Part shown: piece by piece, positions 1 to 64,000 of the stretch
Layout of the letters: every line of letters begins with the position of its first letter
How positions within the stretch are numbered: position 1 is the first letter of the stretch
Program-made: the position numbers and the translations under genes
The notes under the pieces: generated by a model
Told to the model about the DNA's origin: nothing
Databases searched by the model: none
Seen by the model: the letters and a program-made list of their open reading frames with translations, nothing else
Assembly (NCBI GenBank): GCA_905178155.1
Contig: CAJINV010000005.1
Span: 5,349,038 to 5,413,037, forward strand
DNA from: Amoebophrya sp. A120
Taxonomy: Eukaryota > Protista > Dinoflagellata
Direction: 5' to 3'
Length of the DNA: 64,000 nucleotides

Positions 1-877
1 TTTCAACGCGACACAGTGGTCTCAAGATGAACTGCGAAAACTTTTACGTGACTTTGTGATTTTCATCTCCTATGTGAAGCTTTCCGGCCTAACTTTTTCG
101 AAACTTTTATACTTTTTGTGAGGACGAGAATGTCAAGGGTTGTTGAAAATGTGTACTGGTATTCTATTTCACGAAAGGGCTCTATAATAAGTCGAGTTCG
201 ACTTTTTTCACTTTTTTGCTTTCAAGAGGTGATGAGTGTTTGTGTGTATCGCAAACATTATAGAAGAGATGATGTGGTAGATTCGATTAGGACTAGCAGG
301 AGGGTGCAACAACATCAAGAGGTACAACTATAAATCGCATGAATCATGTATCTGACAGCTAAATCTGAGACTACGGTCCAAAAACCTGCTTCTTTTTGCG
401 CGCATGAGGTTTGTTAAACATAATTTCACGCAACATATACTTCACTGGCTTTCCAAGAAAAAAAGCAATTGTGTGAGTGTGCCTCCTCCTTTCTGGAGGA
501 ACGGAAGAGCAACCGACGCAAAGTCTGGCTTTGAAAAGACAAAAGCTCCATTAAAGTCGTGTTCAGATGATGCAACCTAACGTGTGAATTGTTTCTTCGT
601 TGCCAGCGGAAGTGATACATAGATATGGCAAGGCCCGACGAGGATTTTTGTTGTTGATGCTGGCGGGCTCCCTAGTGTGTGAGACAACATGCAGATCCCC
701 GACCTGTCTCACTCGTCCTTTCCCTACTTTTTGCCGCGCAACACAGACCACAGAGGCGGAGGCAATTAGAGGGCTTCATTTTAATATTGAGACGTGGCAA
801 ATAGAAGAGCCATTGTTTACCAAGTTTAGGCTTTGTATTTGAAAAATTTGGACGTTTGAACATCGACGACGGCCATC

Positions 878-1438
878 ATGATGTTTCTTCTCCGCAACAA
901 AAACATGCTGATCAGAAGATCTTTGGCCGCCGGAGGATCTTCGAGCAGAGCACGAGTTTCTGCTTGTTCTTCGGGTGGCTACAACTTCCAACAAGCTCTA
1001 CTAGGTTGTCCTTTTTCATCCAGCGGCCGCACCACAAGTACCGTTTTGCTGCAACAACACCTACGGAGAACTATTAGCGGCGATCCTTGCAGCAGAGCCT
1101 TCTTTTCAACATCTGCAGCAGACACGGCTAGCAGTGCCACGTCTAGCTCTCCCGCCACCGCCGTGGAAAAATCTGCCCCACCAGCATCTACTTCCGAGCA
1201 AAAGAGCAGCGGCGCCTCTTCATCAGGAAGTACCTCGCGCCCCGCTCCCGGCATTTTTTCCCGGGCGAAGTCCTTCACATTCGGCGTGATTTTCGCTTCC
1301 GGCGTCAGCTTCTGGGTGTTGCTGCTGGAGGGACAGAAGATGCTGGATCGGCTGGAGACGTCGGTGCAAAAGGTGCTGGAGTACCAGACAAGGGTGGAGA
1401 GAAGGCTGGATCGGGTGGAAACGGCGCTGGCGGTGTGA
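878..1438 (+). CDS. Small probable mitochondrial membrane protein (presequence-like N-terminus, one TM helix, C-terminal coiled coil)
   Basis: Intronless 186-aa ORF; R/S/L-rich N-terminus with RAFFST; hydrophobic FGVIFASGVSFWVLL; heptad-like tail. Confidence 0.6.
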   Translation: MMFLLRNKNMLIRRSLAAGGSSSRARVSACSSGGYNFQQALLGCPFSSSGRTTSTVLLQQHLRRTISGDPCSRAFFSTSAADTASSATSSSPATAVEKSAPPASTSEQKSSGASSSGSTSRPAPGIFSRAKSFTFGVIFASGVSFWVLLLEGQKMLDRLETSVQKVLEYQTRVERRLDRVETALAV

Positions 1439-2247
1439 AGATCATGGGTGTTAAACGACGATAAGTCCTCTACGTATAATCGGTTTATCAAACACCAAAT
1501 TATGGCTACTTGCGAAGATGTCTCAAATTTGCAGAATCAACAAGAGATGAACAAACATCCTTGTCCTTCCCAATGGCTGCGAGAACCTGAAGCATGTTCC
1601 TTGTTCCGTGTTTGGAAGATTAGCAGCGTAGTTCTTGAGAAGTCTTCATGTATTTGATGGTCAACAACAACATTTCCTGTGGATGCTGAAACGAAAGACT
1701 GGGTGTTCTACTAATTCAATCTGGAACATCATCGCGAAACTGTTGCAGTGGTTTTTTTTTTTTGTTTGAGGTAGGAGCAAAAAGCACTATTACTGTAACT
1801 AGAACTACCTTGCGCGTGCTGCTGATATTTGTCAAGCGGGCGGCGGCTCCTGACGTCGGCGAGGAAAAGAAAGACGATCTCATTGTCGGTTAAGGTTTTT
1901 CTTTTGAAGTTGGGCGTTCTCAAATTATATCTGATCGTGAAAGTCGTGCTCATGATCGTCATCTTTGAAAGTTCGCCTGTTTTACTAGTACGATCGAACC
2001 ATCTAGTACCGGAATAACCATCTACCGCATGATCTTCAGCTGTGAGCGCGCAGCTACACCAACATCGTGCAAGGAGGCTTGTTTCTCGTCTTCCTCTTCT
2101 GGCCAAAGTAGGATAGTCACCCGAGGATCGCGGTTGAGTCAATGTAAATGTTTGACTTTTTGCTTTAGACCTATAGCATTTTTATCATGAGATATTTGCT
2201 GCATTATTTTTAAACTTGAGTCGTGCGCTTGCGAAACAAAATTCAAA

Positions 2248-5200
2248 ATGAAAATGACGTTGGGCCGCCGTAGCCTTCCACTCTTTTCGCCGGATAGAAG
2301 TTGCTCGAAAATGCGAGGTGACTGCTCCGCTGCAGCGATCGGGATAGCGAAGCTCTTACTTGTCGCGTTGAATATCGCGGTTTTCATTAGTGTCAGCGAT
2401 ACTACGAGCCCATCATTGACTGACAACGGGGACCAGGGACCCGTGCGAGTAGAACATCATGAAAATGCTGCAACTTCTGGACAAGCTCCCGCTGTGAGAT
2501 CTTCATTTGGAGCCGCCGCTCCCATTCTGTTCGCCTACGGGAAGAAGGTAAAAAAATTGCAGAAAATCAAGCTGGGTCGACGAAAGAAAATGAAACTCTC
2601 TCTGAAGAAAGCTTTACTGAACAACTACGTCCAGCCCTATAACCACATCCCCGGCGGAGGTTCCAATCCCGGCCCCCCTATGCCACCACCTGGCGGACTG
2701 CTGTCCGGAGGTCCTCTCGGTGCAGCTCCTCAACTCCCGGCGCCGCAGCAAATTTACATGAACGGCCCGCACCGAGGACAGCAGGGACAGCATGGTGGAT
2801 TTTCACACCCTACTTCTTCACAACAGTCGCTTTTACAGCAGCAGGCAAATTTCTTCCACCAAAGATCTTCTACTGCTTCTGCATCAAGAACCTCCTTCAC
2901 TGGGACGAGGAATTTACCCTCGTCTTCCAAGTTCCACCTTTTCCAGCAAGCCATTGACTCCGAGCGGGGGAAATGCCCCCACTGTCCGGAGATGCCGAGT
3001 TACGAGCTCGCGAAGGTGCAAAAGGTCGCATATGATTACGCAGAAGGGAATGCCCATCCCCCGGGACACGGACCAGGAAACTCCTTTTGGACTACTGTTG
3101 ATAACAGCCCGTATGAGAGTGCAAAACTCCCCCCCCCTTTTTTGTAATGCAAAACCCCAAGTCCAGTTGGTGCCTTGACCTTGTGGATGCACTGGCTGCA
3201 TGACAAATTCCAGAATGTCAAACAGTACTACATTCGGCGCGTGAATTTGTCATGGACAGACTCCACGTGTGTTGGTGGTTGTGATGCTGTTCATGCCATA
3301 CAAATGAGGGGGAGGGGGAGTGGTGCAAACGCATAGCCCGTTGGTGAAGCCCACGAAATACTCCGGCTGGAGTTACAGGGACTACGCAGACAAGGAACTG
3401 CGGTATGTGCAGCTGTTGACCGAGCGGAAATTGCAGGCGGACTTTGATAACTATCTTTTGTACGCGGAGGCCAGATCCACGCAGATTTTCGGAAGCTCGT
3501 TTTTCGGGGGCAGCAGGAGTAGTGCAACTACATCAGGAGTAGACCAATACGCAACGACCCCTAGTACCAGCAGCTCTAGCACCACACGACAGCAGCTGCA
3601 TCCAGACCACCAGTCCGCGGCTCAACATCGCCCACCGCCGAGGGAGCGCTTCACCTTTTCAGATTTGCACTACTATGAGAAACGACAAGGAAACGAGTTT
3701 TTGCGAAAAATAGCCGTGGAGCATGACAAACTCGACCCGACCTTTCAGCAGTACTTTTTCCACGGGACCTCGCTAAGCTTCAGCGACCATGAGCTGCGGT
3801 ATTTGAGTGATCAGGATTTGCACAGTCATGACGATTTCAAGCAGGTGCCGTTGCACGACCACGTGGGGCGGTCTTCTCCAATCGTGCAGCTTATGAGAGT
3901 GCACAACTCCCCCTTCCCCTCATTTGTATGGGATGAACAGCAATACAAACACCAGCACACACGGAGCCTGTGCATGACAAATTTATGCACCTCCTTCTAG
4001 CGTACTATTACTATTTGGCGGGCTTCCGGCATTTGTGATGCAAACGAAACAGTGCCACACGGCAGCGACTGGATTTGGGTTTTTGCATGACAAATGAGGG
4101 GGAGGGGGAGTTGTGCACTGTCATACAGCTTCGCGGTAAAGAAGGGTTGAAGTTCCACAAGAGGTCCACCGGCCGATTGCGCAACATGCTCCGCCTTGGT
4201 TTACAGCAGGAGGCGAACTGCGGGAGCAATGGGAACCTGTACGGATCGGGGATTTATTTAGCGAAGGACTTCCACAAAGCAGCACAGTACTCAAGATGGT
4301 GTTTGTATGTCTTCAGCAAATTTTTTTCTTTCCCGTACGCGTAGAAGTAGTACAAGTAGTGGCTTTGCTTTGGCATGACAAATTTTATTTGCCACAATCT
4401 TCCCCTCGTGACGAGTCTGAATGTTGTACTTCGTTCTAGCAGGACAAGAAGCTTCACGTAAGGTTCTTCTTGGGAGTCCTCACAGTTTTGTACACAAAAA
4501 TGCACGGGAAAAAGGAACGATTTGTGATATTCCATACCTTGGAGAAAGTGCGGATGACTAGCCAGCAAAGCGGCGTCACTCGCGATTATTCCCCTCAAGG
4601 TCGGTGGCAAGCGATTGTGGTGGTGAAACTCACCCTGCCGAGGAAGTACGAGAGAAGGGACAACGGGATTCCGAACAGAGTTGCGAAATTGAAACGCGGC
4701 ACCACCAAGCTGTTCCAACGAGATGTATTCACGAAGCCATCCAAGCCGGAAGAGAAACGAGCCTGGGAAGAAAACCGCGATAGATACTTCCAGCCACGAA
4801 ACCTGATCCGGCGGAAGAGATTTTTTCGGCCGCGCCTTATCAATGGTTTGCCTGCGGTAACTCCGACTCCAGGCACAGCAGCTGGCGCTGCTACAACACC
4901 GGCTGCGCCACAAAAAGATCCTTGGGAAACAGACGTGGTAGATCTGTTATGCATTGCAAAAGTATCGTACTCGTATAAACGCATTACAGATTTCCTCAGC
5001 ATGAGAAAATTTGTCATGCGGATTTACCTTCGGAAAAAGATTTGTAATGCATGACTGCAATTACTACGGGTGCGATACTTTTGATCAGGATATCTGTTTT
5101 ACCCAAGCAAAAATCAGGGCGGCGACATCGATGACGAGGTCGATTCAGAGGACGATAGTACTTCACCAGGTATACTTCGCCGCCTTTTAGGTACAACTAG

Positions 5201-8200
5201 AGCGCCACCAGTCGGACAGTATGACAGCAAGAAGCGGTATCGCAAGAAAAAAAGATTGTAGGTGTAACTTTCTTGGAGGATTAGCGTGACAAATATGTCT
5301 CGCATGACAGCAAAAACCTGTCATGCGCAGATAGAATGTGAAACACCCTTGAATGGACCCTACTATGCAGGGTTAACATGACAGGCGCAATCAATTTACA
5401 TGCTGCGCATCCCAAATTTACACAAACAACTTTGTTTTCTTTCATAAGCGGCAGTTCCGCGTCCGCCACGTGGGTGGGCACGAGTTGACGCCAAAGGAAG
5501 GGTATGCATTGCAAAAGTATCGTACTCGTATAAAAAATGCATTACAAATTATTTCCTCAGCATAAGAATGAAATTTGTAATGCGGATTTACCTTAAGAAA
5601 TGCGTGACTGCAATTCGAGTGTGTACGATACTTCTGCACAGGATAAAGGGAAGCAGCTACACACGGAGTTTGTCGTTCACGATGTGTCTTTACTGGAAAT
5701 TGCCTACATCCTCATCTACGACGTACCTGTCGGCCGAAACCCGGTGACCGACTTCCTAACCGAGTACCAACACGCGCACCACAAAATCGGCCTTGGCGGG
5801 GGTGTCACGGAGGTTATGGGCTACGACCCCATCACCTTACAGCCATCAGCGAATGTAAGGGAGTCCGCGGTAGTGGAGGGAAGGCGATCCTACTGGCGGA
5901 GTTGTGGGGTTTTGAAGGTATACATTGCAAATATGTCTGGGTCTGGAAACTTGTGATGCTAAAAGTGAACGATAGACGCACTGCAATACGCAGCTACGCA
6001 TGACAAATTTTTTGGCTGCCATGTCTTACGTATTCCGCATGGCAAGCTGCGTTTTTGCGTGAAAGGGAAGTGTGCTTTTTCGTGCGTATGCAACACAGGT
6101 TCTCGAGTCATTGTCATGCCACACAAGCATGACAAACTTGCATTCTTCCAGACCCAGACATTTTTGCACTTGATAGAAGGAAGTGTCTGTCGATGAACTG
6201 TGTCTGTGCTGCTCCCCCTGCGTGTGCATTTTGGTGCCGGACTGCGTGAAGGAAAAGATTGCGACAAATTTGAAACTGTGTGGGTCGTTATGCGCGGGAA
6301 ATCTATCGTGCAAGAGCTTCTGCAACGTGTTAAGGAACTGCGCTTGCTGTGCGGATCCGCGGCAAGGGACAGGATTGGCGAAACTTTTGCGAAGTAGCGC
6401 GGGGGGACTGATGAGCGCAGCCGCGTCGTCCTCTTCTAGAAGTAGAGAGTGCACCAGTTTGCCCGGCGGCCGGTTCAATTTTCACAACTTTTCCAACACG
6501 GAATATGACCCACTCGTGTTGGAGGAGGCCATCGAAGGAGGTGGAGAGCAGGGATCAGCACAAGCTGGACATCATGTTCAAAACGCCGTACCACAATCAT
6601 CAAACTGTTGCAGCTGCCTATACAACAGCGCTCCAAGCAGAAATACCACGACGAAAAATCAGTTTTGGTGCGGCTTCGGCGGCCACAACGGATGCGCCCT
6701 CTGTGTGCACGGTGGTTTCGAATGCTTGTGTGGTGAAATCGGGAGGATAAACGGCATCACCTGTATGATTGTGAAAAAAATATATGTTCCCCGCTTGTTC
6801 CCATAAGAATGCAGACTTATTCCCATAATACCTGTGATCATGCAGATTTGATGTCGCCACCAATCCAAAGCAAATCAGCTTTGTCTTGCAGTAGAAATGA
6901 ACTGGAGGTGTAATATGCTAGGCCTGCTCTTCAGCATGATTTTAGACGTTCTTATTGCTGTAGGCTTATGCTAAAGCGCATTTTTACAATATCAATGGCC
7001 TGCCAAATGTTTCCGCTCGCTCTTGCTTCCCAAATATGCAAGACAGAGGCAGTACAGAGGCTGCAGTAGTACCGTACACAAACCAGCAGCACTAAGTTTA
7101 TTGGGGACCACGAGGGGATATTTTTCCTAAACATCATAATAAGCCTAATGGGCGGCTCCGAAGGGAAGGAGCAAAATTGTGATATTTGCAGAATTGGCCA
7201 GGAGTACAAGATCAACGACCAGTGTTTACATCTACAAACGCAAAAGGTATCCTGTGCAAAAGTATCGTACTCGTATAAATGCAAGTCTCGCATCACAAAT
7301 TTTTTTCTTAAGGTAAATCCGCATGACAAATTTTATTTCTCATGCTGAGGAAATTTGTAATGCATTTATACGAATACGATACTTTTGCAGTTCATAAAAG
7401 GATTGCCTGCACAATGTCTGCACCTGTTGCGGACACCACACGACGTATGACAGTGCACAACTTCGTCCCCTCTCCCCCTCATTTGTATAGCATGAACGAC
7501 AATACAAGCATCAGCAAGAGTGCCGATTTTGCATGACAAATTTGCACTGGTGGGATGTAGTGCTGTTTGGAGTTGTGCCAGAACTTGTCATGCAAACAGT
7601 GCCAAGGGGAAGGCACAGCCCGTAACCGTATTTGGGATTTTGCATCACAAATGAGGGTGCGGGGGGAGTTGTGCACTTTCACACGACGCCTGCACCGGGG
7701 TGCGCGGAACAGTTTGTGTCGACGAACGTCATCGATAAATGTATCCTGAGGAAAATCGTGTTTTTGAATTTGTGATGCTATGAACTGGATAAGCAGATGG
7801 ATCTGTGATGCGGCTGCACTTGCTTCTATCCTGCACTGCACTACGGAGTGCAACTTGTCATGCGTGACTCCCAAAGCTTCTAGGTTTGTGTTGCAAAATC
7901 CCCATGATCTTGCCTCTGGCGTCGTGGGGACGTTTTTACTCAGGATAAAGTGCGAGCCGACGGTCTTGTCGAAACTTAGCTGTGGACATCTGGCCGGGAC
8001 AGTGAAGTACGGTTTGCCCCACATGTGTCTGGTGTACCTCGCGATGCAATATCTTCCAGAAAAAAACACCCAGCCCCATCCAATTATTTGTCATGCAAAA
8101 TATGCATAACATCCTGTGTTTGTCATGCGAAAAATGGATGGAAGTGGGTTTTTTTCTGTGGAGATGCAAATCTGTTGCCAAATCGCGACCAGTCTCGGGA

Positions 8201-8307
8201 GCGGGGAATTTGAAGCGTATACTTTAGGGTTGGAAACCCCCTGGGAGCCTGCCGAGGATTACGACGTCGAGCCGGGGGAATTTGTGAAGCTGGTGGATGT
8301 GGAGTAG
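2248..8307 (+). CDS. PARP-like (H-Y-E) ADP-ribosyltransferase with N-terminal hydrophobic segment and Cys-rich C-terminus; multi-exon
   Basis: After element removal: YFFHGTS, LYGSGIYLAKDFHKAAQYS, QAIVVVKL and TEFVVHDVSLLEIAYILIY occur in PARP catalytic order. Region 6764-7082 is unresolved (in-frame TAG at 7067), so the 3' part may be spliced differently or be a separate gene. Confidence 0.7.
3112..3335. mobile_element. TIR intron element F1
   Basis: DR gcccg/gcccg; removal joins DNSP-LVKP in frame. Confidence 0.85.
3892..4125. mobile_element. TIR intron element F1
   Basis: DR cagct/cagct; long TIR; joins IVQL-RGKE. Confidence 0.9.
4306..4536. mobile_element. Degenerate TIR intron element (singleton)
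   Basis: tatg..cata, imperfect TIR, DR gtttg/ccttg; joins YSRWCL-EKVR. Confidence 0.6.
4948..5092. mobile_element. TIR intron element F2
   Basis: DR tctgt/tctgt; joins VDLF-YPSK. Confidence 0.9.
5238..5446. mobile_element. TIR intron element F4
   Basis: DR agcgg/agcgg; joins KKR-QFR. Confidence 0.85.
5503..5645. mobile_element. TIR intron element F2
   Basis: DR aaggg/aaggg; joins KEG-KQLHTEF. Confidence 0.9.
5919..6175. mobile_element. TIR intron element F3
   Basis: DR gaagg/gaagg (can be read as GT-AG); joins LK-EVSV. Confidence 0.9.
6764..6997. mobile_element. Possible highly degenerate TIR intron element
   Basis: tatgattgtgaaaaa vs tttttacaatatca; DR acctg/gcctg; downstream frame hits a stop. 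Confidence 0.35.
7248..7396. mobile_element. TIR intron element F2 (opposite orientation to 4948)
   Basis: DR aaagg/aaagg; joins QK-DCLH. Confidence 0.9.
7446..7683. mobile_element. TIR intron element F1
   Basis: DR cgacg/cgacg; ends ACA. Confidence 0.85.
7742..7947. mobile_element. TIR intron element (singleton)
   Basis: tatcctgaggaaaa / ttttactcaggata; DR aaatg/aagtg. Confidence 0.8.
8050..8164. mobile_element. TIR intron element F5
   Basis: DR tgcaa/tgcaa; ends AGA; joins AMQ-ICC. Confidence 0.85.
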
Positions 8308-9512
8308 AATTGTCGGTCGTAGAGGAGTTGTTTTTAGGACACTTACGAGGAGCAAGGCAAATTTCCTACAGAACAGCATTCGTTTTGCGACTGTGAGATG
8401 ACATTCCAATTTGTCAGAAGATAGTACGATAATATATGATTTGTGTAAGCAAGCTTGTTGGCAGCACATTGTCGACAGGACGACGTCCTCGGCTTGGATG
8501 CCGTTAGTGGTCACCTGTCTCGTGATGAATAAAGAAGATTATACAAGATTTTTTAGTTTTCTGCGAAAACACAAATGCAAATTTACCAGCGAAGTTTCCA
8601 TTGCGAACTAGAACCTCTTTCAGCTCAAGAATGCTGGAACAAATATTACGACCAATAGGCGGCCGCGGCCAAGAACGTCAAAAAGGCCGACCTGACTTTG
8701 AGAATAAAGGATCAATCTGCATCGAAAAATGTAAGCAACGACGGCGATGAACTGCCTAACACCAGCCTATTTTGGTTTATTTGGGAATACAGAAGGATAA
8801 ACTTGCCGATGGACGATTTTGAAGAAAATGAATTGCGACGGACATAGCGAAGAAGTTTTGGAACAATTATTCGGAATTTGAGCTCAGCGAGCACATGCTC
8901 AACAACACGATGCGGGAATCGCCGGAGTCGCCGTTTATTCTGGCATCGGCGGTCTTGTTATCGGCGGAGCTTTATTGCCTTAAGCGAGAGGCGCAATGAG
9001 TACATTCCTCGTCGTGAAGAAAGATGCATTTTTGCATTTTAGCTCAACATCGGCATCGCAATATCGTTGTCGTAGGAGAATAAAATATCGTTTTTTATCG
9101 CTTTCTTTGTTGTGGTCGTATGAGTGCTAGTGTTTGCTGTCCTCGCAGCTCCTTGTTTAGGTCTTCACGACCTCCGTGGTCAACAATTGATTGAGGGCAA
9201 CACGTCCTTCCCTTCGTGTATTCTTTTTTTCCTCGTCGCGTCGATTGGTTCGCCACCAGCAACACGATCATCGTTATATCCTCGACAAGATTAAGATTTT
9301 CCCTCTCTTGCAATTATCCCGACTAGGGATGAACAAGGTGTAGTTCAAACCGTTTTAGACCCTTATTTCTGTGTCTGCTTTGCCAACAACTGGTGTCCAA
9401 CTTTCATATTTGTGATATAGTACTTCAATTTTATTTGGTGGCTCTTACCCAGCAAAGCAACACCCTCACTTCAGCTTCACCCCACAGAGAATCGCAGTGT
9501 TAAAAAAACATC

Positions 9513-12500
9513 ATGCCGGAATCCTCCCCAGCCCCTCTTCCGGATATCCAAGAAAAAAACATTGTAGGTGTAACTTTTTTGGAGGAACAGCATTACAAAT
9601 TTGTCTGGCATGACAGCAAAAACCTGTCATGCGCAGATAGTACGTGAAAACGCCGATGAATGGGCCCTACAATGCCGGCACAGCATGACAGGCTCAATCA
9701 ATTTGCATGTTGCGCATCACAAATTTACACTAACAGCCTTTTTTTCTTGGATACCGGACCTGAGCCGCACAGTGCGGTTCAACGAGGACGAGAATCTGAA
9801 CAACGAGAAGCACGATTTGTCGGGCCTGTTCTACATATGCATTGCAAATATGTCTGGGTCTGGAAGATTGTGAGATTTCTCATGCTAGTTTGGCATAACT
9901 CTGAACTTTGTATTGCGTGGCCATGAAGAACACACTCCTCTGGTCTGTCGTGCAAACACGATGTTTCTCATGCGGAATACGCAACACAGAGCCACGAGAA
10001 AATCTGTCATGTTGCTTGGCGGTGCATTACTTTACAGTGCGCTTCTTGTTCACTGACATGCATCACAAGTTTCCAGACCCACACATTTTTGCACTTGATA
10101 CTACACGACGAGACGGCAGTATTTGATCAACCAACTCCCCGTGACCGAGCCGAAATCGAAACAGTTGACGGAATATCCTGTGCAAAATTATCGTACTCGT
10201 AATATTGCAGTCTTGCATTACAAATCTTGTTCTTAAGGGGTAAATCAGAATTACAAATTTTATTTCTCATGCTGAGGAAATTTGTAATGCATTTATACGA
10301 GTACGATACTTTTGCAATGCATACGGAACTAGAGAAAATCGAACTAGAAGCGAAAGAAGAGCTCGACTTTGCTTTGAAATTTGCCAATGCCTGTAGGAGG
10401 TCAACAGCGGTCGTGAAGGCGGCGCAAGCCGGGTTCTTCGAGGAGGAATCAGAGGACGAATTGAGCTCCACTCCCGTGCCGACTGAATCGGAGAAGGTGG
10501 AGAAGAGTAGCAGCAGTCTGTCATCGCGTGCTGGTGGCTTTACAACATCCATCGAGCGAAGCAGCACCAATGCAGTCGCGAGTGTCGGGAACAAAGGTTT
10601 GCCGGGGTTCAGATCATCTTTTGGGAGAACTACGCAGACTGGTGCACCAGGTGCTGGACAAGAAACCCAGGGGGATGGTGGAGAGCCTCCTCCCCCGACG
10701 AACGAGGAACTCGCAGAGTTAAAGAAGCATGAAGCCATCAAGCAACAAAAAAAGAGGAGAAAGCAGAAGGAAAAATGGGAAAAGTTTTACAACTACTACA
10801 TCGAAACGGGGACGGATTACTTGACGATATCCAGGAAAGGACACCCATCCCCATCCAATTTGTCATGCAAAAGATGGAAAAACTCTTGTGTTTGTCATGC
10901 AAAAACTGGGTGGGGATCGGTGTTTTTTCGTCGATAGACCAACGAAGAGTACTACTGCTGCGAGGAATCGACTATCGAGGAGATCTGCCAGGTCATGTTT
11001 TTGCAAATCCAGTTTCTCGCCAGTAAAAGACAGGAATACAAGGGGTTCAAAGCGGCTGCGGTGCAAGATCGGGCAGATGATGAACAGGCAGCGAAATTGC
11101 AGCTGCGGGATCATGCGGAGGTTCTTGACGGAGTAGATGTTCACAGCTCGTTGAACACTTCGCGGTCTGTGTCCTCCTCTTCCACGACTCCCAAGGGCCC
11201 GTTTCAGGAGCTTCTTGACGCGGCCGGGAATAAAGGGAGAAAACTACCGTTGAAAGACCTGATCATCCAACCGCAGAACACGCCGAGGATCAACACGCGT
11301 AGTGGAAGTAGAAGCAGGGGAGTGGATGGAGGTCGAAGGAATAATGGCAATCGTTGTACTAGCAGCAACTGTAGCAGCAGTTCCTCCGCCACAGAGTCCT
11401 CTTCTTCCGCAAACACTATCTACTCCGGCTCAGCGGAGAGTGTGCGTTCCTTTCTCCGCGAATTGTCGGTCCGGACCCTGGGGTACGATTTATTGCGAGC
11501 GCAGCAGGAGCGAGCCGTCGGAACTACAGCGAGGGCTAGAACAGGAACACGTAGTACTGAAGATGCAGGTGACCACTTAGTTCAACATAGTGGAACCGAG
11601 TCCAACGAATCTACGGGACGAGATGCAGCAGCAGTTGTAGAAGATACGAACAACCAGACCGCACTGCGATTCGTGTTTGAGGTGTTGGATTATGCTTTGT
11701 CAACTACATATCAAATGTAAAAATGTCTGGGTCTGGAAGGTTCTGACACTTGTCATGCACGTTTTGCATGAGCCATGATGTCTGTGATGCATACCCTAGC
11801 AATACAGATTTTCTGAGGGCTTCTTGATGCCTATTCCGCATGACAAATGCCTTCGCAGCGTAGTAAGAATTGCATTCTGATGTTTGCTACTCATGCAATA
11901 CAGATTTTTTTGGAATCCAAATACAGCATTACAAGTTGCATTCTTCCAGACCCAGACATTTTTGCATTTCATACTACAGGAGGCGCGGTGTCTACTTCCG
12001 GTGAAGAAGAACAAGACTACACGACGAGAACTACGGGCCCTCTGCGGAGGTCCAAGAACAACTACACGGCTGGCGCACGAGGGGAATACAGCACGACAGA
12101 AAGAACTGCGAAGCAACTCGCCAGTCGAGTTGTTGCTGCGGCGCTTGAAGATGAAGATCTTCCGGGTGTTGATCAGAGTAGACACGACAAAGATGATATC
12201 AGTTCACTACCCTTCACCGAAGACTTGAAGATCTTGCCGCGGCGAGCGGACGCCGACCACAGGAGCAGGCGGAATAATTTCAAACCCGATACTAGTACAA
12301 CTTGGAAAACCGAACTGGTGGAGTTTCTCGATTTGGAAGAAGTAGAGGCGCAGGCATCTTCATCTGCGGCTTCATCATCATCTGCTGTTCATCATCTTGC
12401 GTCGTCGAGTAGCAACCGGGCTGGTGCAGCAGCTATTCCGCATGACAAGTTCAGCCAATCCTTCGTGCACGCTTTGCTGGACGAAGTGCTTGATCCAGAG

Positions 12501-15500
12501 AAGACGAATTTGGAACAACTGACGCAGAAAGTGGAAAGGCAAAACAGAAACAGCAGCACTAGCACGGTGCTCAGGAAGAACAACAATGGGAGTGGCAAAA
12601 CGACCACTACACCAACACTAACACATCATCTTCATCGTCACCCAGCACAGGAGGAGAAGACAGTGGCAGGAATCTCCGCGCCGGAAAGCAGTTTACAACC
12701 AGGCAACGAGAACGACTTCGCCATCAAAGCCTCTCTCACCATTGCGAATCTTCAGCTGCTGTCTTTATCTACTTCTACTCCATCCGGGTCGAACGATGTT
12801 CTACCCCAGAGGACCAGCACCCTCCCCCCGATAATGACCACCACGACGAAAATAAACCGTTTCGCCCAGTTCTGGCCTCTCACCGAACGCTACAATCCCC
12901 AGATTTACATCGAGCTTTGCGGCCTAGCGCTGAGGGACGAGAGATTCTTTCAGCTGTTTCAGAACGCGAAATCGTTCGGGAAAGAAGTGGACATGAAGAT
13001 GATGATTGATGACAGGACCACAGGGACTAGGACTACTGGTACAGGAATGGGTGGTACAGGCACGATAGGACGAGGGGGTAAGAACCCAACAGCATTTCTT
13101 TCCCACACGGCCGGCGCACAACAAGGGGATGAGGAAATTGGCAACCCCTTGATCCTGCAATTGTTGCAAGAAGAACGCGGCGGTGGACATCAGCAACAGA
13201 AAATTATGTCCCCCTCTTCCTCCGCTTCAGGAAACATCAAAAAGATGAACATTTTCGAGAAACTAAACTTCCCTCCCAACCCGCGACAGCAGCATTTCGA
13301 CACTTTGCGCAAAAACCGGCGGCACGCGCTGCGACGGAAGAAGGGACTGCCTTCGGAGACTCCGCCGTCGCACAGCTTGACCGGATCGGACGTAGACGTG
13401 GAAGATTTCCTGAAAGAACAGGAGAACCTGTCCAAGTACCTCGCCGACGCGATTGCCAGTAGCAGCAGCGGGGAAGAATTTTTGTCCGGGGAGTCCGGGA
13501 TCCCGAGCTGGGTGGAGATGACACCTAGGATCGTGCCGAAAAGAAGTTCTTCCTCGAGTTCCTCAGAGCAGGGGTCTGAAGATTTAGATCCAATCACGTC
13601 GCGCAAAAAGAACAGCATCAAAACGCTGACCGAAATCACAGATTTTCAGTTCAAACTGGCGAACCAGTTGATGCTATTCGACAGCAATTTGACCCTCCTC
13701 GCGTTAGACCTGCTCCAATACGGACTGAACCGCGACTCGCTTTTCCGAATTGCGCGCCGCTTCGGAATGAAAAAGCTCGCCGTGAAGGTGTTACAGCCGA
13801 AAACGGCAAGGGAGGCGGAATACTGCTTGGAAACGGTTCTGGCGGTGGGGGAGGAGGAGGAAAAAAATAAATTAGAACGAGTGGAGGAAATTCTAGAGTT
13901 GTGCCAACACTTGTACCCCTTCCTGCTTCATCCGACGAATACGGCGCTGGCGGATGTGCACAGGAGTGGCAGCGCGAGCGCGCTGGTTGGAGGTGATAAA
14001 ACCGAAACGAATGTTGAACAACTACATCAAAATCAAAACGACATCGATGAAGATTTTATCAAGTACGGCGCTCCAGACCGCAACACTTCCACCGGGTTGC
14101 TCGGTTCGAGTCCTCAAAAAGACGTCCGTGAATCGAGGAAACTCCAGGAAAAACACCCGGTGAGTAAAGCACAGAACCTGGTCCTAGACCATTCCAAAGG
14201 CCCGCTGCACGTGCGGACGCAGATTTTAGAGAAAGAACAGGAACTGTTGAAAATGTACGGACGGCGAGTACCGGTCGGCATGGAGCTTGATAAATACGAC
14301 CAGCAACAGCAGGCGTTTGGTGCGATGAAAGGAGATGGGACAAGACATCAGCGCGGCCCTCTACGACCTGCTCGTGCACCAGATGAACATCATCAAGCTG
14401 GCTCTTCAGCAGCTTCAACATCTTCCTCCGCCGACTCTTCCTACCAATCGACCCACATCGCGACTTCCACCGGGTTCGGAAAGCTGCTATCTCTAATCAT
14501 CGCGACCTACGGAGCCGGTACGAAGATCAAGCACACAACCTCTTACACGGCAGGCACACTGTGGGCAAACCGCCCGAACAAGACTGATTTTAAGTGCGCG
14601 AAACTGGTGTTGCAAGGGTGCTTGCAGTATTCCAAGCAGGTGTTTGAGCACAGCTGGACGGAGGAAGTAAAGATCGCGTGGGAGGCGTACGAGGAAGCCG
14701 TGACGTTTCTGATCCTCATTGCGGATGCCGCGGAGATTCGGAAAGAAATATTTGAGCTGGAACTTCTCATGCTGGAAATACTAGCGACGCAACTCCAGTA
14801 CGATGCGGCAAAAAGGTGCTACGATAATACGCTGTTGCTGGAGAAGATGGTGACGGTTCAACGTCAGTATGCAAAAACAAAGAACTCTTTCACCTCGTCC
14901 CCAGACGCGACGAATCCGACGACCGAACTGCACCGACAAATGAAGCACGAACTAGCGAAGCTGCTTTTCCTGTGTGACGCGCAGCCGCGGTATCCACAGA
15001 AAAAAAACCCATCCACATCCATTTTTTGCATGACAAACACAGGACTTTATGTATGCTTTGCATGACAAATTGGATGTGGATGGGTGCTTTTTCCTGGATA
15101 CGCGGACTCTGTTAGACGCGGAGTGGCTGGAGGAAAAGGTGACGCCGTTTGTGAAATTGCCGACTTTATCGAAAGGAAAAATCCCCCCTCCCCATACAGA
15201 AGCGGAAACTTGTGATGCTGTATTTGAGTACACATATCGAAATCGTAATCGACTTGTATTGCTAAAAGGCCTAGAGACGCAGTTGCGGCCTTAGATGCAG
15301 GGAGGCGATTCGTCATGCTGTTTCCCATTGTCTCCTGTCATGCTGAAGATGCAAGACTTTCCTACGCCACCCAGCACTACAGTCAGCTTCTTCGCATTCT
15401 AGCATGACAACACTCATGATTTGTGCGGCCACAAAGCACGCGTACACAAATCTTCGGCCCAGTATGGGGAGGTGGGGGGATTTCTCATTGTGATAAACTT

Positions 15501-18500
15501 TCAACCTGGACCGCCTGCCGCCCATCTTAACGAACCGCATTCTCGACCTCGGCGGCATACCGCTGGAACTGCGGAGAGGGAAGGACGCGCTGGCGATGCT
15601 AGATCAACTGCCCATGGAGCAGTATTTGCAGTATCAAATGTAAAAATGTTTGGGTCTCCTGGAAGATTGCCAGGTTTGTCATGCATATTTTGCATAACTA
15701 CCCATGATCCCTGTAATGCATGACCTGGCGTCTGCGTCACAGATTTTTGAAGGGCCTTCTGATGCGTATAATTCCGCATGAGAATTAGAAACGGCCACTC
15801 AGCGCAGCACAAACTGCACTCCTCTTGCTGGTCATGCAATACAGATCTTTTTGTTTTTTACCTTCCAAAGACAGCATCATAAGAATAAGTTGCAACCTTC
15901 CAGACCCAGACATTTTTGCATTTGATATCCAGATCGCTTTCACGATTGTGAAAAACAGCTTTGACTACGAAAAGTGCAAGGAAAACATCGGCACGTATTA
16001 CGATCGGCGGCAGCTAGAGCGACCGAAGGAGGCGCTGTTCGAGCTGTTCTTGAAGGGCTGCTATGGGGGGAAAAAGAAAAGGAAAACAGAAGGAACCACG
16101 CAAGTAGAACCATCTTCAGCTAATGGGAAGAACAAGAACAGTAAATCTAAATCCTCGTCCTCCTCCTCCAGAAGAACAAACGAAAAAGAGAACAATAAAA
16201 ACGAGCAAACGGAGCAGGACCTCATTTTCGAACTCAACGATCTCTTTCGTATGCTGGAATACCCGTTAAAAGCGCAACTGACCAAACTGACGACGGGGTA
16301 CTACCAGGCACTCGCGATTTTGGAAGTGAATCCGTTTCCCTCCGAGTCAACCTGTTTCGAGGACGCCCGCGAACTACAGGGAAAGTTGGAATTGATCACG
16401 AGCAAGCCTATCGTTGAATCCGACCCGAGGGCGCTGGAGTTGCTGTTCATTCTGTGCAGCCGAGAGGGGCGGATTTTCGACTTCAAACTGCTCTTTTGGG
16501 AACTGTACTACAAGAGGAAGATGATTGAAGTAAAAGCTGAGGACGGTGATATTAATTTTAATGCGGAGCAGCATGACAAAGACAAAGAACTTCTCGCCGC
16601 AGTCGCAGAAGGAGGAGGTGAAGATGACCTCGTGGAGAAAAGCATTCAACTCAGCGAACTCCAGGACGCGCATCATGTCGGAGATGTATCAAAAAATCAT
16701 CCGGGACAGCAGGACGACGACGATCACGAGCCGCTAGAGGCCAAGTTGCTGTGCAATAAAAACAACAAATCGGACGGCGATAGTACAACACATGAAAGCG
16801 GTCAGCAGTCAGGCGACCAAACAAGGAAGGGTAAAAACCTTTCCTCCGCGAGTTCTTTTGACGAGGATGGTACTGAAAACGCTTCAAGCTCTACCTCGAC
16901 CACCAGGAGAAATGCTCGCGAAAATGATAAATCAGAGCAAGAGATCGGGCGCGAGCGCGTGAACAAAAAGCCGGCGTCTTTCTGGCTGAAGACGCCACTG
17001 CAGTACGGTTTGCAGTTATCCAGGAAAAAAACTGTGTGAGTCGTGTAACTGTGTAGGAAGAGCAGCATCACAAATTCGCTTTGCATTAGAGGGAAAACCT
17101 GTCATGCGCAGCTAGTGCGTGGAAATACGTATGGAAGTAGCCTATGACGCAGATCTAGCATGACAAGTGTAACAGTTTGGCACTTTCTGCATCACAGATT
17201 TACACTCACACAGTTTTTTTCTTGTATAGCAGTGTGTCCAGAACTTTCTGAAGCTCGCGGAGCAGCAGAACTTGTATCTGTTGAAGAATCCGCCGTCTTC
17301 TCCAGCTTTGGATCGCAGCTATGCAAGAAAAAAACTGTGTAAGTGTAAGTCTGTGATGCAAAAAATGCAAAACAGTATACACTTGTCATGCCAGACACCC
17401 ATGATCTCCTCTTTTCATGTGTGTTTTCACATTCACGTACTAGCTTTGCATGACAAGCTTTCTCTGTCATGCAGAGCAAATTTGTAATGCTGGCACTACA
17501 AGATGAGACCTACACTATTAACACAGTTTTTTTCTTGGATAGCAGCCTCAGTCCAACTACAACTCCGTCGAAAAAACTGGACTTGTCGAAAACTAAGCGA
17601 GGGGGTACCACTGCAACTAACACCGATCATCCGAATGCATCTACTCCTGCAAGCCCGACCGGTAGCACGACTAGCAAGGCAAGCTCCGCCACGAAAAGTG
17701 CTACGGGATCGTCAAAAAGCGGAAATAAGAGCAAGGCAGCGACGTCAGCAAAGGCGGCGAAAGCGAAACCAAAAGCGAAAACGGGAGCGAAAATAAACCA
17801 GAGTAGCAAGAATGCGGCGAGTGCGACGAGCACTGTTGCAGTTACCGGCACCGCGTCGACGTTTTTGGTTTTGAGCAAAAACGCGGCTGGGGCGGTGAAA
17901 AAATTGAAAAACAACGTGGGGATTACCACAAAAACGGAGAAGATCTACCATGCGGAGGTTGTGGAAAGTGGTAGTGGAATTGGTAGTTCTAGTACAACGG
18001 GGACACGTGGTCAACAAGAACAACTTTTTCGCGACCAGTTTGTTAAGCCGTTAACGAAAATTCAGAAGACCCGGATTCTGTACAGCGAGTCCTCTATATC
18101 ACAGGAAAAGCGTATAACGTTAACGGTTTTCACAGATTGCAGTCATGCGTCACAAATGTAGCCCACTATGCATGCTAGGCATGACAAATTCTGACACGTC
18201 TTGCGATACATTTCTACATCACAAATTCCGTTAACGTTAAACACTTTTATTTTCGTGTGATACTCTATCGAGGAAAATCGTCTTGTTGCCCGAGACTTCC
18301 TGCGGTTTCTGTTCGCATACCAGGCCTTTGAAACAGCAAGTCCGGAGGCGGGAGATCCAGATCATGAAGTTGTTGATCAAGACGGCACGCAGGAGGGTCT
18401 GAACAAGGAACAGACAGACGCTAAAAAGAAGCCCACGACCGCGACTCCGCTTGTGGACATGTCGGCGCTGCAGAACGCGACGGAGAGCCAGGAGCTGACG

Positions 18501-18596
18501 CAGTTGCAGATTTCCAACATGCAGGCCCGGTTACACGAGAGACAGCAGTATTTGATGGACCTGTATTCGTCGGAAAACAAAAATTTGCTTTCGTAG
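9513..18596 (+). CDS. Very large hypothetical protein (helical blocks plus S/T-rich linkers); 12 exons
   Basis: ATG at 9513; removing 11 elements links ORFs 10227, 10995, 11847, 15825 and 17469 into one frame ending at TAG 18594-18596; no family recognised. Confidence 0.75.
9545..9753. mobile_element. TIR intron element F4
   Basis: DR ccgga/ccgga. Confidence 0.9.
9836..10100. mobile_element. TIR intron element F3
   Basis: DR ctaca/ctaca. Confidence 0.9.
10174..10323. mobile_element. TIR intron element F2
   Basis: DR cggaa/cggaa; reverse complement matches 4948. Confidence 0.9.
10828..10936. mobile_element. TIR intron element F5
   Basis: DR gacga/gacca. Confidence 0.85.
11709..11973. mobile_element. 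TIR intron element F3
   Basis: DR ctaca/ctaca. Confidence 0.9.
14991..15100. mobile_element. TIR intron element F5
   Basis: DR cgcgg/cgcgg. Confidence 0.9.
15167..15495. mobile_element. TIR intron element (singleton)
   Basis: aaatccccctccccatac / gtatggggaggtgggggattt TIR; DR gactt/aactt. Confidence 0.8.
15632..15927. mobile_element. TIR intron element F3
   Basis: DR tgcag/tccag. Confidence 0.85.
17017..17228. mobile_element. TIR intron element F4
   Basis: DR gcagt/gcagt. Confidence 0.9.
17320..17541. mobile_element. TIR intron element F4 (inverted relative to 17017)
   Basis: DR gcagc/gcagc. Confidence 0.9.
18097..18262. mobile_element. TIR intron element F7
   Basis: DR ctcta/ctcta. Confidence 0.9.
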
Positions 18597-19479
18597 AAGA
18601 TGGTAAACGGAAAATAAATAAGGACAACTAGTACATCAACTTGATGGCTTCTACTTTGTCTTGTTGCTAGAGCACGAGTGCTACTGTCCTCAACAGGAAT
18701 GAATTACTTGAGGCACCAGCAGATGATTCAAAAAGAAAAATTGAAGCAGATGCATCAAGAGCCCCTGCGCTCTTGGAGTTGCTTCTGCTGGTAGTTCCTC
18801 GCTGGTCGAAAATGACTCGGTATTGCGTTTTTTGTTTTTCCTGAGATTGATCGTGACAATGCGAGTGAAGTTGAACAAGACGACTCGGGAAGACTTCGTT
18901 GATAGATGTGATGGTAGAAGATTTCTTCGTGGATCATGTTGACCTCAGTTCGAGCGATTTTCGTTCAGTATTGGTGTCGCTTTTTCTCAAAGGAACAACC
19001 CGAGAGGAAACAAAAAGGAAACCGAGGGAAAAAAGGGCAACGAAAAAAGATACATCGAGAGATTGCGATTACATCTATTTTGTTCACTTTAGACTTGCTG
19101 TATAGTCCACTCTGTGGTCGTGTGCAAAAGTGTAGTTGTTGAAAATGGTATCGTCGTCGTCACAAAGGAGCCGCGAACAACAGAATAAAGGAAGCTTTCG
19201 AGTGTGATCTTAGAAAAAAATTACAGCACAAAAAGCCGTGGCTGTCTTTCCCAAAAACGCAAACAAAAACTCATAACCCTAAACCCGAAAACTGTTTGCG
19301 CCATAGATATCATAAGCGTGTAGTTCTTCCGGAAAAAATCTACGAAGCCGAAATTCAAATTGGAGTACAAAATACAAAAAAATTACGAGGTAACTACATA
19401 CCTCTTGTTCGTCTGTGTACTTGATATTGTAGCATTAGTAGAAACAGTCCTTGCTTTGCAAAATAAAAAAAAATCTATC

Positions 19480-22400
19480 ATGGGCGCCGGAGACGAAACC
19501 CCCATGGAGCAGCAACAGCTGCAGGCAGAGGATGCTCTGATTGATGCGGGACAGGACGCCGAAGCGGAAAACCAGCTATGCTCGTATGTGAAAATTATGA
19601 ATTGCAAAAGTATCGTATGTTGCTTAGTAGTGCAATACAAATTAGCTCAGCATGACACATGAAATTTGTCATGCTGATTCATTTACTTTGAGGAGCAGGA
19701 GACTTGTCATGCATACTTGCGATTACAAGGAATACGACACTTTTGCAAATGATAAAGATCGAGAGGCTGTGTGAATCGGGCGTCAATGTGGCGGATATCG
19801 CGAAGCTGAAACAGGCCTATCCACAGTAAATTTCCTGTACACGTACCAATGCGGTTTCTGCATGACAAAGCTTGCCTTCGATCCTAGTTAGCATGACAAG
19901 TGGCATGCTCTAAGTTGGGAAAATTTGTGATGCATTTTATACGTGTGCGGGAAATTTCCTGTGGATAAGGCCGGTTTCTGCACCACTAACTCGATTGTCT
20001 CCGTAATGCGCGTATGCACTGCATCAAAGGCCGCTGTGTCGCGCTGGTTGTACAAACTGCATGTATCAAAAGCAAGAACTAGATTTGTCATTCTGAATCT
20101 GATTCAAGTAAGGATAAGAATAAGAAAGTAGATTTCATCATTGTAAAAATCCCATACGTCAACAAGAACTGGTACGCGAACACGATACAGCAGCTTTTGC
20201 AGAGGATAGCACAAGGACTTGGTTGCGGTCAAGGGATTAGGCGAGGCGAAAGTGGACAAAATCATCGAAGCGGCCTACAAAACGATGGTATAATACGTAC
20301 GAATGATGAATGATCGTTTTACTTTTTAGGAATGCAAATTCATGCCGTTTTCGGATGACAGAGCCAGAAGTTGAAGTTCCACGCATGATATTCGCATGAT
20401 GATGCTGTTTTGCATCAGAGATTGTTACGCTTCAACATCAACATCAATATCGTGTCGATACCGCAATGAATCATGAATATGAAAAAACATTGTACATATC
20501 AGGGTTCTCTCGTCCTCGCGCAGCAGGCCGGGCAGGGCGGCGGCAATAACGGTCCAGTGTCGCACTTTTTCCAAACGGCCGAGGAAGCGTTAGCGAAGCA
20601 CCAATCCACGCGGTTCTTCATCTCCACCGGCGCCAGCTCCCTGGACGAGGTGTTGCGGGGCGGCATCGAGTCGGGACAGATCACGGAACTGTACGGTGAA
20701 TTTCGCTGCGGAAAGATATCAAATGCAAATTGTATGTCTGGGTCTGGAAAAGTGTGAGTGTGATGCTCAACTTCTATGGATCATGATGAAAACGCTTCGA
20801 AAGCAGCCGAGCATGACAAGTCTGCATAACGATAACCGTTTGTCTTCATACGCAGTGTACATGAACAGAATCTGCCTTCTTGTATGACAAGCATGACTGC
20901 GAGGACTTTATTTGTTGGTCATATTACAATTCAATGCAGATTTTCAAGGATGGGAATGTAAGGCCAGCACTAGTACAAGTTGTTAACTTTCCAGCCCCAC
21001 ACGTATTTGCACTGGATAAAAGACGCAACTGTGCCACACCTTGGCGGTCCAGGGGCAGCTGCACGAACAGTTTCCTATCCCACAGAAAAAAGCCGGCCGG
21101 CCATGTTTGTAATGCAAAAATAAATACACAAAAAAATCTTGCATATCCTTAATAGCATGCTACGGGGCCGCCCATGACAGGTTTTTCTGTGTATTCATTT
21201 TTGCATTACAAATGTGACCTGCCTGCTTTTATTTTTCTCTGGGATATTTCCGGGCCGTTGCCTGTACATCGACACCGAAGGAACCTTATGCATCGCAAAT
21301 AAAGCATCGTACTCGTTGTATAAATGCATTACAAATTTCCTCAGCATGAAAAACGAAACTTCTAATGCGGACTCCCCTTAACGCCTAGATTTGTAATGCA
21401 TAGCTGCAATTAGTACGAGTACGATACTTTTGCACAGGATAAACCTTTCGCCCCGACCGAATCCAGGAGATTTGCCAGGCACTCACCGTTATGCATTGCA
21501 AAAGTCTCGTGGTACTCGTACTATTTGTGGTATACGCAGAAACAAATCTTCTTCTTGAGGTAAAACAGCATGACAAATTCCATTGGTCATGCTGAGCGAA
21601 TTTCTATTGCAATAATCACTTGGTACGGTACTTTTGCAATGCATAACCGTAGACAGCGACGAGATTATGGCGAACATTATTACCGGTACAACTAGTCATT
21701 CCACAACTGCTAGTGTATGTAATGGCGCAAACGCATGACAAATCTAGTTTTTATAGGTAAAGCAGCACTACAAATTTGAATTTCTCCTTCATGAATTTGT
21801 AATGCAATTTTGTGCATCGAATTGGACTTGGCAAAAAATATCAACCACAGCCCGCGCCATGACGTCCGAGCACCTGAACCAGCTGCTGAAAGAGGCCTGC
21901 TCCATATGATTGTGCACAACCCCTCCTTCCCCCCCATTTGCAATGCGAATTCCGTGTTTGCACAATTACAGATACCAGTCTACAATAAAACAGCTGCACT
22001 ACATTCGGGGCGTCGTGAACTTGTCATGCACAGGCTCCCGATGTGTTGGTGTTTCTGATGCTGTTCGTGGACCATGAAAATAAGCTGGAGGGGCAGTTGT
22101 GCACTCTGATATTTCATGATGGTGGACGAGTCTTCCGGCCAGTTTGCGATCGTGATCATTGACTCCATATCAAATGCAAAAATGTCTGGGTCTGGAAGAA
22201 TTGGAACTTGTGATGCAAACTCTGGCACACGCAAAAACTTGTGTTGCGTGAGCGCCAAAAGCTGCCCACTTCTTGGTCCGCAAGTAGGAAGTTTCTCATG
22301 CGGGACAGGCATCATGAGGCGTGCTCAAAACCTGTGATGCTTTTGCCTGCATCAGACGCCATTTGCGTGATCCGAAATATGCATGACAAATCTCGTAATC

Positions 22401-23674
22401 TTCCAGACCCAGACATTTTTACATTTGATACTCCATCATGGGCCTGATGCGGCAGGACTTCACGGGTCGCGGGGAGTTGTCGGAACGGCAGCAGTATCCA
22501 TTGCAAAAGTATCTTCGTACTACTACAAACTGCATGACAAATCTTACCAGAAGGTGGACAAATGACATCTTGTAATGCTGAATTAGCTAAGAAACAGAAA
22601 CAGTAAACCAGATCTGTGTCTGTCATGCTGTACTCCAATGCGTACGAGTGCGACAATTTTTGCAGTGGATAAGCAGCTGCTGGGTAAAACGCTGAACAAA
22701 CTGTCCAAGATTGCCCACGAGTTTAACGTCGCAGTTATCCTATGTAAAAACGCCCCCTTTTGGCTGGTGCGCATGACAGATTTGGCCTCGTAAAAATGTA
22801 GTCGCGTCTAGCTAGTACTGCAGCAGCATCACAGATCCAGTTTGTCATGCTGATTTGAGCATCACAAATCTCAAAACTTCACTAGAAAAAGCCTCTCATG
22901 CGTCTCCGCATGAGAAACATTTTAAGCATGCAGATTTGCATGACAGCGCTGAGGTGGGGATGATTTTACACAGGATAGCAGTGGTGCTGACCAACCAGGT
23001 GATGGCGGATCCGGGCGGCTATCAACTGCAAGGATGTCTGGGTCTGGAAGGATGCAAGGTTGTCAATGTCATGCTTGTCTGGCATGACAGAAAAACTTGT
23101 GATGCGCGTCCAACAAGAGACGACCCTTCTACTTGTCATGCGAAAACGCAGCTTGTCATGCGGAAAGCGCAGCACTATCATAGTGTTCTATCCGAGCACG
23201 TACTATTTCTCATGCTCTGCTGTGCATGACAGGTGGATATTGTCTGTTCACAACCCAGCATTACAAGTTTCCAGACCTCCCAGACATATTTGCACTGCAT
23301 AGCGGCGGTGTGGGTGCGACGTTTAACGCGCCGCCGAAGCCGATTGGGGGCCACGTCCTGGCGCACGCGTCTACGGTCCGGCTGTACTTCCGGAAGGGGA
23401 AAGGCGACGAGCGTGTCGTGAAAGTGATCGACTTATGCATTACAAAAGTATCGTGCTAGTGAAAATCGCATGACATCAAATCTTTTTGAAGAACAAAAAT
23501 AAATGCAATTTGCAATGCTGTTTGCGCTTCACACCAAAAACCTGTCATGCATCATGATTGTGATTGCTACGAGTGCGATACTTTTGCAAGTCATACGACT
23601 CGCCCAATCTACCGGAATCCGAGTGCACGATCCAGCTGTGGGCCGGCGGGGTGCGGAGTCCCGAGGGGATGTGA
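19480..23674 (+). CDS. DMC1: Meiotic recombinase DMC1 (RecA/RAD51 family); 16 exons
   Basis: Reconstructed motifs: [11 protein letters not shown], Walker A GEFRCGKT, YIDTEGTFRPDR, Walker [52 protein letters not shown] and ADPG are DMC1-type rather than RAD51-type. Confidence 0.88.
19596..19754. mobile_element. TIR intron element F2
   Basis: DR aaaat/aagat; joins YVKI-ERL. Confidence 0.85.
19818..19967. mobile_element. TIR intron element F6
   Basis: DR aggcc/aggcc; joins LKQA-GFCT. Confidence 0.9.
20013..20208. mobile_element. Degenerate TIR intron element (F2-like)
   Basis: tatgcactgca / ttttgcagaggata; DR gcgcg/gcaca; joins [10 protein letters not shown]. Confidence 0.7.
20288..20502 (+). 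other. GT-AG intron retaining G-TAT...ATA-NNAG geometry
   Basis: gtata...catatcag; in-frame join KTM-GSL. Confidence 0.7.
20717..21018. mobile_element. TIR intron element F3 inside Walker A
   Basis: DR aaaga/aaaga; joins CGK-TQLCH. Confidence 0.92.
21076..21246. mobile_element. TIR intron element F8
   Basis: DR tttcc/tttcc. Confidence 0.9.
21287..21441. mobile_element. TIR intron element F2
   Basis: DR aacct/aacct; joins DTEGT-FRP. Confidence 0.92.
21490..21645. mobile_element. TIR intron element F2
   Basis: DR accgt/accgt. Confidence 0.9.
21686..21850 (+). other. GT-AG intron with F2-like interior (element relic)
   Basis: gtac...cacag; contains gcatgacaaatctagtt and tttgtaatgcaattt; joins IIT-ARAM. 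Confidence 0.75.
21905..22111. mobile_element. TIR intron element F1
   Basis: DR ctcca/tttca. Confidence 0.8.
22168..22430. mobile_element. TIR intron element F3 next to Walker B
   Basis: DR ctcca/ctcca; joins IIDS-IMG. Confidence 0.92.
22495..22671. mobile_element. TIR intron element F2
   Basis: DR agcag/agcag. Confidence 0.9.
22736..22977. mobile_element. TIR intron element (singleton)
   Basis: tatcctatgtaaaa / ttttacacaggata; DR gcagt/gcagt; joins NVAV-VLTNQ. Confidence 0.9.
23020..23301. mobile_element. TIR intron element F3
   Basis: DR gcggc/gcggc. Confidence 0.9.
23434..23595. mobile_element. TIR intron element F2
   Basis: DR cgact/cgact; joins VID-SPNLPE. Confidence 0.92.
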
Positions 23675-25439
23675 GCAGGACTTCTACCTAGACATCAGAC
23701 GGGTGCTTTTTATTCTACAACTTCGGAATAACATTGTGTCGTACTACAAGAAGTCGGGGTGAACAAAAGGTGCTAAATTTTTGTGATTATTTTCAACGAG
23801 TAGGTAGGCGCGAGTACAATAGTTGAAAAAAGTATATAATGAATCACTGTCAACATCGGAAGGTTATTATACACTCCACAGCCACGAGATCTCGAGAATA
23901 AAGAATCGATTTACATTTGAGCAGCCGAGATTGAAAACTGCAGAGACAGATTTGAGAACTTTAGGTTACAACAAGTGGCGAAGCAAGCCTACAAATTTAT
24001 CAAAACTACTAGTATAAAAAACGCTTTAATGTCTTTCCAAAACGACGAGCTTCCCAGTGTCATCTTTATTCCAAAGAACACCCGTTGGGTTCTCGGTGGA
24101 CACGGGAGAACTACGGAGAACTTTTGACCAGTTTCATTTTGATACAAAAACAAAACGAATAAAACGCGTCGACTCAAGTACCAGAGACGAGGACGTCGTC
24201 AGAAAATTGATCGCTATTTTGGTTTTCTTCTGTTTCAGAACTTTTCAACTTCCGTTTCCATGTTTCTGTCGTTATTTTGTGCAATTTGCAACATGCACTC
24301 AACCCTAAGTAATATCCTATGGTGAGCTTTTCTTTTTGTTTGTTTCAGGAACTCTTTAGAAAAAATAAACCTTTTGTCCTTCGAATTCGTGGAAGTAGGA
24401 ATGTGGAAGATTCTTACGAAAACTTTTCGAACTGAATTTGACCATCGAAACCAGTTTTGCGCGGCTTGACGTTAGAATGTAAGTAGTTAGAAAAGTTCCA
24501 ATAAGAGTACTCAGCTCTCAGGTCGTTCGGAAAATTGCAGTAAAGAAAGGGCGGGAAGATGCTGAGGACGAGTAGCTATGTTAGCAGTGTGAAGACAGCG
24601 AATCACTGTTGAGCTGCTGCTCGCTTGTCTATGCAATGAATGACCCTGCTGCTGGTCGTTTTAGATTGTTTTTATCGCTCGTCCTCGCAAAACAGCGGAG
24701 AGGATGTCAACAGCTGTAGCAAGTCTGGTTGATTCTGGCTCATCGGAAGAAAACACCACTACGGTTCAATTTCTTCCCTCAAAAACCACTTGTGAACTCT
24801 TTTTGCAAATGAAAACAAGAAAACAGTGATTGGCTTCGAGTAGTAAACTCGTCGCAGCCGAACAACTACAGAGTGATGGGATGTCTGCATGGGGTGATAA
24901 AATTTTGTTGTCGCACCAGAAAATGCTCAATCTCTTTATTCCAGCTCATTGTTCAGATGCAAGTCCCCCGTCGTAGTGTGTCACTTACACAACAACGGTC
25001 GTCGGTTAGTTTCTTCTTCCAGCGTCTCGTCCTCAGCCTGCCCGGAGGTCGTGTGTCGCTCGGTACATTAATTATTAATCACCGACGACGAGAACAATTT
25101 GTTGATGAGAGAGACGGCTGCATTAACACTTGTTCTGGAAGCTGATGGTGAGCAGAGCAGACAGCCCTCTCATCTGGCAGCTGCTGCTGCAACATGATTC
25201 TACTGTTGCAAGAAGCTGAGCCGAGCGATAAGGTCTTGAATAAGTTGAAGAAGTAAATTTTTGGTCCGATGTTCAAGTTCATATAGTAGTTATCGAGCGG
25301 AAAGATCAAATCGTCACGATTGTTGCGCTTCTACCGGTGGATCAGACCGACGCTGTATTCCTTCAGAAGGCAGCACCAGCCGCGGAGACGTCCACGGGAG
25401 CTAAGACGGGGTCGTCGAGTGGTGCGCAAAGGAAAAAAA

Positions 25440-28400
25440 ATGATGAAGAACGCTCAGCTGGTGAACCAGCACGACAAAGTAGGTGATGGCCATGAAGGTA
25501 GTCATCCTCATCACTGCAAGACCGAAGCTCCTGCTCCCTGCAGGAGCTCCTCAAGCAGCTCGTCCGAAGATTATACTCCGCCCGAAATTACCGACAACTA
25601 CGCCATCCAGCTTCCGCCCCTCGGTGCCGGGGCTTTTGCCAAGATTCTGCAAGCCACCTGCCGCAAAACCAGCGAGCCGCGGGCGCTGAAGCTGATGAAA
25701 CGGTCGAGCTACCAGAAGAGGCAGTTGGAATACCAAATCGACGTGGAGCTGGAGCTAGCGGAGCTGTGCGGGCGGAAGTGTAGCAACGTGATATCCGTTT
25801 TGGATATTTTCGATGACAGTGAAAATGTGGTGATGGCTATGACAGAGCACAGCTACAACTTCGCATTTCTCTCATTTTCTCATGCAAAACCCCAAGCCCA
25901 TGCCCAAATCCCAATCCCATCGGTACCTTGTGCTTGTAGCACTGTTCGCATGACGCCCAAACGATACTTCAACATTTTTCTCGTAAACTTGTCAAGCACA
26001 AGCTGCTCGTGGTGTGCGAGTGTTTGTATATGCAGTTAATGCCAGCATACAGATGAGGCGAGGGACGTTCAAGTTGTGCACTCTCATAACAGTGCTGCCG
26101 AAAGCGATTATCGACTTGCAGAAGGGAACACAGAAATTGCTGCACATGCGCGAGCAAAGGCAGATCCAAATGGAAGAGGAACGATTGCAGCTCCTGCAAC
26201 GAGGAACTGGTTGCGTCGGCACGGCAAGGAGCAGTAGAGAAAAGGCGGACTTGCACTGCGACGCCAGCGAGGCCGGGGCTGGGGGTGCAGCAGCTACTGC
26301 CGGGGGGCTGTTTTCCGCGAGGATGGCAGGTACTTATTTGTGGTTGATTCTGGTGCTGTAGCACGTGACTACGAGCAACCAACAGAGCAGAAAGTCAGAG
26401 CAGAGACCTGCACTTAGTCATGCAGACCGCGGAATACACTAGCACCAGCACGGCAGGAGTGCTACGATTTTTTCTATAAATTGGAACCCGATGCTGGATA
26501 TGTTGTGTAGCTGCTTGTGGAAGTCGTGACGGCGAAGCACATCATCGAAGAAGTGAGTAGCTATGTATTTTTCCACTAATATGACCTACGACAGGTGGCG
26601 GCGCTTCCCAGCCAACCACCTTCCCCCACCACCAGCGCAAGAGCGGCAACCTTTTCGGTGCGTCTGGTCGGACGACGTCTGCCTCTCACGCGCCCTCCTA
26701 TACCTCCAACTCTGCGCGAATAGATGAACAAAGAAACACGAAGAACTTCAAAGACCAATCTCACAAGCAGAAGCACTACCCCGTTTGGGGCGAAAAATTG
26801 AGCATTCACCTGTGGAAACAACTGTTAAACGCTGTAGCGTACATCCACGAGTGCGGGGTGATTCACCGAGACCTGAAGCCGGAAAACATTCTGCTGTCGT
26901 CGGTTGCAGGACGAAGAGGGACGGCTGCTGTCGGAGGGAACAACAAAAGTCGTCATCCTGATACTCCGCTATTTGGTACTTCTAGCAGCTCTAGCTCTTC
27001 ATCAACATCAAACTCGGGTAGTTCAAGTTCTTCATCCGCTACTACTAGTACTGCACGGACAACATCAAGTGGAGTGCTTGCTGGGACGAACAGAATTATA
27101 AACGCAGGCAAAGCACAACAAGGTGGTAGCTCTTTCACTATGCCAGGCACAACTACAGCTAGAACGTCGGAGCAGCACCCAAACGGAGAAAAAGACGATG
27201 AGGAGACGAGGTTTTTGAAAAAGTTTTTGAACATCAACGAGAACATTCATGTCGATGATGAAGATGAACTACATCACCACGATAACAATATCTTCGACGC
27301 GTTGATCCACGACGTCCACCTTGAAGTCGCAGACTTCGGCTGGTCGACGAAAATGCACAAGAACGTCGGCCGGGCGCTGGCGGTATCCTGTGCAAAAGTA
27401 TCGTACTCGCATAAATGCAAGTCTTGCATTTACAAATCTTTTTCTTAAGGTAGATCCGCATGACAAATTTTCTCTCTCATGCTGAGGAAATTTGTGATGC
27501 ATTTACTTATACGAGTACGATACTTTTACTTTTGCAGTTCATAGGCGGGCACGTACATCTACATGAGTCCGGAAATTCTAGACGGGCGGAAGCACTCGCC
27601 CCAGGCGGACCTGTGGGGAAGTGGCATGATCTTGTACTTCGTGCTCTTCGGAAAGCCGCTACTGGATCAAGGTACTATCTGCTTGATGCGCCTTTGGGAA
27701 ACAGAAACCTTCACTACAAGATCTTGACGGAATCACAATGCCTGACCCTAGAACTGAGTGCAAACCTGCACCTGCACAATTTTCTCCTGCTCGTTGCGTT
27801 AAGTATTTTGAATCCTCTTGCGCACGTTACCATGCCTGCTGCAAAATGCATCAACTTTCTTCATGACAGCCATTATTGGGCCCGGCGTGACGCAACTGAC
27901 GGCGCAAGAACCTGTGCGCTCGGCGCAATTTATCGGATAGAAAATGACTGTAGTGTAGTTGAGTCAAAATCTAAGTCATGTCATTTTGGTTTCATCCATA
28001 CTCTGTAGTCATTATTTCATCTTCGCTTCAGAGAAAAAATGCATAAGAGCAAAATGCTCCTGGTCCCGCTTATTATCGGAACGCGTTCTTCTTCATCTTG
28101 GTATCAACTATCAAGGGCTCTTGTTTATTTGACTCGACTACTTTTGCAATCCACACCCCTGCGGGCGCGAATCGTGCGGGAAAAAATCGATAGTGTGTGT
28201 CCGCTGAAGTATCCTTGCGAAATTCATTGACTTGTTGCAGGCTGTTCATGCAGAGGTGATTTGGAGTTCCTGTTTTGTGCCAGACAGCAAAACGTAAACA
28301 CAATTTTCAAGAGGTGAACTACTATGCCACGTTGTGCAGTCTTCCTTGCAAAAAGCCAGAAAATTTCGCTTCCATATCGGAGTTGAAGATAAGCCTGACT

Positions 28401-30445
28401 GGCTCGAGAGCTGGGATTTGTGGCTGCAGTTACGAGATTTGCTTTCCATCGTACCCGCGATTCGGCCAGATGCAAAGCGACTGTTGGAGCAGCAAATGGG
28501 TGGAGTTTGTCATGCGGATGCGGTTTCGCAGCATCAGCAGCAGCTGGACACCGGAACAACATCAGCTACCGGCGGACAAGTTCTTGTGAATAAAACGACG
28601 AAAAAAAATGGGCGCAGAGACAGCAGCACGGGGACTACAAGCGCAACCGCTTTGAGGATTACACCCAGAGGAAGCAAGAAGGACAATGGGATTGTGACCA
28701 AGAATAAAACGTCCTTGGGCTGCTCCCAGCTTCATAACAAGACAGCAAGTAGTACCGGGGGTGCGAAACGGAAATCAAACGCCTCCACGACGACCGGAAC
28801 TACGACAAAAGCAGCCGGGACAAGTACATCGTCGACTGGAGGTGATTCAGCGATAGAGCCTCATCATGCTCAGTACGGTTCCTACGGTAAAAGGAAAACA
28901 TCCACCCTCCAGCAAGGAACATCAAAGCACTCTTACGCGACTAGCAACTCGACGTCGACATGCAATGTACTTGGGAACTCCTTGGAGGCTGTTGACAATG
29001 ATACTGTTTCTATCGCTGAGACGAGTGACCACCACGACACAGAGCAAGAAGGAGCCGAGTTATCCTCCGACGAGCCGCCCGTTCCGGCACCCGAAAACTC
29101 CCGGATCATGCTGGGTATGCAGGATGACCTAAGCGACAATGAAGAAATACAACGCAGTATTGCTGGACGTCGAGAGGGTCTGAACGAAGACGAAGACCTC
29201 GAGGCCGCTGTGGGCTCGTCGTTGTTGTCAGCAACCGCCTCCTCCGCCTCTTCCACAGCCGTCTCTTCTCACCACTGGTCTCAAGCGTGGATGAGCAGCC
29301 GAGGAACAAACAATCACAACTCCAATAAGAACACTCTCGGTGCTGCTACGCAACAACAGAAACAGCACCAGCAAAAAACGCCTCCATCTCCGGTCGTGGC
29401 TGGAATGATCCCCACTTTGATGTACGACGATGAGTCGCAGACCATCGTGGAGGAAGATGCGAACTCGATCGACAAAACCCCCACGTCACAGCAACAGGTT
29501 GCGACGGGGTATGTCGTGTCCTCCGGTCGGGCGGAACTGGCGCCCCTGCAGTCGCGCAGCAGCGAAAAAGATCCTGCCCGCGAAGACTTTTCTGGGCCAC
29601 CAGCTGCAACTACAGATGAAGCTGGAAAATTGAACTACAGCACTACTTCCCAGTTGCCCCGCACCCGCGAAGTCTCAGCAACGGCCCCTGGATCCGTAGT
29701 CTCGGGTGCGAGACAGACGTCTGAGAACGAGGGAGCGCCAGTGGCTACCACTAGTACCGCGGCCGCACCATCCAGTGGCAGTGGTGCAGGGGAACTACAA
29801 TATCCAGCTGCTTTTCCCTCTCGACGTGGTGGCAACACATTAAAACAGACAAGTACTTCCAACCGTAACTCCCCGCGGTCGGAACAGCAGCAAAACCAGA
29901 ATTCGAGTTTGCTGTCGAATCACTCCAGCAGCAAGCGGAGGAAAAGCAGGCGAACCAGCAGCGCAAGTTGCACGAATTTGAATAGTGCTGCGGGGAACAG
30001 CACCAGTGTGGGAGCAACTCCAAGTGGAACCACCGCAACTCGTACAGCAGCGCAGGAGAAGACAAGTCTCCTGAACGGGCGGCGAAGTGAAGCGAATTTG
30101 CACGCGTTATTATCGAGAAATGGTCACGCTGCTCCTGGAGCCGCAAGGGGAAATAAAGAGAGCGAGGACGTGTGTGCAGAAGAAAATCAGTCGGACGAAG
30201 ATGTGCGGCGGGAAATCTCAACAAGTACTAGAATGACGAAGAGCACCGAAGGTGGAAATCAGTACCACAAGCACGGCGCTTTCAACAAAGAGAACGCAGC
30301 TTCTAATTTCGGCAGTAGCGGTACCAGCGCAACTACTGCGAGGAGTTGGAGTGCTCTGTCAACCCGAAACACAAACAGTACGACAAATCTCTTTCTCCAG
30401 TTGGACCCGCAGGCGAGGCTGCAGCGAGTCGGGGCGCCGGGCTGA
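25440..30445 (+). CDS. Ser/Thr protein kinase, Aurora-like, with large inserts and long low-complexity C-terminus
   Basis: LGAGAFAKI, RALK, IHRDLKPENIL, ADFGWS, GTYIYMSPE, ADLWGSG; two TIR elements plus probable GT-AG introns (e.g. 26330-26723); exons in 27670-28340 not resolved. Confidence 0.8.
25838..26088. mobile_element. Degenerate TIR intron element F1
   Basis: tatgacagagcacagct / agttgtgcactctcata; DR eroded atggc/acagt; joins VVM-VLPK. Confidence 0.75.
27384..27543. mobile_element. TIR intron element F2 in kinase activation loop
   Basis: DR ggcgg/ggcgg; joins LA-GTYIYMSPE. Confidence 0.92.
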
Positions 30446-31558
30446 GAGGAAAAGGAGAATTTTGGACGAAAAAGAAGAATGACTATGACATATCATGGCT
30501 TCCAGTTGTATGAATAAGAAAAGAAAGAGCTGTGAGTGTGACTTGCAATAGGAAGATGGGAAAGCTTTTACGCTGTCGTCACTTGAGAATGTGTGTTTTT
30601 TTCAAAGAAAATTCTCCGTCTGGATTTTGTGAGCGTGCTAGCTGCGCAGCCGGAGGACACTATGTATCTGCTTCGCTGCAACTCGTGCAGTACATCATAC
30701 AAGTACTAGAGAGTCGAAAAGATGACCTGGTATTGATGGTCCAAGCACAACTGCGTCTCATCTAAACATAGACTGCTTCTCCTTCGGTTCTATTGCCCTT
30801 TGCGATCGCCACCGTGAGATGTGATGTTCACGTTGTCCAGCTTTGGTTTGATTTCGTGGCTTCTTGTATCTATTCCTCGTCAGCGAAACAAGCTTTTTTC
30901 GTCGGTCTACTTTTCACAGCCGCTCGTTGTGCCCCTGCTTCAAGATTTCATTAGTCGGTCGCTCACATCAATGATTCGTATTCGTACACTATATGTGATG
31001 ATTCGGTTGCTCCTTTGCTTTTCGTACACTGGAGTCGGCTGCTTTCGTACACCGCATTCAATATTGGTTTATTGCGCTTTCGGTTTCGTGCGTTTAATTG
31101 TACCGGGGGCGACGTTCTTCCTCATGCCGCTGGAACGCCTGGCTGGCTCTATGGTTTTGCTCCATAGAAGATTTTTTCGTTGTCGTGCTGGTCGTGCAGC
31201 CCCGAACGTACAACGAGGAGGACGCGGATTCTCATATTTTCGTCCTTGTCGCGCAATTCAAAAAACTCTTTTTATTATTTTCAGGTTTTGACCACACGAA
31301 AACCCAAAAACTAAAACTCAACTTTAAACGAAAAAAAAAAATTTTTGGCTGTCCCCACAACGCAAAACTTTTCTTGAAATACTTAGAGAACATTGCGAAG
31401 AAACAAGAAATCCTATTCGGCTTCTGAGAGGAAGAAGAACGAAGAACACAACTTCTACCGCTGGTAAAAGCACGACTTCAACATCGGGAAACCACCACAG
31501 TACATATCTCTCTCCCGAACAAGCACCAGCCACTGGAGCCCTACAACGACACGCCATC

Positions 31559-34500
31559 ATGCTGTACTTGTACTTTCGCCACCTCTACTCCCCGCGCGGA
31601 GGCGGAAGAGCGCCCCTGCGCTGGGTTTCCGTATCTCTCCTGTTTCTGGACGAACTGCTGAACAACCGGGCCTGCGCCTTCGCCCTTGACACGACAAAAA
31701 AACGGATCAAGCGTGTATCACTTTCAAAAAAACTACCTGCTCCACAGCGACCACGCCGAGTCGTGCGCAGTACATGATTGGCATATTAAGTACATTAGCT
31801 TTTGGCTCCTGGTGAAATAAACGTGTTTTTGTAACGTCGAAGCAGATCGTGGTGCTGGAGCACGGAAGGATAGCTGCAAAGCAGTAAAAATATATCTGCA
31901 AAAGCAAAAGGAGCGCGCAGGCCGCACGTAGGGCTCTTGTTGGCTTTATACCTTCAGAACAGCATGCATTTTCACCACCGTGTCATCTTCGTTCCACTCC
32001 TTGATGAATCAGGCCTGCTTTCTTGGTACGGCAAGAATTATTGGCACTTGCAAAAGAACCGATTGGAGTCTGGGTATTTTTGGTTTGCATAGTGCAATCG
32101 GTACAAGTTTATGGCGCCGAATGAGCCGCTCGACGAAAACGAATTGGAGGCACAAGGAAACGAAGCCGATGCGGGCAACTCGCAGCGCGGCGACGCCGAC
32201 GCGGCTGGACCAGGAGCTGCCGCCGCCGCTTTGTCATCGCCTCTTGCCGACGAGGAAGATAGAACAAAATCGAAAGGCGCCTCCTTTCTGCAAAAGGCAG
32301 ACCCACATTTGGTGGAAGAAGGCGCGTCTTTTTTGGAACAGCTCTGGAGTCATGGTATCGGAGTAAAAATGAGAAAATTGTGCTAGTAGTATGTCGTAGA
32401 TCATGATTATGGTTTGATGCCTTCTTTTTTTTGCAGCAGCCAGAGCTGCGTCGATGTAAATTCACAGCTGCGTGTTTTATACTACGTACCTCTGATACTG
32501 CAACTGCAACTCTTTACTCTAGAGAAGTAGACGAGAGGCAAGCTGGAATTTCGTTTTCGGCCCTACTGAGACGAACAGGAGACGATTGTTGCTGTTCATC
32601 ACTTGTAGCGGTCATCCCCCGTAATTCACCTTGTCACAAGTAGAAATACAAATAGTTAGCCCCGATGTCGAGTACGAGTCAGTTATGCTGTCGTAAATGA
32701 ATTACAATTACTACAGCTACGCTCGGAGCGGACCTGCAGTTCCCCGATTGGATGTACTTACCGGATCCGGAATCGATCGTCTACTACAATGGCAACCAGG
32801 AGAAGCAAGCGCAGAATGGAAGTACTGATATGCCATGGAAAGCAATGCTTCAGTTGTTTCAGTCATGTTGTTTCGTGTTGCATGGCTTTCTGCAGACAGA
32901 GATAATTTCATCAAGCGACGTTTTGATTCTTCAAGTATCTCATCGCTTTTGCTATTGGTGAAGAGACAACATGACAGTAGTTTTTTTGCATTATGTGATC
33001 GTTCAGAAAGCTGAAGAGAGCTAAACGTAATTATGAAATTGCAACAAACAACGAAAAATTGCTTTTCGTTGTATACGTAGAGATGAAGGCGCTTGGCATT
33101 GGCTACAAAATTTTAGCGCAATGACCGACACGTTGATGGATACGCTTCAAGGTGAACACGTGGCAGTTGTTCAGACAGCCGAAGAAGTGAAAGGTGGCGG
33201 AAGTAGTGCATATGAAAATGATCATAAAACAATCCGGAGTCTTTCTCGGGCCACTAACACTATCAGCGGCACTCCCAAGAAGGAAGCTTTGGGCGCGACC
33301 TCCTTTCTCGAGGCGGTCACAGGTACACCAGAGTCGAACATTGCTGATGACGGAAAAAGCGGTCCAGAAACACATGAAGCTGATGAAGATCACGTTCAGG
33401 ATCGTCTTGCTGATGATCAGGAGGAGGATCATGAGCAGAGCAAGCTGAAGGGCGTGTCACAGTCAATGAGCGGGGAAGGTCCTCCGGATGACGTGGGCGA
33501 GCACGAGAGAGACGTGCATGGTGATACTAAAACATCAGCTCCTGCAGCACTTGCAGGCAATATACTTCCTGGAGCGACGAGCAGCTCGAAATCGCCAAAA
33601 CCAAGATCCCATATCGACCCTGACTCCCAGTTCTACGGGCGTCCGCAAGTTTTCTCGGACGAGCCCGCAAGCACAGAGACGGACAAATCCCTGCAGCCGT
33701 CCGATTTTTCTGTCGTTGTCGTCAACCCGAACCCATTTCAACCGGAGTTATTACCGACCAGGCTGTACAATGCAGAGGCCAGATTCGAAATTGACGGTTA
33801 CGTCAATCGGGCCACGACAGCGGGAAATTTTCACTTTGAAGGGGACGAGACCCCGGCTCATGTTGCAAAAAAACACAAGTGTATATGTGCAGGTGTAGTG
33901 CCGATACGATTGGAAAAAAACGAATCCGAGAATTAGTGGCTGCTTTGCAACTGTGCCTGTTTTGCCGCTGGTGATGTTTCGGTGTTGCTTTAGCTTTTTA
34001 CCATTAAGATCTATATGTTTGTCTTTGTACATGTGTTATGTTTTTCTTCGTACATGCTAATAAATCTTCCTGCAATTATAATATGTAGTTGATTGCATTG
34101 ATGTTTGCTGATGGTGATGGATTGTGCCGTCGTGCTCTTCTTGCAGTGAGCAAAGCGAATTTTTGCTTTTGCACGTCGTCAAACAGCCTCTTTATCCTCG
34201 TTTCATACTATCACGCGCCAGGAGCAGGAAAGAATCAGCGCTGGTCAAGCTCAAGGATAAAGTCGCAGGAGGGGAAAGAGGGTGCAACCGCGGGTGCCAC
34301 CGAGAAGCTTTTGGATTACAAAATCGTGCGCAATGGAGAGGAAAAAGCCACTGACGATTTTGTTTTTGATGTATTCGATGATGTTGACAAGCTCGTAGAT
34401 GCAAGGTACAAGAAACCTTACGAAAATGGATACTTCAATGCTGGACATTATTCTGATCGCGCCACGGCCGAAACGAAGGTTGTAACTGTGAGTAGACAGA

Positions 34501-35234
34501 GGCATACAAAAAACAAGCGCGGCTGCCATCATTGGGACCTTACGAAAAAGACACACGAACCACTCACCAATTGGATTCAAGGATTCGGCCAAGAAAACGT
34601 GGCGCCCGGCAAAACGTACTTTTTGCTGAGCACGAACAATATCGAGTCTTCTTCAAGACCACGCGTCATACAGTTTCACGAACACTTTTCTAGCCAAGGT
34701 GAGCAGAAAAGAGAGGAGCCTGCGTCTCCGTCAAACGGGAATGAAGATGCAGGTGAGCTATACCTCGTCTCGCTGCAGCACATGGGAGGGCGTCGGAAAC
34801 CGCTAGACCGCGACAAAAACGAGGATTTTCATGTCGTTGATGATTACACGAAAAAGTTCCACCGTGTCGCCTGGGCGTTCCCAGCACCGTGCCCGGAAAT
34901 TCCGCTGAACAAGCCGTGTCAACTGCAAGAATTCTCCGAGGATGGTTTCGTTCCTGAAGTCTTTTACGATTTTGACCAGCCTGCAGTTGCGGTCGAGAGA
35001 TCAGAGCTAGTGCTTCATGAGCACGCAACGATGTCGCCGGCGAAGAAGCCAGTCTCGGAGGAGGCGACGAAGGGCTCACGCAGTGGCGGCGAGAACGAAA
35101 GGGGTTTGCCGAAGAAGAGCGAATTGCTGCAGATACAGATGCAGCAACAGGGGTTGGCATCTGTAGCCGAGAGAAAGAAAAATGAGTGGAAAAACTGGAT
35201 TTCCTCTTTGCCCGCCTCACTCGGAAGTTCTTGA
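31559..35234 (+). CDS. Hypothetical, possibly secreted protein(s); exon structure unresolved
   Basis: Coding-like ORF blocks 31559, 32111, 33121 and 34089 separated by AT-rich intron-like gaps; acidic segments with SFLQ/SFLE; no TIR elements. Confidence 0.4.
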
Positions 35235-36187
35235 ATAGTCGCTGTGCTTTTGAGTTCTTTTAGGCTCCAGGAGGCAACGAGGGTACAGAATGATCAGAGC
35301 GCGGAGGTTTTTTGTCTCGCTGCTGCTGGGGCGAAAATCTAAATCGTCGTTGTAGCAACTAGCTTAGTAAGGTAGCGCAATAAAAACTACAAAGGCAACA
35401 TCAAATGTTCATTCGCATGATGAGTATTCCCTTCGTGTGTAAAAGTTTTTGATGTGTCACTTCTTCCCCCAGTGAAGCAACACTTACAAGCCCAAGTATT
35501 GCTTTATTTGTTTTTCTGTTTTGTTACTTATGTTTTCATGTACAATTCCAATTCGAATTCTGGAGGAGAAGCCAGACCCAGAGCCACAGTCAGCTTTCAG
35601 AAGCTGTGCTTTCTCTTCGCCGGTCCAACCTGGAACAGCTTCTGTGGCTTGAGCCTGGGAGCACACGAAGTCCGCGCGTTCCCAGGTGCAGATGAATGAA
35701 AACCGATTCGCAAACCATCACTATCCGCATTGACTGTTATTTTATCTATTTTATCTTGATCTTCGTTGTTCTTTCTTTATTTTTATCTAATTGCGATTTT
35801 TTTATATTTAATACTTTTTCTTTTTTGTTTTCCTTTGTGCTCCCGAAGCCGAAACCCAATCAAGCGGCATTCACGATCACGCGTTCTTTGTGTTTGAAAA
35901 AAGAGACGAGAAAGTGAACACATGCACAAAATTAAAAAAACTCAAAATAAGTAAACCAAACGCACGCCCCCGTGAGTTAAGCTTTCGCTTCCCGCCAAGT
36001 CAGCAGTGCCGTATTTAATCGTTCCCAGTTCTTCAAACCCTCCTTTTTGAAGTCCTCGTCGAATGCACACATAAAAAATTATAATATAAACATCAAAAAA
36101 AAAAGACAACCTCAACCAACAACATCCGCGGAGGATGATCCGCTTTCGGAAGCCGGAGAGGCCTAAGGCCGCAAGACTACGGCAGAC

Positions 36188-38263
36188 TTGAAGTGTTCCC
36201 CCGTCGTATTCATTATTTTATTGCGCGCCCCATTATTATCGCACCATAAGGAGCAGAACCAGGTCCGGGAGGAGAAGAGGCAAGAGAAACGCTTGTCGAC
36301 CTTTCGCTTTATTTTCAAGCGGCTGCTCAGCGAGCCACAGGGCCAGCTACTGCAAACGGCTGGAGCAATGTGGCCTGGAGATTACGGAGCGAGAGCGTGG
36401 TAGCCATGCCTTTGCCTTGCGGATTGTTTTGTGCATTTCTGTCTTCCGATCAAAGAGGAGAGTGAGAATGAATGCCCGGCGGCGTCGTATCTGAAAGCAG
36501 GCAGAAGCAATGTAAGGACTTCTGCCGGCTCGGGAAGTAGAAGAGCAAGTAGATGACTTAGAAAACCAAAAAACTCGACACGAAAATTATTAGAGATCAT
36601 GAGAAGGCGCATCTAGTTGTAGCTAAAGGAAAAGTTGCAAAGTAAGGCGATTTTCATCTCCATTTTCTTTAGCTACGAGACGGACCTCCTCGCTCAGCGT
36701 CATCTTCCAGCATCCAAAAATGAAAATTGTTGCACAAGCAGTAAAAAAGCTGGATGTGTAACGTGTAAGTTGTGGTGTGTTGTTTGATGTCCTTCTACCA
36801 GATCATGAACATGCCAACAATGTCCACGGTCACAACCCTGAAAACCCCCCGCATGCTGGAGCTGGAGGGGTTGTTCGAGGAGTTGCAGTTGGAGCGCGCA
36901 CGATTAGGCGATTTAGTAGACCAATACGATCAGTACCGTATCAGCAAGAGAAACAGTGCATTGCCATTGCGAAACGAACGGAATTGCAAGTCGGTCATGC
37001 ATTGTCATTATCAGACACAATACAAAGACAAACATGGCCATGGGGATGGAGATACCACTTTACTTACTTGCAGCTGCAGCAGCATTTCTACACATCCGCA
37101 CTCCGTGTTGAGCTTGAGTGGCAAGCGCTTTTCCATTGCATACACTAGTTGGACCGCGCGACCAAACCCGCAAGTAGCAGTACTGCATCTTCCAGTGGCA
37201 CAACCAGTTGTTCTGGATTGAACGAGATGAACAATGAAGGGCCACATGATGTTGACCAGGAGGATCTGCTGCAGAATTCTGGTGCCGCCAATCATGCTAA
37301 CCTCCATGAAAATGACAGTGCCATGCATGCAATACAACAAGACTTTTGCATTACAAATCTGCTGGCTTCTGGCCGCTTTATTCCTTCTCAACGAGCACCG
37401 CAGCAGTGTGACTACGACTTCTCATGCGTGCTTTTCTAGATAGAAGTAGTATGAGTACGACGCAACTGTCCTGTTTACGTTCCATAAGTTGCGCGGAACC
37501 AACTACAACAAACACTCCACCATCTTCCTCCACATCCGCCATGAAAATCGACTCCCTGATCCAGGGCGTCGCCGAAGTTTTTCAGGACATAGTGGAAAGC
37601 GTCATGGTATCCTGTGCAAAAGTATCGTACTCGTATTGCAAGCATGCATTACAAATTTTTATCCTAAGGCATATCCGCATTACAAATTTTATGTCTCATG
37701 CTGAGGAAATTTGTAATGCATTTATACGAGTACGATGCTTTTGCATTGCATACATGGTGGACCCGATTGTTTCCGCGGTTGTTCGGAAGAACAAAAACGT
37801 GGGCGTGAAGACGACAAGTGCACCAAGTGGCTCCTGTTCATCATCCTCTACTGCTGGTGTTGCAGCTGCCGCATCTTCCACCACGACAAATAAACATGGT
37901 GGCAGAGCTTCCTCCTCTACAACCACTGCGTCTGTGCAATTCCGGGATTCGGTTTCCGTCGTGGGCGGCGTGGAACAGCAGTTGATTTTGGAATTGGAAG
38001 CCTTGAAAAGGTTGGCGAGCGGTGGAAGAAGTAGTTGTAGACCGGAGGACTACGACGATGTGCACGGTGCTGCAAATGATGACGATCACGACGAAGTTGT
38101 GGCTTCTGATGAACAAGAAAATAATTTCGCAAATTTTTCCAGCAACGCAACCATGTTGAAAAGACAGCAAGAAATTGAGCGGATTCTGCGGATTGCGCGG
38201 ATCGGTGTCGGGGGAACCCGGAGGTTTTTGGCCCGGGGAGAGGGGGAGATGGAAGTGGAGTGA
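36188..38263 (+). CDS. Hypothetical protein with coiled-coil segments; boundaries uncertain
   Basis: ORF blocks 36188, 36772, 37149 and 37424; one TIR element at 37608. Confidence 0.4.
37608..37752. mobile_element. TIR intron element F2
   Basis: DR catgg/catgg; in frame and stop-free. Confidence 0.9.
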
Positions 38264-38859
38264 TGAAGGAGATACAGAGAGGCTTTTGGGAAAAGTGATA
38301 AGACATAAAAACGTTTTTGAGATAAACAAGGTGGATCAGGAACGAATTCTGAAAAAAATCTGCATAATCAGAGAACCGCATCAGACCAGCCAGAGGGCTT
38401 GAGGAGCGCAGGTTTCAGTAGTGTGAAAGAAATAACAATAAGAAAAAACCGCCCCAGTGACAGTGAGGTGTACGTGTGCCCCTCAAACGGAGAAGATTCG
38501 TCTGCAGCATCTTGTCGTGGTGTTTTTCCGTCGTGTTCCTCTTTCTCTAGTAAAGAAGGGTAAAGAGACGGAGACTTCTTGCTTCTTCCGTTTGTGTTGA
38601 GAGAATACCTAAAGTCAGAAATCTATCTTTTGCGTGCGCAAGAAGTTTCTCTGCTCCACTCAGATCACGACTGTACGACGAGCGAGATCCACGAAGCCCG
38701 GTCTCGTGTGAGCAGAGGACCATCTTTAGCACACGACGCGGACTTCTTTCGTTCACGTCGACATCTTGCTGTGAGCAAGATCTCAGAATAAATTTTTGTC
38801 CTTCTTCTACCAATTTTCTTTTAGTTGATCCCCAACTAGTACACACGGAAAAAACCATT

Positions 38860-41039
38860 ATGTCGGCGTTTCAACCCGGTGCAGCCCCTCCTCCGCCCGG
38901 CGGCATGATGATGCAGCCTGGGGGTCCGGGTCCGGGGAACCAACCGCCCGCAACTAACGATCCAAACGCCCCTGGTGCAGTGGGACAAGACGCGTCTAAA
39001 CAACAAGACCCAAAGCCGGTGGAATCCTCTTCCAGCTTCCAGTATGTGATGGAGAAAAGATTGTGTTTATTTTCATTTCAGCATGACAAACTTCGCCTCA
39101 CGTTCCATCCTGTACTTCTGTGTACGCCATGCAGGAAAATGACCGACAGGGACGAGAGGTGTAGGTACCCCTACTCAACAGTCACATTGCGCACGACTCT
39201 GTCATGCTGAAACAGCATGATCACAGGAGAACTTCAACTTTGGAGAAGTGAGTACTACGGAAGAAGGAGTTTGTCATGCAGGAATGTTGAGAAGATCAAG
39301 ATGACCACTATCTTTTCTCTGTCACAGCCAAGTGATGGTGACTGGAGAATTGGAGGGCGCACAGCTCGGCTCCTCTGGACGCGGACCGCTGATTACGCAG
39401 GAGACAACCCTGCCGTCGACGCATGAGATTTGGCATGATGCAAGACGTCCGTCATGAACATGTAGATCGTGATGGCGCGACCTGTAGTAATGCAAAATTT
39501 GCAGGCCAGATCATGCCGCTGAAGCAGGGAAACCAAAACGGCTTGCAGTGCAACCCACGACGACCAGCAAATCTGTGTTGCGAACAACTCATCTAACCTG
39601 CTCGTCTCCACCATTTTTGCTCTTAATAATATGCAATACAATTTTGATTTTCCGTTGCGGAGGTGGCATGGTTGTATTGCATATTACTGTGCGTCTTCAG
39701 CTTCCAGTGCGGGAACGACTGGTCGGTGGTACAGGGCCACACGCAGGGAATCTATGCATTGCAAAAGTATTACAGATTGTTCGCAATTATTGCAATTCAT
39801 TGCATGACATCTAAGCATTGTAGACGAGAGTCAGCATTACAAAGTTGTCTCTACGAGCTCTGGTCCTTGGAAACGTGAACAAGAACAGTCACGATGCATG
39901 ATACATTATCCACATCACCTACTTGATGATGCAATACCTAGCAACTTCTTTTGCAAAGCATAGATTCACGCAGTTAGCAACCTCCGCGCACCCGACCACG
40001 AAGGTGTCTGGACTTTTCCACGGGGATCCACGGGAGGTAGTGTGGAATTTTCCGCTGGGCGTAACGTACAAGACCACCAACGCCTTCGGTATCCAGGAAG
40101 AAAATTGTGTTACTGTAGGTGTTTTGGAGTGCTGTCCGCATCACAAACTTGCTCCGCATGACAGAGAAAGCTTGTAATGCAGAGCTAGTAGCACGTGAAA
40201 TGAAAACACACATGAAAGGAGGACTTGCGCGGGTGTTTGGCATGACAAGTGTAACTCATTTGCATTTTCTGCATCACAGACTTACACACTTTTTTTCTTG
40301 CATATTCAGCTGGCCGCGGCTAATCGTGTCCGTGTACGGGACGGACCTGTGCAACCGGCGGGTCATCTATCCAAGAAAAAAACTGTGTAAGTGTAACTCT
40401 GTGTTGCAGAAAATACGAAACTGTTACACTTGTCATGCTGGACATGCATCAGAGGCAATTTTTGTGCGTTTTTTCATGTACTAGCTACGCATGACAGGTT
40501 TGCTGTGTCATGCAGAGCAAACTTGTGATGCTACTCCTCCAAGAAACTTACACTTACACAGTTTTTTTCCTGGATATCATCAAGGGCTACGGCAGCATCC
40601 ATGTCCCGTGCTCCCCCGGGAGACACGAAAGGATCATCCGTCTGTTCCGACCCATTTCTTCGTAATAACTTTTCCCTAGAGCAAGAAGCTGTAAATATGT
40701 TGGGGTTATGGTAATCCTTTGCGAGATGGAGTATCTGGATCCGATTGTTGAAACTTGGTGCCCGCCTACGCGGAACAGAGATTCTCGGCTTTTTGAGTTG
40801 TCATTTGTGATCTAAAAAACGGCCATGCGACACTCTCTAAAAAAATCCACAGGTCATGGCTGGTCCGTTTCCTGGGTTGGCTTTTGGGATCTCCGGCGCA
40901 ATTCGTGGATCCGAGGATTATCGGCGGGACAGACGGGAGAGAGGTAGTGCGGGTGCAGTCGGGTGGGAAAGTAAAGGTGGTTTTTAACGTGTTGTCAAAA
41001 GGGCACAAGGACTTCAATTACGACTTAGGGGGTGCGTGA
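38860..41039 (+). CDS. B9D1: B9 domain protein 1 (ciliary transition zone, MKS module); 7 exons
   Basis: Reconstructed: [76 protein letters not shown]; five TIR elements plus GT-AG intron 40662-40852. Confidence 0.88.
39043..39326. mobile_element. TIR intron element (singleton, eroded)
   Basis: tgtgatggagaaaaga / tcttttctctgtcaca; DR tccag/gccaa. Confidence 0.7.
39394..39683. mobile_element. TIR intron element (singleton, eroded)
   Basis: acaaccctgcc / ggcatggttgt; starts TAC; DR ctgat/ttact. Confidence 0.6.
39753..39962. mobile_element. TIR intron element (F2-like)
   Basis: tatgcattgcaaaag / cttttgcaaagcata; DR gaatc/gattc. Confidence 0.8.
40090..40304. mobile_element. TIR intron element F4
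   Basis: DR ttcgg/ttcag; joins AFG-WPR. Confidence 0.88.
40368..40576. mobile_element. TIR intron element F4 (inverted relative to 40090)
   Basis: DR tcatc/tcatc. Confidence 0.9.
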
Positions 41040-42170
41040 GAAAAAAATCAAAAAAGGGAAAATCAATAAACGAGTCTGTTAGAACGTAAAATAGGCAGCT
41101 TTGATACTTCGAGTCCAAAATGTAGTCAATTTTTGGGGGTACCTAGAATTTAGTAGATTTGCTTTGATGCAAGCGCAGCGCGCAAATAGAAACTACACCG
41201 TGATACTCTTGATTGATGAGAGTTTTTAATATACCATTTCCAATCGGAACAACGAGTAATACACCACCAGCCATTTCTTTTTCTACTCTACACTACTCTT
41301 GGTTTTAAAAGGCAAAGAGCAACCAAGAGCCGCACAAAGACTGCGGAAAGGATGAAAAAACAATTGATGGATCTTCCAACCAGGAGGCAGGAGCTACTTG
41401 TTGGGAGGTTTTGTCAGGACAACAAGCGGACTGCAGCATCATTCTGCACTTTTTTTTGAAAAAACGGTTGAACAACCAGCAGCAGCAGCACAGACTGCTA
41501 TAACCGGCGAAACAACATTTTTCCTGCGCCCAAGAGTGAAGAGTCTCCTACTTGTTCTCAGTGTCTTCAGTAGCTGTGTACACAGGCCCGGCTGCGTAGA
41601 ACAAACTTACTTAGAGTACTCTTCCGGAAAAGAAGAAGAACTTGCGCGGCCACAGGAGCCGATTCGGAATTTGATCCTGATCTTCACACGCAGCTCTGCA
41701 CAGAGCCGCAAATTCATAGAACTGTGGTACAACTTGGACGCTGAAACGAGGCAATACAGGAAGATCTCCTTGATCAGAGACAGTGTGGATCATCATCATC
41801 TTCAGGACTAAGAGAGAAGGTAATATCTGAGAGTCAGCATGATCATGGCCATAGATTATAATTGCCCCGCATGAAGACCATGATGGGGCCTAGCACGACG
41901 ACGCTCCTCTGTTGGATCAGACGAGTTGTGGGGAGCGACTCCACGGCGAGTTTAACCTCTGTGAAGATGATGCTATTTCGGCTATACTTAGATCTTGACC
42001 TTGTGCAAAAAAATCTAAAAGGCCACGCATGATTATTGCGACTTTCATATGATCAAAGACCACACGAACAAGCCTCCCTACCTCCGAGGAACTGTCAGAA
42101 GGGTTTGATAAGTAAGTACTTCTACTTAGATACCTGCTCCACCTCCATTACGGACTACATCATCTACAAG

Positions 42171-45100
42171 ATGCCGTCGCCTTGTTCGCGGCATTTTTGT
42201 CGTGCCGGGCAACCACTCTCCTTACACGACCTGTTGCTCGTTCATTTTTTCTACTCGTTTTTGTTCTTCGGCAGCTTCGACGCACTCACCCCTTGGAAGT
42301 CGCCCGTGTTCATCTTCTCGGTGCCGTTCTTCGCCGCCGGCGCAGCTCAAGAAGATGCCACTACACTAAGGCGCCGCAAGACTGGAGATGATGTCGTGCA
42401 GGATCATCTTAATGCTGCAAGACGACTGGAGGCGGAAGCGCAAGTAGTTGCAGCAGGAGCAGCTGCACCCCCACTGATGAACATGTACATGGCGGCACAA
42501 CCCGCGACGAAGAACCCATGCGAGCTCGCAGCTGACGCTGGACAGGATGGAGCAGGTGGAAGTACGACAATATCCCCAGCCGCAAAGCAGGCCGGTGTGG
42601 ATTTGGACGATTTGAAGAACCCAGAAGTCGATGCTGGCGCGTGCATAATATGAGAGTGCACAACTCCCCCTCCCCCTCATTAGTATTGCATGAACAGCAA
42701 TACAAGCACCAGCACACGTGGCGCCTGTGCATGACAAATTCACGTGCCTAGTGTAGTAATGTTTGGGCTTCGGGAATCTGTGATGCAAACAGTACCAAAG
42801 GGAGGCGCTTGGATTTCGAGTTTTGCATGACAAATGAGGGGGAGGGGGACTTATGCACTCTCATACATAAACGCCGCGTACTCCACGATCTTCGACGAGG
42901 AGAGGCACGGCGGAATATCCCCTGAAAATGAACCATCCCCATCCAATTTCTCATGCAAAACATGAAGGAAATTCTCTGTTTGTCATGCAAAAAATGGATG
43001 GGGATCATGGTTAATTTTCAGGAAATAGGGAAACCGAAATGCTGCTAGTCACCTCTGGGTGAGCTGGGCCACCGAAAGACTGCGGAACAAGGAGGTCGAC
43101 TTCGATCGGTGGCTGGACTTGATGCGGAATTTCTGTCCGGTGTCGGGTTCACCACTGGGCGGCGGCGGGAACGTGATTAGATGGAATAGCGTACCACAAG
43201 AAAAAGTGTTAACGTTAACGGAATTTGTCATGCAGTAATGCATCAGAAAAGGTGCCCACATTTGTATTGCGTAGCATGCATGGAAGGCAAAATTTGTAAT
43301 GCTTAGCTGCCAACTGTGAAAACCGTTAACACTCTTTTGCTTGATATAGCGGGCCCCAGGACCGACACCGCCTGCGGTCAGTCGCCAAAAGCGATACAGT
43401 ATGAACTGCAAATAAAGTATCGTACTCGTGGCAATCGCATTTATGCATGCCAAATCTCTTTTTCAAGGTAAATCAGCATGAAAAATTCCATTTGTCATGC
43501 TGAGCAAATTTGTAATGCGCTTACTACAAGCTACGATGCTTTTGCACTTCATATACAGACGGGCAGGCCATTCCGCCGGGAGAAACGCACCACTGTTGCG
43601 TTCTATGAATTGCAAAAATGTCTAGGTCTGGAAGATTGCAGCTTGTCATGGTAAATCTGAAGCATGCAAAAGTCTGTGTTGCATGAGTTCCAAAAGCTGT
43701 CCACTTTTGACCAAGTTGGAACGGAGTTTCTCATGCAGAAAAGGCATGGCAGAGGCCTCGCAGAGTCTGCCATGCTAAGTCCCGCATTCCAGACCTCATG
43801 GGTCATGGAAAATCTGCATGACAAGTTGCAATCTTCCAGACCCAGACATTTTTACACTTGATACGTTCCCTGCGTCTGCGATATGGACACGCACGTACGG
43901 GTGGATACCTGGGTATGGAAGCGTCAGGTTTGAAATCGTCAAAGTTGAAATAATTTGTAATGCATAAAATGCATGACCCGCGGCACGTGTGTTGCAGAGC
44001 AGGCAAGTGAGGCCGATTGTAAGCCTGTTTGGGGTTACAGCTCGAGCTGCTAAAGTAGCATGAGAAAGTCGCCCTTCTTTGCCTAAACAGCATGACAGAG
44101 TGGATTTAGGGACCACCGAAATTTGTCTTGCGCCACTTGGAAACTGGGTTCGTTCCAAGTGGCATCCATTTTATGCATCACAAATCATTTCCACTTTGAG
44201 GATTTCCATTCTGAGGGTGTCATACTGGGTTCCGAAAGACAAAAACCAGCAAAGTCTGATCCCGGCGGACTACAAGGGCGGGCAGGTGGAAGGAATATGC
44301 ATTGCAACAGTATCGTACTGGTAGTATGAATCGCATTACAAATTTGCTCAACATGACAAATCATGGAACTTGTCATGCTAAACTACCTAAGAACAAGAAA
44401 CCAGGCTTGTCATGCTAGTTTGGCATTTAAGTATACGAATACGATACTTTTGCAGTGCATAAGGAAATCCCCTCGCGAATTCGGAGTTGGTACTCTACGC
44501 ATTGGTGATCCGGGACCCGTGCGCGGCGCATTCGGAGCAGTCACACGCAAGGAAGAAGCTGCATTGGCTCACTGGAGATGGCGAAGATGATGAGAAGAGC
44601 GAGACGAGCAGTAGTACAACTGCAACTGGTAGTGGCACGACTTCTTCTTCGCAGAACAATAAAAACCATCGAAAGGCTACGGAAAATAAAGTGGAAGAAA
44701 AACTGGACGTCATGATGGCAATGGCAGGAACATCATCTTCAAAAAAGCAGTACAGCCCGGCTCCGGCGATCCTCTGCGAAGACGATGCGAAAAACCCGGG
44801 GAAGAAAGGTTTAGAACCAGAAAAGACGGAGAGGAGTGAAAACGGTTTTGTGGTCATTGGCCTGTACTTCCCGACAAGTTCCTCTTCTTCTAACAATGCT
44901 GCAGCTTCCTCCACAGGTACTAGTACTAGAGCCGACGGTGGTGCGGGACGAGTGGCGGATGATGCTTCAAGGACCGCAGACGAAGCTTCGAGTGTGGAGG
45001 AATGTCAGCAGCGGCAAGCCGGGGGCTGTGCCACCAGCGGCATGGGAGCCATTTTCATTCAGGCCGCCTGCCTCGGTTTTGCGCCTGACGCACAGATTAC

Positions 45101-47134
45101 CGCAACAATCGCAGACGATTTTTGGACCATGCCGAAAGCACAATGTGAATCCAATCTAGCCGACAAGTGTTTCGACAACAAGAAAGAGGGCCAAGACAGC
45201 GGCTCTCAATTTCTGGAACTAGACCACATGAATCTGGCTAGCTACCACATCGCTGGGAGGGCGCATCTGGTAAAAAAAGGAGGATATTTTGTTTTATTTC
45301 GCGTGATGTCCTGCTGGAGGAGTGCTTCGACTTCACATATTACGGCACAAAAATTGAAATTCTGCCTTGCATATTGTAAGTACATAAATTATGAAAATCC
45401 GATCAACCTACAAACACACGACGACCACCAGGTGTACCAAAGCACTCCTTCCCGTGCCACTGTCGTTCTTCGCGGAAAATCTTCTACGCAAAGCAAGACA
45501 CTCGTCGAAACACAACTCGCCCAAGCGTCGTCGTTGTTGCAGGACCGGACATTGTTGAAAGAGCATCGCGTACGGAAAGAACTTTCAGAAAAGAAGATGG
45601 CGACCCGCTATCCAGGGCGGATTCGGACGAACATACAGAATTCCAACCCAGAGACGCCCGCCAGTGTGGTGAGAGGGGAGACGAAACTGGCGAAGGAACA
45701 TGAAAATAAATACGAGAAGGCGATGACCACAGGGGGACCCCAAGCCGAAGCAATAAACCAGCAAGACGCTCCTGCCGGAACATCAAGTGGTGACATCAAG
45801 GAAAACGAGTTTCTCCGAGGACGTAGAGGTTTGGCGAAGGACACAGTTCTTAGGAGTGGCTTCGACATCAAACAAGATGCCCGCCATCACGACGACGACC
45901 TCCGTGTCCGTGCAGCGGAGTATGATGCAAAAGAATACTATGCGCAACCTGCCTCCACCTCATCCAGCGACACCCGCAGCACCTTTTTCCACGGAGTGAA
46001 AACAAGCCTCCCCGCTTACTGGCTGCGGTTCCTGACGAGGTCCGGAAATAAGAACAAGCATGAAAACAACGAAGAGCACCAGAACAACAAACAGAGACAG
46101 AGAGCGACCTCTTCTGCCGAGGACAAAGTAGATCTTCATAGAACTTCCGCCTCTATATCGTATCTCCACACCCTCGTCTACTCTCTCCCTACCGGCTGTG
46201 GGACGACGACCAATTCGGGCGAAACTACAACTCTCGAGCAACAAGCTGCCTGTTTCGAGAAGTTCACAAAACAAACCCTGACACCGACCCTGAAGAACCA
46301 TTTATTTCCATCTGACGGAAATAAAGTAGCGAAGGAAGCGCTGGAGAAGGTGTTTCTGCTGTTCGACGAAGGTGGATCGTCTTCAGCAGGCGCTGGTGAC
46401 CGTCGAGTAACTTTCCGCGTTTTGGAATTAGACGAGGAAATCATGTTTGGGGATGCAAGCAAAGAGTTATGAAATGCAAATATGTCTGGGTCTGGAAGCA
46501 TGGAACTTGTCATGCTGTTTTTGGACTCTAAAAAAATTTGTATTGCATGACCAGCAAGAGGGGCACAGTTTGTGCTACACGGACAGGTGCATCAGGAAGC
46601 CCTCTAAAAGTCTGCGATGCTAGGTCATGCATTACAGGCGTCATGGGTCGTGAGAAATATGCATGACTAATCTTGTGCTTTTCTTCCAGACCGAGACACT
46701 TTTGCAATTCATAAGAGTTGTTCATGAGCAACCTTTATGTACAACCGGAAGGCAGCAGCACTAGTGGTCCCGGCGATCCAGCTTTTTTTCCTCCATCCAA
46801 CACCGACGATTCTTCCTCCGAAACCGAGAACACGTTCCTGTTGCTCTTCTTCATCGTCGCAGCCGGGCTCGGCCTGTACGGGTTGCTACGGCGACGGATG
46901 CTGAACATCGGGAAGATGAACGTGCGAAGATCTACTTCAAGCGGGCAGTTGGCCGGGACTTCGAGCAGCGCAAAGTCTCCTTCCTGTGCTTCCAAAAGCA
47001 GTGGAGAATCGAGCACTGCGCCCATGGTCGTGCAGATGAAGAAGACGAGGAGCAGCAGCGGTGCTGCTGGTCGAGGTGGAGCTGGTTCGACAAGTAGCAC
47101 AGGCGCGTCCGTTATTGGGCGTCGCGAGGAGTAG
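42171..47134 (+). CDS. Cys-rich type-I membrane protein, paralog A; 9 exons
   Basis: Hydrophobic N-terminus; GNRNAASHLW, NFCPVSGSP, HHCCVPCVCD, YALVIRDPC, NGFVVIGL, SGMGAIF; C-terminal TM FLLLFFIVAAGLGLYGLL-RRR; eight elements removed in frame. Confidence 0.8.
42649..42865. mobile_element. TIR intron element F1
   Basis: DR cataa/cataa. Confidence 0.9.
42916..43027. mobile_element. TIR intron element F5
   Basis: DR cggaa/gggaa. Confidence 0.85.
43192..43346. mobile_element. TIR intron element F7
   Basis: Starts TAC; DR tagcg/tagcg. Confidence 0.88.
43400..43553. mobile_element. TIR intron element F2
   Basis: DR tacag/tacag. Confidence 0.9.
43604..43863. mobile_element. TIR intron element F3
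   Basis: DR cgttc/cgttc; joins HHCCV-PCVCD. Confidence 0.92.
43914..44224. mobile_element. TIR intron element F9
   Basis: DR ctggg/ctggg; closely similar to 58097. Confidence 0.9.
44296..44461. mobile_element. TIR intron element F2
   Basis: DR aggaa/aggaa. Confidence 0.9.
46468..46713. mobile_element. TIR intron element F3
   Basis: DR agagt/agagt; joins KE-LFM (uninterrupted in paralog B). Confidence 0.9.
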
Positions 47135-47959
47135 CAGGGGTTGAAGCGGGTGGAGTTGTGAAATGAGGATTGAGGCGCAGCAGCAAATCAAAAACAGTGG
47201 AAGATGATGAATAAACGAGATCGAGATATTGAAAGAAATGATGCGTACCAAGTATGATCATAAATGATCGCTCCCTAGTACTACTACAGCCTTGTTTTTA
47301 GTGGGGACCGAAAGTAGAAGAAGATATCGAGAAGCATGTTGTTTGTGTTTGTAGATTTTGGTCCTCGTCCAGGACACACAAGGCGACAAAACAAGGCCAA
47401 CAGATGAACGGCGGACACAGAAGTTTTAGCGCAAGCGAAGGGTGTATGAATGTTGTGGTCACGCGGCCATGCATGCGTCGCTGTTGTGCTCTTGTCACCG
47501 CGCAAGCGCAACAAAATTGCAATTTTTACTAGGTAAACAACGTAGTTTTGATTTGAAAGCTGCCTTGGGAACAAGTAAGTAAGTAGATGCTCCAGTCTGG
47601 TGCGCTAATCAATCCTGCTCCAGGCCGCGCTTCCAGCGAACAACAGAAAACCAAGAGCCTTAGCAAGGGCTAGGTACAACCAGATAAACGAAGCAAGAGG
47701 GTGGAGGAGGAGGAGAGACAGAGCGAAGAAATGAGCACAGCCCCTGTAAATATCGGGGAGCAGGAGTGCCAGTAGGTGTGTATGGTAGAGGACGAGTGGG
47801 CCGCCGCGGTCTGGACACCATGCAGGCGAGACCTGCCCACCTGCTGTGATTATTTATGCGTTTTACGGGCAGCTGCACATGCTACGCCGTGCTTACCAAG
47901 GTAGTATGTAACAAAGTTGTCCTTATTTTGTTTCCAGCACCGCGCACGGGCACGACATC

Positions 47960-50900
47960 ATGTCGCGGCATTCACGGCACATCCCGTCCTGGCTCGTCTC
48001 GTTGCCGTTTGCCTTGCGTCATGAGCTCCTGTGGTCTCGACAGCTTGTCTATCCAGGAGAAAACACCCATCCCCAACCAATTTTTGCATGACAAACACTG
48101 GAGCTTGTGCATGTTTTGCATGACACATTGGATGGAGGTGGGTGTTTTTGTCTGGATATTGTCGCCGCGCAGGACGACCGAGTGGTGGTGGAGCCCAAGA
48201 CAGGCTCGGCGCCGCCAGAGCAGCAGGCCGGCGGTGCTGGATCTGCACCTGAGCCACAACCAGAAAAACTCGTGCTCGTGGATGCAGGAGCGGAGGCGAA
48301 AAAAAGGGCGGAGCTATCCGTTGTGGATTTGAGTACAAAAATCACATTCACCGCAGCCACGTGCTCAATTTGCAAATGCAATTCGCAATCGCAACGCCCG
48401 CGGAAGATCAAATAAACGAAGCAAAGTAGTAAGTACGTAGTTGAGTTCAGATTTCATCGCATTGCAACATTGCAGATTGATGCGAGGTCGTTGCGGTGTA
48501 ACCGTGATCCCGGTTTTCCCCTGGAGAAGAATGCGACCAAGCGGGTTTCACCAACGACGCCACTGGAGAGTGCATCAGCCAGGGGTATGACACAGTGTTC
48601 GACACTATCACAGCAAAAAGTGTCAACGTTAACTGCATTTGTGATGCAGTAATATGCATCACAAAACCTCCTGCCCAAAATTTGCCATGCATAGAATGCA
48701 TGCTAGGCAAAATTTGCCATGCATATTTGCAATCTATGAAAACCGTTAGCGTTTTTGTTTGATAGACACCGCGCACGGCAGCAACCGCAACGCCGCCTCG
48801 CACTTGTGGGTCTATCCTGTGCAAAAGTATCGTATTCGTATTGCAAATCTTGCATTACAAATCTTTTTGTTAACTCAAATCCGCATTACAAAATTTATTT
48901 CTCATGCGGAGAAAATTTGTAATGCATTCATACGAATGCGATACTTTTGCAGTTCATAGGGTCACCTATCTGACAAACAAGTTTCGGGACGAGACCATCG
49001 AGTCGGCGGAGGTGTATCTGCGGCAAATGACGAACTTTTGCCCGGTGTCGGGCTCCCCGCTGACCAACGGGGGGATGCAGTTGCAGTACTCAAATTTGAT
49101 ATAGTACCTACAAGAAACTTGCGGTGACAGTAGTTCTTGGAGGAGTTGCTACTTGTGCTTCTTCTAGAGCTTCAACTTCTCCATCTCATCGTAATTTGAT
49201 GTTGTAGAAGATGATAGTAGGACAAGTCTTGCTCCTCAGAGTCAGAGTTTCGGATTGATGTTGTTGTACATCCTTTTTATCATTCTTCACCCAATGCAGG
49301 TGGACCGCGCCGGCAACCGGTTCTGCTGGTTCCTCGTCTTCCACCTACGGCATCCAACCCGCAGCGTCGGGTGTCACCGTACCCGGCGGCTACTCGCACC
49401 ACTGCTGCGTGCTATGCATTGCAAATCTGTCTGGGTCTGTGCGATATTCATATTTGTTTTTGTATTTATTGCAGCACTCGCAACATACGCATACCCCTGA
49501 TGAACCCTGTGATGCATGTTGTGGAATAGCGCCAACCCTCTGTCATGCAGGGACGCGATATCTGATGCGGGTTACGCACATCAACCACAACATAGCGGCT
49601 CATAATTTTTTTCCTCATGCGTGGCGGCGTATAATTGAAATCGGTTTGCGATGCATGTACTAGCATCCCAACTTTCACCAGACCCTGACGTATTTGCAAT
49701 CCATGCGTGCCCTGCGTTTGCGATATGAACACGCACGTGCGCGTGGATGAGTGGACGCCCAAGAACAAGGACAACGTAGCGCTGCTGAAGAACCACGGAA
49801 CGGTAAAGGATAAAGAGGCAGCTGGCACGGTGTACGCTCTTGTGATTCGGGACCCCTGCGCAGCGAATAAGAACGACTCCGCAAAAGCAAAACTGGCGAA
49901 ATTGACGGGCGGCCCCGCGCCGGCAATCATCTGCGATGGGGAAAAATTTTATGCAATACAAATTTTCCGTACATGTACAAAATGCATCACAAATGTCCCC
50001 AATTTGGAGTGTGATGAAACTTGTCATGCTAAACTAGCATCGAAGCCAAGTTTTGTCATGCAGAGACCGCATTTGTACGTCTACGTGTACAGGAAATTTA
50101 CTGTGGAGAAATTGAAGGCCGGCGAAGTGGAAACTAGCGACAACGGGTTTGTCGTCATTGGTCTCTACTACACCCAAGCCGCTGGCTATCGCAAGAAAAA
50201 AGTGTTACAGTTACACACTGTCTTGCAGGTCAAGCAAGACAGAAAAGCTCTGTCATGCCGGATATGCATAGGAGCCTCTTTTCATAGGTGTTTTCCCGTA
50301 GGATTTCTGCATTCCAGGTTTTCTCTCTCATGCAGGGACATTTGTGTTGCTGAATTGCCTACAGATGTGTAACGGTAACACTTTTTTCGTGGGATACTGG
50401 CCAGTCCGAAACTGCGGAGGCCGCGATGCCGCAGACCGAGTGCGCCGCCCGGTCCTCCGCTGGCTGTGCGCAATCCGGGATGGGAGCCATTTTTATACAA
50501 GTATTAAACTAACAGTACTAGTAAGTACACGTCGCCTGCCTTCCTGTTGTACCGGTTTTTGTGGAGGTGAAACTACAAGCGTGACAAACTAGATTACGAC
50601 ACACGTATCAAACACCGAATACTCCTTACTCATGCAAATGAACATGCACACCGAATACTCCTTACTCATGCAAATGATCATGCAAATGAACATGCACACC
50701 GAATACATCATGCAAATGAACATGCACAACATGATGGTTTCAGGCCGCCTGCTTGGGTTTCGCCCCAGATGCGAGTGGTGCTGCAACGGCACAGAGGAGA
50801 AAAGCTACAGGCTCAGACAGCTTCTGGAGCATGCCCGACGAATATGAAAGTGCACAGCTTTCCCTTCTCCTCATCTGTCATGCAAAAAAACCACCTTTTT

Positions 50901-53900
50901 GCTTTTGCCTCTTGGCACTGTTTGCATGACAGGTTCTGGTACTAGCGGCCCAAACAGCATTTAGAATGATCCTGGACGAATTTGTGATGCGAAACCGGCA
51001 TAATTCTTACTAGCGCTTGTATTGCAGGCCATGCGGACGGGGCGGGTTCTTGTGCACTCTCATAACGAGTGCGCAAACCAACTGAAGGACGAGTGTTTCA
51101 ACGACCACTCGAGCTCTTTCCTTGAGAAAATGGACCTGGATATCCCAGAGAGAAAACAAAAAGCAGGCCGGGCATATTAGTTTTTAATGCAAAAATCGAT
51201 ACACGCAAAGTCTCTTCTCATGGGCGGCCCCATAGCATGCTGCTTAAGATATGCAATGCAGTATTCATTTTTGCATTACAAAGAAATTTGATCCTGCCTG
51301 CTTTTTTCTGTGTGATACTGGAGAAATTGAACTTGGCGGCCTATGAATTCGCGGGCAGGATGCATAAGGTACTTACAGCTTTATTTGGTGATGTAGAAAA
51401 TTGAAATTCTGTTTCTGCATTGCAAATCTATCCTAGTAGTTGCAGTACAAATTTTGTCAAGCGGAAAAGCGGAATTCAATGTGTAATGCTGGTTCAGATG
51501 GGAAACTACTTACTTGCATAGCTGGAAATTCTACGCCAGCGTTTGTTTTGCATTGATTAGTTGTGCATGATAAAAACTCCACGGACGATGATCAATTCTT
51601 CGCAGGAATAAATCAAAGCTTATTGTCCTCTCTTTACCTGCTCAGGCCTTTCAAAGCCACATCACCCACGCGGCGGCCGTCATTCGGGGAACGAGTTTTA
51701 TGTATGACAGTGCACAACTCCCGCTCTCCCTCATTTGTCATGCGAAATACCCAACTCCACGCTTTCCCTCCTGTCACTATTATGCATGACAAGTTGTGAT
51801 AGCCCAAATAGCACTCTACACTCCAGTGCAAATTTGTCATGCAAAACCGGCACTCTTGCTGATCCTTGGTTGTACTATTGCCGTTCATGCAATACAAATG
51901 GGGGGGGAGGGGGAGTTGTGCACTCTCATATTATGCAGAGCAAGGACAAGATCGCGGCAAAACTTGGGGTATGATCTGCAAAAGTATGGTACTGCTCGTA
52001 CTAGCTGTATTGCAATACAAATTAGCTCAGCATGACACATGGAATTTGTCGTGCTGATTTACTTAGCTTGAGAAAGAATAAGAAACAGAAACTTGTCTTG
52101 TATGACAACTGCGATTAGTACGAGTACGCTGCTTTTGCACAGGATACGGGGAGGCCAGTTCTCTGCTGGATGGCAACCGCCAACTGCTCCGCGAGCACCG
52201 TTATCAAGTGCAAATACGTAGTATGGGTCTGGAACATCATGACAACTTGTCATGCCAAATCTGAGTCATGCAAAATTCTGTGTTGCATGCTTACAAAAAG
52301 CCGTCCATTTATGACCAAGTATGACGAATTTGCAATCCATAACCGCGTCTCGAAGCCGAACGCGAACCATTTTCCGGGAAAAATCCTGCCGGCGGTGAAA
52401 AAGACCTCCAAAACTTCATCTTCTTCCACGCAGAACAGCGACGGCAGTAGCAACCTCGCAGACGACGAAAAATCCGAATTTTTGCGCGCGCGGCAGCTGG
52501 GCATCAAGTCGAGTAGTTCGAGTCGAGCATCTTCTACCCGCCATTCCGCGTGGATGCTGTTTCTGCAGAAAATTGCGTTCGGGACGAACAAGTTAACAAC
52601 CACAGCACGACGATCGAGATCGTTGACGAAGTCAACTACATCCGGAGATAATGACAGCAGCAGCAAAGACAATGACAATGTTGACAAACCCATTTACCAC
52701 CACACTCTCGTGTACTCCATCCCCACGAACTGCGACAAATCTTTACCCCCTTCGGCGACGCGGGAGGAGAAGGAACTTTGCTTCAACAAGTTTGTCGAGG
52801 AAACTTTGAAGCCGACTTTGGAACAGTATCCACAATAAGTTTACCGTACACGTACAAATGCGGTCTCTGCATGGCAAAACTTGACTTCGATCCTAGTTCA
52901 GCATGACAAGTCTCACACTCCAAATTGGGGAAATTTGTGATGAATCTTGTACATGTTGTGCGGGAAATTTGTATTGCATAAACAGCAACTACTGTTCACG
53001 ACGGATGAAAGTGAAAAGAAACAAAATGATTTGGAAAAGATCTTTCCACCGGAATTAGCGGGTCGTGACAACACGAAAAACAAAAAGACGACGAACAACC
53101 TGTCGCTGAGAGTGTTGAAGCTGGGTGAAACCATCATGTTTACTGCGGAAAGGGAGGAGAAGGAATTGTTCATGACCGAAGTCGGGAAAAACGACGAAGA
53201 GGGATCAACTTCCAGCAACACGGCAGATGACCTGGAAAACACGGTTTTGATGCTCTTCTTCGTCCTCGCGGTGGGATTCAGTCTGTACTTCCTGCTGAAG
53301 AGAAGGTTCGCGAACTTGATCAGCGGTGGAGAGGGTGCAAGCAAAAACTACATCTTCGGAGCTTCTTCTTCTTCCTCTTCTTCTGCCGCGGGGTACGGGG
53401 TTGATGACAAAACATCCTCTGCCGGGGCGGGGAACAAGTCGCCATCTCTTTCGTCCAAAAGCACGAGCAGTGGCGAGAGTACGGCGCCCATTGCGAAATC
53501 GATGGTGACAGGACGATATGAACTGCAAAATCATCGTACTAGTAGCTGTAATTGCAATACAAATTAGCTCAGCATGACAAATTGAATTTGTCATGCTGTT
53601 TAACCTTGGGATGGAGATTTGTAATGCAGGACTGCGATTACTACGAGTACGATACTTTTGCACAGGATAGACGAAATGGAGGGACGAAGCGGGAAGTTTT
53701 AGCAGGGAAGAAACATCTCGGCGGCCCGGGGGATCAAGAAGCGGTATGGATTGCAAAAATGTCTGGGTCTGGAAGAATGCAGGAGTCTGTCATGCAGATT
53801 TTGCATGACCCATGAGGTCTGTGATGCATGCCCTAGCATCAGAGATTGTGCGAGGGCTTTCTGATGCTCATACCGCATGAGAAATGCCCTCTCCGCGTAG

Positions 53901-54093
53901 CACAAATTACACCTCTTTTGCTCTTCATGCAATACAGTTTTTATGTAGATTCCAAAAGTAGCATCACAAGTTGTATCCTTCCAGACCCAGACACTTTTAC
54001 ATTTGATAAGCGGCAGTGATTGGAAACACGAATGTGGTGCAACGCAGTGAGACCCAGCGGATCGGTGGGGCGGAAAGTAAAAATCGCCTTTAA
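47960..54093 (+). CDS. Cys-rich type-I membrane protein, paralog B
   Basis: Same motif order as paralog A (SNRNAASHLWV, NFCPVSGSP, HHCCVPCVCD, YALVIRDPC, SGMGAIFIQAACLGFAP, HTLVYS, TM VLMLFFVLAVGFSLYFLL-KRR); introns near 48320-48530 and 51370-51600 unresolved. Confidence 0.78.
48050..48158. mobile_element. TIR intron element F5
   Basis: DR ttgtc/ttgtc. Confidence 0.9.
48606..48764. mobile_element. TIR intron element F7
   Basis: DR gacac/gacac. Confidence 0.9.
48813..48958. mobile_element. TIR intron element F2
   Basis: DR gggtc/gggtc. Confidence 0.9.
49086..49299 (+). other. Canonical GT-AG intron
   Basis: gtact...pyrimidine tract...tgcag; joins MQLQ-WTAP, aligning with IRWNS of paralog A. 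Confidence 0.7.
49413..49705. mobile_element. TIR intron element F3 (diverged)
   Basis: DR cgtgc/cgtgc; ends ATG; joins HHCCV-PCVCD. Confidence 0.88.
49950..50109. mobile_element. TIR intron element F6 (inverted relative to 19818)
   Basis: DR aattt/aattg; ends AGA. Confidence 0.85.
50187..50396. mobile_element. TIR intron element F4-like
   Basis: DR ctggc/ctggc. Confidence 0.9.
50501..50743 (+). other. Canonical GT-AG intron
   Basis: Joins IFIQ-AACLG, contiguous in paralog A. Confidence 0.85.
50613..50728. repeat. Intronic minisatellite
   Basis: Reiterated caccgaatactccttactcatgcaaatgaacatgca units. Confidence 0.8.
50843..51064. mobile_element. TIR intron element F1
   Basis: DR acgaa/acgag. 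Confidence 0.85.
51141..51317. mobile_element. TIR intron element F8
   Basis: DR ctgga/ctgga. Confidence 0.9.
51703..51930. mobile_element. TIR intron element F1
   Basis: DR ttatg/ttatg. Confidence 0.9.
51970..52146. mobile_element. TIR intron element F2
   Basis: DR tgggg/cgggg. Confidence 0.85.
52202..52341. mobile_element. Internally deleted F3 element
   Basis: Left F3 end intact, right ccagacccagac block missing; DR accgt/accgc. Confidence 0.8.
52827..52980. mobile_element. TIR intron element F6
   Basis: DR aacag/aacag. Confidence 0.9.
53517..53669. mobile_element. TIR intron element F2
   Basis: DR gacga/gacga. Confidence 0.9.
53745..54008. mobile_element. TIR intron element F3
   Basis: DR agcgg/agcgg. 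Confidence 0.9.
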
Positions 54094-54222
54094 GAAGGTA
54101 GGAAAAGGAGGGGCGTTGTAAGACGCCGAACCGACGAGCCACGCGTCCATTGAACCGGGCCACACTTCAAGTAGTATAAAAATCTTGTGATGGTAAAAGC
54201 AGAAGGAGTAAGTGGCACAAGC

Positions 54223-54598
54223 TGTAGATGAATTCCGTTGAAGATGCAAACTCGTGGCGAAGGAGGTCGAGCAGTATCAATGTAGAGAAGTTGTAGATGT
54301 ATCAAATGTAAAAATGTCTGGGTCTGGAAGAATGCAACTTGTAATGCGTATTTCAGAACACAGAAAAGTCTCTCATGTATACGTAGCAAAAGCTCCCACT
54401 TTTTGTCAGAAAAATAGGGGACTTGTCATGCGGATTCGGCATTGCGGAAGGTTCTCGAAACCTGTGATGATAGAGCTTCCATGCCAGACCTTCTGTGTCA
54501 TGCAAAAACAGCATGACCCTTTCAGACCCAGACATTTTTGCATTTCATAAGATGAATTCCGTTGAAGATGCAAACTCGTGGCGAAGGAGGTCGAGCAG
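54223..54598. repeat. About 52-bp direct duplication, second copy interrupted by an F3 element
   Basis: tgtagatgaattccgttgaagatgcaaactcgtggcgaaggaggtcgagcag at 54223-54274 and again at 54292-54299 plus 54555-54598. Confidence 0.9.
54300..54549. mobile_element. F3 element downstream of the stop codon (probable 3' UTR)
   Basis: DR agatg/agatg. Confidence 0.9.
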
Positions 54599-54639
54599 GG
54601 CCTTCTGAGTATCTTTTCATCAATTTCTGTTTCAGTTTT

Positions 54640-54701
54640 GACGTCGTGTTTCGACTTAACAAGTTTCGAAGACGTCGTGTTTCGACTTAACAAGTTTCGA
54701 A
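54640..54701. repeat. Perfect 31-bp tandem duplication
   Basis: gacgtcgtgtttcgacttaacaagtttcgaa x2. Confidence 0.9.
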
Positions 54702-55941
54702 GAAACCGAATCATTTTTTGCAGGCAGTTGCTAAATCCTTATTAATTTGATGCCGTTTGGAGGTCGACCTATCGCTGTCGATGTAGTTTTTGTTTCTTTG
54801 AACTTACCCGAGGTTTGATAAAAGGCTAAGGCGTATTACAGGTACGTAGAACTCAAAGTAGTTCCGGAAATTTTTTTTTCTCGGCGCGGCTTCGACCTAA
54901 CCTATTCGATTGCGCTACAAAAATCTCTTGATTTTCATCTTGATTTAAGGGTTTCATTTCAACAAAATTGAGATTCGGATCATTTTTCCAACCGTGATCC
55001 TACGAATGAGCAATGTAGATTTGCATTTGCCACCAATTTGGTATGAGCTTGTTGGTTCATTTGTTTGTACGTAGGTGTCGTAGTTACCAGATTCTTGTTG
55101 AGTGCAGCGGTATTCGTATACTTTCAAAAAGGTGTTAGAGGAACAGCAAGCGACACGCAGGTTGCTCGCCTCTCCGGCACAGGTGCGTGCAGTCGTAAGG
55201 AAGACTCATTTCACTGACAGATGTAGTTGTGCATGTTGTCCAAGCGGCGGTCCAAAGAACCAGTGCGTGTGCGCAACTACTTCAAGAAGATAAAAACAAA
55301 TGACACGACGCTTGATGAGTCAGATTCGGTAGTAGACGTAGTTGCCCAGCATAGTTCCAGGTCTGAAATTTGGTGATTTCCCGGTTCTTCTTCCTGCTTG
55401 TTTCTCGGTTATTTTCTTCTACGTCTTCAACCGGCACTAGTCTTCAACAGGTTATGTCTTCTATGTCTTCAACAGGTCGTATGTGTACGCGCAAGGGAGG
55501 ACATTATTTTTAACTGAGCGAAAATACAGCAAAACGGACAGGAGGGTACAACGGGTAGTTTGGAAAGAAGTAAGAAAGGGCGGCGCGGGGAGGTTGAGCG
55601 CAGCATATAAGCAGGAGACGCAAATTTATGTTGGATTTGAATTTACGTAGAAGTTGTAGAGGGCTTGTTCAACCACCAGAACCCGTCGTCATTGTGAAGG
55701 AGCGGCTGCATCCGAGGACCGGGAAAACAGAAAGTGCTCTACTGCAGCTCGCTGTGGAGTACAACAAGGTTTTAAAAAAGTGCTAGTTGTCTCTTAGCAA
55801 AAAATCGAACGAAAGTGACTGCAAAAAAGAGAATATTTATATAATGTTGTAACGTTTTGTAGTACTATGCTGCGACACGACAGACACTGTCACTGAGACA
55901 ATCGATAACCAACCAGCTGGCGGAGTAACAGCAGGAGCACC

Positions 55942-58900
55942 ATGTCGACCTCGAACACCCCAATTCTCCGGGGGAAAAACTCCCGCCTTCCCAAGCAGCT
56001 CCCCAGCCTCGAATATCAAATGCAAATATGTCTCGGTCTGGTAGGTTGCAACTTGTGATGCTGTCTCTGGATTCGAAAAAAATCTATATTGCATGACCAG
56101 CAAGAAGAGACCAGTTTGTCCTACGCGGACAGGGCATTTCTCATGCAGAATCAGCATCAGGATCAGCATCAGGAAGCCCACCTCTACAACTCTGTCATGC
56201 TAGGCCATGCATTTTTACAGGCATCAGGGGTCGTGCAACATATCCATGACAAACCTAGCAACTTTCCAGACCCAGACATATTTGCATTTGATATCGAATC
56301 CACCCCGACGGCGGCAGCACTGTTGGACAATCTGCCCACTCCTGCGAGGGCGGGTACTACGGGGGGAGTTCGTCGGGCGAATAACAACAACAATGTTCTT
56401 GGGGCAGCAGGAGGAGCTGTGCCGGCTTTTTTTCCGCGGCACCAACTGCAAGGAGAGCCATCCGCTGTGCAGATGTTGAACGCTGCAGCGCCAACTACAA
56501 CGGAGATTAACAACGCGAGTGGAGGTGCTGTTGTACTTGGTGCAGGAGCTGCAGATACTCTATTACAAGAGAACTCCGCCGGCTTCTCCGGCGACGCAGC
56601 TTTTTCGCAGACGCAGACAAGCACAGCATCTTCAACTGCTGGGCAAGGAAGTAGTGGAAACACAGTTGTTGACGAAGGAGATCAGGAAGAAGGTCGCAAC
56701 AGCCGCAATCCAGAAAATCTGCTCGACATCCACTCAACAAATATTAACCAGACTGCCAGCAGCAATCCGCTCAACTCATCCAAACACCTCCGGCCGCAGT
56801 CCTGTTTTTCTCCCGGCGGGGGTATGAAATGCAAACGCATCGTACTAGTATAAATTGCATTTACAAATTGACTTAGCACTACAAATGAAATTTGTAATGC
56901 TGATTTACCTTGAGAAAGAGATTTGTAATGCATAAATGCAATTGCCACGAGTACGAGACTTTTGCACAGGATAGGGGGCGTGGTAGGGGAATTCGGACTA
57001 GAAATCGGCGACACGACAACGATATGCAATGCAAAAGCATCGTACTAATCTAAATTGCATTACAAATTGACTAAGCATTACAAATTGAATTTGTAATGCG
57101 GATTTGCCTTAACAAAAAGATGCAGAACCGCAATTAGTACGATTACGATACTTCTGCACTGCATAAACGACAGCAGGAGCAGCTTTCGGCGCCGGAGGTG
57201 GCGGAGGTTTCATGTTCGGCTTACACGGAGCAGGAGGTGCAGGACATCAGTTTCTACACCACAACTCGCAGGACGACGCTCCTGATGAAGTCTTGGCGCA
57301 ACAGCGGAAGGAAAAGCTACTCCGCACGGGCACTCTGCTATCGCAAGAAAATAAAACTGTTTCACTGTAAACTTGTAATGCAGAAAATGCTTCGCAAAAG
57401 TGTTTGTCTTTGTGTTGCAGCTACACATGCAAGACAAGAAGTGACTTTTGGCCGTGTTTTCCCGTAGCATCCTCACATGGCAAGTTTTCTTTGTCAGGTG
57501 TAAGTAACGATCTTGTGATGCAAAATTTGCAAAATTCTTACAGTGAAGCACTTTTTTCGTACGATATCTGCCGGAAGAGGATGAGGAAGCGCTGCCGATC
57601 GGGGTGAAAAAAGCGATGAAAAAGAACGCGACGGCGAGGGGTTCGCCGAAGAAGAAGAAACCGAGCAGCTGCGGCGTGGATGGCAAAATAAACGACCACA
57701 GTCGTCGTGTCAGTGAAGATTATAACACGACGATCAACTCCTACTCCATGATCTCGTCGTCCCCCTCCAACAAAGGTCGTGGACCTGCGCTGTCAACGAC
57801 CGAAGCTGGAAGTACAAGAATTAGAGTATCGGCGAGGAACAGGTCCTCGGCTGCACTTCTAGCGGCACGACTGTGCAAAATTATCGTACTCGTATAAATG
57901 CCAGACTAGCTGCATGAGCATGACAAATCTGGTTTCTTAGGTAATTTAGCATGACAAATTCAATTATTCATGCTGAGCTAATTTGTGATGCAATTTATAG
58001 CTAGTACGATGTTGCTTTTGCAGTGCATAAGCGGCACTGTCCGACGAAAGTAGTGAAGACGAGGAGGCGGCGGCGTTTCGGCGGAAGGCAACTCAGTATG
58101 GATGTGTCAGGATCGAAATCGACAAAGTTGAAATAACTTGCAATGCATAAAATGCATGACGCGGAATATGTGTGCTGCAAAGCAGGCAAGTGACACCGAT
58201 TGTAAGCCTGTTTGGATTTAGAGCTCGAGCTGCTAAAGCAGCATGAGAGAGTCGGTCTTCTTTGCTTAAACAGCATTACAAACTGGATTTAGATAGCGCC
58301 AAGATTTGTCATGCGCCACTTGGAAACTGGGTTGCAACTGGCATCCATTTTATGCATGGCAAACCATTGCAACTTTGTCGACTTCAATCCTGGCACACCC
58401 ATACTCAGGCGGAGTTGGATATACAGCAACTCCTGCTTGGAAACAAGAAAGGTGACGACGGTAGTAGCGCCAATAGAATTAGAAGCGGGCGCGGGCTGCA
58501 AAATGATACTGGCATGGACCGCGGCTCTTCGGAAGATGAAGATGAACAAACTGGAGCGGATAAAAAATTATCAACATCATCAAACCCGGCACGCCACAAC
58601 AACAAGCTGGCGACGATGAAGGCGAATTCTGTCGTCTCCAACGGTAGTACTAAGTTAAGAAGCAATTTCTACGGCTCCCCCCACAGTGCAAGTACAACTG
58701 CGGGCGAAATCAACATCCGCTGGAAGGAGCCAGGACGTGGGTCGAACAAGACAGCCGCCGTCAACGGGAGCAGTAGTAGTAGCAGCTACGAAAAAATCAT
58801 GAGTGCGAGCGGGACGTCGAAGATGAAATTGAAAACGAGCTTGAACACAACTTCTACGGAAATAGACCAGCTTACCACCGCTCGTCCCCGACCCAGAACG

Positions 58901-61900
58901 ATAAAGGTTCTTCCGTCTACTTCCGCCACACCCACCTCAGGAGACGCTTTGGGAGTAGTTCATGGAAGCAGTAGCAGTGGTACTGGTAACCTACGTAGCC
59001 GTTCCTCGTCCAGCTCTCAGCCCTCTACTGCGGCGCAACTACATCAAGCACAGCAAATATCAACCAAAGACCAGCTCGAACAGGAGATGCTCGAAAACGA
59101 CCTGTCGCCGGAGAAGAGCAAAAAGGTGGACTCGTGGCTACGGGGCATTATCCTGTGCAAAAGTATCGTACTCGTAGTAATTGCAGTCATGCATTACAAA
59201 TTTTTTTTCTTGAGGTAAATCCGCATGACAAATTTCATTTGTTGTGCTGAGCGAATTTGTAATGCAATTACTACTAGCGCGATACTTTTGCAATGCATAG
59301 GTATGGCGATCGAGCAAAAACGATCCGAACGGATGAAGTTGCCGAGCTTTCAAGAGTCGGCCGCCCTGTCGAGGAAAGACTCACTGGGAAAGAACGACCT
59401 GAAGTTGAAGCAACTCTGCCCGGAGGAGTTCGTGCGGAAGTTGAATTCCCGCTACGAATCCAGTACGCATTGCAAATATGTCTGGGTCTGGAAGAGTGCA
59501 AGACTTGTTGTCATGCAGAAACTCCATAACACACGAGGTCTGGCATACAGGGCCCAGCATGACAGATTCTGTGAGATATAATCCATCATGTATGACGCCT
59601 CTCCTGCATGACAAACTGCCTCTGGACTTGGGCAAAACGTCGGGATGACTTTTGGCAATCATGCAACACAGATTTTTGTGCAGGATGCAGACTTAGCATG
59701 ACAAGTTTCCACTCTACTTCCAAGCCCAGACATATTTGCAATGCATATCCAGCATGAAAAACGTAAACAACCGGGACTTGGCCGAAATGGTAGTGAACAA
59801 TTTAAATCTGTCCAACACCTTCACCCCAAACGAAAAAACGGTTATGAGAGCCTCAGAATGGAAATTCTCAAAGTGGAAGTAATCTGTGATGCATGAAAGA
59901 CGACACCAAAAAGACTGTATTGCAGAGAACGCAATCGAGGCCGACTATTGTGCTTCTACGGCTTCAGAATTGGGCTGCTGATCAGCACGAGAGAGGGGCA
60001 CCCCTTTGCCCTAAGTAGCATGACAGAGTAAGGTCGTTTTTTGCATTACAAATTTATTTCCACTTGTTTGAGGACTTTCATTCTGAGGCTTTCATAACGG
60101 TGAAGCGGCGCGAAAAGGCCCTGTTTTTGAAACACAGTGAGAAGGAAAAACTGCTGGAAGAAAGCAAGGACTACTGGGTAAACACCGCGATGTCGCCGAT
60201 GAGCAATTTTGGATACCACGATCTGGACCTTGTTCCTCACGCCTCGTCGTCTTCACCGGGTGCCGGCGCTCCTGCTGCAGTAGTCGGGAACACGGAAACC
60301 GTCAACGCTAAAAATAGTGTACCAGCATCAAGCCCAGGAGGAGAGGAAAGATCGCAGCAGGAAATGTTGGTGCGTCGGGGAGAAGGTACGAGAAGTTCTA
60401 GTCCTAGTGCTGGAGGTGGTGCAATACATCAAGAAATTGACTCTGGTGCAGTTGCAGCCCCGGGAGGATCTTCGACGGGGAATGACACGAATACGATGAA
60501 CAACATGACGATCAAAACATCGAGCAATGCGCTTCGTACAGCAAACGCAAAGAGAAATGTGCCGCGAATGAAACCGAGCGGAAAATTTGGTACGTTTGGG
60601 CCGAAGACCGCAAGTAATACGGTGAATGGTACTACTAGAACTGAAGCGGTTATAATTTTGAGTCCGAAAACCAAGACCACGAACAGGAACCTGGATAACG
60701 ATTTTCTTGAATCTTCCAGTCGTCGCTCGGGTGTAATGACGTCCCCTGCGAGGTTGAATGCGGTTGCAAGTCAAACAAGAACAAAATCCGGTACAAATGT
60801 AGTGAACAAGCAGCTGGGAAAAGAAAATAAAAATAGCTGCTCGCCAACTTCGTGTGGGGCCGAATCACTTTCATTGAAGAGTCCTTCACGCAAGAACTTT
60901 TTCTCACCCTCACGCACAACAGGAAGTTTCTTCCTCGGTGCCCTTTCTCCGACTTCTTGTTCGCCTGGCTTCAATACCACGCTCTCCCCCAGCAGCATGA
61001 CGTCCCCGACGAGCGCCGGGCTGACTAGGCCGAGTTGGCTGGGACGGAAACGGATTCTCGACCCGGAAAAAGATCCGGTGTACATCCAGCATCAGTGCAG
61101 CGCAAAATGGCTCAAGCTGATTACGGTGATTCACTGCTTCCAGCACGAGTTCAAACAGCGGCTGCTCTTTTTACGGAAAATCCAACTGGCCGTGCCCCCG
61201 AACCGGAATGGCGACGCGGACGAGAAACTATTCTCGAAGTACTGGAAAAACTACGACATCGAGGACGAGACCACGATAGTACTGTCTTCAACAAACGACC
61301 ACGATGAAGAAGAAGACGAGTCGTGTGAAGTACAACGTGGGGATGAAGAGCAGTCCACTACCTCACACACCGTACCAGCAAAACAAGATGACGAGCAAAT
61401 GATAAATAAGAACACCGGGGGCAGCGCAAAAACAAAAAGTAGGGATGAGCAAGAACATGACTACAAGCACAACTACGTCCAGCACGAAGCAGGTCGTGGT
61501 GATTATTTCGTACACGATGAGGAACCACTAGATGAGACCTTTTTCGTGGCGAAGAGGTACCTGCTGCTTTTGCCGATCCGTATCAAGTGCAAAAATGTCT
61601 GGGTCTGGAAGATTCTGAGACTTGTTGCCATGCATGTTTTGCATGACCCAGGATGTCTGTAATGCACGACCTAGCAACACAGATTTTTAGCGGGCTCCCT
61701 GATGCCTCCTCCGCATGACAAACGCCCTCGCCGCGTAGCATAAACTAGACTCCTCTTGCTGGTCATGCAGTACAGATCTTTTTAGAGTCCAAGCTTAGCA
61801 TCACAAGTTCCACCCTTCCAGACGAAGACACTTTTGCACTTGATAGTCCGCGTTTTGAAACAACAGTATGCGGAGTATCTAGAGCTGAAGAAGAGAAGAA

Positions 61901-64000
61901 CAAATTTTTGCGACGTCTACTTCAAGCAGCCCAACACGAGCGAGAACAAAGAACAAAAAGAAAGCCGCGAAGATGAACGGGATATTATGATGAACAACGC
62001 CCACCCGACGGATCTCGTGCCGACTAGGACCACCCTGGAAGTAGATGGTCATCACGCCCAGGATCTTCATACAACTGGACGAGATGACGCAGTTCCTTCT
62101 CGTCCTCGTCTCGTCCACGATGAAAATGCAAACGACCCACCACAGGACGAGCTCGTCCGTGCAAGAGCAACTGGCTCTGCCAACAGCGCAAGAAACAACT
62201 CCAACTCGTCCACTGGCGGAACCCGAACCGGGGGCAACGACGTTGTGTCTTGTTGTTCTACCGCTCCGGTTGCGCTGCAGCTGAAACAACAAATTCATGA
62301 CGGGGATGAAGAAAATGTTGACGAAAGAAAAAATTCTACGGGCTTTACTGGAGGTGTAGTTGACACCAGAAGTAATAGAAGTCTTCCTGATCATCATGAC
62401 CACCCCGTTCATCCTACTTCCGGCGCGAGAACATCGACCAAGACGACGAGCGCCACGACCACGCCCTCTTCTATCCTGACCAAGCTGCGGCTTTTGAACG
62501 CTTTCCTGGTGCGGCGCTTTCTCGTGTATCCACAGTAAATATCCCGGACACGTACATCAAATGTGGTTTCTGCATGACAAAACTTGCCTCCAATCCTAGT
62601 GCAGCATGACAAGCTGGGCTCCGCAAGGTAGCGAAATTTGTCATGCATTTTGTACATGTTGTACAGGAAATTTACATCGCATATCGTGGTCCAGCTGCGG
62701 CGAAAGAGACGGATTCAGGTGGTGTACAACTGTCTGAACCACTGGAATATCGAGTGCAAATATGTCTGGGTCTGGAAGAGTGCCAGGTTTGTCATGCAGG
62801 TTTTCCATGGCCACCCATGAGGGGTGGTATGTAGGACATAGCACGACAGATTCTGCGAGAGTTCAATCATGCCTGGTCTGCATGAGAAACTACTGCCTCT
62901 CGATTAGGTCAAAAGCGCACAGCTTTTGGCAATCATGCAACACAGATTTACTTTACATGATTTTGATTCAGATTTAGCATGACAAGTTGCACCCTTTGTC
63001 TGCTTCCAGACCCAGACACATTTGCATTTGATATGGAAAATTCTCGGCAGGCTGATGCTTGCGTTCAAGCAGTATTACGCCAAGATCCGCAGAGTTCAGT
63101 CCTGTATCCTGTGCAAGAGCATCGTATTCGTATAAATGCATTATAAATTTTCTCAGCATGAGAAACAATAACAAATGAAACTTGTAATGCGGATTGACTT
63201 TAAGAAAAAGATTTAAGTATAATGCATCATGACTGCAATTAGTACGAGTACGTGTGCGATACTTTTGCGCTGCATATCCTGGTGGAAGGAAGACGCCGGG
63301 AAAAAACTAGCGGCGAAAGTCCAACGGCTGACGAATCGGTGGACCAAAATCGAGTACCAGATCGTGGAAAAAAAGTTGCTGGCTTTAGAAGACCACAGTG
63401 CGCCGGGAGCTAGTACAACTACAGTTGCGGGGGCGGATCATATCGCAAGAAAAAACTTGTAATGCAGAAACTGTATCTCAGAAGTGTTTGTCTTGCTACA
63501 CATGCAAGCCAGGTGATGTTTAGCTGTGTTTTCCCTTAGGGACCTCGCATGGCAAGTCTTCCCTGTCATGTAGAGCAAACTTGTAATGCAAAACTTGCAA
63601 AATTCCTACAGTGAAACACCTTTTTCGTACGATAGATCGAGGCCGAGTGAACTACAAACAGGGCGGCGCGACGAGGAGGAGAGGGAACAACATAAAGAAC
63701 TTGAACGGTAGTTCATCTGTGGCGCAAGCAAATCAAAAAAAGAACCCGATCCACCCGGGCAGCTGCAACTTCTTCTACAAGGACAACAACCACACCTCCG
63801 GAACTAGTAGTACAGTGAAGCTTCGCAATTTTAACACGTCCCTAGCTGGGGGCTCTACTGGTGGTCGTGCTGGTGGTATGGAGAGAAAAAAGTTTGTCAC
63901 AGTCACTACCTTGCAGGTTTTGCATTACAAATTTTTTCAGCATCACAGCTTTTCCCTGTATTGCAGAAACACTAGGGAAATGCCTTATGAAGTTTGGCTG
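55942..64000 (+). CDS. Large hypothetical protein, low-complexity rich, with an IQ-like segment (KIRRVQSWWK); continues beyond the window
   Basis: ATG at 55942; removing 14 elements links ORFs 56089, 57604, 58262, 60064, 61834 and 63229 into one open frame. Confidence 0.75.
56014..56293. mobile_element. TIR intron element F3
   Basis: DR tcgaa/tcgaa. Confidence 0.9.
56823..56973. mobile_element. TIR intron element F2
   Basis: DR ggggg/ggggg. Confidence 0.9.
57023..57165. mobile_element. TIR intron element F2
   Basis: DR aacga/aacga. Confidence 0.9.
57339..57566. mobile_element. TIR intron element F4-like
   Basis: DR tctgc/tctgc; similar to 63441. Confidence 0.9.
57866..58029. mobile_element. 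TIR intron element F2 with altered left end (CAC)
   Basis: DR agcgg/agcgg, extendable to agcggcac. Confidence 0.8.
58097..58403. mobile_element. TIR intron element F9
   Basis: DR ctcag/ctcag. Confidence 0.9.
59149..59299. mobile_element. TIR intron element F2
   Basis: DR ggcat/ggtat. Confidence 0.88.
59464..59747. mobile_element. TIR intron element F3
   Basis: Starts TAC; DR tccag/tccag. Confidence 0.88.
59843..60096. mobile_element. TIR intron element F9-related
   Basis: tatgagagcctcagaatg / cattctgaggctttcata; DR acggt/acggt. Confidence 0.9.
61581..61845. mobile_element. TIR intron element F3
   Basis: DR atccg/gtccg. Confidence 0.88.
62527..62683. mobile_element. TIR intron element F6
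   Basis: DR tcgtg/tcgtg. Confidence 0.9.
62748..63033. mobile_element. TIR intron element F3
   Basis: DR tggaa/tggaa. Confidence 0.9.
63105..63276. mobile_element. TIR intron element F2
   Basis: DR tcctg/tcctg. Confidence 0.9.
63441..63634. mobile_element. TIR intron element F4-like
   Basis: DR gatca/gatcg. Confidence 0.85.
63877..64000. mobile_element. Left part of a TIR element cut by the window edge
   Basis: tatggagagaaaaaag start; gcattacaaa and gcatcacag motifs. Confidence 0.6.

Follow-up and report, generated by a model that had tools for sequence, protein, structure and literature searches.

Introners have been described in Amoebophrya sp. A120 by Farhat et al. 2021 (PMC7789003), with inverted repeats that start with TAT and carry a later A run, direct repeats of 3-5 nt and many families; according to the accessible part of that report, they are mixed with GT-AG introns, supported by RNA-seq and without a transposase. 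The closest described systems include the nonconventional introns of Euglena and diplonemids (PMC12501133, PMC12621601, PMC11282704), as well as introns with terminal inverted repeats (TIRs) and target-site duplications in Fritillaria borealis, where the spliceosome has adapted to transposon-derived non-GT-AG introns (PMC11282704, PMC13326754, bioRxiv 2025.08.15.670264). The MITE-like introners of Micromonas and Aureococcus (Huff et al. 2016, via PMC11282704 and PMC7789003) obtain one splice site from the element and the other from the target duplication.

Here we analyse a 64,000-nucleotide stretch of A120 DNA (GCA_905178155.1 CAJINV010000005.1:5349038-5413037; the window), in which 82 inserts of 109-329 bp share TAT...ATA ends, inverted arms and 5-bp flanking direct repeats (DRs). 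They agree with the published A120 introners, as far as the accessible text describes these, in host, TAT arms, DRs, families and non-GT-AG borders. Public proteins identical over the queried exons carry the label Amoebophrya sp. A120 and Farhat 2021 describes the class, so the phenomenon is already known, as an initial sequence-only reading had stated. That reading also took the removal machinery to be unknown, which is how the accessible texts on both A120 introners and Euglena/diplonemid introns still describe it. In the accessible text of Farhat 2021 the border is unknown or variable, with four repeat bases noted upstream of the 5' end; no cross-family internal motif is reported, whereas here one register fits and the elements share such a motif. 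Non-GT-AG ends, paired termini, junction repeats, a proposed MITE origin and a register derived from non-slidable cases are shared with the Euglena and diplonemid introns; however, Euglena is described with CAG at +3, CTG at -8 and circular products, while the elements have a fixed T at +2 and a start resembling host GTAY, and their end composition lacks the CAG/CTG motifs. Fritillaria, as far as described, differs in its AG-AC and AG-AT termini and duplicated U2AF, the 3' dinucleotide being free here, and the reported Micromonas and Aureococcus introners differ in having canonical GT/GC-AG borders and needing a matching target, neither of which applies to the window elements.

Elements and the genes they interrupt

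A strict scan requiring a perfect 5-bp DR and an inverted-arm score of at least 9 yielded 58 elements, 53 with exact TAT/ATA ends, and three shuffled controls gave 7, 13 and 11 weak candidates, none reaching that score. Seventeen elements chosen by eye from 65 relaxed-scan rows, three further ones found by eye and four decayed elements recognised via public proteins complete the 82. An 83rd (63877..64000, plus strand), of which only the left end is present, runs off the window end and is 91-94% like copies in two loci outside the window. Depending on the threshold, the 78 non-decayed elements fall into 14 or 17 families; perfect 5-bp DRs flank 59 of them, and 215 of 273 independent elements. 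Per-position counts place variable bases between the TAT start of the inverted repeats and the A run. Orientations are divided about equally (38 vs 32 in the window; 34/72 and 25/50 in the two largest families), and removed lengths are even modulo 3 (26/29/23 for the 78 elements). Five paralogous empty sites, four of them in loci outside the window, each hold a single repeat copy, so the DR is a target-site duplication. The fifth lies at 54219, in a non-coding duplication of about 50 bp (54219..54598) whose first copy is the empty site with one 5-bp target and whose second carries element 54300-54549 between two target copies. With TIRs, target-site duplications, many copies and no coding capacity, the elements are best read as non-autonomous DNA transposon-like, MITE-like introners with 5-bp target duplications. 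No Rfam match was found in the window.

All the interrupted genes lie on the plus strand. The first (3112..6175) holds seven elements (3112-3335, 3892-4125, 4306-4536, 4948-5092, 5238-5446, 5503-5645 and 5919-6175), followed by a small gene (7248..8164) with four (7248-7396, 7446-7683, 7742-7947 and 8050-8164). A 2234-codon frame (9545..18262) is interrupted by eleven (9545-9753, 9836-10100, 10174-10323, 10828-10936, 11709-11973, 14991-15100, 15167-15495, 15632-15927, 17017-17228, 17320-17541 and 18097-18262), and seven of its junctions agree with public proteins P0017 and P0018. The DMC1-like recombinase gene (19480..23674) contains thirteen elements (19596-19754, 19818-19967, 20013-20208, 20717-21018, 21076-21246, 21287-21441, 21490-21645, 21905-22111, 22168-22430, 22495-22671, 22736-22977, 23020-23301 and 23434-23595) together with two GT-AG introns (20288-20502, 21686-21850). 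In the protein kinase gene (25440..30445), elements 25838-26088 and 27384-27543, the latter in the activation loop, and the decayed 27931-28155 and 28210-28376 accompany two GT-AG introns (26330-26594, 27672-27869). A short unnamed gene carries element 37608..37752, and the B9D1-like gene (38860..41038) has five elements (decayed 39043-39326 and 39394-39683; 39753-39962, 40090-40304, 40368-40576) and one GT-AG intron (40662-40852). Further downstream, a 1146-codon frame (42649..46713) with eight elements (42649-42865, 42916-43027, 43192-43346, 43400-43553, 43604-43863, 43914-44224, 44296-44461, 46468-46713) has a paralog (48050..54008) with fourteen (48050-48158, 48606-48764, 48813-48958, 49413-49705, 49950-50109, 50187-50396, 50843-51064, 51141-51317, 51703-51930, 51970-52146, 52202-52341, 52827-52980, 53517-53669, 53745-54008). 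A long gene (56014..63634) holds another fourteen (56014-56293, 56823-56973, 57023-57165, 57339-57566, 57866-58029, 58097-58403, 59149-59299, 59464-59747, 59843-60096, 61581-61845, 62527-62683, 62748-63033, 63105-63276, 63441-63634).

Deleting each insert plus five bases restores long frames that are recovered in no other way; three of them run without a stop codon for 2234, 1146 and 1285 aa across 11, 8 and 9 elements, respectively. If retained, only two of the 82 elements would keep the frame without introducing a stop. Motifs reappear as well: the DMC1-like Walker A regains its GKT, the kinase loop its ALAGTY and B9D1 its FGWP. Public proteins, which are transcript-guided annotations, agree with this removal at 27 junctions and read through at one, where the DMC1-like protein runs into element 23020, by either retention or misannotation. 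Among ordinary donors listed in the window, all nine begin GTA and seven GTAY, and five of the nine introns are supported by public proteins. Thus far the sequence-only reading holds: it had counted about 80 such inserts in at least nine families, named the same three restored motifs and noted removal alongside GT-AG splicing in the same genes, as the DMC1-like, kinase and B9D1-like genes, carrying both, confirm.

The use of cryptic pairs close to the element ends by ordinary GT-AG splicing, with small changes to the protein, has very little left to recommend it and is largely refuted. Sliding the junction gives GT-AG in 2 of 78 elements (5919, 7248) and GC-AG in 3 of 78, just as the earlier reading had counted. 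A frame-keeping GT...AG pair does lie within 15-20 bases of the ends in 45 of 82 elements, but 37 have none, and the 27 protein junctions correspond to the insert plus five bases with no residue gained or lost. At 39043, a residue-adding frame-keeping pair exists, yet neither the annotation nor homologs use it. An intron starting on the final base of the first repeat and ending on the initial base of the second, with a net gain of one codon, was also considered and rejected; it would give GKKT in Walker A and is unseen in the 27 junctions.

Cut register and conservation of the ends

Transcript-guided annotations and homologs indicate that the cut likely falls after repeat base 4 in the direction of transcription, in one fixed register. 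Only one register, with repeat bases 1-4 kept upstream and base 5 kept downstream, fits all four public proteins tested, the allowed numbers of upstream bases being 3-4 for the DMC1-like protein, 4 only for the kinase (P0009), 4-5 for B9D1 and 2-5 for P0018. Eight informative sites need at least three upstream bases (three of these at least four), two need at most four and none needs two or fewer; the mirror register fits 0 of 8. Independently of the A120 annotation, homologs support the register at four sites: at 20013..20208, an element with a two-mismatch DR, the homologs' invariant MRKD needs three or four upstream-repeat bases plus downstream base 5, and in the B9D1-like gene PLMCV, QGITQ and GWPR need at least four, three and four, respectively. 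Decayed repeats thus pin the cut after base 4, and the intron would therefore be N-TAT...ATA-NNNN. At this register the intron formed by the element within the DMC1-like Walker A (20717..21018) has AT-AG as its two ends.

Elements whose repeats have 3-4 mismatches are removed at the same register, so the DR appears dispensable for removal. The same observation counts against the idea that inserts stay in the mRNA, with RNA-seq gaps reflecting reverse-transcriptase jumps over hairpins that carry repeats and ribosomes bypassing inserts between matched codons. Ribosomal bypass is known in phage T4 gene 60, and a hairpin with a repeat is a known setting for template-switch artefacts; the elements offer that setting, a 5-base repeat always contains, by arithmetic, one in-frame codon, and one public protein reads into an element. 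Nevertheless, TAT after the repeat leaves no stall codon in any frame and thirteen bypasses would be required in one 375-aa protein, making retention highly improbable.

Intron position +2 is T almost without exception, with one variant (to C, a GC donor) in 350 vs eight at the mirror position (p=0.039) and 0 vs 7 out of sample alone (p=0.016); several end tests were made, uncorrected, and four doubtful calls were dropped (+2 before dropping: 0 vs 9). Element 57866-58029 starts with CAC, giving a GC donor. Variation at +2 and +3 is below that predicted from the interior private rate (p=0.008 and 0.03), and +1 is free (G in 32/82); only +2 to +4 agree with host GTAY. At the 3' end, neither an AG preference (8/82 in the window and 27/273 in independent elements, against a 7% background) nor a polypyrimidine preference was seen. 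The asymmetry of A+3 and A-7 (0 vs 5 and 0 vs 4 in the window) replicated poorly (2 vs 3; 3 vs 7), which weakens the idea of a branch point; variants of the A at -7 (3/350 vs 11 at the mirror position, p=0.057) are a hint only of a branch adenosine. Separately, bases 4 and 5 of the repeat are enriched in G within the window (39% vs 28%), an excess absent in the 273 independent elements, and an AG|G target preference, weak in the window, was likewise gone there.

Programmed DNA excision ahead of gene expression, as with ciliate internal eliminated sequences, would account for the exactly one repeat that remains, and transposon anatomy with a two-strand motif spaced near three helical turns points to a DNA-binding protein. 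We nonetheless regard it as very unlikely. Orientations are mixed, yet all eight informative junctions retain three or more upstream bases relative to transcription; old copies without motif or repeat are still removed, and the empty sites seen are paralogous copies only. Cut register and end conservation track transcription, which argues against excision from DNA. The sequence-only reading had left a modified spliceosome, a hairpin-guided endonuclease with ligase and DNA excision open alike; its precise non-GT-AG removal stands, but the three are not equally open.

Candidate removal machinery

Judged from sequence comparison, removal of the MITE-like introners from RNA by a modified spliceosome is the best explanation, held with slightly more belief than doubt. 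Such a spliceosome would disregard the first intron base and the final two; the terminal TAT would serve, in either element orientation, as +2 to +4 of the host donor consensus (GTAY), the paired arms would bring the ends together and might stand in for U1, and the 3' cut would be measured four bases past the arm, possibly from a candidate branch adenosine at -7. The sole +2 variant, C, follows the spliceosomal pattern. In Table S4 of Farhat 2021 (PMC7789003), as far as accessible, all nine 'predominant' A120 splice-site pairs have T at +2 with +1 free and all nine A25 pairs begin TT, and Table S6 reports a nearly full spliceosome with U1 undetected; the adapted Fritillaria spliceosome offers a precedent. 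Neither the GT/GC donor nor the AG acceptor of U2-type introns characterises the elements.

The spliceosome normally needs a 3' AG and polypyrimidine tract, and a 3' end without preference for either counts against it, as do arms paired with the 5' end, which would need unwinding before U6 reads it. Farhat 2021, in its accessible part, also describes splice sites as variable relative to the hairpin (PMC7789003).

A spliceosome-independent RNA route, in which the paired arms and the terminal TAT/ATA are recognised by an endonuclease that cuts in a staggered way, one base ahead of the stem and four beyond it, before a ligase connects the exons, is a lesser possibility that we consider rather unlikely; a similar scheme has been proposed in the accessible literature on euglenid and diplonemid nonconventional introns (PMC12501133, PMC12621601, PMC11282704), and Euglena introns are described as sharing an asymmetric short-5'/long-3' offset (motifs at +3 and -8) and yielding circles. 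Predicted end pairing has a mean probability of 0.64 and exceeds 0.4 in 77 of 82 elements, and the absence of 3' sequence preference fits such an enzyme. On the transcribed strand, arm positions 17-30 carry more G-U pairs than A-C mismatches (99 vs 62; orientation-balanced p=0.001; out of sample p=0.0025), but positions 4-16 and the whole arm have no G-U excess, and a mild coding-strand C>T bias in element interiors may explain part of the excess at 17-30. The sign of selection on end pairing is weak. Sense and antisense strands fold equally overall, and the fold of one element alone is no more stable than shuffles (z=-1.07). At the three terminal pairs in the window, A-C mismatches outnumber G-U 7 to 1, which suggests that what matters there is identity, not pairing, and the invariant +2 T with its single C variant speaks against an endonuclease as it does for the modified spliceosome.

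A shared internal motif and its implications

A 10-base motif, GCAT(G/T/C)ACAAA, occurs at about four copies per element, on either strand, across all families (3112..64000). Copies are often 31-32 bp apart (31 bp being commonest in the independent set) and almost never lie within the outermost 30 bp at either end, save those overlapping the terminal repeat. With each element's own family left out, 220 matches fall in 77 of 78 elements vs 2.2 in shuffles, and the 273 independent elements hold 1128 (542 forward, 586 reverse). Its density is 16.3/kb in elements, against 3.1 for the GT-AG introns listed, of which two have approximate 3' ends, and 0.2-0.3 elsewhere, and the motif was rejected as a mark of all introns. 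Private changes strike it at 73% of the interior rate, and shared changes are four times rarer.

Three of four decayed elements lack the motif and are still removed, so that it is probably a transposase site; we infer that it binds one putative integrase-type transposase which mobilises every family, and that removal does not require the motif. A Pfam scan of 84 of 137 long unspliced frames in loci outside the window found no transposase family; no long autonomous copy was found among 40 unpaired ends of a 250-300 bp family, of which 11 were listed with more than 600 bases beyond and three inspected, and viral contigs yielded no match to two element-end patterns. IS3EU/GingerRoot DNA transposons are described with TA..TA termini, as here, but with target duplications usually of 6 bp (PMC10045372), the present ones being 5 bp throughout, and the accessible text of PMC12130899 reports an integrase-like coding region in a TIR introner family of A120 (Copia/Gypsy-like TIR family 38). 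Because no transposase was found here, both links are a lead only.

Literature searches, with subscription journals and figures outside their coverage, returned no later paper on an A120 register or shared motif and, in the papers listed, no occurrence of the motif string, and either point may be shown in the supplementary figures (S19-S25) of Farhat 2021 or in the PMC12130899 datasets; the fixed register, the near-invariance of +2 T and the cross-family motif were not found in these searches. Tentatively, and with somewhat less than even confidence, these features may be combined: the A120 spliceosome would no longer depend on either terminal dinucleotide, would read only N-UAY at the 5' end and count its 3' cut four bases past the terminal ATA, and one transposase system, acting via one shared subterminal motif, would insert at any sequence, in either orientation, and leave the protein unchanged. 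The result would be an intron-making transposon that is scarless and independent of its target.

Roughly two in three introns of this organism depart from the GT-AG rule. A fixed register offers one rule (N-TAT ... ATA-NNNN) for seemingly patternless splice sites, which would repair gene models, name bases to mutate and predict the branch location, and the shared motif could serve as bait for the missing transposase. If the spliceosome is responsible, the 3' AG and the +1 G would be dispensable at genome scale; if it is not, a second nuclear splicing system exists.

Insert census and frame restoration

A strict scan of the window, requiring a perfect 5-bp direct repeat, ends at most one base off TAT...ATA and paired arms, returned 58 inserts, with none at the same score in three shuffles. 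A further 17 imperfect-repeat inserts were accepted by eye out of 65 relaxed candidates, as were another 3, and mapping public proteins onto the window revealed 4 older, decayed ones, giving 82 inserts of 109-329 bp plus one truncated by the window end; the 78 non-decayed inserts form 14-17 families. A weak intergenic element-like stretch at 41826-42049, which starts with TCT rather than TAT and has no motif matches, was left out of the count.

As the sequence-only reading had described, removing insert and five bases restores the frames, leaving 2234, 1146 and 1285 codons open; removed lengths show no triplet bias, and five paralogous empty sites carry a single repeat copy. Retention of the inserts with ribosomal bypassing, for which T4 gene 60 bypassing and template-switch artefacts are comparison cases, is unlikely, and just 2 of the 82 would leave the frame open if retained. 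The use of cryptic GT-AG pairs is also unlikely. Of 78 inserts, 2 can be slid to GT-AG ends and 3 to GC-AG, in agreement with the two and about three claimed earlier. The inserts are real. The report of Amoebophrya introners named in the sequence-only reading does cover A120: Farhat et al. 2021 (PMC7789003) describe about 30,000 introner elements there, with inverted repeats beginning TAT, direct repeats of 3-5 nt and RNA-seq support, so the class is already known in this strain (also cited: PMC12005148, PMC11453091).

Several other features of the window were observed. A duplication of ~50 bp at 54219-54598 has one empty and one filled site, with a short element-start-like stretch after the empty copy. 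Tandem paralogs at 42170-47134 and 47960-54092 encode a protein that is rich in cysteine and hydrophobic over a stretch at its C-terminus, and their element positions differ, implying insertion after duplication. The 3.7 kb gene region at 31559-35235 contains several apparent introns and no recognisable intact element, and the spliced frame at 2248-6800 contains YGSGIYLA, a putatively PARP-like stretch.

Cut register and level of removal

A perfect repeat leaves the junction unplaceable, but mismatched repeats locate the cut, expressed as k, the number of upstream-repeat bases retained. The values that reproduce the public proteins are k=3-4 for the DMC1-like recombinase (first 302 residues), k=4 only for the kinase, k=4-5 for B9D1 and k=2-5 for the protein P0018, and at four sites homologs of other species concur (PLMCV, QGITQ, GWPR and MRKD, the last with three of four homologs near-identical to one another). 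Exact removal is matched at 27 junctions in public proteins, the A120 annotation being transcript-guided and not raw evidence. Window exons are 100% identical to A120-labelled records for the kinase, parts of a long unknown protein and the DMC1-like recombinase, whose A25 ortholog has DMC1 as its best solved match; the spliced B9D1 frame is identical to the A120 record P0010. One DMC1-like A120 record runs into element 23020-23301 and ends in nonsense, reflecting either a retained intron or a gene-model error; removing the element restores the conserved C-terminus and a gap-free alignment to the A25 ortholog.

From the register fits and homolog agreement, the predicted intron is N-TAT...ATA-NNNN. 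T occupies +2 in 9/9 predominant A120 splice-site pairs in Table S4 of PMC7789003, to which aligner choice may contribute.

All host genes in the window read along the + strand, and families occur in both orientations (38 vs 32). At eight informative junctions k of at least 3 is required, and at none the mirror register. Excision from DNA, with ciliate eliminated sequences as the comparison case, is therefore unlikely: if the element itself set the cut on DNA, junctions should occur in both registers. The pattern points instead to removal at the RNA level.

In four older elements, intron-side repeat bases deviate toward canonical ends, with a CAG acceptor at 25838-26088 and G at +1 in 20013-20208, 28210-28376 and 39043-39326; no such drift appeared among repeat mismatches of the independent set described below. 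The GT-AG intron 20288-20502 also matches the element template (G-TAT ... ATA-TCAG) with one motif copy, and is possibly an old introner turned canonical.

Independent elements and a shared internal motif

Searching another public assembly with the element-end pattern yielded the same families (element identity 65-94%) in 163 loci, L001-L163, spanning 546 kb without window-gene overlap. A strand-symmetric detector, which recovers 67 of the 78 window elements with no false call and none in shuffles of 50 loci, found 341 unique elements there; a codon model gave an orientation for 273 of them (neighbours concordant 128 to 5), and 68 were set aside. In this independent set T at +2 is invariant while its mirror varies (0 vs 9, or 0 vs 7 minus four doubtful calls), and arm positions 17-30 hold more G-U pairs than A-C, which is also true of the window; both were counted for our reading. 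Counted against it were the absence in this set of a G preference in the repeat and of a G-U excess at arm positions 4-16, the weak out-of-sample asymmetry of the window's A+3 and A-7, and a mild C>T strand bias in element interiors. Of 105 repeat mismatches, 53 are synonymous, more than the 28-30% of a neutral model and close to the 39-47% that a fixed register predicts. Insertion phases 0:1:2 at fixed register are 142:51:80 in L001-L163 (p about 5e-11), a skew present on both strands and across families that target letters do not explain; the window has 30:21:30. Two half elements lack a nearby partner end (L002:4500-5030, L010:4994-5500), and L065:571-1051 is a 480-bp copy carrying an internal insertion.

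Every family contains GCAT(G/T/C)ACAAA, with 220 matches in 77 of 78 elements vs 2.2 in shuffles (own family excluded from training) and 1128 over the 273 independent elements, strands even. It starts mostly 30-50 bp from an end, with a commonest same-strand spacing of 31 bp, and its rate in GT-AG introns is about ten times that in exons. Its strong conservation between lineages of a family, with only slight shielding from private changes, and its loss from 3 of 4 decayed elements still removed fit a putative subterminal site bound by a mobilising protein rather than a splicing signal; such an arrangement is reported for other MITEs. The TA..TA ends recall IS3EU/GingerRoot, although duplications there are usually 6 bp (PMC10045372), and one TIR family of A120 is reported to show integrase-like homology (PMC12130899). 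No transposase was found in the loci sampled. The literature searched yielded no report of the register or motif, which figures and datasets beyond it may contain.

Candidate removal machinery

A 2024 review still gives the removal mechanism as a suggestion, and PMC7789003 reports a nearly full A120 spliceosome, with U1 and transposase not detected in that survey. A hairpin-guided endonuclease with a ligase is retained as a tentative, rather doubtful alternative on account of the free 3' dinucleotide, the paired element ends and the parallel with euglenid introns (PMC12501133, PMC12621601, PMC11282704). We regard a modified spliceosome as the best reading, if with modest confidence, given the ordinary donors that were listed for the window (all GTA, mostly GTAY), the N-TAT supplied by elements in either orientation, C as the sole variant at +2, the spliceosome reported for A120 and the precedent in Fritillaria (PMC11282704, PMC13326754, bioRxiv 2025.08.15.670264). 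Under a modified spliceosome the branch point might, at a guess, lie at -7. The spliceosome needs U at +2. With a fixed register, a constraint at +2 and a motif common to all families, the question of mechanism becomes directly testable.

Follow-up and report, generated by a model that had tools for sequence, protein, structure and literature searches.

Repeated elements in the genome of Amoebophrya sp. A120 serve as introns in either orientation, and all junctions that are informative on the cut agree with one register. This concerns a stretch of 64,000 nucleotides, analysed at its full length and called the window below. Two-way use, as claimed in the earlier note, is supported by RNA-like joints and by the orientations found within families. 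The elements are the introners published by Farhat 2021 from A120; they are already known as such, and the new part is the proposed single cut rule.

Anatomy of the elements

In the window, 77 elements have the termini TAT…ATA and are flanked by direct repeats of 5 nt; they comprise 69 non-overlapping candidates from a scan for TAY..RTA ends flanked by a 5-nt repeat and eight decayed copies added by hand. A relaxed scan for further decayed copies in the window was too noisy. The scan gave 78 candidate pairs in the window versus 2-10 per window in ten Markov-shuffled windows. TAT starts 74/77 elements and ATA ends 72/77, and end logos display an inverted-repeat motif at both ends (TAT, 7 nt, AAA; TAT-N7-AAA). 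For A120 introners, Farhat 2021 (PMC7789003) gives an inverted-repeat motif of "TAT, seven nucleotides, three As", direct repeats of 3-5 nt, 29,850 copies and removal supported by RNA-seq. The elements form repeated families, are missing from RNA and have non-GT/AG ends.

When folded, 71 of the 77 elements have at least eight terminal pairs on either strand, while stem positions 4-8 pair in only 38-55 of all 77. An internal motif, GCATKACAAR, which encloses a TGAC-like core, is present in 75/75 elements tested, and on both strands in 63. The longest element in the loci scanned is shorter than 600 nt, a ceiling set by the scan. No transposase was found in the window, and Rfam returned no matches. 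Terminal inverted repeats and TA..TA termini are shared with IS3EU/GingerRoot transposons (PMC10045372), which usually make 6-bp duplications, in contrast to 5 bp for A120 elements; the TA..TA ends are possibly a mere transposon signature. Insertion would proceed by a DDE transposase with 5-bp target duplication. An F2 relic (21693-21840) is not an element that has gained an AG, since it lies within a GT-AG intron.

Reverse-complement copies in + strand genes

All copies paired as reverse complements in the earlier note are closer in this sense than on the same strand, as judged by global identity. The orientation-A F2 copy at 4948..5092 (repeat TCTGT on both sides; predicted intron 4947-5096, frame 4440-6803) scores 84 as reverse complement versus 62 on the same strand with the orientation-B copy at 7248..7396 (repeat AAAGG; 169-aa frame 7070-8304), and 85 versus 60 with that at 10174..10323 (B, repeat CGGAA; 2234-aa frame). 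For the F2 copy at 5503..5645 (A, repeat AAGGG, supported by frame), the values are 77 versus 67 and 78 versus 66, respectively. Two F4 pairs, each an A and a B copy in one gene, behave alike: 17017..17228 (scan, family orientation, frame) and 17320..17541 (frame) give 73 versus 58, while 40090..40304 and 40368..40576, in a B9-domain gene, give 71 versus 54. Finally, the F6 copies (F6 clusters with F2) at 19818..19967 (B) and 49950..50109 (A, 3' end AGA) score 80 versus 57.

Both orientations occur per family in + strand genes of the window, at ratios of 12:12, 7:8 and 4:5. In a second assembly, bias is mild (F1 19:35, p=0.04; F4 1:9, p=0.02). RNA-supported copies comprise seven A and four B for F2/F6, and five A and four B for F1. 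A single RNA-like contig joins across both orientations of one family, the orientation-B F2 copy at 59149..59299 and the orientation-A copies 56823 and 57023.

Removal from RNA and retention in DNA

The RNA-like contigs originate from one sample of one study, are available as contigs only and possibly stem from the same data as the annotation. At 14 of the 15 RNA-like joints listed, the element plus exactly 5 nt is skipped. The remaining joint, in a contig that also skips elements, removes a GT..AG intron, and the contigs thus represent spliced + strand RNA. Position 5913 is joined to 6176 across an F1 element (5919..6175, A), 50837 to 51065 across an F3 element (50843..51064), 53511 to 53670 across an F2 element (53517..53669, A; two runs), and 59146 to 59303 across 59149. 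An RNA-like contig 2746 nt long agrees with complete splicing of the gene of annotated protein P0001 (839 aa; 47960..54093, + strand; 15 introners and three GT-AG introns). Outside sites where other copies cross-map, bin depths of run X4 likewise agree with complete splicing, which raises the number of elements with RNA support in that region to 32, besides 5919. Run X3 has little or no cover over 9545-15065; raw-read run X9 contains 97 partial reads on element ends, the genes being without cover.

Removal of elements together with one repeat opens five + strand frames: 530 aa (4440-6803), where the F4 copy at 5238..5446 (A) is supported by scan, family orientation and frame; 2234 aa (9504-18593, 11 elements, among them 9545..9753, F4 A, and 9836..10100, F1 B); 1146 aa (8 elements); 1662 aa (14 elements); and the frame of the DMC1/Rad51 gene (19480..23674, + strand), which contains 13 introners in both orientations, 19818 included, and whose homology crosses the junctions. 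When kept, only 7/77 elements leave any + frame open. We infer removal of 4948, 5503, 7248 and 10174, which have no RNA joint among those listed, from frame restoration and sister copies.

The statement that all frames are restored has one exception in RNA: the F2 copy at 57866..58029 (B; CAC instead of 5' TAT, perfect repeat) is retained in an RNA-like contig. It lies in a long + strand gene (55942..64000, 14 introners in the window), whose annotated protein, P0076, starts at 58514, downstream of this copy. An introner with imperfect repeat at 7742..7947 is likewise retained in an RNA-like contig of depth 3.6. Its neighbours are an F3 element at 7446..7683 (B, 3' end ACA) and an F5 element at 8050..8164 (A, 3' end AGA), where one record starts at 8163.

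The note also considered removal at the DNA level. In ciliates, internal eliminated sequences (IESs) are bounded by short pointer repeats, one copy of which is kept, and they leave the DNA. A120 elements share the retention of one repeat copy but stay in DNA. Programmed excision with the 5-nt repeats as pointers would account for the precise loss of each element with one of its repeats and for strand symmetry, and the DNA evidence comes from one sample (X1), in contigs, which drop rare variants. Nevertheless, 8/8 listed X1 contigs, at depth 24-34, run into or through element borders unbroken, with elements 8050, 20013 and 20717 contained whole; 0/15 listed DNA joints skip an element, and the second assembly keeps 294 elements in DNA. 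The metagenome loci have no exon in common with the window, so that they show no empty sites. Removal at an unchanged length also affects copies whose repeats match at just 2/5 or 3/5 positions, which means that the repeat does not act as a pointer, and the contigs that skip elements also lack GT-AG introns. Excision of this kind is hence very improbable and already largely refuted.

Short direct repeats around hairpins are also a known substrate for template switching by reverse transcriptase. False introns of this origin would suit elements having both hairpins and short direct repeats, and RNA evidence that consists of contigs. Against such an artefact, so few elements leave the frame open when kept, DMC1 and B9 homology require removal, a single contig lacks 15/15 elements, and all informative junctions share one register; weakly repeated copies are skipped, while 57866 with its perfect repeat is kept. 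We consider the artefact hardly credible.

Position of the cut

The register was read from imperfect repeats, by determining which copy's base survives. The left copy's base 1 is kept at 61581 and its base 3 at 59149 (RNA) and at 39753 and 20013 (homologs). The right copy's base 5 is kept at 50843 and 52202 (RNA), at 48315, 49950 and 63441 (annotation) and at 20013 (homologs). For the decayed introner 20013..20208 (repeat 3/5), manual reading of the sequence against homologs leaves only two possible cuts, behind base 3 or behind base 4 of the repeat. In 40090, where the repeats mismatch at base 4, the left copy's base 4 is kept: it is needed for a glycine found in 5/5 B9 homologs covering the site; PDB contained no B9 match. 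Base 4 rather than base 3 is thus suggested by this single element and by homology, not by RNA.

Once elements are removed, annotated proteins P0001 and P0076 show no mismatches to the window, which agrees with registers 0-4 across 15 elements and registers 1-4 across eight. Both proteins are assigned to A120 by their source, and the window is thereby matched to this organism. Stop codons in 29 metagenome elements with imperfect repeats were in no case informative on register. If all elements share one register, the cut would fall after repeat base 4 and the intron would read N-TAT…ATA-NNNN.

Splice signals and candidate machineries

In the inferred register, 76/77 elements start with N-TAY. 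Canonical donors of the host have GTA in 8/8 cases and GTAY in 6/8, so that element positions +2 to +4 match the host donor. G at +1 occurs in 29/77 elements (p=0.054), without clear enrichment. AG at the inferred 3' site is not enriched (7/77, background 7.5%, p=0.52). Branch consensus YTRAY shows no excess in either elements (13/77) or canonical introns (1/7).

The earlier note starts from the strand-specificity of spliceosomal signals and infers recognition by symmetric features only. It is true that no GT/AG pair is needed, and a U2-type pair of GT/GC donor and AG acceptor is not the rule among the elements. Yet two-way use does not conflict with a strand-specific donor: owing to the inverted repeat, either strand begins with TAT, and the inferred cut turns this into an N-TAT donor similar to the host GTA(Y). 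The proposal that recognition is guided by structure is unproven: G-U versus A-C pairs (37:35) and folding of the sense strand, which has no advantage, show no selection for pairing in the window, nor does the second assembly (57 versus 42, p=0.16).

The retained copy 57866 is the sole one without 5' TAY, whereas changes at the 3' end did not prevent the removal of three other copies; in the second assembly, tolerance of 5' and 3' ends does not differ (2 versus 5 of 116). Since 57866 has lost TAT and terminal pairing together (0 terminal pairs), its retention (n=1) cannot separate sequence from structure.

We somewhat favour a relaxed U2-type spliceosome that cuts pre-mRNA at a fixed register, with a donor provided on both strands by the inverted repeat. 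N-TA(T) would be read as the host GTA(Y) donor, any base being accepted at position 1, a reading supported by the likeness of N-TAY to this donor; the 3' cut may be set by distance, 4 nt past the element end, helped by inverted-repeat ends and without AG. Free first and last intron bases are poorly tolerated by ordinary spliceosome chemistry. The lack of AG, branch consensus and fixed end bases, and the fact that U1 snRNA is undetected in A120, count against a relaxed spliceosome and would suit a separate, non-spliceosomal machinery that cuts and joins RNA at the same register after recognising paired or symmetric ends, as proposed for euglenids. Such a machinery also agrees with terminal pairing in most elements, with spacers of 1 nt and 4 nt beyond the stem, which resemble those of 3 and 5-6 nt in Euglena, and with the fact that 57866 alone has no terminal pairs on the sense strand. 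On the other hand, it gains nothing from the pairing ratios, 49950 and 48315 are removed with just three and five terminal pairs, and positions +2 to +4 at the 5' end are those of the host donor. We regard it as possible but rather unlikely.

An ordinary spliceosome acting on both strands, with GCATKACAAR as branch point and nearby GT/GC and AG as sites, appears improbable. The ubiquity of the motif, mostly on both strands, and its TGAC-like core could be cited in its favour, as could an in-frame GT/GC..AG pair within 12 nt in 45/76 elements. RNA joints, however, take exactly element plus 5 nt, and GT..AG coincides with this in 2/76 elements, in the sole register giving any; in 5919-6175, GT..AG arises by chance in the inferred register. 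The motif was rejected as a branch point, being dispensable on the sense strand and lying at a variable distance (20 to >200 nt) from the 3' end. It is absent from the + strand of two elements that are nevertheless removed, 52202..52341 (F1-related, B) and 54300, the latter located past a stop codon and only presumed to be transcribed from the + strand. Outside elements it has no strand bias (20:17).

More tentatively, the "variable" introns of A120, numbering tens of thousands, may all follow one strand-symmetric rule (1 nt before TAT, 4 nt past ATA). It would be executed by a machine that needs neither G+1 nor AG nor branch consensus, either a non-spliceosomal RNA cutter-ligase or a rebuilt spliceosome that gauges its cuts from the transposon ends.

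Comparison with known systems

In the text of Farhat 2021 (PMC7789003), splice sites are described as variable and the border as unknown; orientation of the elements is not stated there, the word referring to gene blocks only. Compared with that text, our analysis adds that elements lie in both orientations, that their repeat is strictly 5 nt long, that a single register can be inferred and that they have an internal motif in common. None of the texts searched reports two-way behaviour and a fixed cut in A120, though some of it may be visible in Figures 3 and S19-S25. According to the same paper, all nine predominant non-canonical motifs of A120 have T at +2 (Table S4), introns of strain A25 start with TT and have repeats starting with TTA, and nearly all spliceosomal proteins are reported as present, U1 snRNA being undetected in A120.

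Two-way introner-like elements are described in Polarella glacialis and Aureococcus anophagefferens (bioRxiv 10.1101/2020.10.14.339549). These also have terminal inverted repeats and target duplications and act as introns in either orientation, but they draw GT/GC/GA and AG sites from element or duplication, in several frames and with orientation bias. A120 elements, in contrast, do without AG, their duplication is under no constraint, and mRNA is restored exactly. Nonconventional introns of euglenids (PMC12501133, PMC11282704) resemble A120 elements in that their ends are not GT/AG, inverted repeats at the termini are flanked by direct repeats, the distance from stem to cut is fixed, and an origin from MITEs is proposed. 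Their code, N3CDG..CHGN5-6|R, differs from N-TAT..ATA-N4; pairing is demonstrated genetically in euglenids, whereas A120 stems are predicted and their pairing is unsupported. Circular products are reported from euglenids, a lineage unrelated to A120. Fritillaria borealis (PMC13326754, PMC11282704) likewise has non-GT/AG introns; they derive from MITEs and are processed by a U2-type spliceosome, but they prefer ends of their own (AG-AC, AG-AT), and U1 is conserved.

Implications

The splicing of more than 60% of A120 introns has been an open question since 2021, their borders being called variable or unknown. A single register would make this a rule open to testing, from which the precise ends of excised RNA can be predicted and with which gene finders can annotate the genes. 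Removal in both directions and without trace would explain about 30,000 exonic copies, since neither target sequence nor direction is needed. If the one rule is true, any insertion by this transposon family would be harmless in either direction.

Element class and orientation

After removal of the elements, two annotated A120 proteins (P0001 and P0076, the latter with 100% identity in protein search) map to the window with 0 mismatches. Element ends correspond to the inverted-repeat motif (TAT, seven bases, three As) given in the text of Farhat et al. 2021 (PMC7789003) for A120 introners, which are flanked there by 3-5 nt direct repeats. From the end motif and the protein matches it follows that this element class is already published from the same organism. 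The elements are real, beyond chance: a search for TAY..RTA termini bordered by a 5-nt repeat yielded 78 candidate pairs, whereas ten shuffled windows gave 2-10 apiece. Our set of 77 comprises 69 non-overlapping candidates and 8 decayed copies added by hand. Another element starts at 63877 and continues beyond the window edge (63877-64000); the match of RNA contigs to the window ends exactly at 63876, one base before it.

Families were clustered on internal sequence only, with 0 orientation conflicts. Orientations are split 12:12 in F2 with F6, 7:8 in F1, 4:5 in F4, 4:3 in F3 and 3:2 in F5; the remaining small clusters (1:2, 3:0, 1:1, 1:1) are accompanied by 7 singletons. The reverse-complementary relationship claimed in the earlier note holds for 7/7 pairs (identity 71-85%, versus 54-67% on the same strand). 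Its view that elements act as introns in either orientation is borne out by a single RNA-like contig omitting F2 copies 56823 and 57023 (orientation A) together with 59149 (B). That all frames are restored is true only in part: taking out each element together with one repeat copy yields open frames of 2234, 1662, 1146 and 530 aa, but element 57866 is retained in an RNA-like contig. DMC1 homologs align across 12 element junctions of mixed orientation.

Pattern search identified a second assembly, JACKZZ01 (loci L001-L158), with 294 such elements, for 111 of which host strand could be inferred from ORFs. Among these, splits are 19:35 for F1 (p=0.04), 1:9 for F4 (p=0.02) and 9:11 for F2; a stricter strand call gives 17:24, 2:5 and 6:8, respectively. 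Both orientations are common, and some families may display mild orientation bias. JACKZZ01 copies belong to the same families, are up to 94% identical to window copies and share no exons with the window; the assembly is a resource for empty-site comparison.

Removal at the RNA level

Runs X3-X6 represent one sample in the form of contigs, which are deduced to be spliced RNA because they omit GT-AG introns. Within 44000-63900, 14 of the 15 listed RNA-like joints (36 in total), i.e. contig junctions skipping a genomic stretch, skip an element and exactly 5 nt; the fifteenth corresponds to a GT..AG intron. In X4, record coordinates and depth per bin agree with one contig in which each of the 15 P0001-gene elements is missing and a second that lacks 13/14 elements of the adjacent gene; bins of excess depth lie mostly where other copies cross-map, and 54624-55287 carries transcript outside the model. 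Element 5919 is exactly skipped in an X3 contig, and F2 copies 4948, 5503, 7248 and 10174 have no joint among those listed. In DNA run X1, 8/8 listed contigs pass through element borders (depth 24-34); the 15 joints listed, with 1107 more unlisted, include no case of a skipped element. Removal thus happens in RNA; the IES-like, DNA-level removal that the earlier note gave as one of two options is unsupported.

Element 7742, kept in one X3 contig (depth 3.6), counts against complete removal. Element 54300, within a ~55-nt duplication (54220-54606), lies downstream of the P0001 stop yet is skipped in a separate contig (depth 78), so non-coding copies are removed too. An F1 end at 22396-22430 was seen in 93 raw RNA reads of X9, originating from another locus; some copies therefore remain in abundant RNA.

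Cut register

A perfect repeat leaves six possible registers, which probably underlies the many splice-site motifs reported by Farhat et al. 2021. The register was read from imperfect repeats, whose left and right bases differ. The left copy supplies base 1 at 61581 and base 3 at 59149 (RNA), 20013 (homologs) and 39753 (Ile in 3/3 B9 homologs covering the position); at 40090, left base 4 is required for Gly in 5/5 B9 homologs covering the site (2/7 fetched lack coverage). Base 5 comes from the right copy at 50843 and 52202 (RNA), at 48315, 49950 and 63441 (annotation), and also at 20013. A cut after base 4 is the sole one compatible with every informative base. Provided that a single register applies, base 4 being informed by one element, the intron would be N-TAT...ATA-NNNN. 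Copies 48315 (2/5 repeat identity) and 20013 (3/5) are removed at the same length as others, hence repeat identity is dispensable.

Recognition signals and mechanism

In this register 76/77 elements start with N-TAY. Canonical donors of the window are GTA in 8/8 and GTAY in 6/8 cases, three of them placed by homology only. T occupies +2 in 9/9 predominant A120 non-canonical motifs in Table S4 of Farhat et al. (PMC7789003), motifs influenced by strand errors and by the preferences of the aligner. At the inferred 3' end, AG is not in excess (7/77), and no branch consensus was found in the elements. A single copy has its 5' end disrupted (57866-58029, CAC), and it is retained in the dominant RNA-like contig, as judged from the missing joint, record coordinates 169 nt longer, agreeing depth and an annotated protein beginning past it; by contrast, all three copies whose 3' end is altered are removed. 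Since 57866 lost its predicted stem along with its 5' TAT, sequence and structure are inseparable in that case. When retained, it has a stop at 57897 that would break the 1662+ aa frame; the annotated protein begins downstream (public model start 58514). Neither selection on RNA pairing (G-U 37 vs A-C 35) nor a sense-strand folding advantage was detected. Inverted-repeat positions 4-8 are frequently unpaired, and positions 1-3 and 11-13 are conserved.

We propose as the most likely explanation, favoured by a modest degree, a relaxed U2-type spliceosome. Its donor would be N-UAU, which the inverted-repeat ends provide on either strand, with the acceptor set 4 nt beyond the element end. In Fritillaria, the U2 spliceosome is described to handle MITE-derived non-GT/AG introns (PMC13326754, PMC11282704). 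The main rival, a separate euglenid-like machine, is possible and clearly less probable; nonconventional introns of Euglena are described with fixed spacers around a paired motif (PMC12501133, PMC11282704). Conventional signals on both strands are an improbable, poorly fitting alternative. DNA excision, with X1 contigs crossing element borders, and reverse-transcription artefact also fit poorly, and we give either very little credence.

Internal motif

GCATKACAAR occurs in 75/75 elements tested, across unrelated families, and on both strands in 63. Strict matches number 145 in 15.1 kb of elements versus 11 in 48.9 kb outside. Beyond the elements the motif is free of strand bias; GT-AG introns other than 21686-21850 of DMC1 also contain it on both strands. 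It is dispensable on the sense strand and often located 35-48 nt from element ends, facing outward (e.g. 7248-7396). The motif is a candidate transposase-binding subterminal repeat, and might represent a common site for transposase or host factor.

Host genes

The DMC1/Rad51 gene (19480-23674; A25 ortholog P0005) carries 13 introners and the B9-domain (ciliary transition zone) gene (38860-41040) three; protein kinase gene fragments (PF00069) span 25290-30445. An F2 relic with decayed ends (21693-21840) is nested within GT-AG intron 21686-21850 of DMC1, suggesting that ends are kept only where needed. Two paralogous genes, at 43604-43863 and 49413-49705, each have an element inserted at an identical codon position and have a GT-AG intron position in common. 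Their elements are only 54% alike, both with base-4 repeat mismatch; the pair reflects either an ancient insertion common to both genes or repeated use of one site.

Relation to known systems

Two-way intron creation has been published for introners of Polarella and Aureococcus (bioRxiv 10.1101/2020.10.14.339549), whose sites, unlike those of A120, are described as canonical or near-canonical. IS3EU/GingerRoot elements share TA..TA ends with A120 elements, but their duplications are usually given as 6-bp rather than 5-nt (PMC10045372). For A120, the literature text searched, taken apart from Figures 3 and S19-S25 of Farhat et al., mentions neither element orientation nor a fixed register. These figures may already show offsets, as the S23 legend (PMC7789003) places repeats 1-5 nt from splice sites. 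The class itself is known; what is added for A120 is a two-way, fixed-register, AG-free rule.

Follow-up and report, generated by a model that had tools for sequence, protein, structure and literature searches.

A conserved internal motif in same-direction pairs links introner families of Amoebophrya sp. A120 and suggests one trans-acting transposase

The 64-kb window (the whole stretch of DNA analysed here) carries 73 short elements, which are the published introner elements of Amoebophrya sp. A120, a point missed by an earlier note on this DNA. The accessible parts of the published accounts describe A120 introners as non-canonical introns of about 240 nt in many families with no internal transposase (PMC7789003; PMC12130899), bearing inverted repeats of TAT + 7 nt + AAA and 5-bp direct repeats (3–5 nt at the borders) (PMC7789003). 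In the window, 71/73 elements begin with TAT and 69/73 finish with ATA. The end profile of 53 seed elements shows a TAT-starting inverted repeat, seven loose bases and then at least AAA, which matches the published ends. A perfect 5-bp duplication flanks 58/73 elements and a duplication of 6–8 bp flanks none, in a set picked with a 5-bp criterion; unbiased pairing of strong ends on other contigs gave a 5-bp duplication in 246 of 364 pairs and 6–9 bp in none. Inverted ends, a fixed duplication, empty sites and no coding capacity are traits of a non-autonomous TIR DNA transposon (MITE-like). Before counting, the automatic calls at 450, 20064, 31716, 36821 and 55001 were removed because their duplication was poor, their left end was wrong or no motif was seen inside them; nine elements were added by hand.

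A host gene at 2221..8320 (+ strand) contains 12 joints of RNA-type contigs, each skipping one element plus 5 nt. The Rad51-family gene at 19480..23677 (+ strand) is interrupted by 13 elements and two GT-AG introns; with all of these removed it encodes 375 aa, 282 of them identical to the A25 protein. By protein identity the host is A120 or identical to it: a protein named Amoebophrya sp. A120 matches a 65-aa exon at 100%, and in the spliced model the first 309 aa are also identical. The GT-AG intron at 21686..21850 (+ strand) of this gene contains a family-A-like motif cluster (21733, 21765 and 21796) and is probably a decayed introner.

Family A (20 copies, 143–177 bp) is exemplified by 7248..7396, with sites at +43 and +74 (31 apart) and reversed sites at +98 and +116. 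Its other copies start at 4948, 5503, 10174, 19596, 21287, 21490, 22495, 23434, 27384, 37608, 43400, 44296, 48813, 51970, 53517, 56823, 57023, 59149 and 63105, and its RNA-type joints are 4941>5092, 5497>5646 and 7241>7396. Family B (17 copies, mostly 246–302 bp; example 11709..11973; joint 5913>6176) also starts at 5919, 9836, 15632, 20717, 22168, 23020, 43604, 46468, 49413, 52202, 53745, 54300, 56014, 59464, 61581 and 62748; members 20717 and 49413 were assigned from their ends. Family C (nine copies, 194–228 bp; example 17017..17228; joint 5231>5446) has further starts at 5238, 9545, 17320, 40090, 40368, 50187, 57339 and 63441. The six copies of family D (217–238 bp) are 3892..4125 and those starting at 3112, 7446, 42649, 50843 and 51703, with joints 3105>3335, 3886>4126 and 7436>7680. 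Family E (five copies, 109–115 bp) has two sites only, in the same direction and 32 bp apart. Its example is 14991..15100; the others start at 8050 (joint 8042>8163), 10828, 42916 and 48050, and both orientations occur. The related-strain contig L074 has an empty site for this family. Smaller groups are family F (four copies: 19818..19967, 49950, 52827 and 62527), G (three: 48606..48764, 18097 and 43192), H (two: 21076..21246 and 51141) and I (three: 43914..44224, 58097 and 59843). Family J/L, which is one family in the larger set, comprises 7742..7947 (joint 7739>7951) and a second copy at 22736–22977. One contig (X1) retains the element at 7742–7947 unspliced. Family K (15167..15495) is single in the window with 16 more in related contigs, and singleton M (39753..39962) has one motif site. 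Forward and reverse copies number 12/8 for family A, 9/8 for B, 4/5 for C, 3/3 for D and 3/2 for E in the window, and 26/23 for A and 13/18 for B in other contigs. The motif is used in either orientation.

The earlier note had claimed that one internal motif recurs several times per element in otherwise unrelated families and is rare outside them. GCATNACAAA has 106 matches on both strands of the window against 1.05 expected (0/100 shuffles). Its variable base N is A in 0/106 copies, and the strict form is GCAT[G/T/C]ACAAA; the strict copies of GCAT[G/T/C]ACA[A/G][A/G](TT) span 3112..63950. The rarity outside elements was borne out: 93 of the 106 copies fall inside the elements (14,746 bp, 6.3/kb) and 13 in the other 49,254 bp (0.26/kb), a 24-fold difference in density. 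By sequence reading, nine of the 13 were assigned to decayed or cut-off elements (4373, 21733, 21796, 39081, 39270, 57918, 57949, 57982 and 63922); the other four (3721, 16571, 28506 and 37348) belong to none. Since the strict 10-mer is present in 54/73 elements (1.3 per element), recurrence several times per element holds for the degenerate form only: the relaxed form GCAT[GCT]ACA[AG] is present in 72/73 elements, and a PWM finds 266 sites across the 73. The motif was found in 378/387 elements of other contigs and in 310/319 elements collected without use of the motif or the end profile, including one family absent from the window set. Terminal bases 4–13 show a weak likeness to the motif, and 3/146 ends reach the site threshold.

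Same-direction motif pairs are 31–33 bp apart in 10/13 window families (null mean 4.3, 0/5000 shuffles). The 387 elements of other contigs contain 305 pairs at this distance, and 11.3 of 29 clusters show it where 1.6 would be expected. In related contigs, 627 of 770 element ends have their first PWM site 33–56 bp away, and three have it nearer. Taking one member per family, neither the convergent nor the divergent spacing reached significance (p = 0.14 and 0.69). Phasing by helical turns does not hold throughout: families A and C often have same-direction sites 18 bp apart (108 pairs), family N has no 31–33-bp pair, and 10.5-bp phasing from the ends is weak or absent (R at most 0.38 outward and at most 0.11 inward near 10.5).

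Private substitutions were counted at 385 of 11063 motif positions and 2605 of 40444 positions elsewhere, about half the rate, and column conservation is 0.85–0.94 in the motif against 0.71–0.80 elsewhere. Both point to purifying selection on the motif sites. Motif substitution rises from 0.028 to 0.055 while that of other sites rises from 0.017 to 0.153. Elements with one duplication mismatch carry as many sites as those with perfect duplications, so no early site decay after insertion is seen. Duplication mismatch failed as an age marker (p = 0.16), and a duplication strand bias towards GT or AG was not upheld in other contigs.

Beyond the motif and ends, one of 91 family pairs aligned at z of at least 3 (J with L, which are one family) against within-family z of 6–30, and the statement that the other sequence does not align between families stands. 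This comparison used motif-preserving shuffles in place of a masked blastn between families, which lacked power, as family E failed to match even itself. The spacers of the 31–33-bp pairs have an identity of 0.35 between families, 0.31 when shuffled and 0.55 within a family. Cross-family z-scores are slightly positive, and when the threshold is lowered A and F merge in the larger set. An old common origin of some families is suggested by modules of 18, 24 and 42 bp shared among A, C, F and L and by spacers 0.59 identical between F and G.

In one sample, contigs whose RNA nature is guessed skip the element plus 5 nt at 12/12 joints, in both orientations, and DNA-like contigs (X5) run unbroken across three of the 12 spliced elements. 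Because the X5 contigs keep the elements, excision from DNA was discarded as the principal route; rare excision may occur. The reverse family E copy at 8050 is spliced, and removal of the forward copy at 14991 restores a frame of 746 codons. Two raw RNA runs (X9 and X10) gave 97 and 3 partial reads on 3001–23000 and were uninformative. Three old elements bear on the cut. The element at 4306..4536 (duplication GTTTG/CCTTG, one motif site) and the 375-bp element at 6764..7138 (duplication ACCTG/ATAAG, two weak sites only) are each removed as element plus 5 nt, and the latter confines the cut to the position following base 4 or base 5 of the duplication. For the element at 20013..20208 in the Rad51-family gene, which has no motif site at a PWM score of 9 or more, the protein as annotated and the counterpart in A25 imply removal, with a cut possible only after base 3 or 4. 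Taken from four mismatched duplications, the cut would fall after duplication base 4. The weak sites of 6764–7138 and the deduced removal of the site-less 20013–20208 suggest that the internal motif is unneeded for removal. With the cut register at the ends, splicing would rely on the paired ends rather than on the motif. The earlier idea of an excision factor is thus disfavoured, as elements are removed in RNA-type contigs, kept in DNA-like ones and removed even when old and motif-less.

The elements are mobile: contig L074 of a related strain shows seven presence/absence gaps in 5 kb, each of an element plus 5 nt, and these belong to families A, B, D and E. An 815-bp element in the related contig L015 has both ends in common with 235–247-bp relatives, the pattern of internal deletion; it has a 54-bp inverted repeat and carries the motif. 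Pfam, homolog, representative and atlas searches found no transposase and no integrase similarity within it. Other long TAT..ATA candidates were chance pairings, and the predicted ORF P0006, considered as a transposase candidate, reads as a spurious ORF. A Pfam scan of 202 ORFs from about 0.6 Mb of loci (genome about 115 Mb) gave no transposase family, and no autonomous element with the same ends was found in the window or those loci. The motif pair was found in at least 121 prokaryote and 34 viral stretches, with no enclosing TA-ended element among the 155 loci listed, and the family N end was absent from viral contigs. No TAT...ATA element long enough for a transposase gene was found in the window, in agreement with the earlier view that the protein is encoded elsewhere; one factor acting in trans is therefore the best inference. 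Of the proposed single protein serving all families, the mobilising half is supported by the one motif, the non-aligning mobile families and the 5-bp duplications, and the excision half is disfavoured.

We consider it probable that the motif copies are double-stranded DNA sites for one trans-acting integrase-like DDE transposase, nearest to IS3EU/GingerRoot or Ginger2. Insertion creates the 5-bp duplication, and seven insertions differ between the strains. The motif is the sole internal sequence common to the families, beginning 33–56 bp from the ends and often paired with free spacers. B-DNA has 10.5 bp per turn; 31–33 bp makes three turns, so two protein molecules would share one helix face. 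This may help to assemble the complex at the ends, a role that subterminal sites play elsewhere among cut-and-paste elements. The type of end and duplication would place the enzyme in the integrase-like DDE group named above. In the RNA-type contigs, the element and one duplication are removed exactly; the intron would read N-UAU(C/G)...AUA-NNNN, resembling a 5' splice site whose first base is relaxed.

Alternatively, a host DNA-binding protein (a chromatin factor or domesticated transposase) might read the motif on DNA and flag the element to be silenced or taken out of the nascent RNA, replacing U1 snRNA. We regard this as unlikely. Strand independence and the 31–33-bp spacing fit it equally well, sites are not lost in elements with mismatched duplications, motif substitution rises far less than that of other sites, U1 is undetected and no A120 transposase has been reported; but removal stays precise in old elements whose sites are weak or absent, and continuing insertion with a fixed 5-bp stagger demands an integrating enzyme anyway. 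Less probable again is an action in RNA, in which opposite copies pair so that the intron forms a long hairpin uniting the splice sites, or a protein binds the paired motif. Pairing with an opposite site is predicted for 116 of the 266 sites, so such a role keeps some plausibility; the ends are predicted to pair with probability above 0.5 in 65/73 elements, and a hairpin model for the ends is already published. Families E and J (7742), however, have same-direction sites only and are spliced, motif-poor old elements are spliced too, pairing needs no common sequence across families, and single-stranded RNA would have no obvious need for same-direction copies at a fixed spacing. That motif and spacing are functionless remnants of a single ancestral element whose subterminal repeats were 32 bp long is very improbable and appears largely refuted, for despite the common modules, the A/F merger and the slightly positive z-scores, spacers are near random between families with the motif kept, and motif sites change half as often where a neutral relic would decay with its spacer.

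That a dozen unrelated families keep the same internal site in the same geometry implies a single mobiliser, and the motif offers a bait for pull-down and a signature for the autonomous element. It also predicts that the TTA-ended introners of strain A25 carry a motif of their own. The apparently fixed 5' register, N-UAU(C/G), suggests a way for a relaxed spliceosome to accept introners. A bolder proposal, which we think improbable, treats almost the whole set of A120 introners (the published count is about 30,000) as one new group of integrase-like transposons, marked by TAT ends, 5-bp duplications and a three-turn GCATBACAAA pair. The protein of this group, or a domesticated version of it, would spread the elements and, while bound to the DNA, would also direct the cuts of a spliceosome that lacks U1. 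Introns would then be defined on DNA instead of RNA.

Among known systems, Tn7 and Mu are bacterial, with TG..CA ends, a 5-bp duplication and several longer, asymmetric end-proximal sites for the TnsB/MuA transposase. The window elements resemble them, by analogy, in the 5-bp duplication and several subterminal candidate binding sites, and differ in TA..TA ends; no TnsB/MuA-like protein was found. Transib, with CAC..GTG ends, was rejected as the window elements have none. Ginger2/TDD makes 4–5-bp duplications, similar to the 5 bp here, but has TGT..ACA termini in contrast to TAT..ATA. MITEs with subterminal transposase-binding repeats are short, non-coding and multi-family, have internal-deletion relatives and keep the motif as spacers turn over. 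The window elements share their short, non-coding, multi-family form, with internal-deletion relatives, a kept motif and changing spacers; unlike such MITEs, they are removed exactly from RNA, in either orientation and without GT-AG ends.

The earlier note knew no eukaryotic superfamily with TAT ends and a 5-bp duplication. The ends do have precedent, since IS3EU/GingerRoot, a eukaryotic integrase-like clade with terminal inverted repeats, has TA..TA ends, as the window elements do (PMC10045372), and A120 family 38 (about 810 bp) is listed as "Ginger, 5-bp TSD, TA/TA termini" (PMC12130899 supplement). IS3EU/GingerRoot usually makes 6-bp duplications, whereas those here are strictly 5 bp, with no 6-bp case in the 73 elements or the 364 unbiased pairs. 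The accessible part of PMC10045372 does not describe removal as introns, and there is no transposase here to compare. Our 815-bp element is like family 38, known here by description, in length and ends; its authors say that the ends and duplications expected for Ginger are missing (PMC12130899). On the spread of A120's tens of thousands of non-canonical introns, the accessible parts of Farhat et al. (2021) report no transposase in A120, argue against general transposase mobilisation and call the splice sites variable (PMC7789003), and those of Gozashti et al. (2025) split the families over several TE classes (PMC12130899). U1 snRNA is likewise reported, in the material accessible, as undetected in these strains. 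A shared internal motif, its spacing and a single mobiliser are absent from the accessible parts of both accounts (PMC7789003; PMC12130899). The shared motif, the same-direction 31–33-bp pairs with unrelated spacers and the apparent fixed splice register one base before TAT are apparently new. Compared with the published A120 introners, the window shows one site common to 12 independent families and a single register on which the informative joints agree.

The window is eukaryotic, and the genes examined lie on the + strand and are interrupted by many insertions of 109 to 375 bp. One 65-aa exon is a 100% match to a Rad51-family protein recorded under the name Amoebophrya sp. A120; identity to the A25 counterpart is 77%. 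The available text on A120 introners describes inverted repeats with a TAT start, seven loose bases and at least three A at the end, and direct repeats of 3–5 nt (Farhat et al., 2021, PMC7789003). The end profile from 53 seed elements in the window is the same; judged by this match, the window elements are already known as A120 introner elements. All features tested, both for A120 introners and for non-autonomous TIR transposons, were found in them.

GCATNACAAA occurs 106 times in the window (1.05 expected), A being never seen at the variable position N. The curated set of 73 elements (69 automatic calls, five removed, nine added) contains 93 copies of the strict motif (G, T or C at N), a density of 6.3/kb versus 0.26/kb outside, which confirmed the claim of the earlier note that the motif is rare outside elements. 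The motif also comes first in an unguided 8-mer ranking. Its recurrence within elements held for the relaxed form GCAT[GCT]ACA[AG] (72/73), the strict word being narrower (54/73). One family A end, used to scan metagenome contigs, identified 138 loci (593 kb) of a related strain, in which family A is over-represented due to this selection. The relaxed motif is present in 378 of the 387 elements of these contigs and in 310 of 319 detected without motif or end profile, among them family N, which is absent from the window set.

Families sharing the motif were said to be otherwise unalignable, and this was borne out: against shuffles holding motif and ends fixed, J with L is the only one of the 91 pairings between families that aligns, so that the window holds 12 independent groups; within-family alignments reach z = 6–30. 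Ancient common descent is likely for some families, as suggested by the 24- or 42-bp convergent spacings common to A, C, F and L and by a spacer identity of 0.59 between F and G.

The site geometry goes beyond what the sequence-only first reading noticed. In the other contigs the first site lies 33–56 bp from the element end at 627 of 770 ends and nearer at three. Same-direction site pairs 31–33 bp apart were found in 46/73 window elements and 10/13 families; when each family was represented by a single member and the null was allowed its best 3-bp window, the null mean was 4.3 families and ten were reached in 0 of 5000 shuffles. This spacing recurs in the other contigs (305 pairs; 11.3 of 29 clusters versus 1.6 expected, several small clusters being divergent A or B copies). 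Spacer identity across families is 0.35 versus 0.31 shuffled. The private substitution rate is 0.035 in motif sites versus 0.064 elsewhere, a slower change that would fit selection before or after insertion alike. A general helical rule is disfavored because 18-bp pairs are frequent in families A and C, phasing measured from element ends is weak and family N has no 31–33-bp pair. An internal deletion has reduced one family B copy to 140 bp (52202–52341); its two ends, its duplication and a site pair 31 bp apart are preserved. A 54-bp TAT...ATA mini-hairpin inside a long intron (39630–39683) carries a motif variant per arm and no clear duplication.

When strong ends in the other contigs were paired without a duplication criterion, 246 of 364 pairs had a 5-bp duplication and none had one of 6–9 bp. 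One related-strain locus (L074) aligns to 44167–49334 at about 86–96% over longer blocks. An element shared by the two (48813–48958; L074:4862–5007) differs at 1 of 146 bases, and identity drops to 88% over a 1.6-kb block upstream. Three window elements (families A, B and E) are absent from L074 and four L074 elements (A and D) are absent from the window, each gap being one element plus 5 nt; without an outgroup, each may reflect either a gain or an exact loss. Divergence between the strains is patchy. At a second locus, an 815-bp element (L015:6184–6998) with 54-bp inverted repeats has both ends in common with eleven family N elements of 235–247 bp, as would be expected of a parent-like element and its internal-deletion derivatives. 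No recognizable domain was found in its unique middle. It is close in size to the published A120 families 38 and 196.

About 13 kb of the window (24000–37000) is nearly element-free, holding a clear copy at 27384 and an old one at 25838, with dense clusters elsewhere. The adjacent genes at 42100–47200 and 47900–54050 resemble diverged tandem paralogs with differing element insertions. Near a gene end, the element at 54300–54549 has a ~50-bp duplication on both flanks (54227–54299 and 54550–54598); it may be intergenic, given the failed frame test there. The left TAT end of a family A element (57859–58028) is replaced, and an 8-base stretch is repeated on either side. Short tandem repeats within an apparent GT-AG intron (50590–50730) are unlike the element type.

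Joints were taken from contigs of runs X1–X4, RNA by guess and from one sample. In the gene at 2221–8320, 12/12 joints skip one element plus 5 nt, in both orientations; the skipped elements belong to families A, B, C, D, E and J and include two old elements. Contigs of the DNA-like run X5 run unbroken through three of the 12, and 7742–7947 is retained in one X1 contig. After removal of the element plus 5 nt, the frame stayed open for 60 codons or more to either side in 44/73 cases, versus 17–22 for other lengths. Three mismatched duplications permit a cut after base 2–5, 4–5 and 3–5, and the Rad51 junction after base 3–4 (MRKD in annotated A120 and A25 proteins alike). If one register holds for these four junctions, the cut would fall after duplication base 4 and give introns N-UAU(C/G)...AUA-NNNN. 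This start presumably resembles a 5' splice site. All nine predominant A120 sites start NT in Farhat's Table S4 (PMC7789003, available text), as do 892 of 1322 family 1 donors in the accessible part of the supplement of PMC12130899. The public A120 Rad51-family protein P0001 runs into a family B element (23020–23301) past residue 309; the model looks mis-spliced, since excising 23020–23301 and 23434–23595 yields a tail with 48/71 residues identical to A25. Two decayed elements (21686–21850 and 39043–39326) keep their motif clusters. They now seem to possess either complete GT-AG borders or a GT donor created where a final duplication base G precedes TAT, and introner conversion into ordinary introns is possible at both.

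Element orientation relative to transcription is 12/8 for A and 9/8 for B in the window, and 26/23 and 13/18 in the other contigs. Family E sites all point in the same direction, so its RNA carries the word or its complement, never both, and both orientations are removed or frame-restoring. Removal persists in an old element that has two weak sites (6764) and, judging by the annotated A120 and A25 proteins, in one that has none (20013). On these three grounds we favor, with reasonable confidence, a motif that would be recognized on double-stranded DNA with a role in element movement. A DNA-binding factor of the host that acts once the element has inserted is rather unlikely. An RNA hairpin role, for which 116 of 266 sites are predicted to be paired, is doubtful in view of the family E and motif-poor elements. 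That the motif is a relic appears very improbable.

Figures aside (Farhat Figs S19–S25 may show the motif), no published description of the shared internal motif or its spacing was found in the open-access text on Amoebophrya introners. The word "subterminal" was not found in the available text of PMC7789003 and PMC12130899, and the accessible part of a review (PMC11282704) holds nothing further on an internal motif. The shared cis-code of these known elements was probably undescribed before. It points to one mobilizer for them, which agrees with the transposase half of the earlier proposal of a single trans-acting protein; the protein itself did not emerge, no transposase being found among the window and related-contig candidates, the 815-bp element included.

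Among 56 of the 58 A120 rows of Gozashti et al. (2025, PMC12130899), an element family of about 810 bp, family 38, is entered as "Ginger, 5-bp TSD, TA/TA termini"; the authors themselves remark that the expected Ginger ends are missing from it. In the available text of PMC10045372, IS3EU/GingerRoot has TA..TA ends, as do the window elements, but its duplications are usually 6 bp and not 5 bp; Ginger2 makes 4–5 bp duplications, a range that includes the 5 bp found here. The system can be filed under neither IS3EU nor Ginger2, and in our analysis it behaves like a MITE population served by a putative integrase-like transposase.

Follow-up and report, generated by a model that had tools for sequence, protein, structure and literature searches.

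The window, by which we mean the whole 64,000-nt stretch of Amoebophrya sp. A120 DNA analysed here, carries 82 introner elements of the form TAT...ATA (109-329 bp), 59 of them between perfect and 23 between mismatched 5-bp direct repeats; 35 of the 82 begin within 20008..50114, the range of the original prediction. Proteins of the window match named A120 records at 100% identity, and the main features are as follows:

3112..63634, strand not assigned: extent of the full set of 82 catalogued TAT...ATA elements
19480..23675, + strand: RAD51/DMC1-family gene, 375 aa, interrupted by 14 elements and one additional GT-AG intron
25440..30445, + strand: protein kinase gene with 4 elements and 2 GT-AG introns, 1239 aa
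38860..41039, + strand: B9D1 (B9-C2) gene with 5 elements and 1 GT-AG intron, 251 aa

DMC1 was the name originally given to the first gene, for which Pfam gives Rad51; an ortholog search for the kinase found none. The B9D1 model is identical to CAD7951230.1 if 4 or 5 upstream repeat bases are retained, and its modelled mRNA has the same length as the RNA contig (1175 nt). Across seven gene models, all on the + strand (transcript polarity thus coincides with chromosome polarity in the register data), the frame was open after removal of the elements in 68 of 68 cases, with no overall bias in intron phase among these 68 (26/19/23). P0001 and P0014, being read-through predictions, were set aside for junctions.

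These are the known introner elements of A120, already described by Farhat et al. 2021 (PMC7789003), whose text gives them the same TAT start, seven variable bases and A run, as well as direct repeats (3-5 nt over the exon-intron border), families and splicing. In our catalogue, TAT occupied terminal positions 1-3 in 77-82 of the 82 elements, counted for each position at each end (the search itself partly ensures this), and A occupied terminal positions 11-13 in 68-75. Eleven sequence families cover 65 of the first 80 elements (some tallies use these 80, others the full 82), and 9 families are present in both orientations. The 59 perfect repeats compare with a mean of 0.93 and a maximum of 5 after shuffling of the ends, a generous control, as selection for the catalogue partly used the repeat match. 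Terminal inverted repeats and target duplication, both present, are traits of MITEs, or non-autonomous TIR DNA transposons; the text of PMC7789003 reports that no cognate autonomous transposase was found in A120. A relative's intron-free B9D1 contig has a single target copy at 4/5 sites that aligned. L002, a genomic contig from a relative, carries just the 3' part of B9D1 and was set aside. An interior motif, GCATNACAA, was found on either strand in 72/82 elements; we rejected it as a branch site because it lies on the sense strand in only 64/82, and it is more likely a subterminal transposase site. On the sense strand this motif shows a roughly twofold excess of T>C. The overall fold of element 40090 was no more stable than its shuffles (z -0.46).

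RNA contig pieces and their lengths revealed the removal of 13 elements from transcripts. The elements are removed from RNA along with exactly one repeat copy and are present in DNA, where contigs of run X6 cross whole elements at single-copy depth (42-46). The kind of this run is absent from its record; since its contigs retain introns, we regard it as DNA, and it may be the assembly's own source sample. Its contigs span elements 39043, 39394, 39753 and 52202 at both repeat copies, and 40090 and 49950 at the upstream copy, showing 0 other letters throughout, and their agreement with the assembly implies that the repeat mismatches at covered sites are not assembly errors. Given that elements are kept in DNA and that families occur in both orientations, removal takes place at the RNA level, as originally envisaged. 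Junctions were taken from the table of contig pieces alone; with a DNA run included, the joint table filled with repeat-derived rows. Raw reads of X10, which bears the same species label, matched element interiors only (95-99%) and no exon, pointing to a different strain, and were discarded.

The register of the junction within the repeat was testable at 12 of the 23 mismatched elements. Intron coordinates are given here for a cut between repeat bases 4 and 5, i.e., from 1 base before the element to 4 after it, together with the repeat pair (upstream/downstream) and the bases that the RNA, homologs or public annotation would have the transcript keep:

20012..20212, + strand: predicted intron in the RAD51/DMC1-family gene (element 20013-20208, GCGCG/GCACA); the junction has to leave 3 or 4 upstream bases in place, MRK in 4/4 homologs (three near-identical to one another) and the annotated A120 protein
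20288..20502, + strand: decayed element (20289-20498, GATGG/TCAGG) with exact GT...AG ends in this register; 3-5 upstream bases kept, giving M as in the annotated protein and 3/4 homologs
21904..22115, + strand: predicted intron at element 21905-22111 (CTCCA/TTTCA); 3-5 upstream bases kept, S in the annotation and T in 4/4 homologs, the alternative being F
25837..26092, + strand: predicted intron in the kinase gene, ends CT...AG (element 25838-26088, ATGGC/ACAGT); keeps 3 or 4 upstream bases, VMVL, on the basis of the annotated A120 protein only
27930..28159, + strand: decayed element in the kinase gene (27931-28155, CAATT/CCCCT); keeps 3-5 upstream bases, the gap in the annotated kinase being the element + 5
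28209..28380, + strand: decayed element in the kinase gene (28210-28376, TGAAG/TCGGA); keeps 4 or 5 upstream bases, K in the annotated kinase, the gap again being the element + 5
39042..39330, + strand: intron in B9D1 (element 39043-39326, TCCAG/GCCAA); retains upstream base 1 and downstream base 5, an RNA contig piece (run X1) stopping at 39038, with F in 5/5 homologs reaching the site
39393..39687, + strand: decayed element in B9D1, ends TT...AC (39394-39683, CTGAT/TTACT); keeps 4 or 5 upstream bases, M in 6/6 homologs, likewise the relative's DNA, the annotated protein and the RNA contig's length
39752..39966, + strand: intron in B9D1 (element 39753-39962, GAATC/GATTC); keeps 3-5 upstream bases, I in 6/6 homologs, the relative's DNA and the annotated protein
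40089..40308, + strand: intron in B9D1 (element 40090-40304, TTCGG/TTCAG); keeps 4 or 5 upstream bases, GWP in 6/6 homologs, the relative's DNA and the annotated protein
49949..50113, + strand: intron in paralog B (element 49950-50109, AATTT/AATTG); retains downstream base 5, RNA contig pieces stopping at 49943 in runs X1 and X4 (one sample)
52201..52345, + strand: intron (element 52202-52341, ACCGT/ACCGC); retains downstream base 5, RNA contig pieces from both X1 and X4 beginning at 52342 and showing 0 other letters

The repeat pairs named in the original prediction all lay where it had placed them (20013-20208, 25838-26088, 39043-39326, 39753-39962, 40090-40304 and 49950-50109), and its residue choices GWP, GI, FQ and MRKDL agree with the homologs. 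Its choice of VMVL in the kinase agrees with the annotated A120 protein, the support being confined to this public annotation, while its argument for paralog B (L, as in paralog A) proved ambiguous by eye, yet the RNA settled that site the same way. Its view that the evidence is weaker for base 5 than for bases 1-4 has to be reversed, as base 5 has direct RNA and bases 2-4 have homologs or annotation. Element 39394 was absent from the sites it named.

Specifically, RNA contigs retained downstream base 5 at all 3 sites that could be read and, at one, upstream base 1, and from orthologs or the public annotation we infer that upstream bases 2-4 are retained in mRNA at 9/9 sites. The upstream bases retained accordingly number 1-4, 0-4 and 0-4 at the three RNA-limited elements, and 3-4 (two elements), 4-5 (three) or 3-5 (four) at the other nine. 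These 12 ranges share a single value, 4, with a chance of 1.2e-4 if the junction were uniform over 0-5. All 12 testable elements can thus be fitted by just one junction, that between repeat bases 4 and 5, as originally predicted, and no element contradicts it. Bases 4 and 5 are jointly informative in 0 elements, and the RNA evidence consists of assembled contigs from one sample, with rare forms dropped by assembly. We consider it highly probable that there is one fixed register, with introns of the form N-TAT...ATA-NNNN.

This register places T, A and T at intron positions +2 to +4, and GT-AG ends arise in it alone (3/80, with 0 in the other five registers). As a class, the elements have neither the GT (or GC) donor nor the AG acceptor of canonical U2-type introns: AG acceptors were found in 9/82 and GT-AG ends in 3/82, leaving 79/82 that are not GT-AG. 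Upstream base 5, i.e., intron +1, was G in 32/82 (by an earlier manual count, 32/81), against a background of ~30% (31/80 vs 30%, p 0.067); with this p value alone, we did not accept G at +1 as a donor signal. The 'GT-like donor' proposed earlier therefore holds at +2 and +3, which the element supplies, but not at +1. Mismatches at +1 went towards G twice and away from it three times. G is skewed to repeat bases 4-5 (64/160 vs 41/160 at bases 1-2, p 0.009), a skew like that of a weak G/G proto-splice site. Among the rows of Table S4 of PMC7789003, 9/9 predominant A120 non-canonical motifs start N-T. No covariation of the first and last intron bases (G:G or A:C type) was detected in our elements (p 0.19). 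The N-T pattern of the tabulated motifs may reflect read-aligner bias, through tie-breaking by spliced aligners.

A is present at +3 and at -7 in 82/82 elements, and the stem partners of these two positions are conserved in 77 and 78 of the 82 (p 0.008). These invariant adenines provide a lead towards a divergent spliceosome; the T>C excess of the interior motif could add to the asymmetry. The U two bases ahead of the -7 A, as in the branch consensus, occurs in 34/80 only. A terminal stem is predicted in 71/80 elements, and the donor bases are paired in it in 53/80, where unwinding would be needed. Other spliceosomes offer examples of GUAUGU donors and of a branch point held constantly at -8; a literature search on the Trichomonas/Giardia branch motif found no paper. 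For A120, the text of PMC7789003 reports U2, U4, U5, U6 and most spliceosomal proteins, and not U1.

We lean towards the hypothesis that the cut after repeat base 4 is fixed and is made by a divergent spliceosome for which the element ends, and not GT and AG, set the position. The inverted repeats would pair and draw the intron ends together; the 5' end, N-UAU(C/G), would act as a donor resembling GUAUGU in which the first base is free; the candidate branch nucleotide would be the A that never varies, seven bases in from the 3' end, and the 3' cut could be measured from it without an AG. Each end of the element reads TAT on its own strand, so that either could act as donor, and as the bases removed always amount to one repeat's worth, any insertion would restore the coding sequence. 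More tentatively, and at somewhat less than even chance, the machine may be blind to sequence and measure from the transposon ends, the TAT...ATA end acting as donor when 5' and as branch site when 3', with cuts 1 base before and 4 after, such that any insertion, in any orientation and at any site, would become a clean intron at once.

A less probable but serious alternative leaves the register unchanged and has the terminal stem, with its 1-base 5' and 4-base 3' overhang, recognised by an endonuclease and a ligase that act independently of the spliceosome, a route suspected for euglenid nonconventional introns. Neither GT nor AG would be required, and the predicted stem in most elements, the function of both orientations, and the failure to detect U1 in A120 (text of PMC7789003) all suit such a pathway, as do euglenid introns, which likewise have a longer 3' overhang and are released as circles (PMC11282704). 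Against it, the register matches the canonical donor frame (T at +2, A at +3), in which decayed element 20288-20502 reads GT...AG, removal persists in decayed elements whose ends are broken (39394), and pairing alone does not predict conservation specific to two adenines. It is improbable that the junction instead shifts about inside the repeat, usually lying after base 3, 4 or 5, per element or per molecule, such that perfect repeats conceal the floating and mismatched ones merely seem fixed. The legend of Fig. 3 in PMC7789003 does call splice sites variable relative to the hairpin, and contigs would conceal minority forms; a junction uniform over 3-4 is compatible with the data (p 0.125), and one uniform over 3-5 is disfavoured (p 0.039). 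However, three elements demand at least 4 upstream bases, five at most 4, and 12/12 are compatible with 4, and the published variability would be expected from alignment ambiguity in perfect repeats. Excision from DNA by a somatic transposase before transcription, for which one might cite the inverted repeats, 5-bp duplication and families that make the elements look like non-autonomous DNA transposons, is largely refuted and almost certainly wrong, as DNA contigs cross whole elements at single-copy depth and an orientation-tied cut would fall between bases 1 and 2 in about half of them, against 9/9 that need at least 3 upstream bases (0.5^9 = 0.002).

Introners of Micromonas, Symbiodinium, Chrysochromulina and Florenciella (PMC9860276, PMC11282704), which recruit splice sites out of the duplicated target, are likewise cut inside the duplication with mRNA length unchanged; in those introners the cut is determined by GT/GC and AG, which also limit the sites that can be used, whereas in A120 the element ends set its position. 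Euglenid nonconventional introns (reviewed in PMC11282704), from an unrelated lineage, share the terminal stem, duplication-like repeats, non-canonical ends and longer 3' overhang. Their stem, however, lies at +4/-6 with CAG/CTG (+4 to +6 pairing with -8 to -6), compared with +2/-5 and TAT/ATA in A120, and their pyrimidine/purine junction is not seen in A120, where exon -1 is a pyrimidine in 28/80. Transposon-derived non-canonical introns of Fritillaria borealis (reviewed in PMC11282704) share inverted repeats and target duplication, and their removal is attributed to a changed U2 spliceosome; AG-AC/AG-AT ends dominate there and an exonic TAC is preferred, whereas A120 places almost no constraint on the first and last base.

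In this marine parasite, over 60% of introns are non-canonical, and the text of PMC7789003 left their borders and splicing mechanism open, describing the A120 element border as 'variable' or 'unknown' with 'no clear splicing signature'; a 2024 review goes no further than suggesting an altered spliceosome. The fixed register and the polarised adenines are unstated in the examined passages, legends and table rows of PMC7789003, and its figures (Fig. 3, S19-S23) may show part of them. A fixed register would supply one rule for tens of thousands of 'variable' borders, allowing gene models to be corrected, and would be a first exact rule for this splicing process. It predicts the 5' end of the excised RNA, the branching A and the overhangs that would be offered to a nuclease. 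If the machine is truly blind to sequence, this would explain how coding sequence could be overrun by a DNA transposon with so little penalty.

Exons of three genes in the window are 100% identical to named Amoebophrya sp. A120 proteins:
19480..23675, + strand, RAD51/DMC1-family gene
25440..30445, + strand, protein kinase gene
38860..41039, + strand, B9D1 gene
The TAT...ATA elements catalogued here, named by start coordinate, fit the A120 introner description in the accessible text of PMC7789003, and A120 elements have been revisited as transposon families (PMC12130899, accessible part); the introner elements themselves are already known. Starting from 76 candidates from a TAT...ATA inverted-repeat scan, we removed six with fewer than 3/5 repeat bases matching (restoring 25838) and two with wrong ends (restoring 8050 in corrected form), and brought in decayed-end elements via profile, motif clusters and gene models. 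The final catalogue of 82, which may be short of further decayed elements, holds 59 with perfect 5-bp direct repeats and 23 with mismatched copies.

Within 38800-53100, the stretch with which four sequencing runs were compared, elements are removed from RNA and retained in DNA. Contigs of X1 and X4, two runs of one sample classed as RNA by automated guess, jump over elements and lack GT-AG introns too, and those of the DNA run X6 cross entire elements at a depth of 42-46. The B9D1 RNA contig (1175 nt) has the exact length of a model losing five elements plus one repeat copy each; the 529-nt interval that separates two contig pieces of paralog B requires loss of seven elements and 520 nt of other introns (two GT-AG introns, 243 + 277 nt); and the skip at 46468 is 251 nt, or 246 + 5. 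Deleting each element with five bases left the frame open for 68/68 elements in seven + strand gene models, the other 14 of the 82 lying outside them.

Mismatched repeats reveal which copy is kept. In B9D1, G at 40090 and M at 39394 require upstream base 4, and I at 39753 upstream base 3, each in 6/6 homologs and with identical bases in a relative's intron-free contig, as the original prediction had proposed for G and I; the annotated protein equals the model only with 4 or 5 upstream bases kept. At 20013 in the RAD51/DMC1-family gene, MRK in 4/4 homologs (two independent lineages) demands upstream base 3 and downstream base 5, the latter predicted from MRKDL; upstream base 3 is also required at 20289 and 21905 (homolog and gene-model comparison). 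The kinase requires 3-4 upstream bases at 25838 (in keeping with the predicted VMVL), 3-5 at 27931 and 4-5 at 28210, all read from annotation only, which in A120 can err, as where protein P0008 enters element 23020. The public A120 protein CAD7951220.1 runs into 23020-23301 and loses its C-terminus; removing the element gives a 375-aa protein whose end agrees with orthologs. P0014, a 95% identical protein of another assembly, compared with 60097-61660, likewise reads into element 61581; a sister strain therefore has the same insertion.

The contig piece table sets ambiguous RNA joints leftmost, and 6/6 unambiguous checks concur (44461, 45268/45431, 46461/46713, 49704, 52821, 40853). Among the joints listed, three are mismatched sites (39753, 39394, 40090, 42916, 50843 and 51970 also fall within the stretch, outside that list). 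At 39043 the RNA piece ends at 39038, so the RNA keeps upstream base 1 and takes base 5 from the downstream copy; in both X1 and X4 the downstream copy also supplies base 5 at 49950 (piece ending 49943), as predicted for paralog B, and at 52202 (piece starting 52342, no other letters).

The kept-base ranges of twelve mismatched elements share one value, four upstream bases, which is the junction first proposed (the 4|5 register: bases 1-4 upstream, base 5 downstream). This test covers 12/23 mismatched elements; among those left out (7742, 10828, 15167, 15632, 19596, 42916, 50843, 51970, 59149, 61581, 63441) the repeat difference is synonymous in 8/11. Both orientations are present in 9/11 families, among co-oriented genes. 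A cut following element orientation would give 1|2 in about half of the elements; 9/9 demand at least three upstream bases. We infer that the cut is polarised by the transcript, and only infer it, because the gene models are all + strand and no family is informative in both orientations.

The register implies introns of the form N-TAT(C/G)...(C/G)ATA-NNNN. These are non-canonical: 32/82 begin with G, 9/82 end in AG and 3/82 are GT-AG. The GT-like donor originally suggested held in its G count (about 32/81 there), but G at +1 taken alone shows no significant excess (p 0.067); G at repeat bases 4-5 reaches 64/160 vs 41/160 at bases 1-2 (p 0.009, one among several comparisons). GT-AG introns arise in the 4|5 register and no other, and the decayed element 20288-20502 now reads as one. 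Every one of the nine predominant A120 motifs in Table S4 begins N-T (PMC7789003, accessible part). Such starts fit the 4|5 register. Aligner tie-breaking may underlie them.

A at +3 and A at -7 are present in 82/82, their partners altered 5 and 4 times (p 0.008), and an A-run deeper in the element decays equally at both ends. This uneven decay, from nine events, is only a lead because an interior motif carries a roughly twofold sense-strand T>C excess. In seven multiply mismatched, and so older, elements that differ at base 3 (20289, 25838, 39394, 20013, 28210, 27931, 21905), position -2 is A in the intronic copy of 4/7, with CAG twice, possibly a slow drift towards canonical acceptors. GCAT(G/T/C)ACAA, found in 72/82 interiors in both orientations, also lies inside some GT-AG introns (e.g. 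21686-21850, 4279-4439), which suggests older elements turned canonical introns.

As to mechanism, we lean slightly towards a divergent spliceosome. In the accessible text of PMC7789003, U2, U4, U5, U6 and nearly all spliceosomal proteins are reported for A120, with U1 undetected. Yeasts, Giardia and Trichomonas have GUAUGU donors, which N-UAUG resembles, and the branch point of Entamoeba invadens sits at a fixed -8 (10.1101/2022.06.08.495308, accessible part). A terminal stem is predicted in 71/80 elements; it might pair the intron ends in place of U1, with A at -7 as putative branch nucleotide. Other introners also cut within the target duplication, but there GT and AG fix the cut (PMC9860276, accessible part). 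A nuclease and ligase that recognise the stem, a route suspected for euglenids (accessible part of PMC11282704), is a weaker though real contender. That the junction floats is improbable. Were the junction spread uniformly over positions 0-5, the twelve ranges would agree by chance with a probability of 1.2e-4; the figure is 0.039 over 3-5, 0.031 over 4-5 and 0.125 over 3-4. Excision from DNA, given that X6 contigs run intact through elements, is next to negligible.

By eye, some 50 bases upstream of element 54300-54549, which lies inside a short duplicated stretch (54221-54597), recur after it, and short tandem repeats occupy 50620-50730 within a paralog B GT-AG intron. In paralog A (42171-47134), 8/8 elements are phase 0 in the 4|5 register, possibly by chance; phases are even across seven genes. 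In paralogs A (43604-43863) and B (49413-49705) one element each sits in the same codon and in the same phase; the two interiors are little alike, and the repeat copies read CGTTC twice in A and CGTGC twice in B. Either two insertions struck one site, or both copies changed together; if the latter is true, repeat identity would be under selection.

What the first reader, a model, noticed from the sequence alone, without database searches (positions are those of the whole stretch)
43599..49710. Same-nucleotide insertion in both paralogs with co-varied direct repeats
Seen: both paralogs carry an F3 element at exactly CCV-PCVCD (43604 and 49413). Both DR copies read cgttc in A and both read cgtgc in B, and the element interiors are strongly diverged. 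The other element positions I resolved are not shared. Either two independent insertions hit the same base (site preference, or homing-like replacement), or one ancestral insertion had its DR pair changed in concert, implying DR identity is selected or actively homogenised.
Basis: partly seen in the sequence, partly recalled or inferred. Interest (0 to 1): 0.75.

Follow-up and report, generated by a model that had tools for sequence, protein, structure and literature searches.

The report
Two jumping introns hit same base
Two old duplicate genes of a marine parasitic protist each carry a transposon-like intron at the identical base, but the two introns belong to different subfamilies and differ greatly in age, so their matching flanking repeats most likely come from a later, separate insertion rather than from repeats evolving in step.

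Summary
Observation confirmed. The window is Amoebophrya A120-type DNA (both spliced proteins equal annotated A120 proteins), full of introner elements (TAT...ATA inverted ends, 5-nt direct repeat, DR). Paralogs A and B share exactly one element site (8 and 14 elements), with DRs CGTTC/CGTTC and CGTGC/CGTGC differing at a synonymous Val position. The two elements are not sisters (AU p=0.022; different starred subfamilies). A's is young (89% identical to relatives, tip 0.09); B's is old (68%, tip 0.68); the paralogs are near saturation at four-fold sites (46 of 73 differ). So A's element postdates the duplication and its DR is most simply a fresh target-site duplication. DR mismatches are common (97 of 390 elements), favour third codon positions and rise with age, which argues against strict homogenisation. 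No sequence preference explains the reuse; chance gives 3-4% per such pair (0.2-0.8% for F3 on F3). Best reading: parallel gain (0.67). Open alternative: an ancestral site refilled in place with concerted DR change (0.2), because B's element is about as old as the duplication.

The parts
43604..43863 (+). F3 introner element in gene A (young subfamily; TAT...ATA, about 47-nt terminal inverted repeat)
43599..43603 (+). upstream 5-nt direct repeat of A (CGTTC)
43864..43868 (+). downstream 5-nt direct repeat of A (CGTTC)
49413..49705 (+). F3 introner element in gene B (old, other subfamily group; ends ATG)
   Evidence: spanned whole by a DNA-run contig
49408..49412 (+). upstream 5-nt direct repeat of B (CGTGC)
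49706..49710 (+). downstream 5-nt direct repeat of B (CGTGC)
42171..47134 (+). gene A, 1046 aa, 8 introner elements and 1 GT-AG intron; no Pfam family above cut-off in the exon tested
   Evidence: (equals P0154)
47960..54093 (+). gene B, 839 aa paralog, 14 introner elements, 1 decayed element, 3 GT-AG introns
   Evidence: equals P0001
45270..45431 (+). GT-AG intron of A, position shared with B 51369-51645 (likely ancestral)
   Evidence: skipped in X3 contig
48315..48527 (+). decayed element in gene B whose two DR copies differ at 3 of 5 bases (GGAGC/AGAAT); removed in the annotated protein

Best explanation
Both paralogs carry an F3 introner at the same coding base, and this is most likely a parallel gain: an old F3 copy sits in gene B, and a young copy of another F3 subfamily likely inserted much later into the empty homologous site of gene A, duplicating A's own five bases, so that each DR pair matches its own gene without any concerted change. 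Shown: same site, different subfamilies, different ages, near-saturated paralogs, tolerated DR mismatches. Inferred: MITE-like DNA insertion with a 5-bp target-site duplication; removal from the transcript with one DR copy; that A's site was empty (never filled, or precisely emptied) when the young copy arrived; that the coincidence came from chance helped by local clustering of insertions 30-80 nt apart.
For: Tree of 16 window F3 copies: A groups with 59464 and 62748 (99/98), B with another group (95/91), AU p=0.022 against A+B. Tree of 172 copies: A tip 0.088, nearest 89%; B tip 0.68, nearest 68%; 169 of 170 other copies are closer to A than B is. Paralog four-fold sites differ at 46 of 73 (d about 1.7, 95% range 0.93 to saturation), far older than A's element. 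A shows no B-like segment (B ranks 153-167 of 171 in five segments) and 0 of 172 copies are clear subfamily mosaics, so in-place conversion is not evident. Filled/empty paralog pair in L007 shows the same pattern arising without concerted change: both DR copies read GGAGG, the empty paralog AGAGG. DR mismatches: 97 of 390 elements have one or more; rate 22 of 281 at third versus 17 of 504 at first/second codon positions, p=0.009; rate rises with tip length, rho 0.16, p=0.035, 167 of 172 rows; 4-5% per site equals half the nearest-neighbour distance. Gene B itself holds an element with 3 of 5 DR bases unequal. Close-strain protein fragments indicate presence/absence differences of elements in these genes (P0007, P0008, P0059). 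Spacing: 29 of 75 window gaps are 30-80 nt against 5.5 expected; A's site lies 45 coding nt from both neighbours.
Against: Exact same base, same family and same orientation has only 0.2-0.8% chance per pair, halved again for orientation. B's element is the oldest of 16 unbiased window copies (tip 0.61) and its age is compatible with the duplication (about 0.85 per lineage, at least 0.46), as an ancestral site would predict. The duplication postdates the A25 split (A+B 100/99; AU tests of the alternatives p=0.08), so an ancestral TAT-type element is possible. B keeps a perfect DR despite its age, and DR divergence is 2-2.5 times below distance to subfamily consensus (4-5% against 10-13%), so some constraint on DRs is not excluded. 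No sequence preference explains the reuse. The A splice junction itself was not displayed in RNA contigs.
Confidence: 0.67

Rival explanations
1. The site was filled before the duplication (B keeps that element); in A the old interior was replaced in place by a young F3 copy (excision and gap repair from an ectopic copy through the shared inverted ends, as recalled for P-element replacement), and both DR copies changed at the Val wobble base through compensatory selection or copying.
For: B's element is about as old as the duplication; duplication postdates the A25 split; same family at both sites follows naturally; DR divergence is below interior divergence from consensus; in L021/L030 an F3 element and its flanks form a 433-nt identical run, the longest by two-fold, in copies that differ at 247 of 5088 aligned bases, as a conversion tract would.
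Against: Needs two matched DR changes where parallel gain needs one; no B-like remnant in A and 0 of 172 mosaics; no elements abutting at a shared DR among 272 gaps (smallest 13 and 26 nt); the apparent copying of flank bases into element ends seen in the window (6 of 8) did not replicate outside it (7 of 23, 6.5 expected); L021/L030 may be an assembly collapse.
Confidence: 0.2
2. Two independent insertions guided to this base by a real hot spot that is not in the primary sequence (nucleosome linker or DNA shape kept in the most conserved motif of both paralogs).
For: Strong 30-80 nt spacing peak; linker bias reported for introners generally (PMC9860276 passages); parallel gains were about half of new Daphnia introns (PMC4202315 passages).
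Against: Position weight matrix from 71 sites is nearly flat (at most 0.11 bits per column, bias 0.03); only 1 of 8 A sites is shared; neighbouring elements, which would set local phasing, differ between A and B.
Confidence: 0.09
3. One ancestral insertion inherited vertically by both paralogs, interiors simply diverged, DR pair changed in concert.
For: Same site, family and orientation; A-B interior identity of 49% fits saturated neutral sites.
Against: A is 88-89% identical over its full length to at least four other copies and nested in a 31-copy starred clade without B; AU p=0.022. It would require A to be the source of a whole subfamily.
Confidence: 0.03
4. Assembly artefact at repeats.
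For: Elements are highly repeated and break short-read contigs.
Against: A DNA-run contig spans B and both DRs with 0 differences; removal of element plus one DR restores both full reading frames. No listed contig spans A.
Confidence: 0.01

Closest known systems
Amoebophrya A120 introner elements (Farhat et al. 2021, PMC7789003; sections 10, 11, 12, 16 read, plus passages)
   Same: Non-canonical introns with terminal inverted repeats starting TAT, seven variable bases, then three A, and short direct repeats at the junctions; host proteins are the annotated A120 proteins.
   Different: The paper gives DRs of 3-5 nt (most abundant four); here a 5-nt DR directly abutting TAT...ATA fits 59 of 76 window elements exactly. 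In the sections read it compares intron positions between A25 and A120 orthologs, not between paralogs, and does not treat DR co-variation; supplements were not read.
Parallel intron gain (fungal introner-like elements, PMC4457414; Daphnia pulex, PMC4202315; passages read)
   Same: Unrelated new introns at homologous positions, argued from the youth of one intron against the age of the genes.
   Different: Here both introns are TIR/TSD elements of one family, at the exact base, in tandem paralogs of one genome, and not GT-AG; the fungal cases fall within a 15-bp window across species.
MITE-like TIR DNA-transposon introners (PMC9860276, PMC12130899; passages read)
   Same: TIRs, target-site duplication, random orientation (9 plus, 8 minus of 17 window F3 copies), no coding capacity.
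   Different: No co-opted GT-AG splice sites; no transposase partner identified here.
P-element replacement by gap repair (recalled; search returned no paper that I read on it)
   Same: Would put a different family member at an occupied site.
   Different: Keeps the old target-site duplication, so it does not by itself change both DR copies; no remnant or mosaic found.

Membership tests
Amoebophrya A120 introner element | terminal inverted repeat of 8-20 nt or more joining both intron ends | tested here: met
   both elements fold into a terminal stem
Amoebophrya A120 introner element | motif TAT + 7 variable + AAA | tested here: met
   both 5' ends and A's 3' end match; B's 3' end has one terminal change
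Amoebophrya A120 introner element | 3-5 nt direct repeat at the junctions | tested here: met
   5-nt DRs
Amoebophrya A120 introner element | repeated family in the genome | tested here: met
   17 F3 copies in the window; very high contig depth on A in a DNA run
Amoebophrya A120 introner element | removed from the mRNA without GT-AG | tested here: inconclusive
   frames restored and annotated proteins matched; X3 contigs (RNA by guess) skip the 46468 F3 element and begin a piece at B's 3' junction (49704), but neither shared-site junction was displayed whole
Parallel intron gain | same homologous position | tested here: met
   column 782 in both
Parallel intron gain | the two introns are not descended from one insertion | tested here: met
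   for the interiors:
Parallel intron gain | site empty in the common ancestor or before the second insertion | not testable with these tools
   no genome or ortholog DNA reachable
MITE-like TIR transposon | target-site duplication shown by an empty homologous site | tested here: met
   L007 filled and empty paralogs carry two and one DR copy; window 54221-54274 against 54300 element
MITE-like TIR transposon | autonomous transposase partner with the same ends | not tested
   no search made beyond a blank scan of viral contigs for the end motif
Homing or in-place replacement | long specific target sequence or remnant of the former occupant | tested here: not met
   flat target matrix; no remnant, no mosaics
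DR homogenisation system | DR copies stay identical regardless of age; paired changes exceed single ones | tested here: inconclusive
   mismatches common and rising with age, yet 2-2.5 times below interior divergence from consensus; paired changes in orthologs not testable

The most novel reading that the evidence does not exclude
Amoebophrya introner sites turn over in place: young family members replace old occupants at the same base, and the two 5-nt direct repeats are kept equal by selection for splicing or by copying between the junctions. The genome's non-canonical introns would then be old positions with renewed sequence, and DR identity would be part of the unknown splicing signal.
Probability: 0.2. 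Interest if true: 0.75.

Novelty: new member of a known kind. Interest (0 to 1): 0.36.

Why it matters
If parallel gain, it is a clean, base-exact case that a shared intron position between paralogs need not be ancestral, and it shows that equal DR pairs are the default product of insertion. If the in-place turnover reading held, it would change how intron age is read in this lineage and would point at the DR as part of the still unknown mechanism that removes these non-GT-AG introns. Side results bear on that open question either way: DR mismatches are tolerated, TAT/ATA ends are the most conserved bases (31 deviations in 2142 sites), DR position 5 comes from the downstream copy in the cases that could be read, and elements cluster 30-80 nt apart.

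Tried and rejected
Copying of flank bases into element ends (suggested by B's ATG and 6 of 8 window cases): not replicated outside the window, 7 of 23 against 6.5 expected; overall 13 of 31, p=0.08. Sequence target preference: nearly flat matrix from 71 sites. Recent conversion tract between A and B around the site: synonymous differences there (5 of 8 four-fold codons, read) match the gene average. Insertion next to old elements at a shared DR: none in 272 gaps. DR mismatch against age over all families: no correlation (rho 0.03, p=0.53, 366 of 393 rows, rows with three or more mismatches or no alignable neighbour dropped); within F3 a weak one; both are reported. Dating the duplication before the A25 split, which would have excluded an ancestral element: it came out after the split. 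No run is on record as an RNA holder; raw RNA runs X9 and X10 did not cover the genes, uninformative. A closer RNA view of the two junctions was not obtained, so which DR copy supplies position 4 stays open. Pfam gave nothing above cut-off. Earlier scan findings: none returned. Paralog pairs in fetched loci were too few (L007, L021/L030) to measure a coincidence rate.

Full report
Setting. The window is rich in 110-330 nt elements that begin TAT, end ATA, have terminal inverted repeats and are flanked by a 5-nt direct repeat. I curated 76 by end homology, not by their DR; 59 have identical DR copies, 14 one mismatch, 2 two, 1 three (after correcting one boundary). Removing element plus one DR restores long frames. 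Gene A (42171-47134) equals annotated protein P0154 and gene B (47960-54093) equals P0001, both named Amoebophrya sp. A120 by their source. The anatomy matches the A120 introner elements of PMC7789003 (sections 10-12 and 16 read; supplements not read, and its Figs S19-S25 may bear on DR length).

Observation. Confirmed in full: same nucleotide in HHCC-V-PCVCD, same orientation, DRs CGTTC twice and CGTGC twice, differing at the Val wobble base; 1 shared site among 8 A and 14 B elements; one GT-AG intron is also shared. A DNA-run contig spans B unchanged. Contigs of run X3 (RNA by guess) skip another F3 element of gene A and the GT-AG intron, and a gene B contig piece begins at B's 3' junction; the two junctions in question were not displayed whole.

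Are the elements sisters? No. Among 16 full-length window F3 copies A joins 59464 and 62748 (99/98) and B another group (95/91); AU p=0.022. In a 172-copy tree A has tip 0.088 and 89% nearest identity, B tip 0.68 and 68% (B is flagged as a long branch, so its exact place is unsure, but its distance from A is not). A has no B-like segment and no copy is a clear subfamily mosaic (0 of 172).

Ages. Four-fold sites differ at 46 of 73 codons between A and B (d about 1.7; 95% range 0.93 to saturation). A's element is therefore far younger than the duplication. B's element is the oldest of the 16 unbiased window copies and could be as old as the duplication. The protein tree puts A and B together against the A25 ortholog P0041 (100/99; AU of alternatives p=0.08; 31 rows), so an ancestral A120-type element is not excluded by speciation timing.

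Is DR identity enforced? Not strictly. Of 390 elements 293 are perfect, 60 have one mismatch, 15 two, 22 three or more, the last partly boundary errors. In 157 elements with an assignable frame, mismatches were 6 of 269, 11 of 235 and 22 of 281 at codon positions 1, 2, 3 (p=0.009), as expected if an exonic and an intronic copy drift separately. Within F3 the rate climbs from 3% to 10% per site with tip length (rho 0.16, p=0.035; 167 of 172 rows); over all families no trend was seen. The level, 4-5%, equals half the nearest-neighbour distance but is 2-2.5 times under the distance to subfamily consensus, so the answer lies between neutral decay and mild constraint. Gene B itself has a decayed element with 3 of 5 DR bases unequal that the annotation removes. 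A hint of copying into element ends did not replicate. In L007 a filled site has both DR copies alike and different from the empty paralog's single copy: co-variation without concerted change.

Why the same base? Sequence preference is nearly nil. Elements do cluster: 29 of 75 window gaps are 30-80 nt, 5.5 expected, and A's site is 45 coding nt from both neighbours. Randomisation gives a shared site in 3.2% (uniform) to 4.2% (local) of trials, 0.17-0.8% for F3 on F3; the local figures are upper bounds since they are centred on the observed pair. For a pair selected by eye from a genome with about 30,000 elements this is within reach of chance, but it is not a comfortable fit, and B's age favours an ancestral site by roughly an order of magnitude (inference from 1-2 of 16 old copies).

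Mechanism, by inference. A young F3 copy inserted by a MITE-like DNA route into an empty A site and duplicated CGTTC; B's older copy carries B's own CGTGC. This needs one synonymous change and one coincidence (0.67). The rival, replacement in place with both DR copies changing, needs no coincidence but an unobserved replacement and two matched changes (0.2); P-element replacement is recalled as a precedent, not read. A non-sequence hot spot gets 0.09, simple inheritance 0.03.

Known and new. The elements are described (PMC7789003; also passages of PMC12130899). Parallel gains are described for fungal introner-like elements and Daphnia (passages); linker bias for introners generally (passages of PMC9860276); 4-nt TSD introners in Symbiodinium (passages of bioRxiv 2020.10.14.339549). 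Four searches (listings and abstract starts only) showed no paper on shared sites between Amoebophrya paralogs or on DR co-variation. Verdict: a real, base-exact reuse of one site by two F3 subfamilies, most likely parallel gain; new member of a known kind; interest 0.36, with a 0.2 chance of a more surprising in-place turnover.

Noticed in passing
L021:932-1364 against L030 (reverse strand): Two copies of one gene differ at 247 of 5088 aligned bases, but an F3 element and its flanks form a 433-nt identical run (next longest 218), while a nearby ordinary intron is heavily diverged: a conversion tract centred on the element, or assembly collapse.
   Followed up: partly
window, all 76 elements; also 272 gaps in window plus loci: Neighbouring elements are spaced 30-80 nt far more often than chance (29 of 75 against 5.5), none closer than 39 nt in the window, with a dearth at 100-240 nt: local targeting or a minimum exon size.
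   Followed up: partly
window 49945-50114, 52197-52346, 48310-48532: Where DR copies differ at position 5, the mRNA or annotated protein uses the downstream copy (X3 contig ends; P0001), and in L063:5758 position 1 must come from the upstream copy to avoid a stop: the cut likely lies inside the DR.
   Followed up: partly
window 54221-54274 and 54300-54599: A roughly 50-nt tandem duplicate lies just upstream of the 54300 F3 element and carries its junction as an empty site with one DR copy.
   Followed up: no
157 elements with an assignable frame: Insertion phase is skewed: the DR starts at codon position 3 in 79, position 2 in 45, position 1 in 33.
   Followed up: no
genes A and B, residues about 95-340 of P0001: The host domain (motifs NRNAASH, FCPVSGSP, CCxPCxCD, SGMGxIF) has no Pfam match but 193 relatives across genomes and metagenomes: a widespread uncharacterised cysteine-rich domain; Val at the CCx position occurs only in A and B.
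   Followed up: no
P0006, P0007, P0008, P0046, P0059 against genes A and B: Fragments from a close strain share some elements (48813, 50843, 51141, 52202), lack the one at 48050 and appear to have others absent from the window: ongoing presence/absence polymorphism. P0059 implies a different base in the downstream DR of the 52202 element.
   Followed up: partly
window 52202-52341: A 140-nt internally deleted F3 copy in gene B belongs to the subfamily of A's element (77% interior identity).
   Followed up: no
F3 ends, positions 4-7: The same few variants (CAAA, GCAT, GGAT, GAAA) recur at both ends in every subfamily, as if these bases were hypervariable or exchanged independently of the interior.
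   Followed up: no
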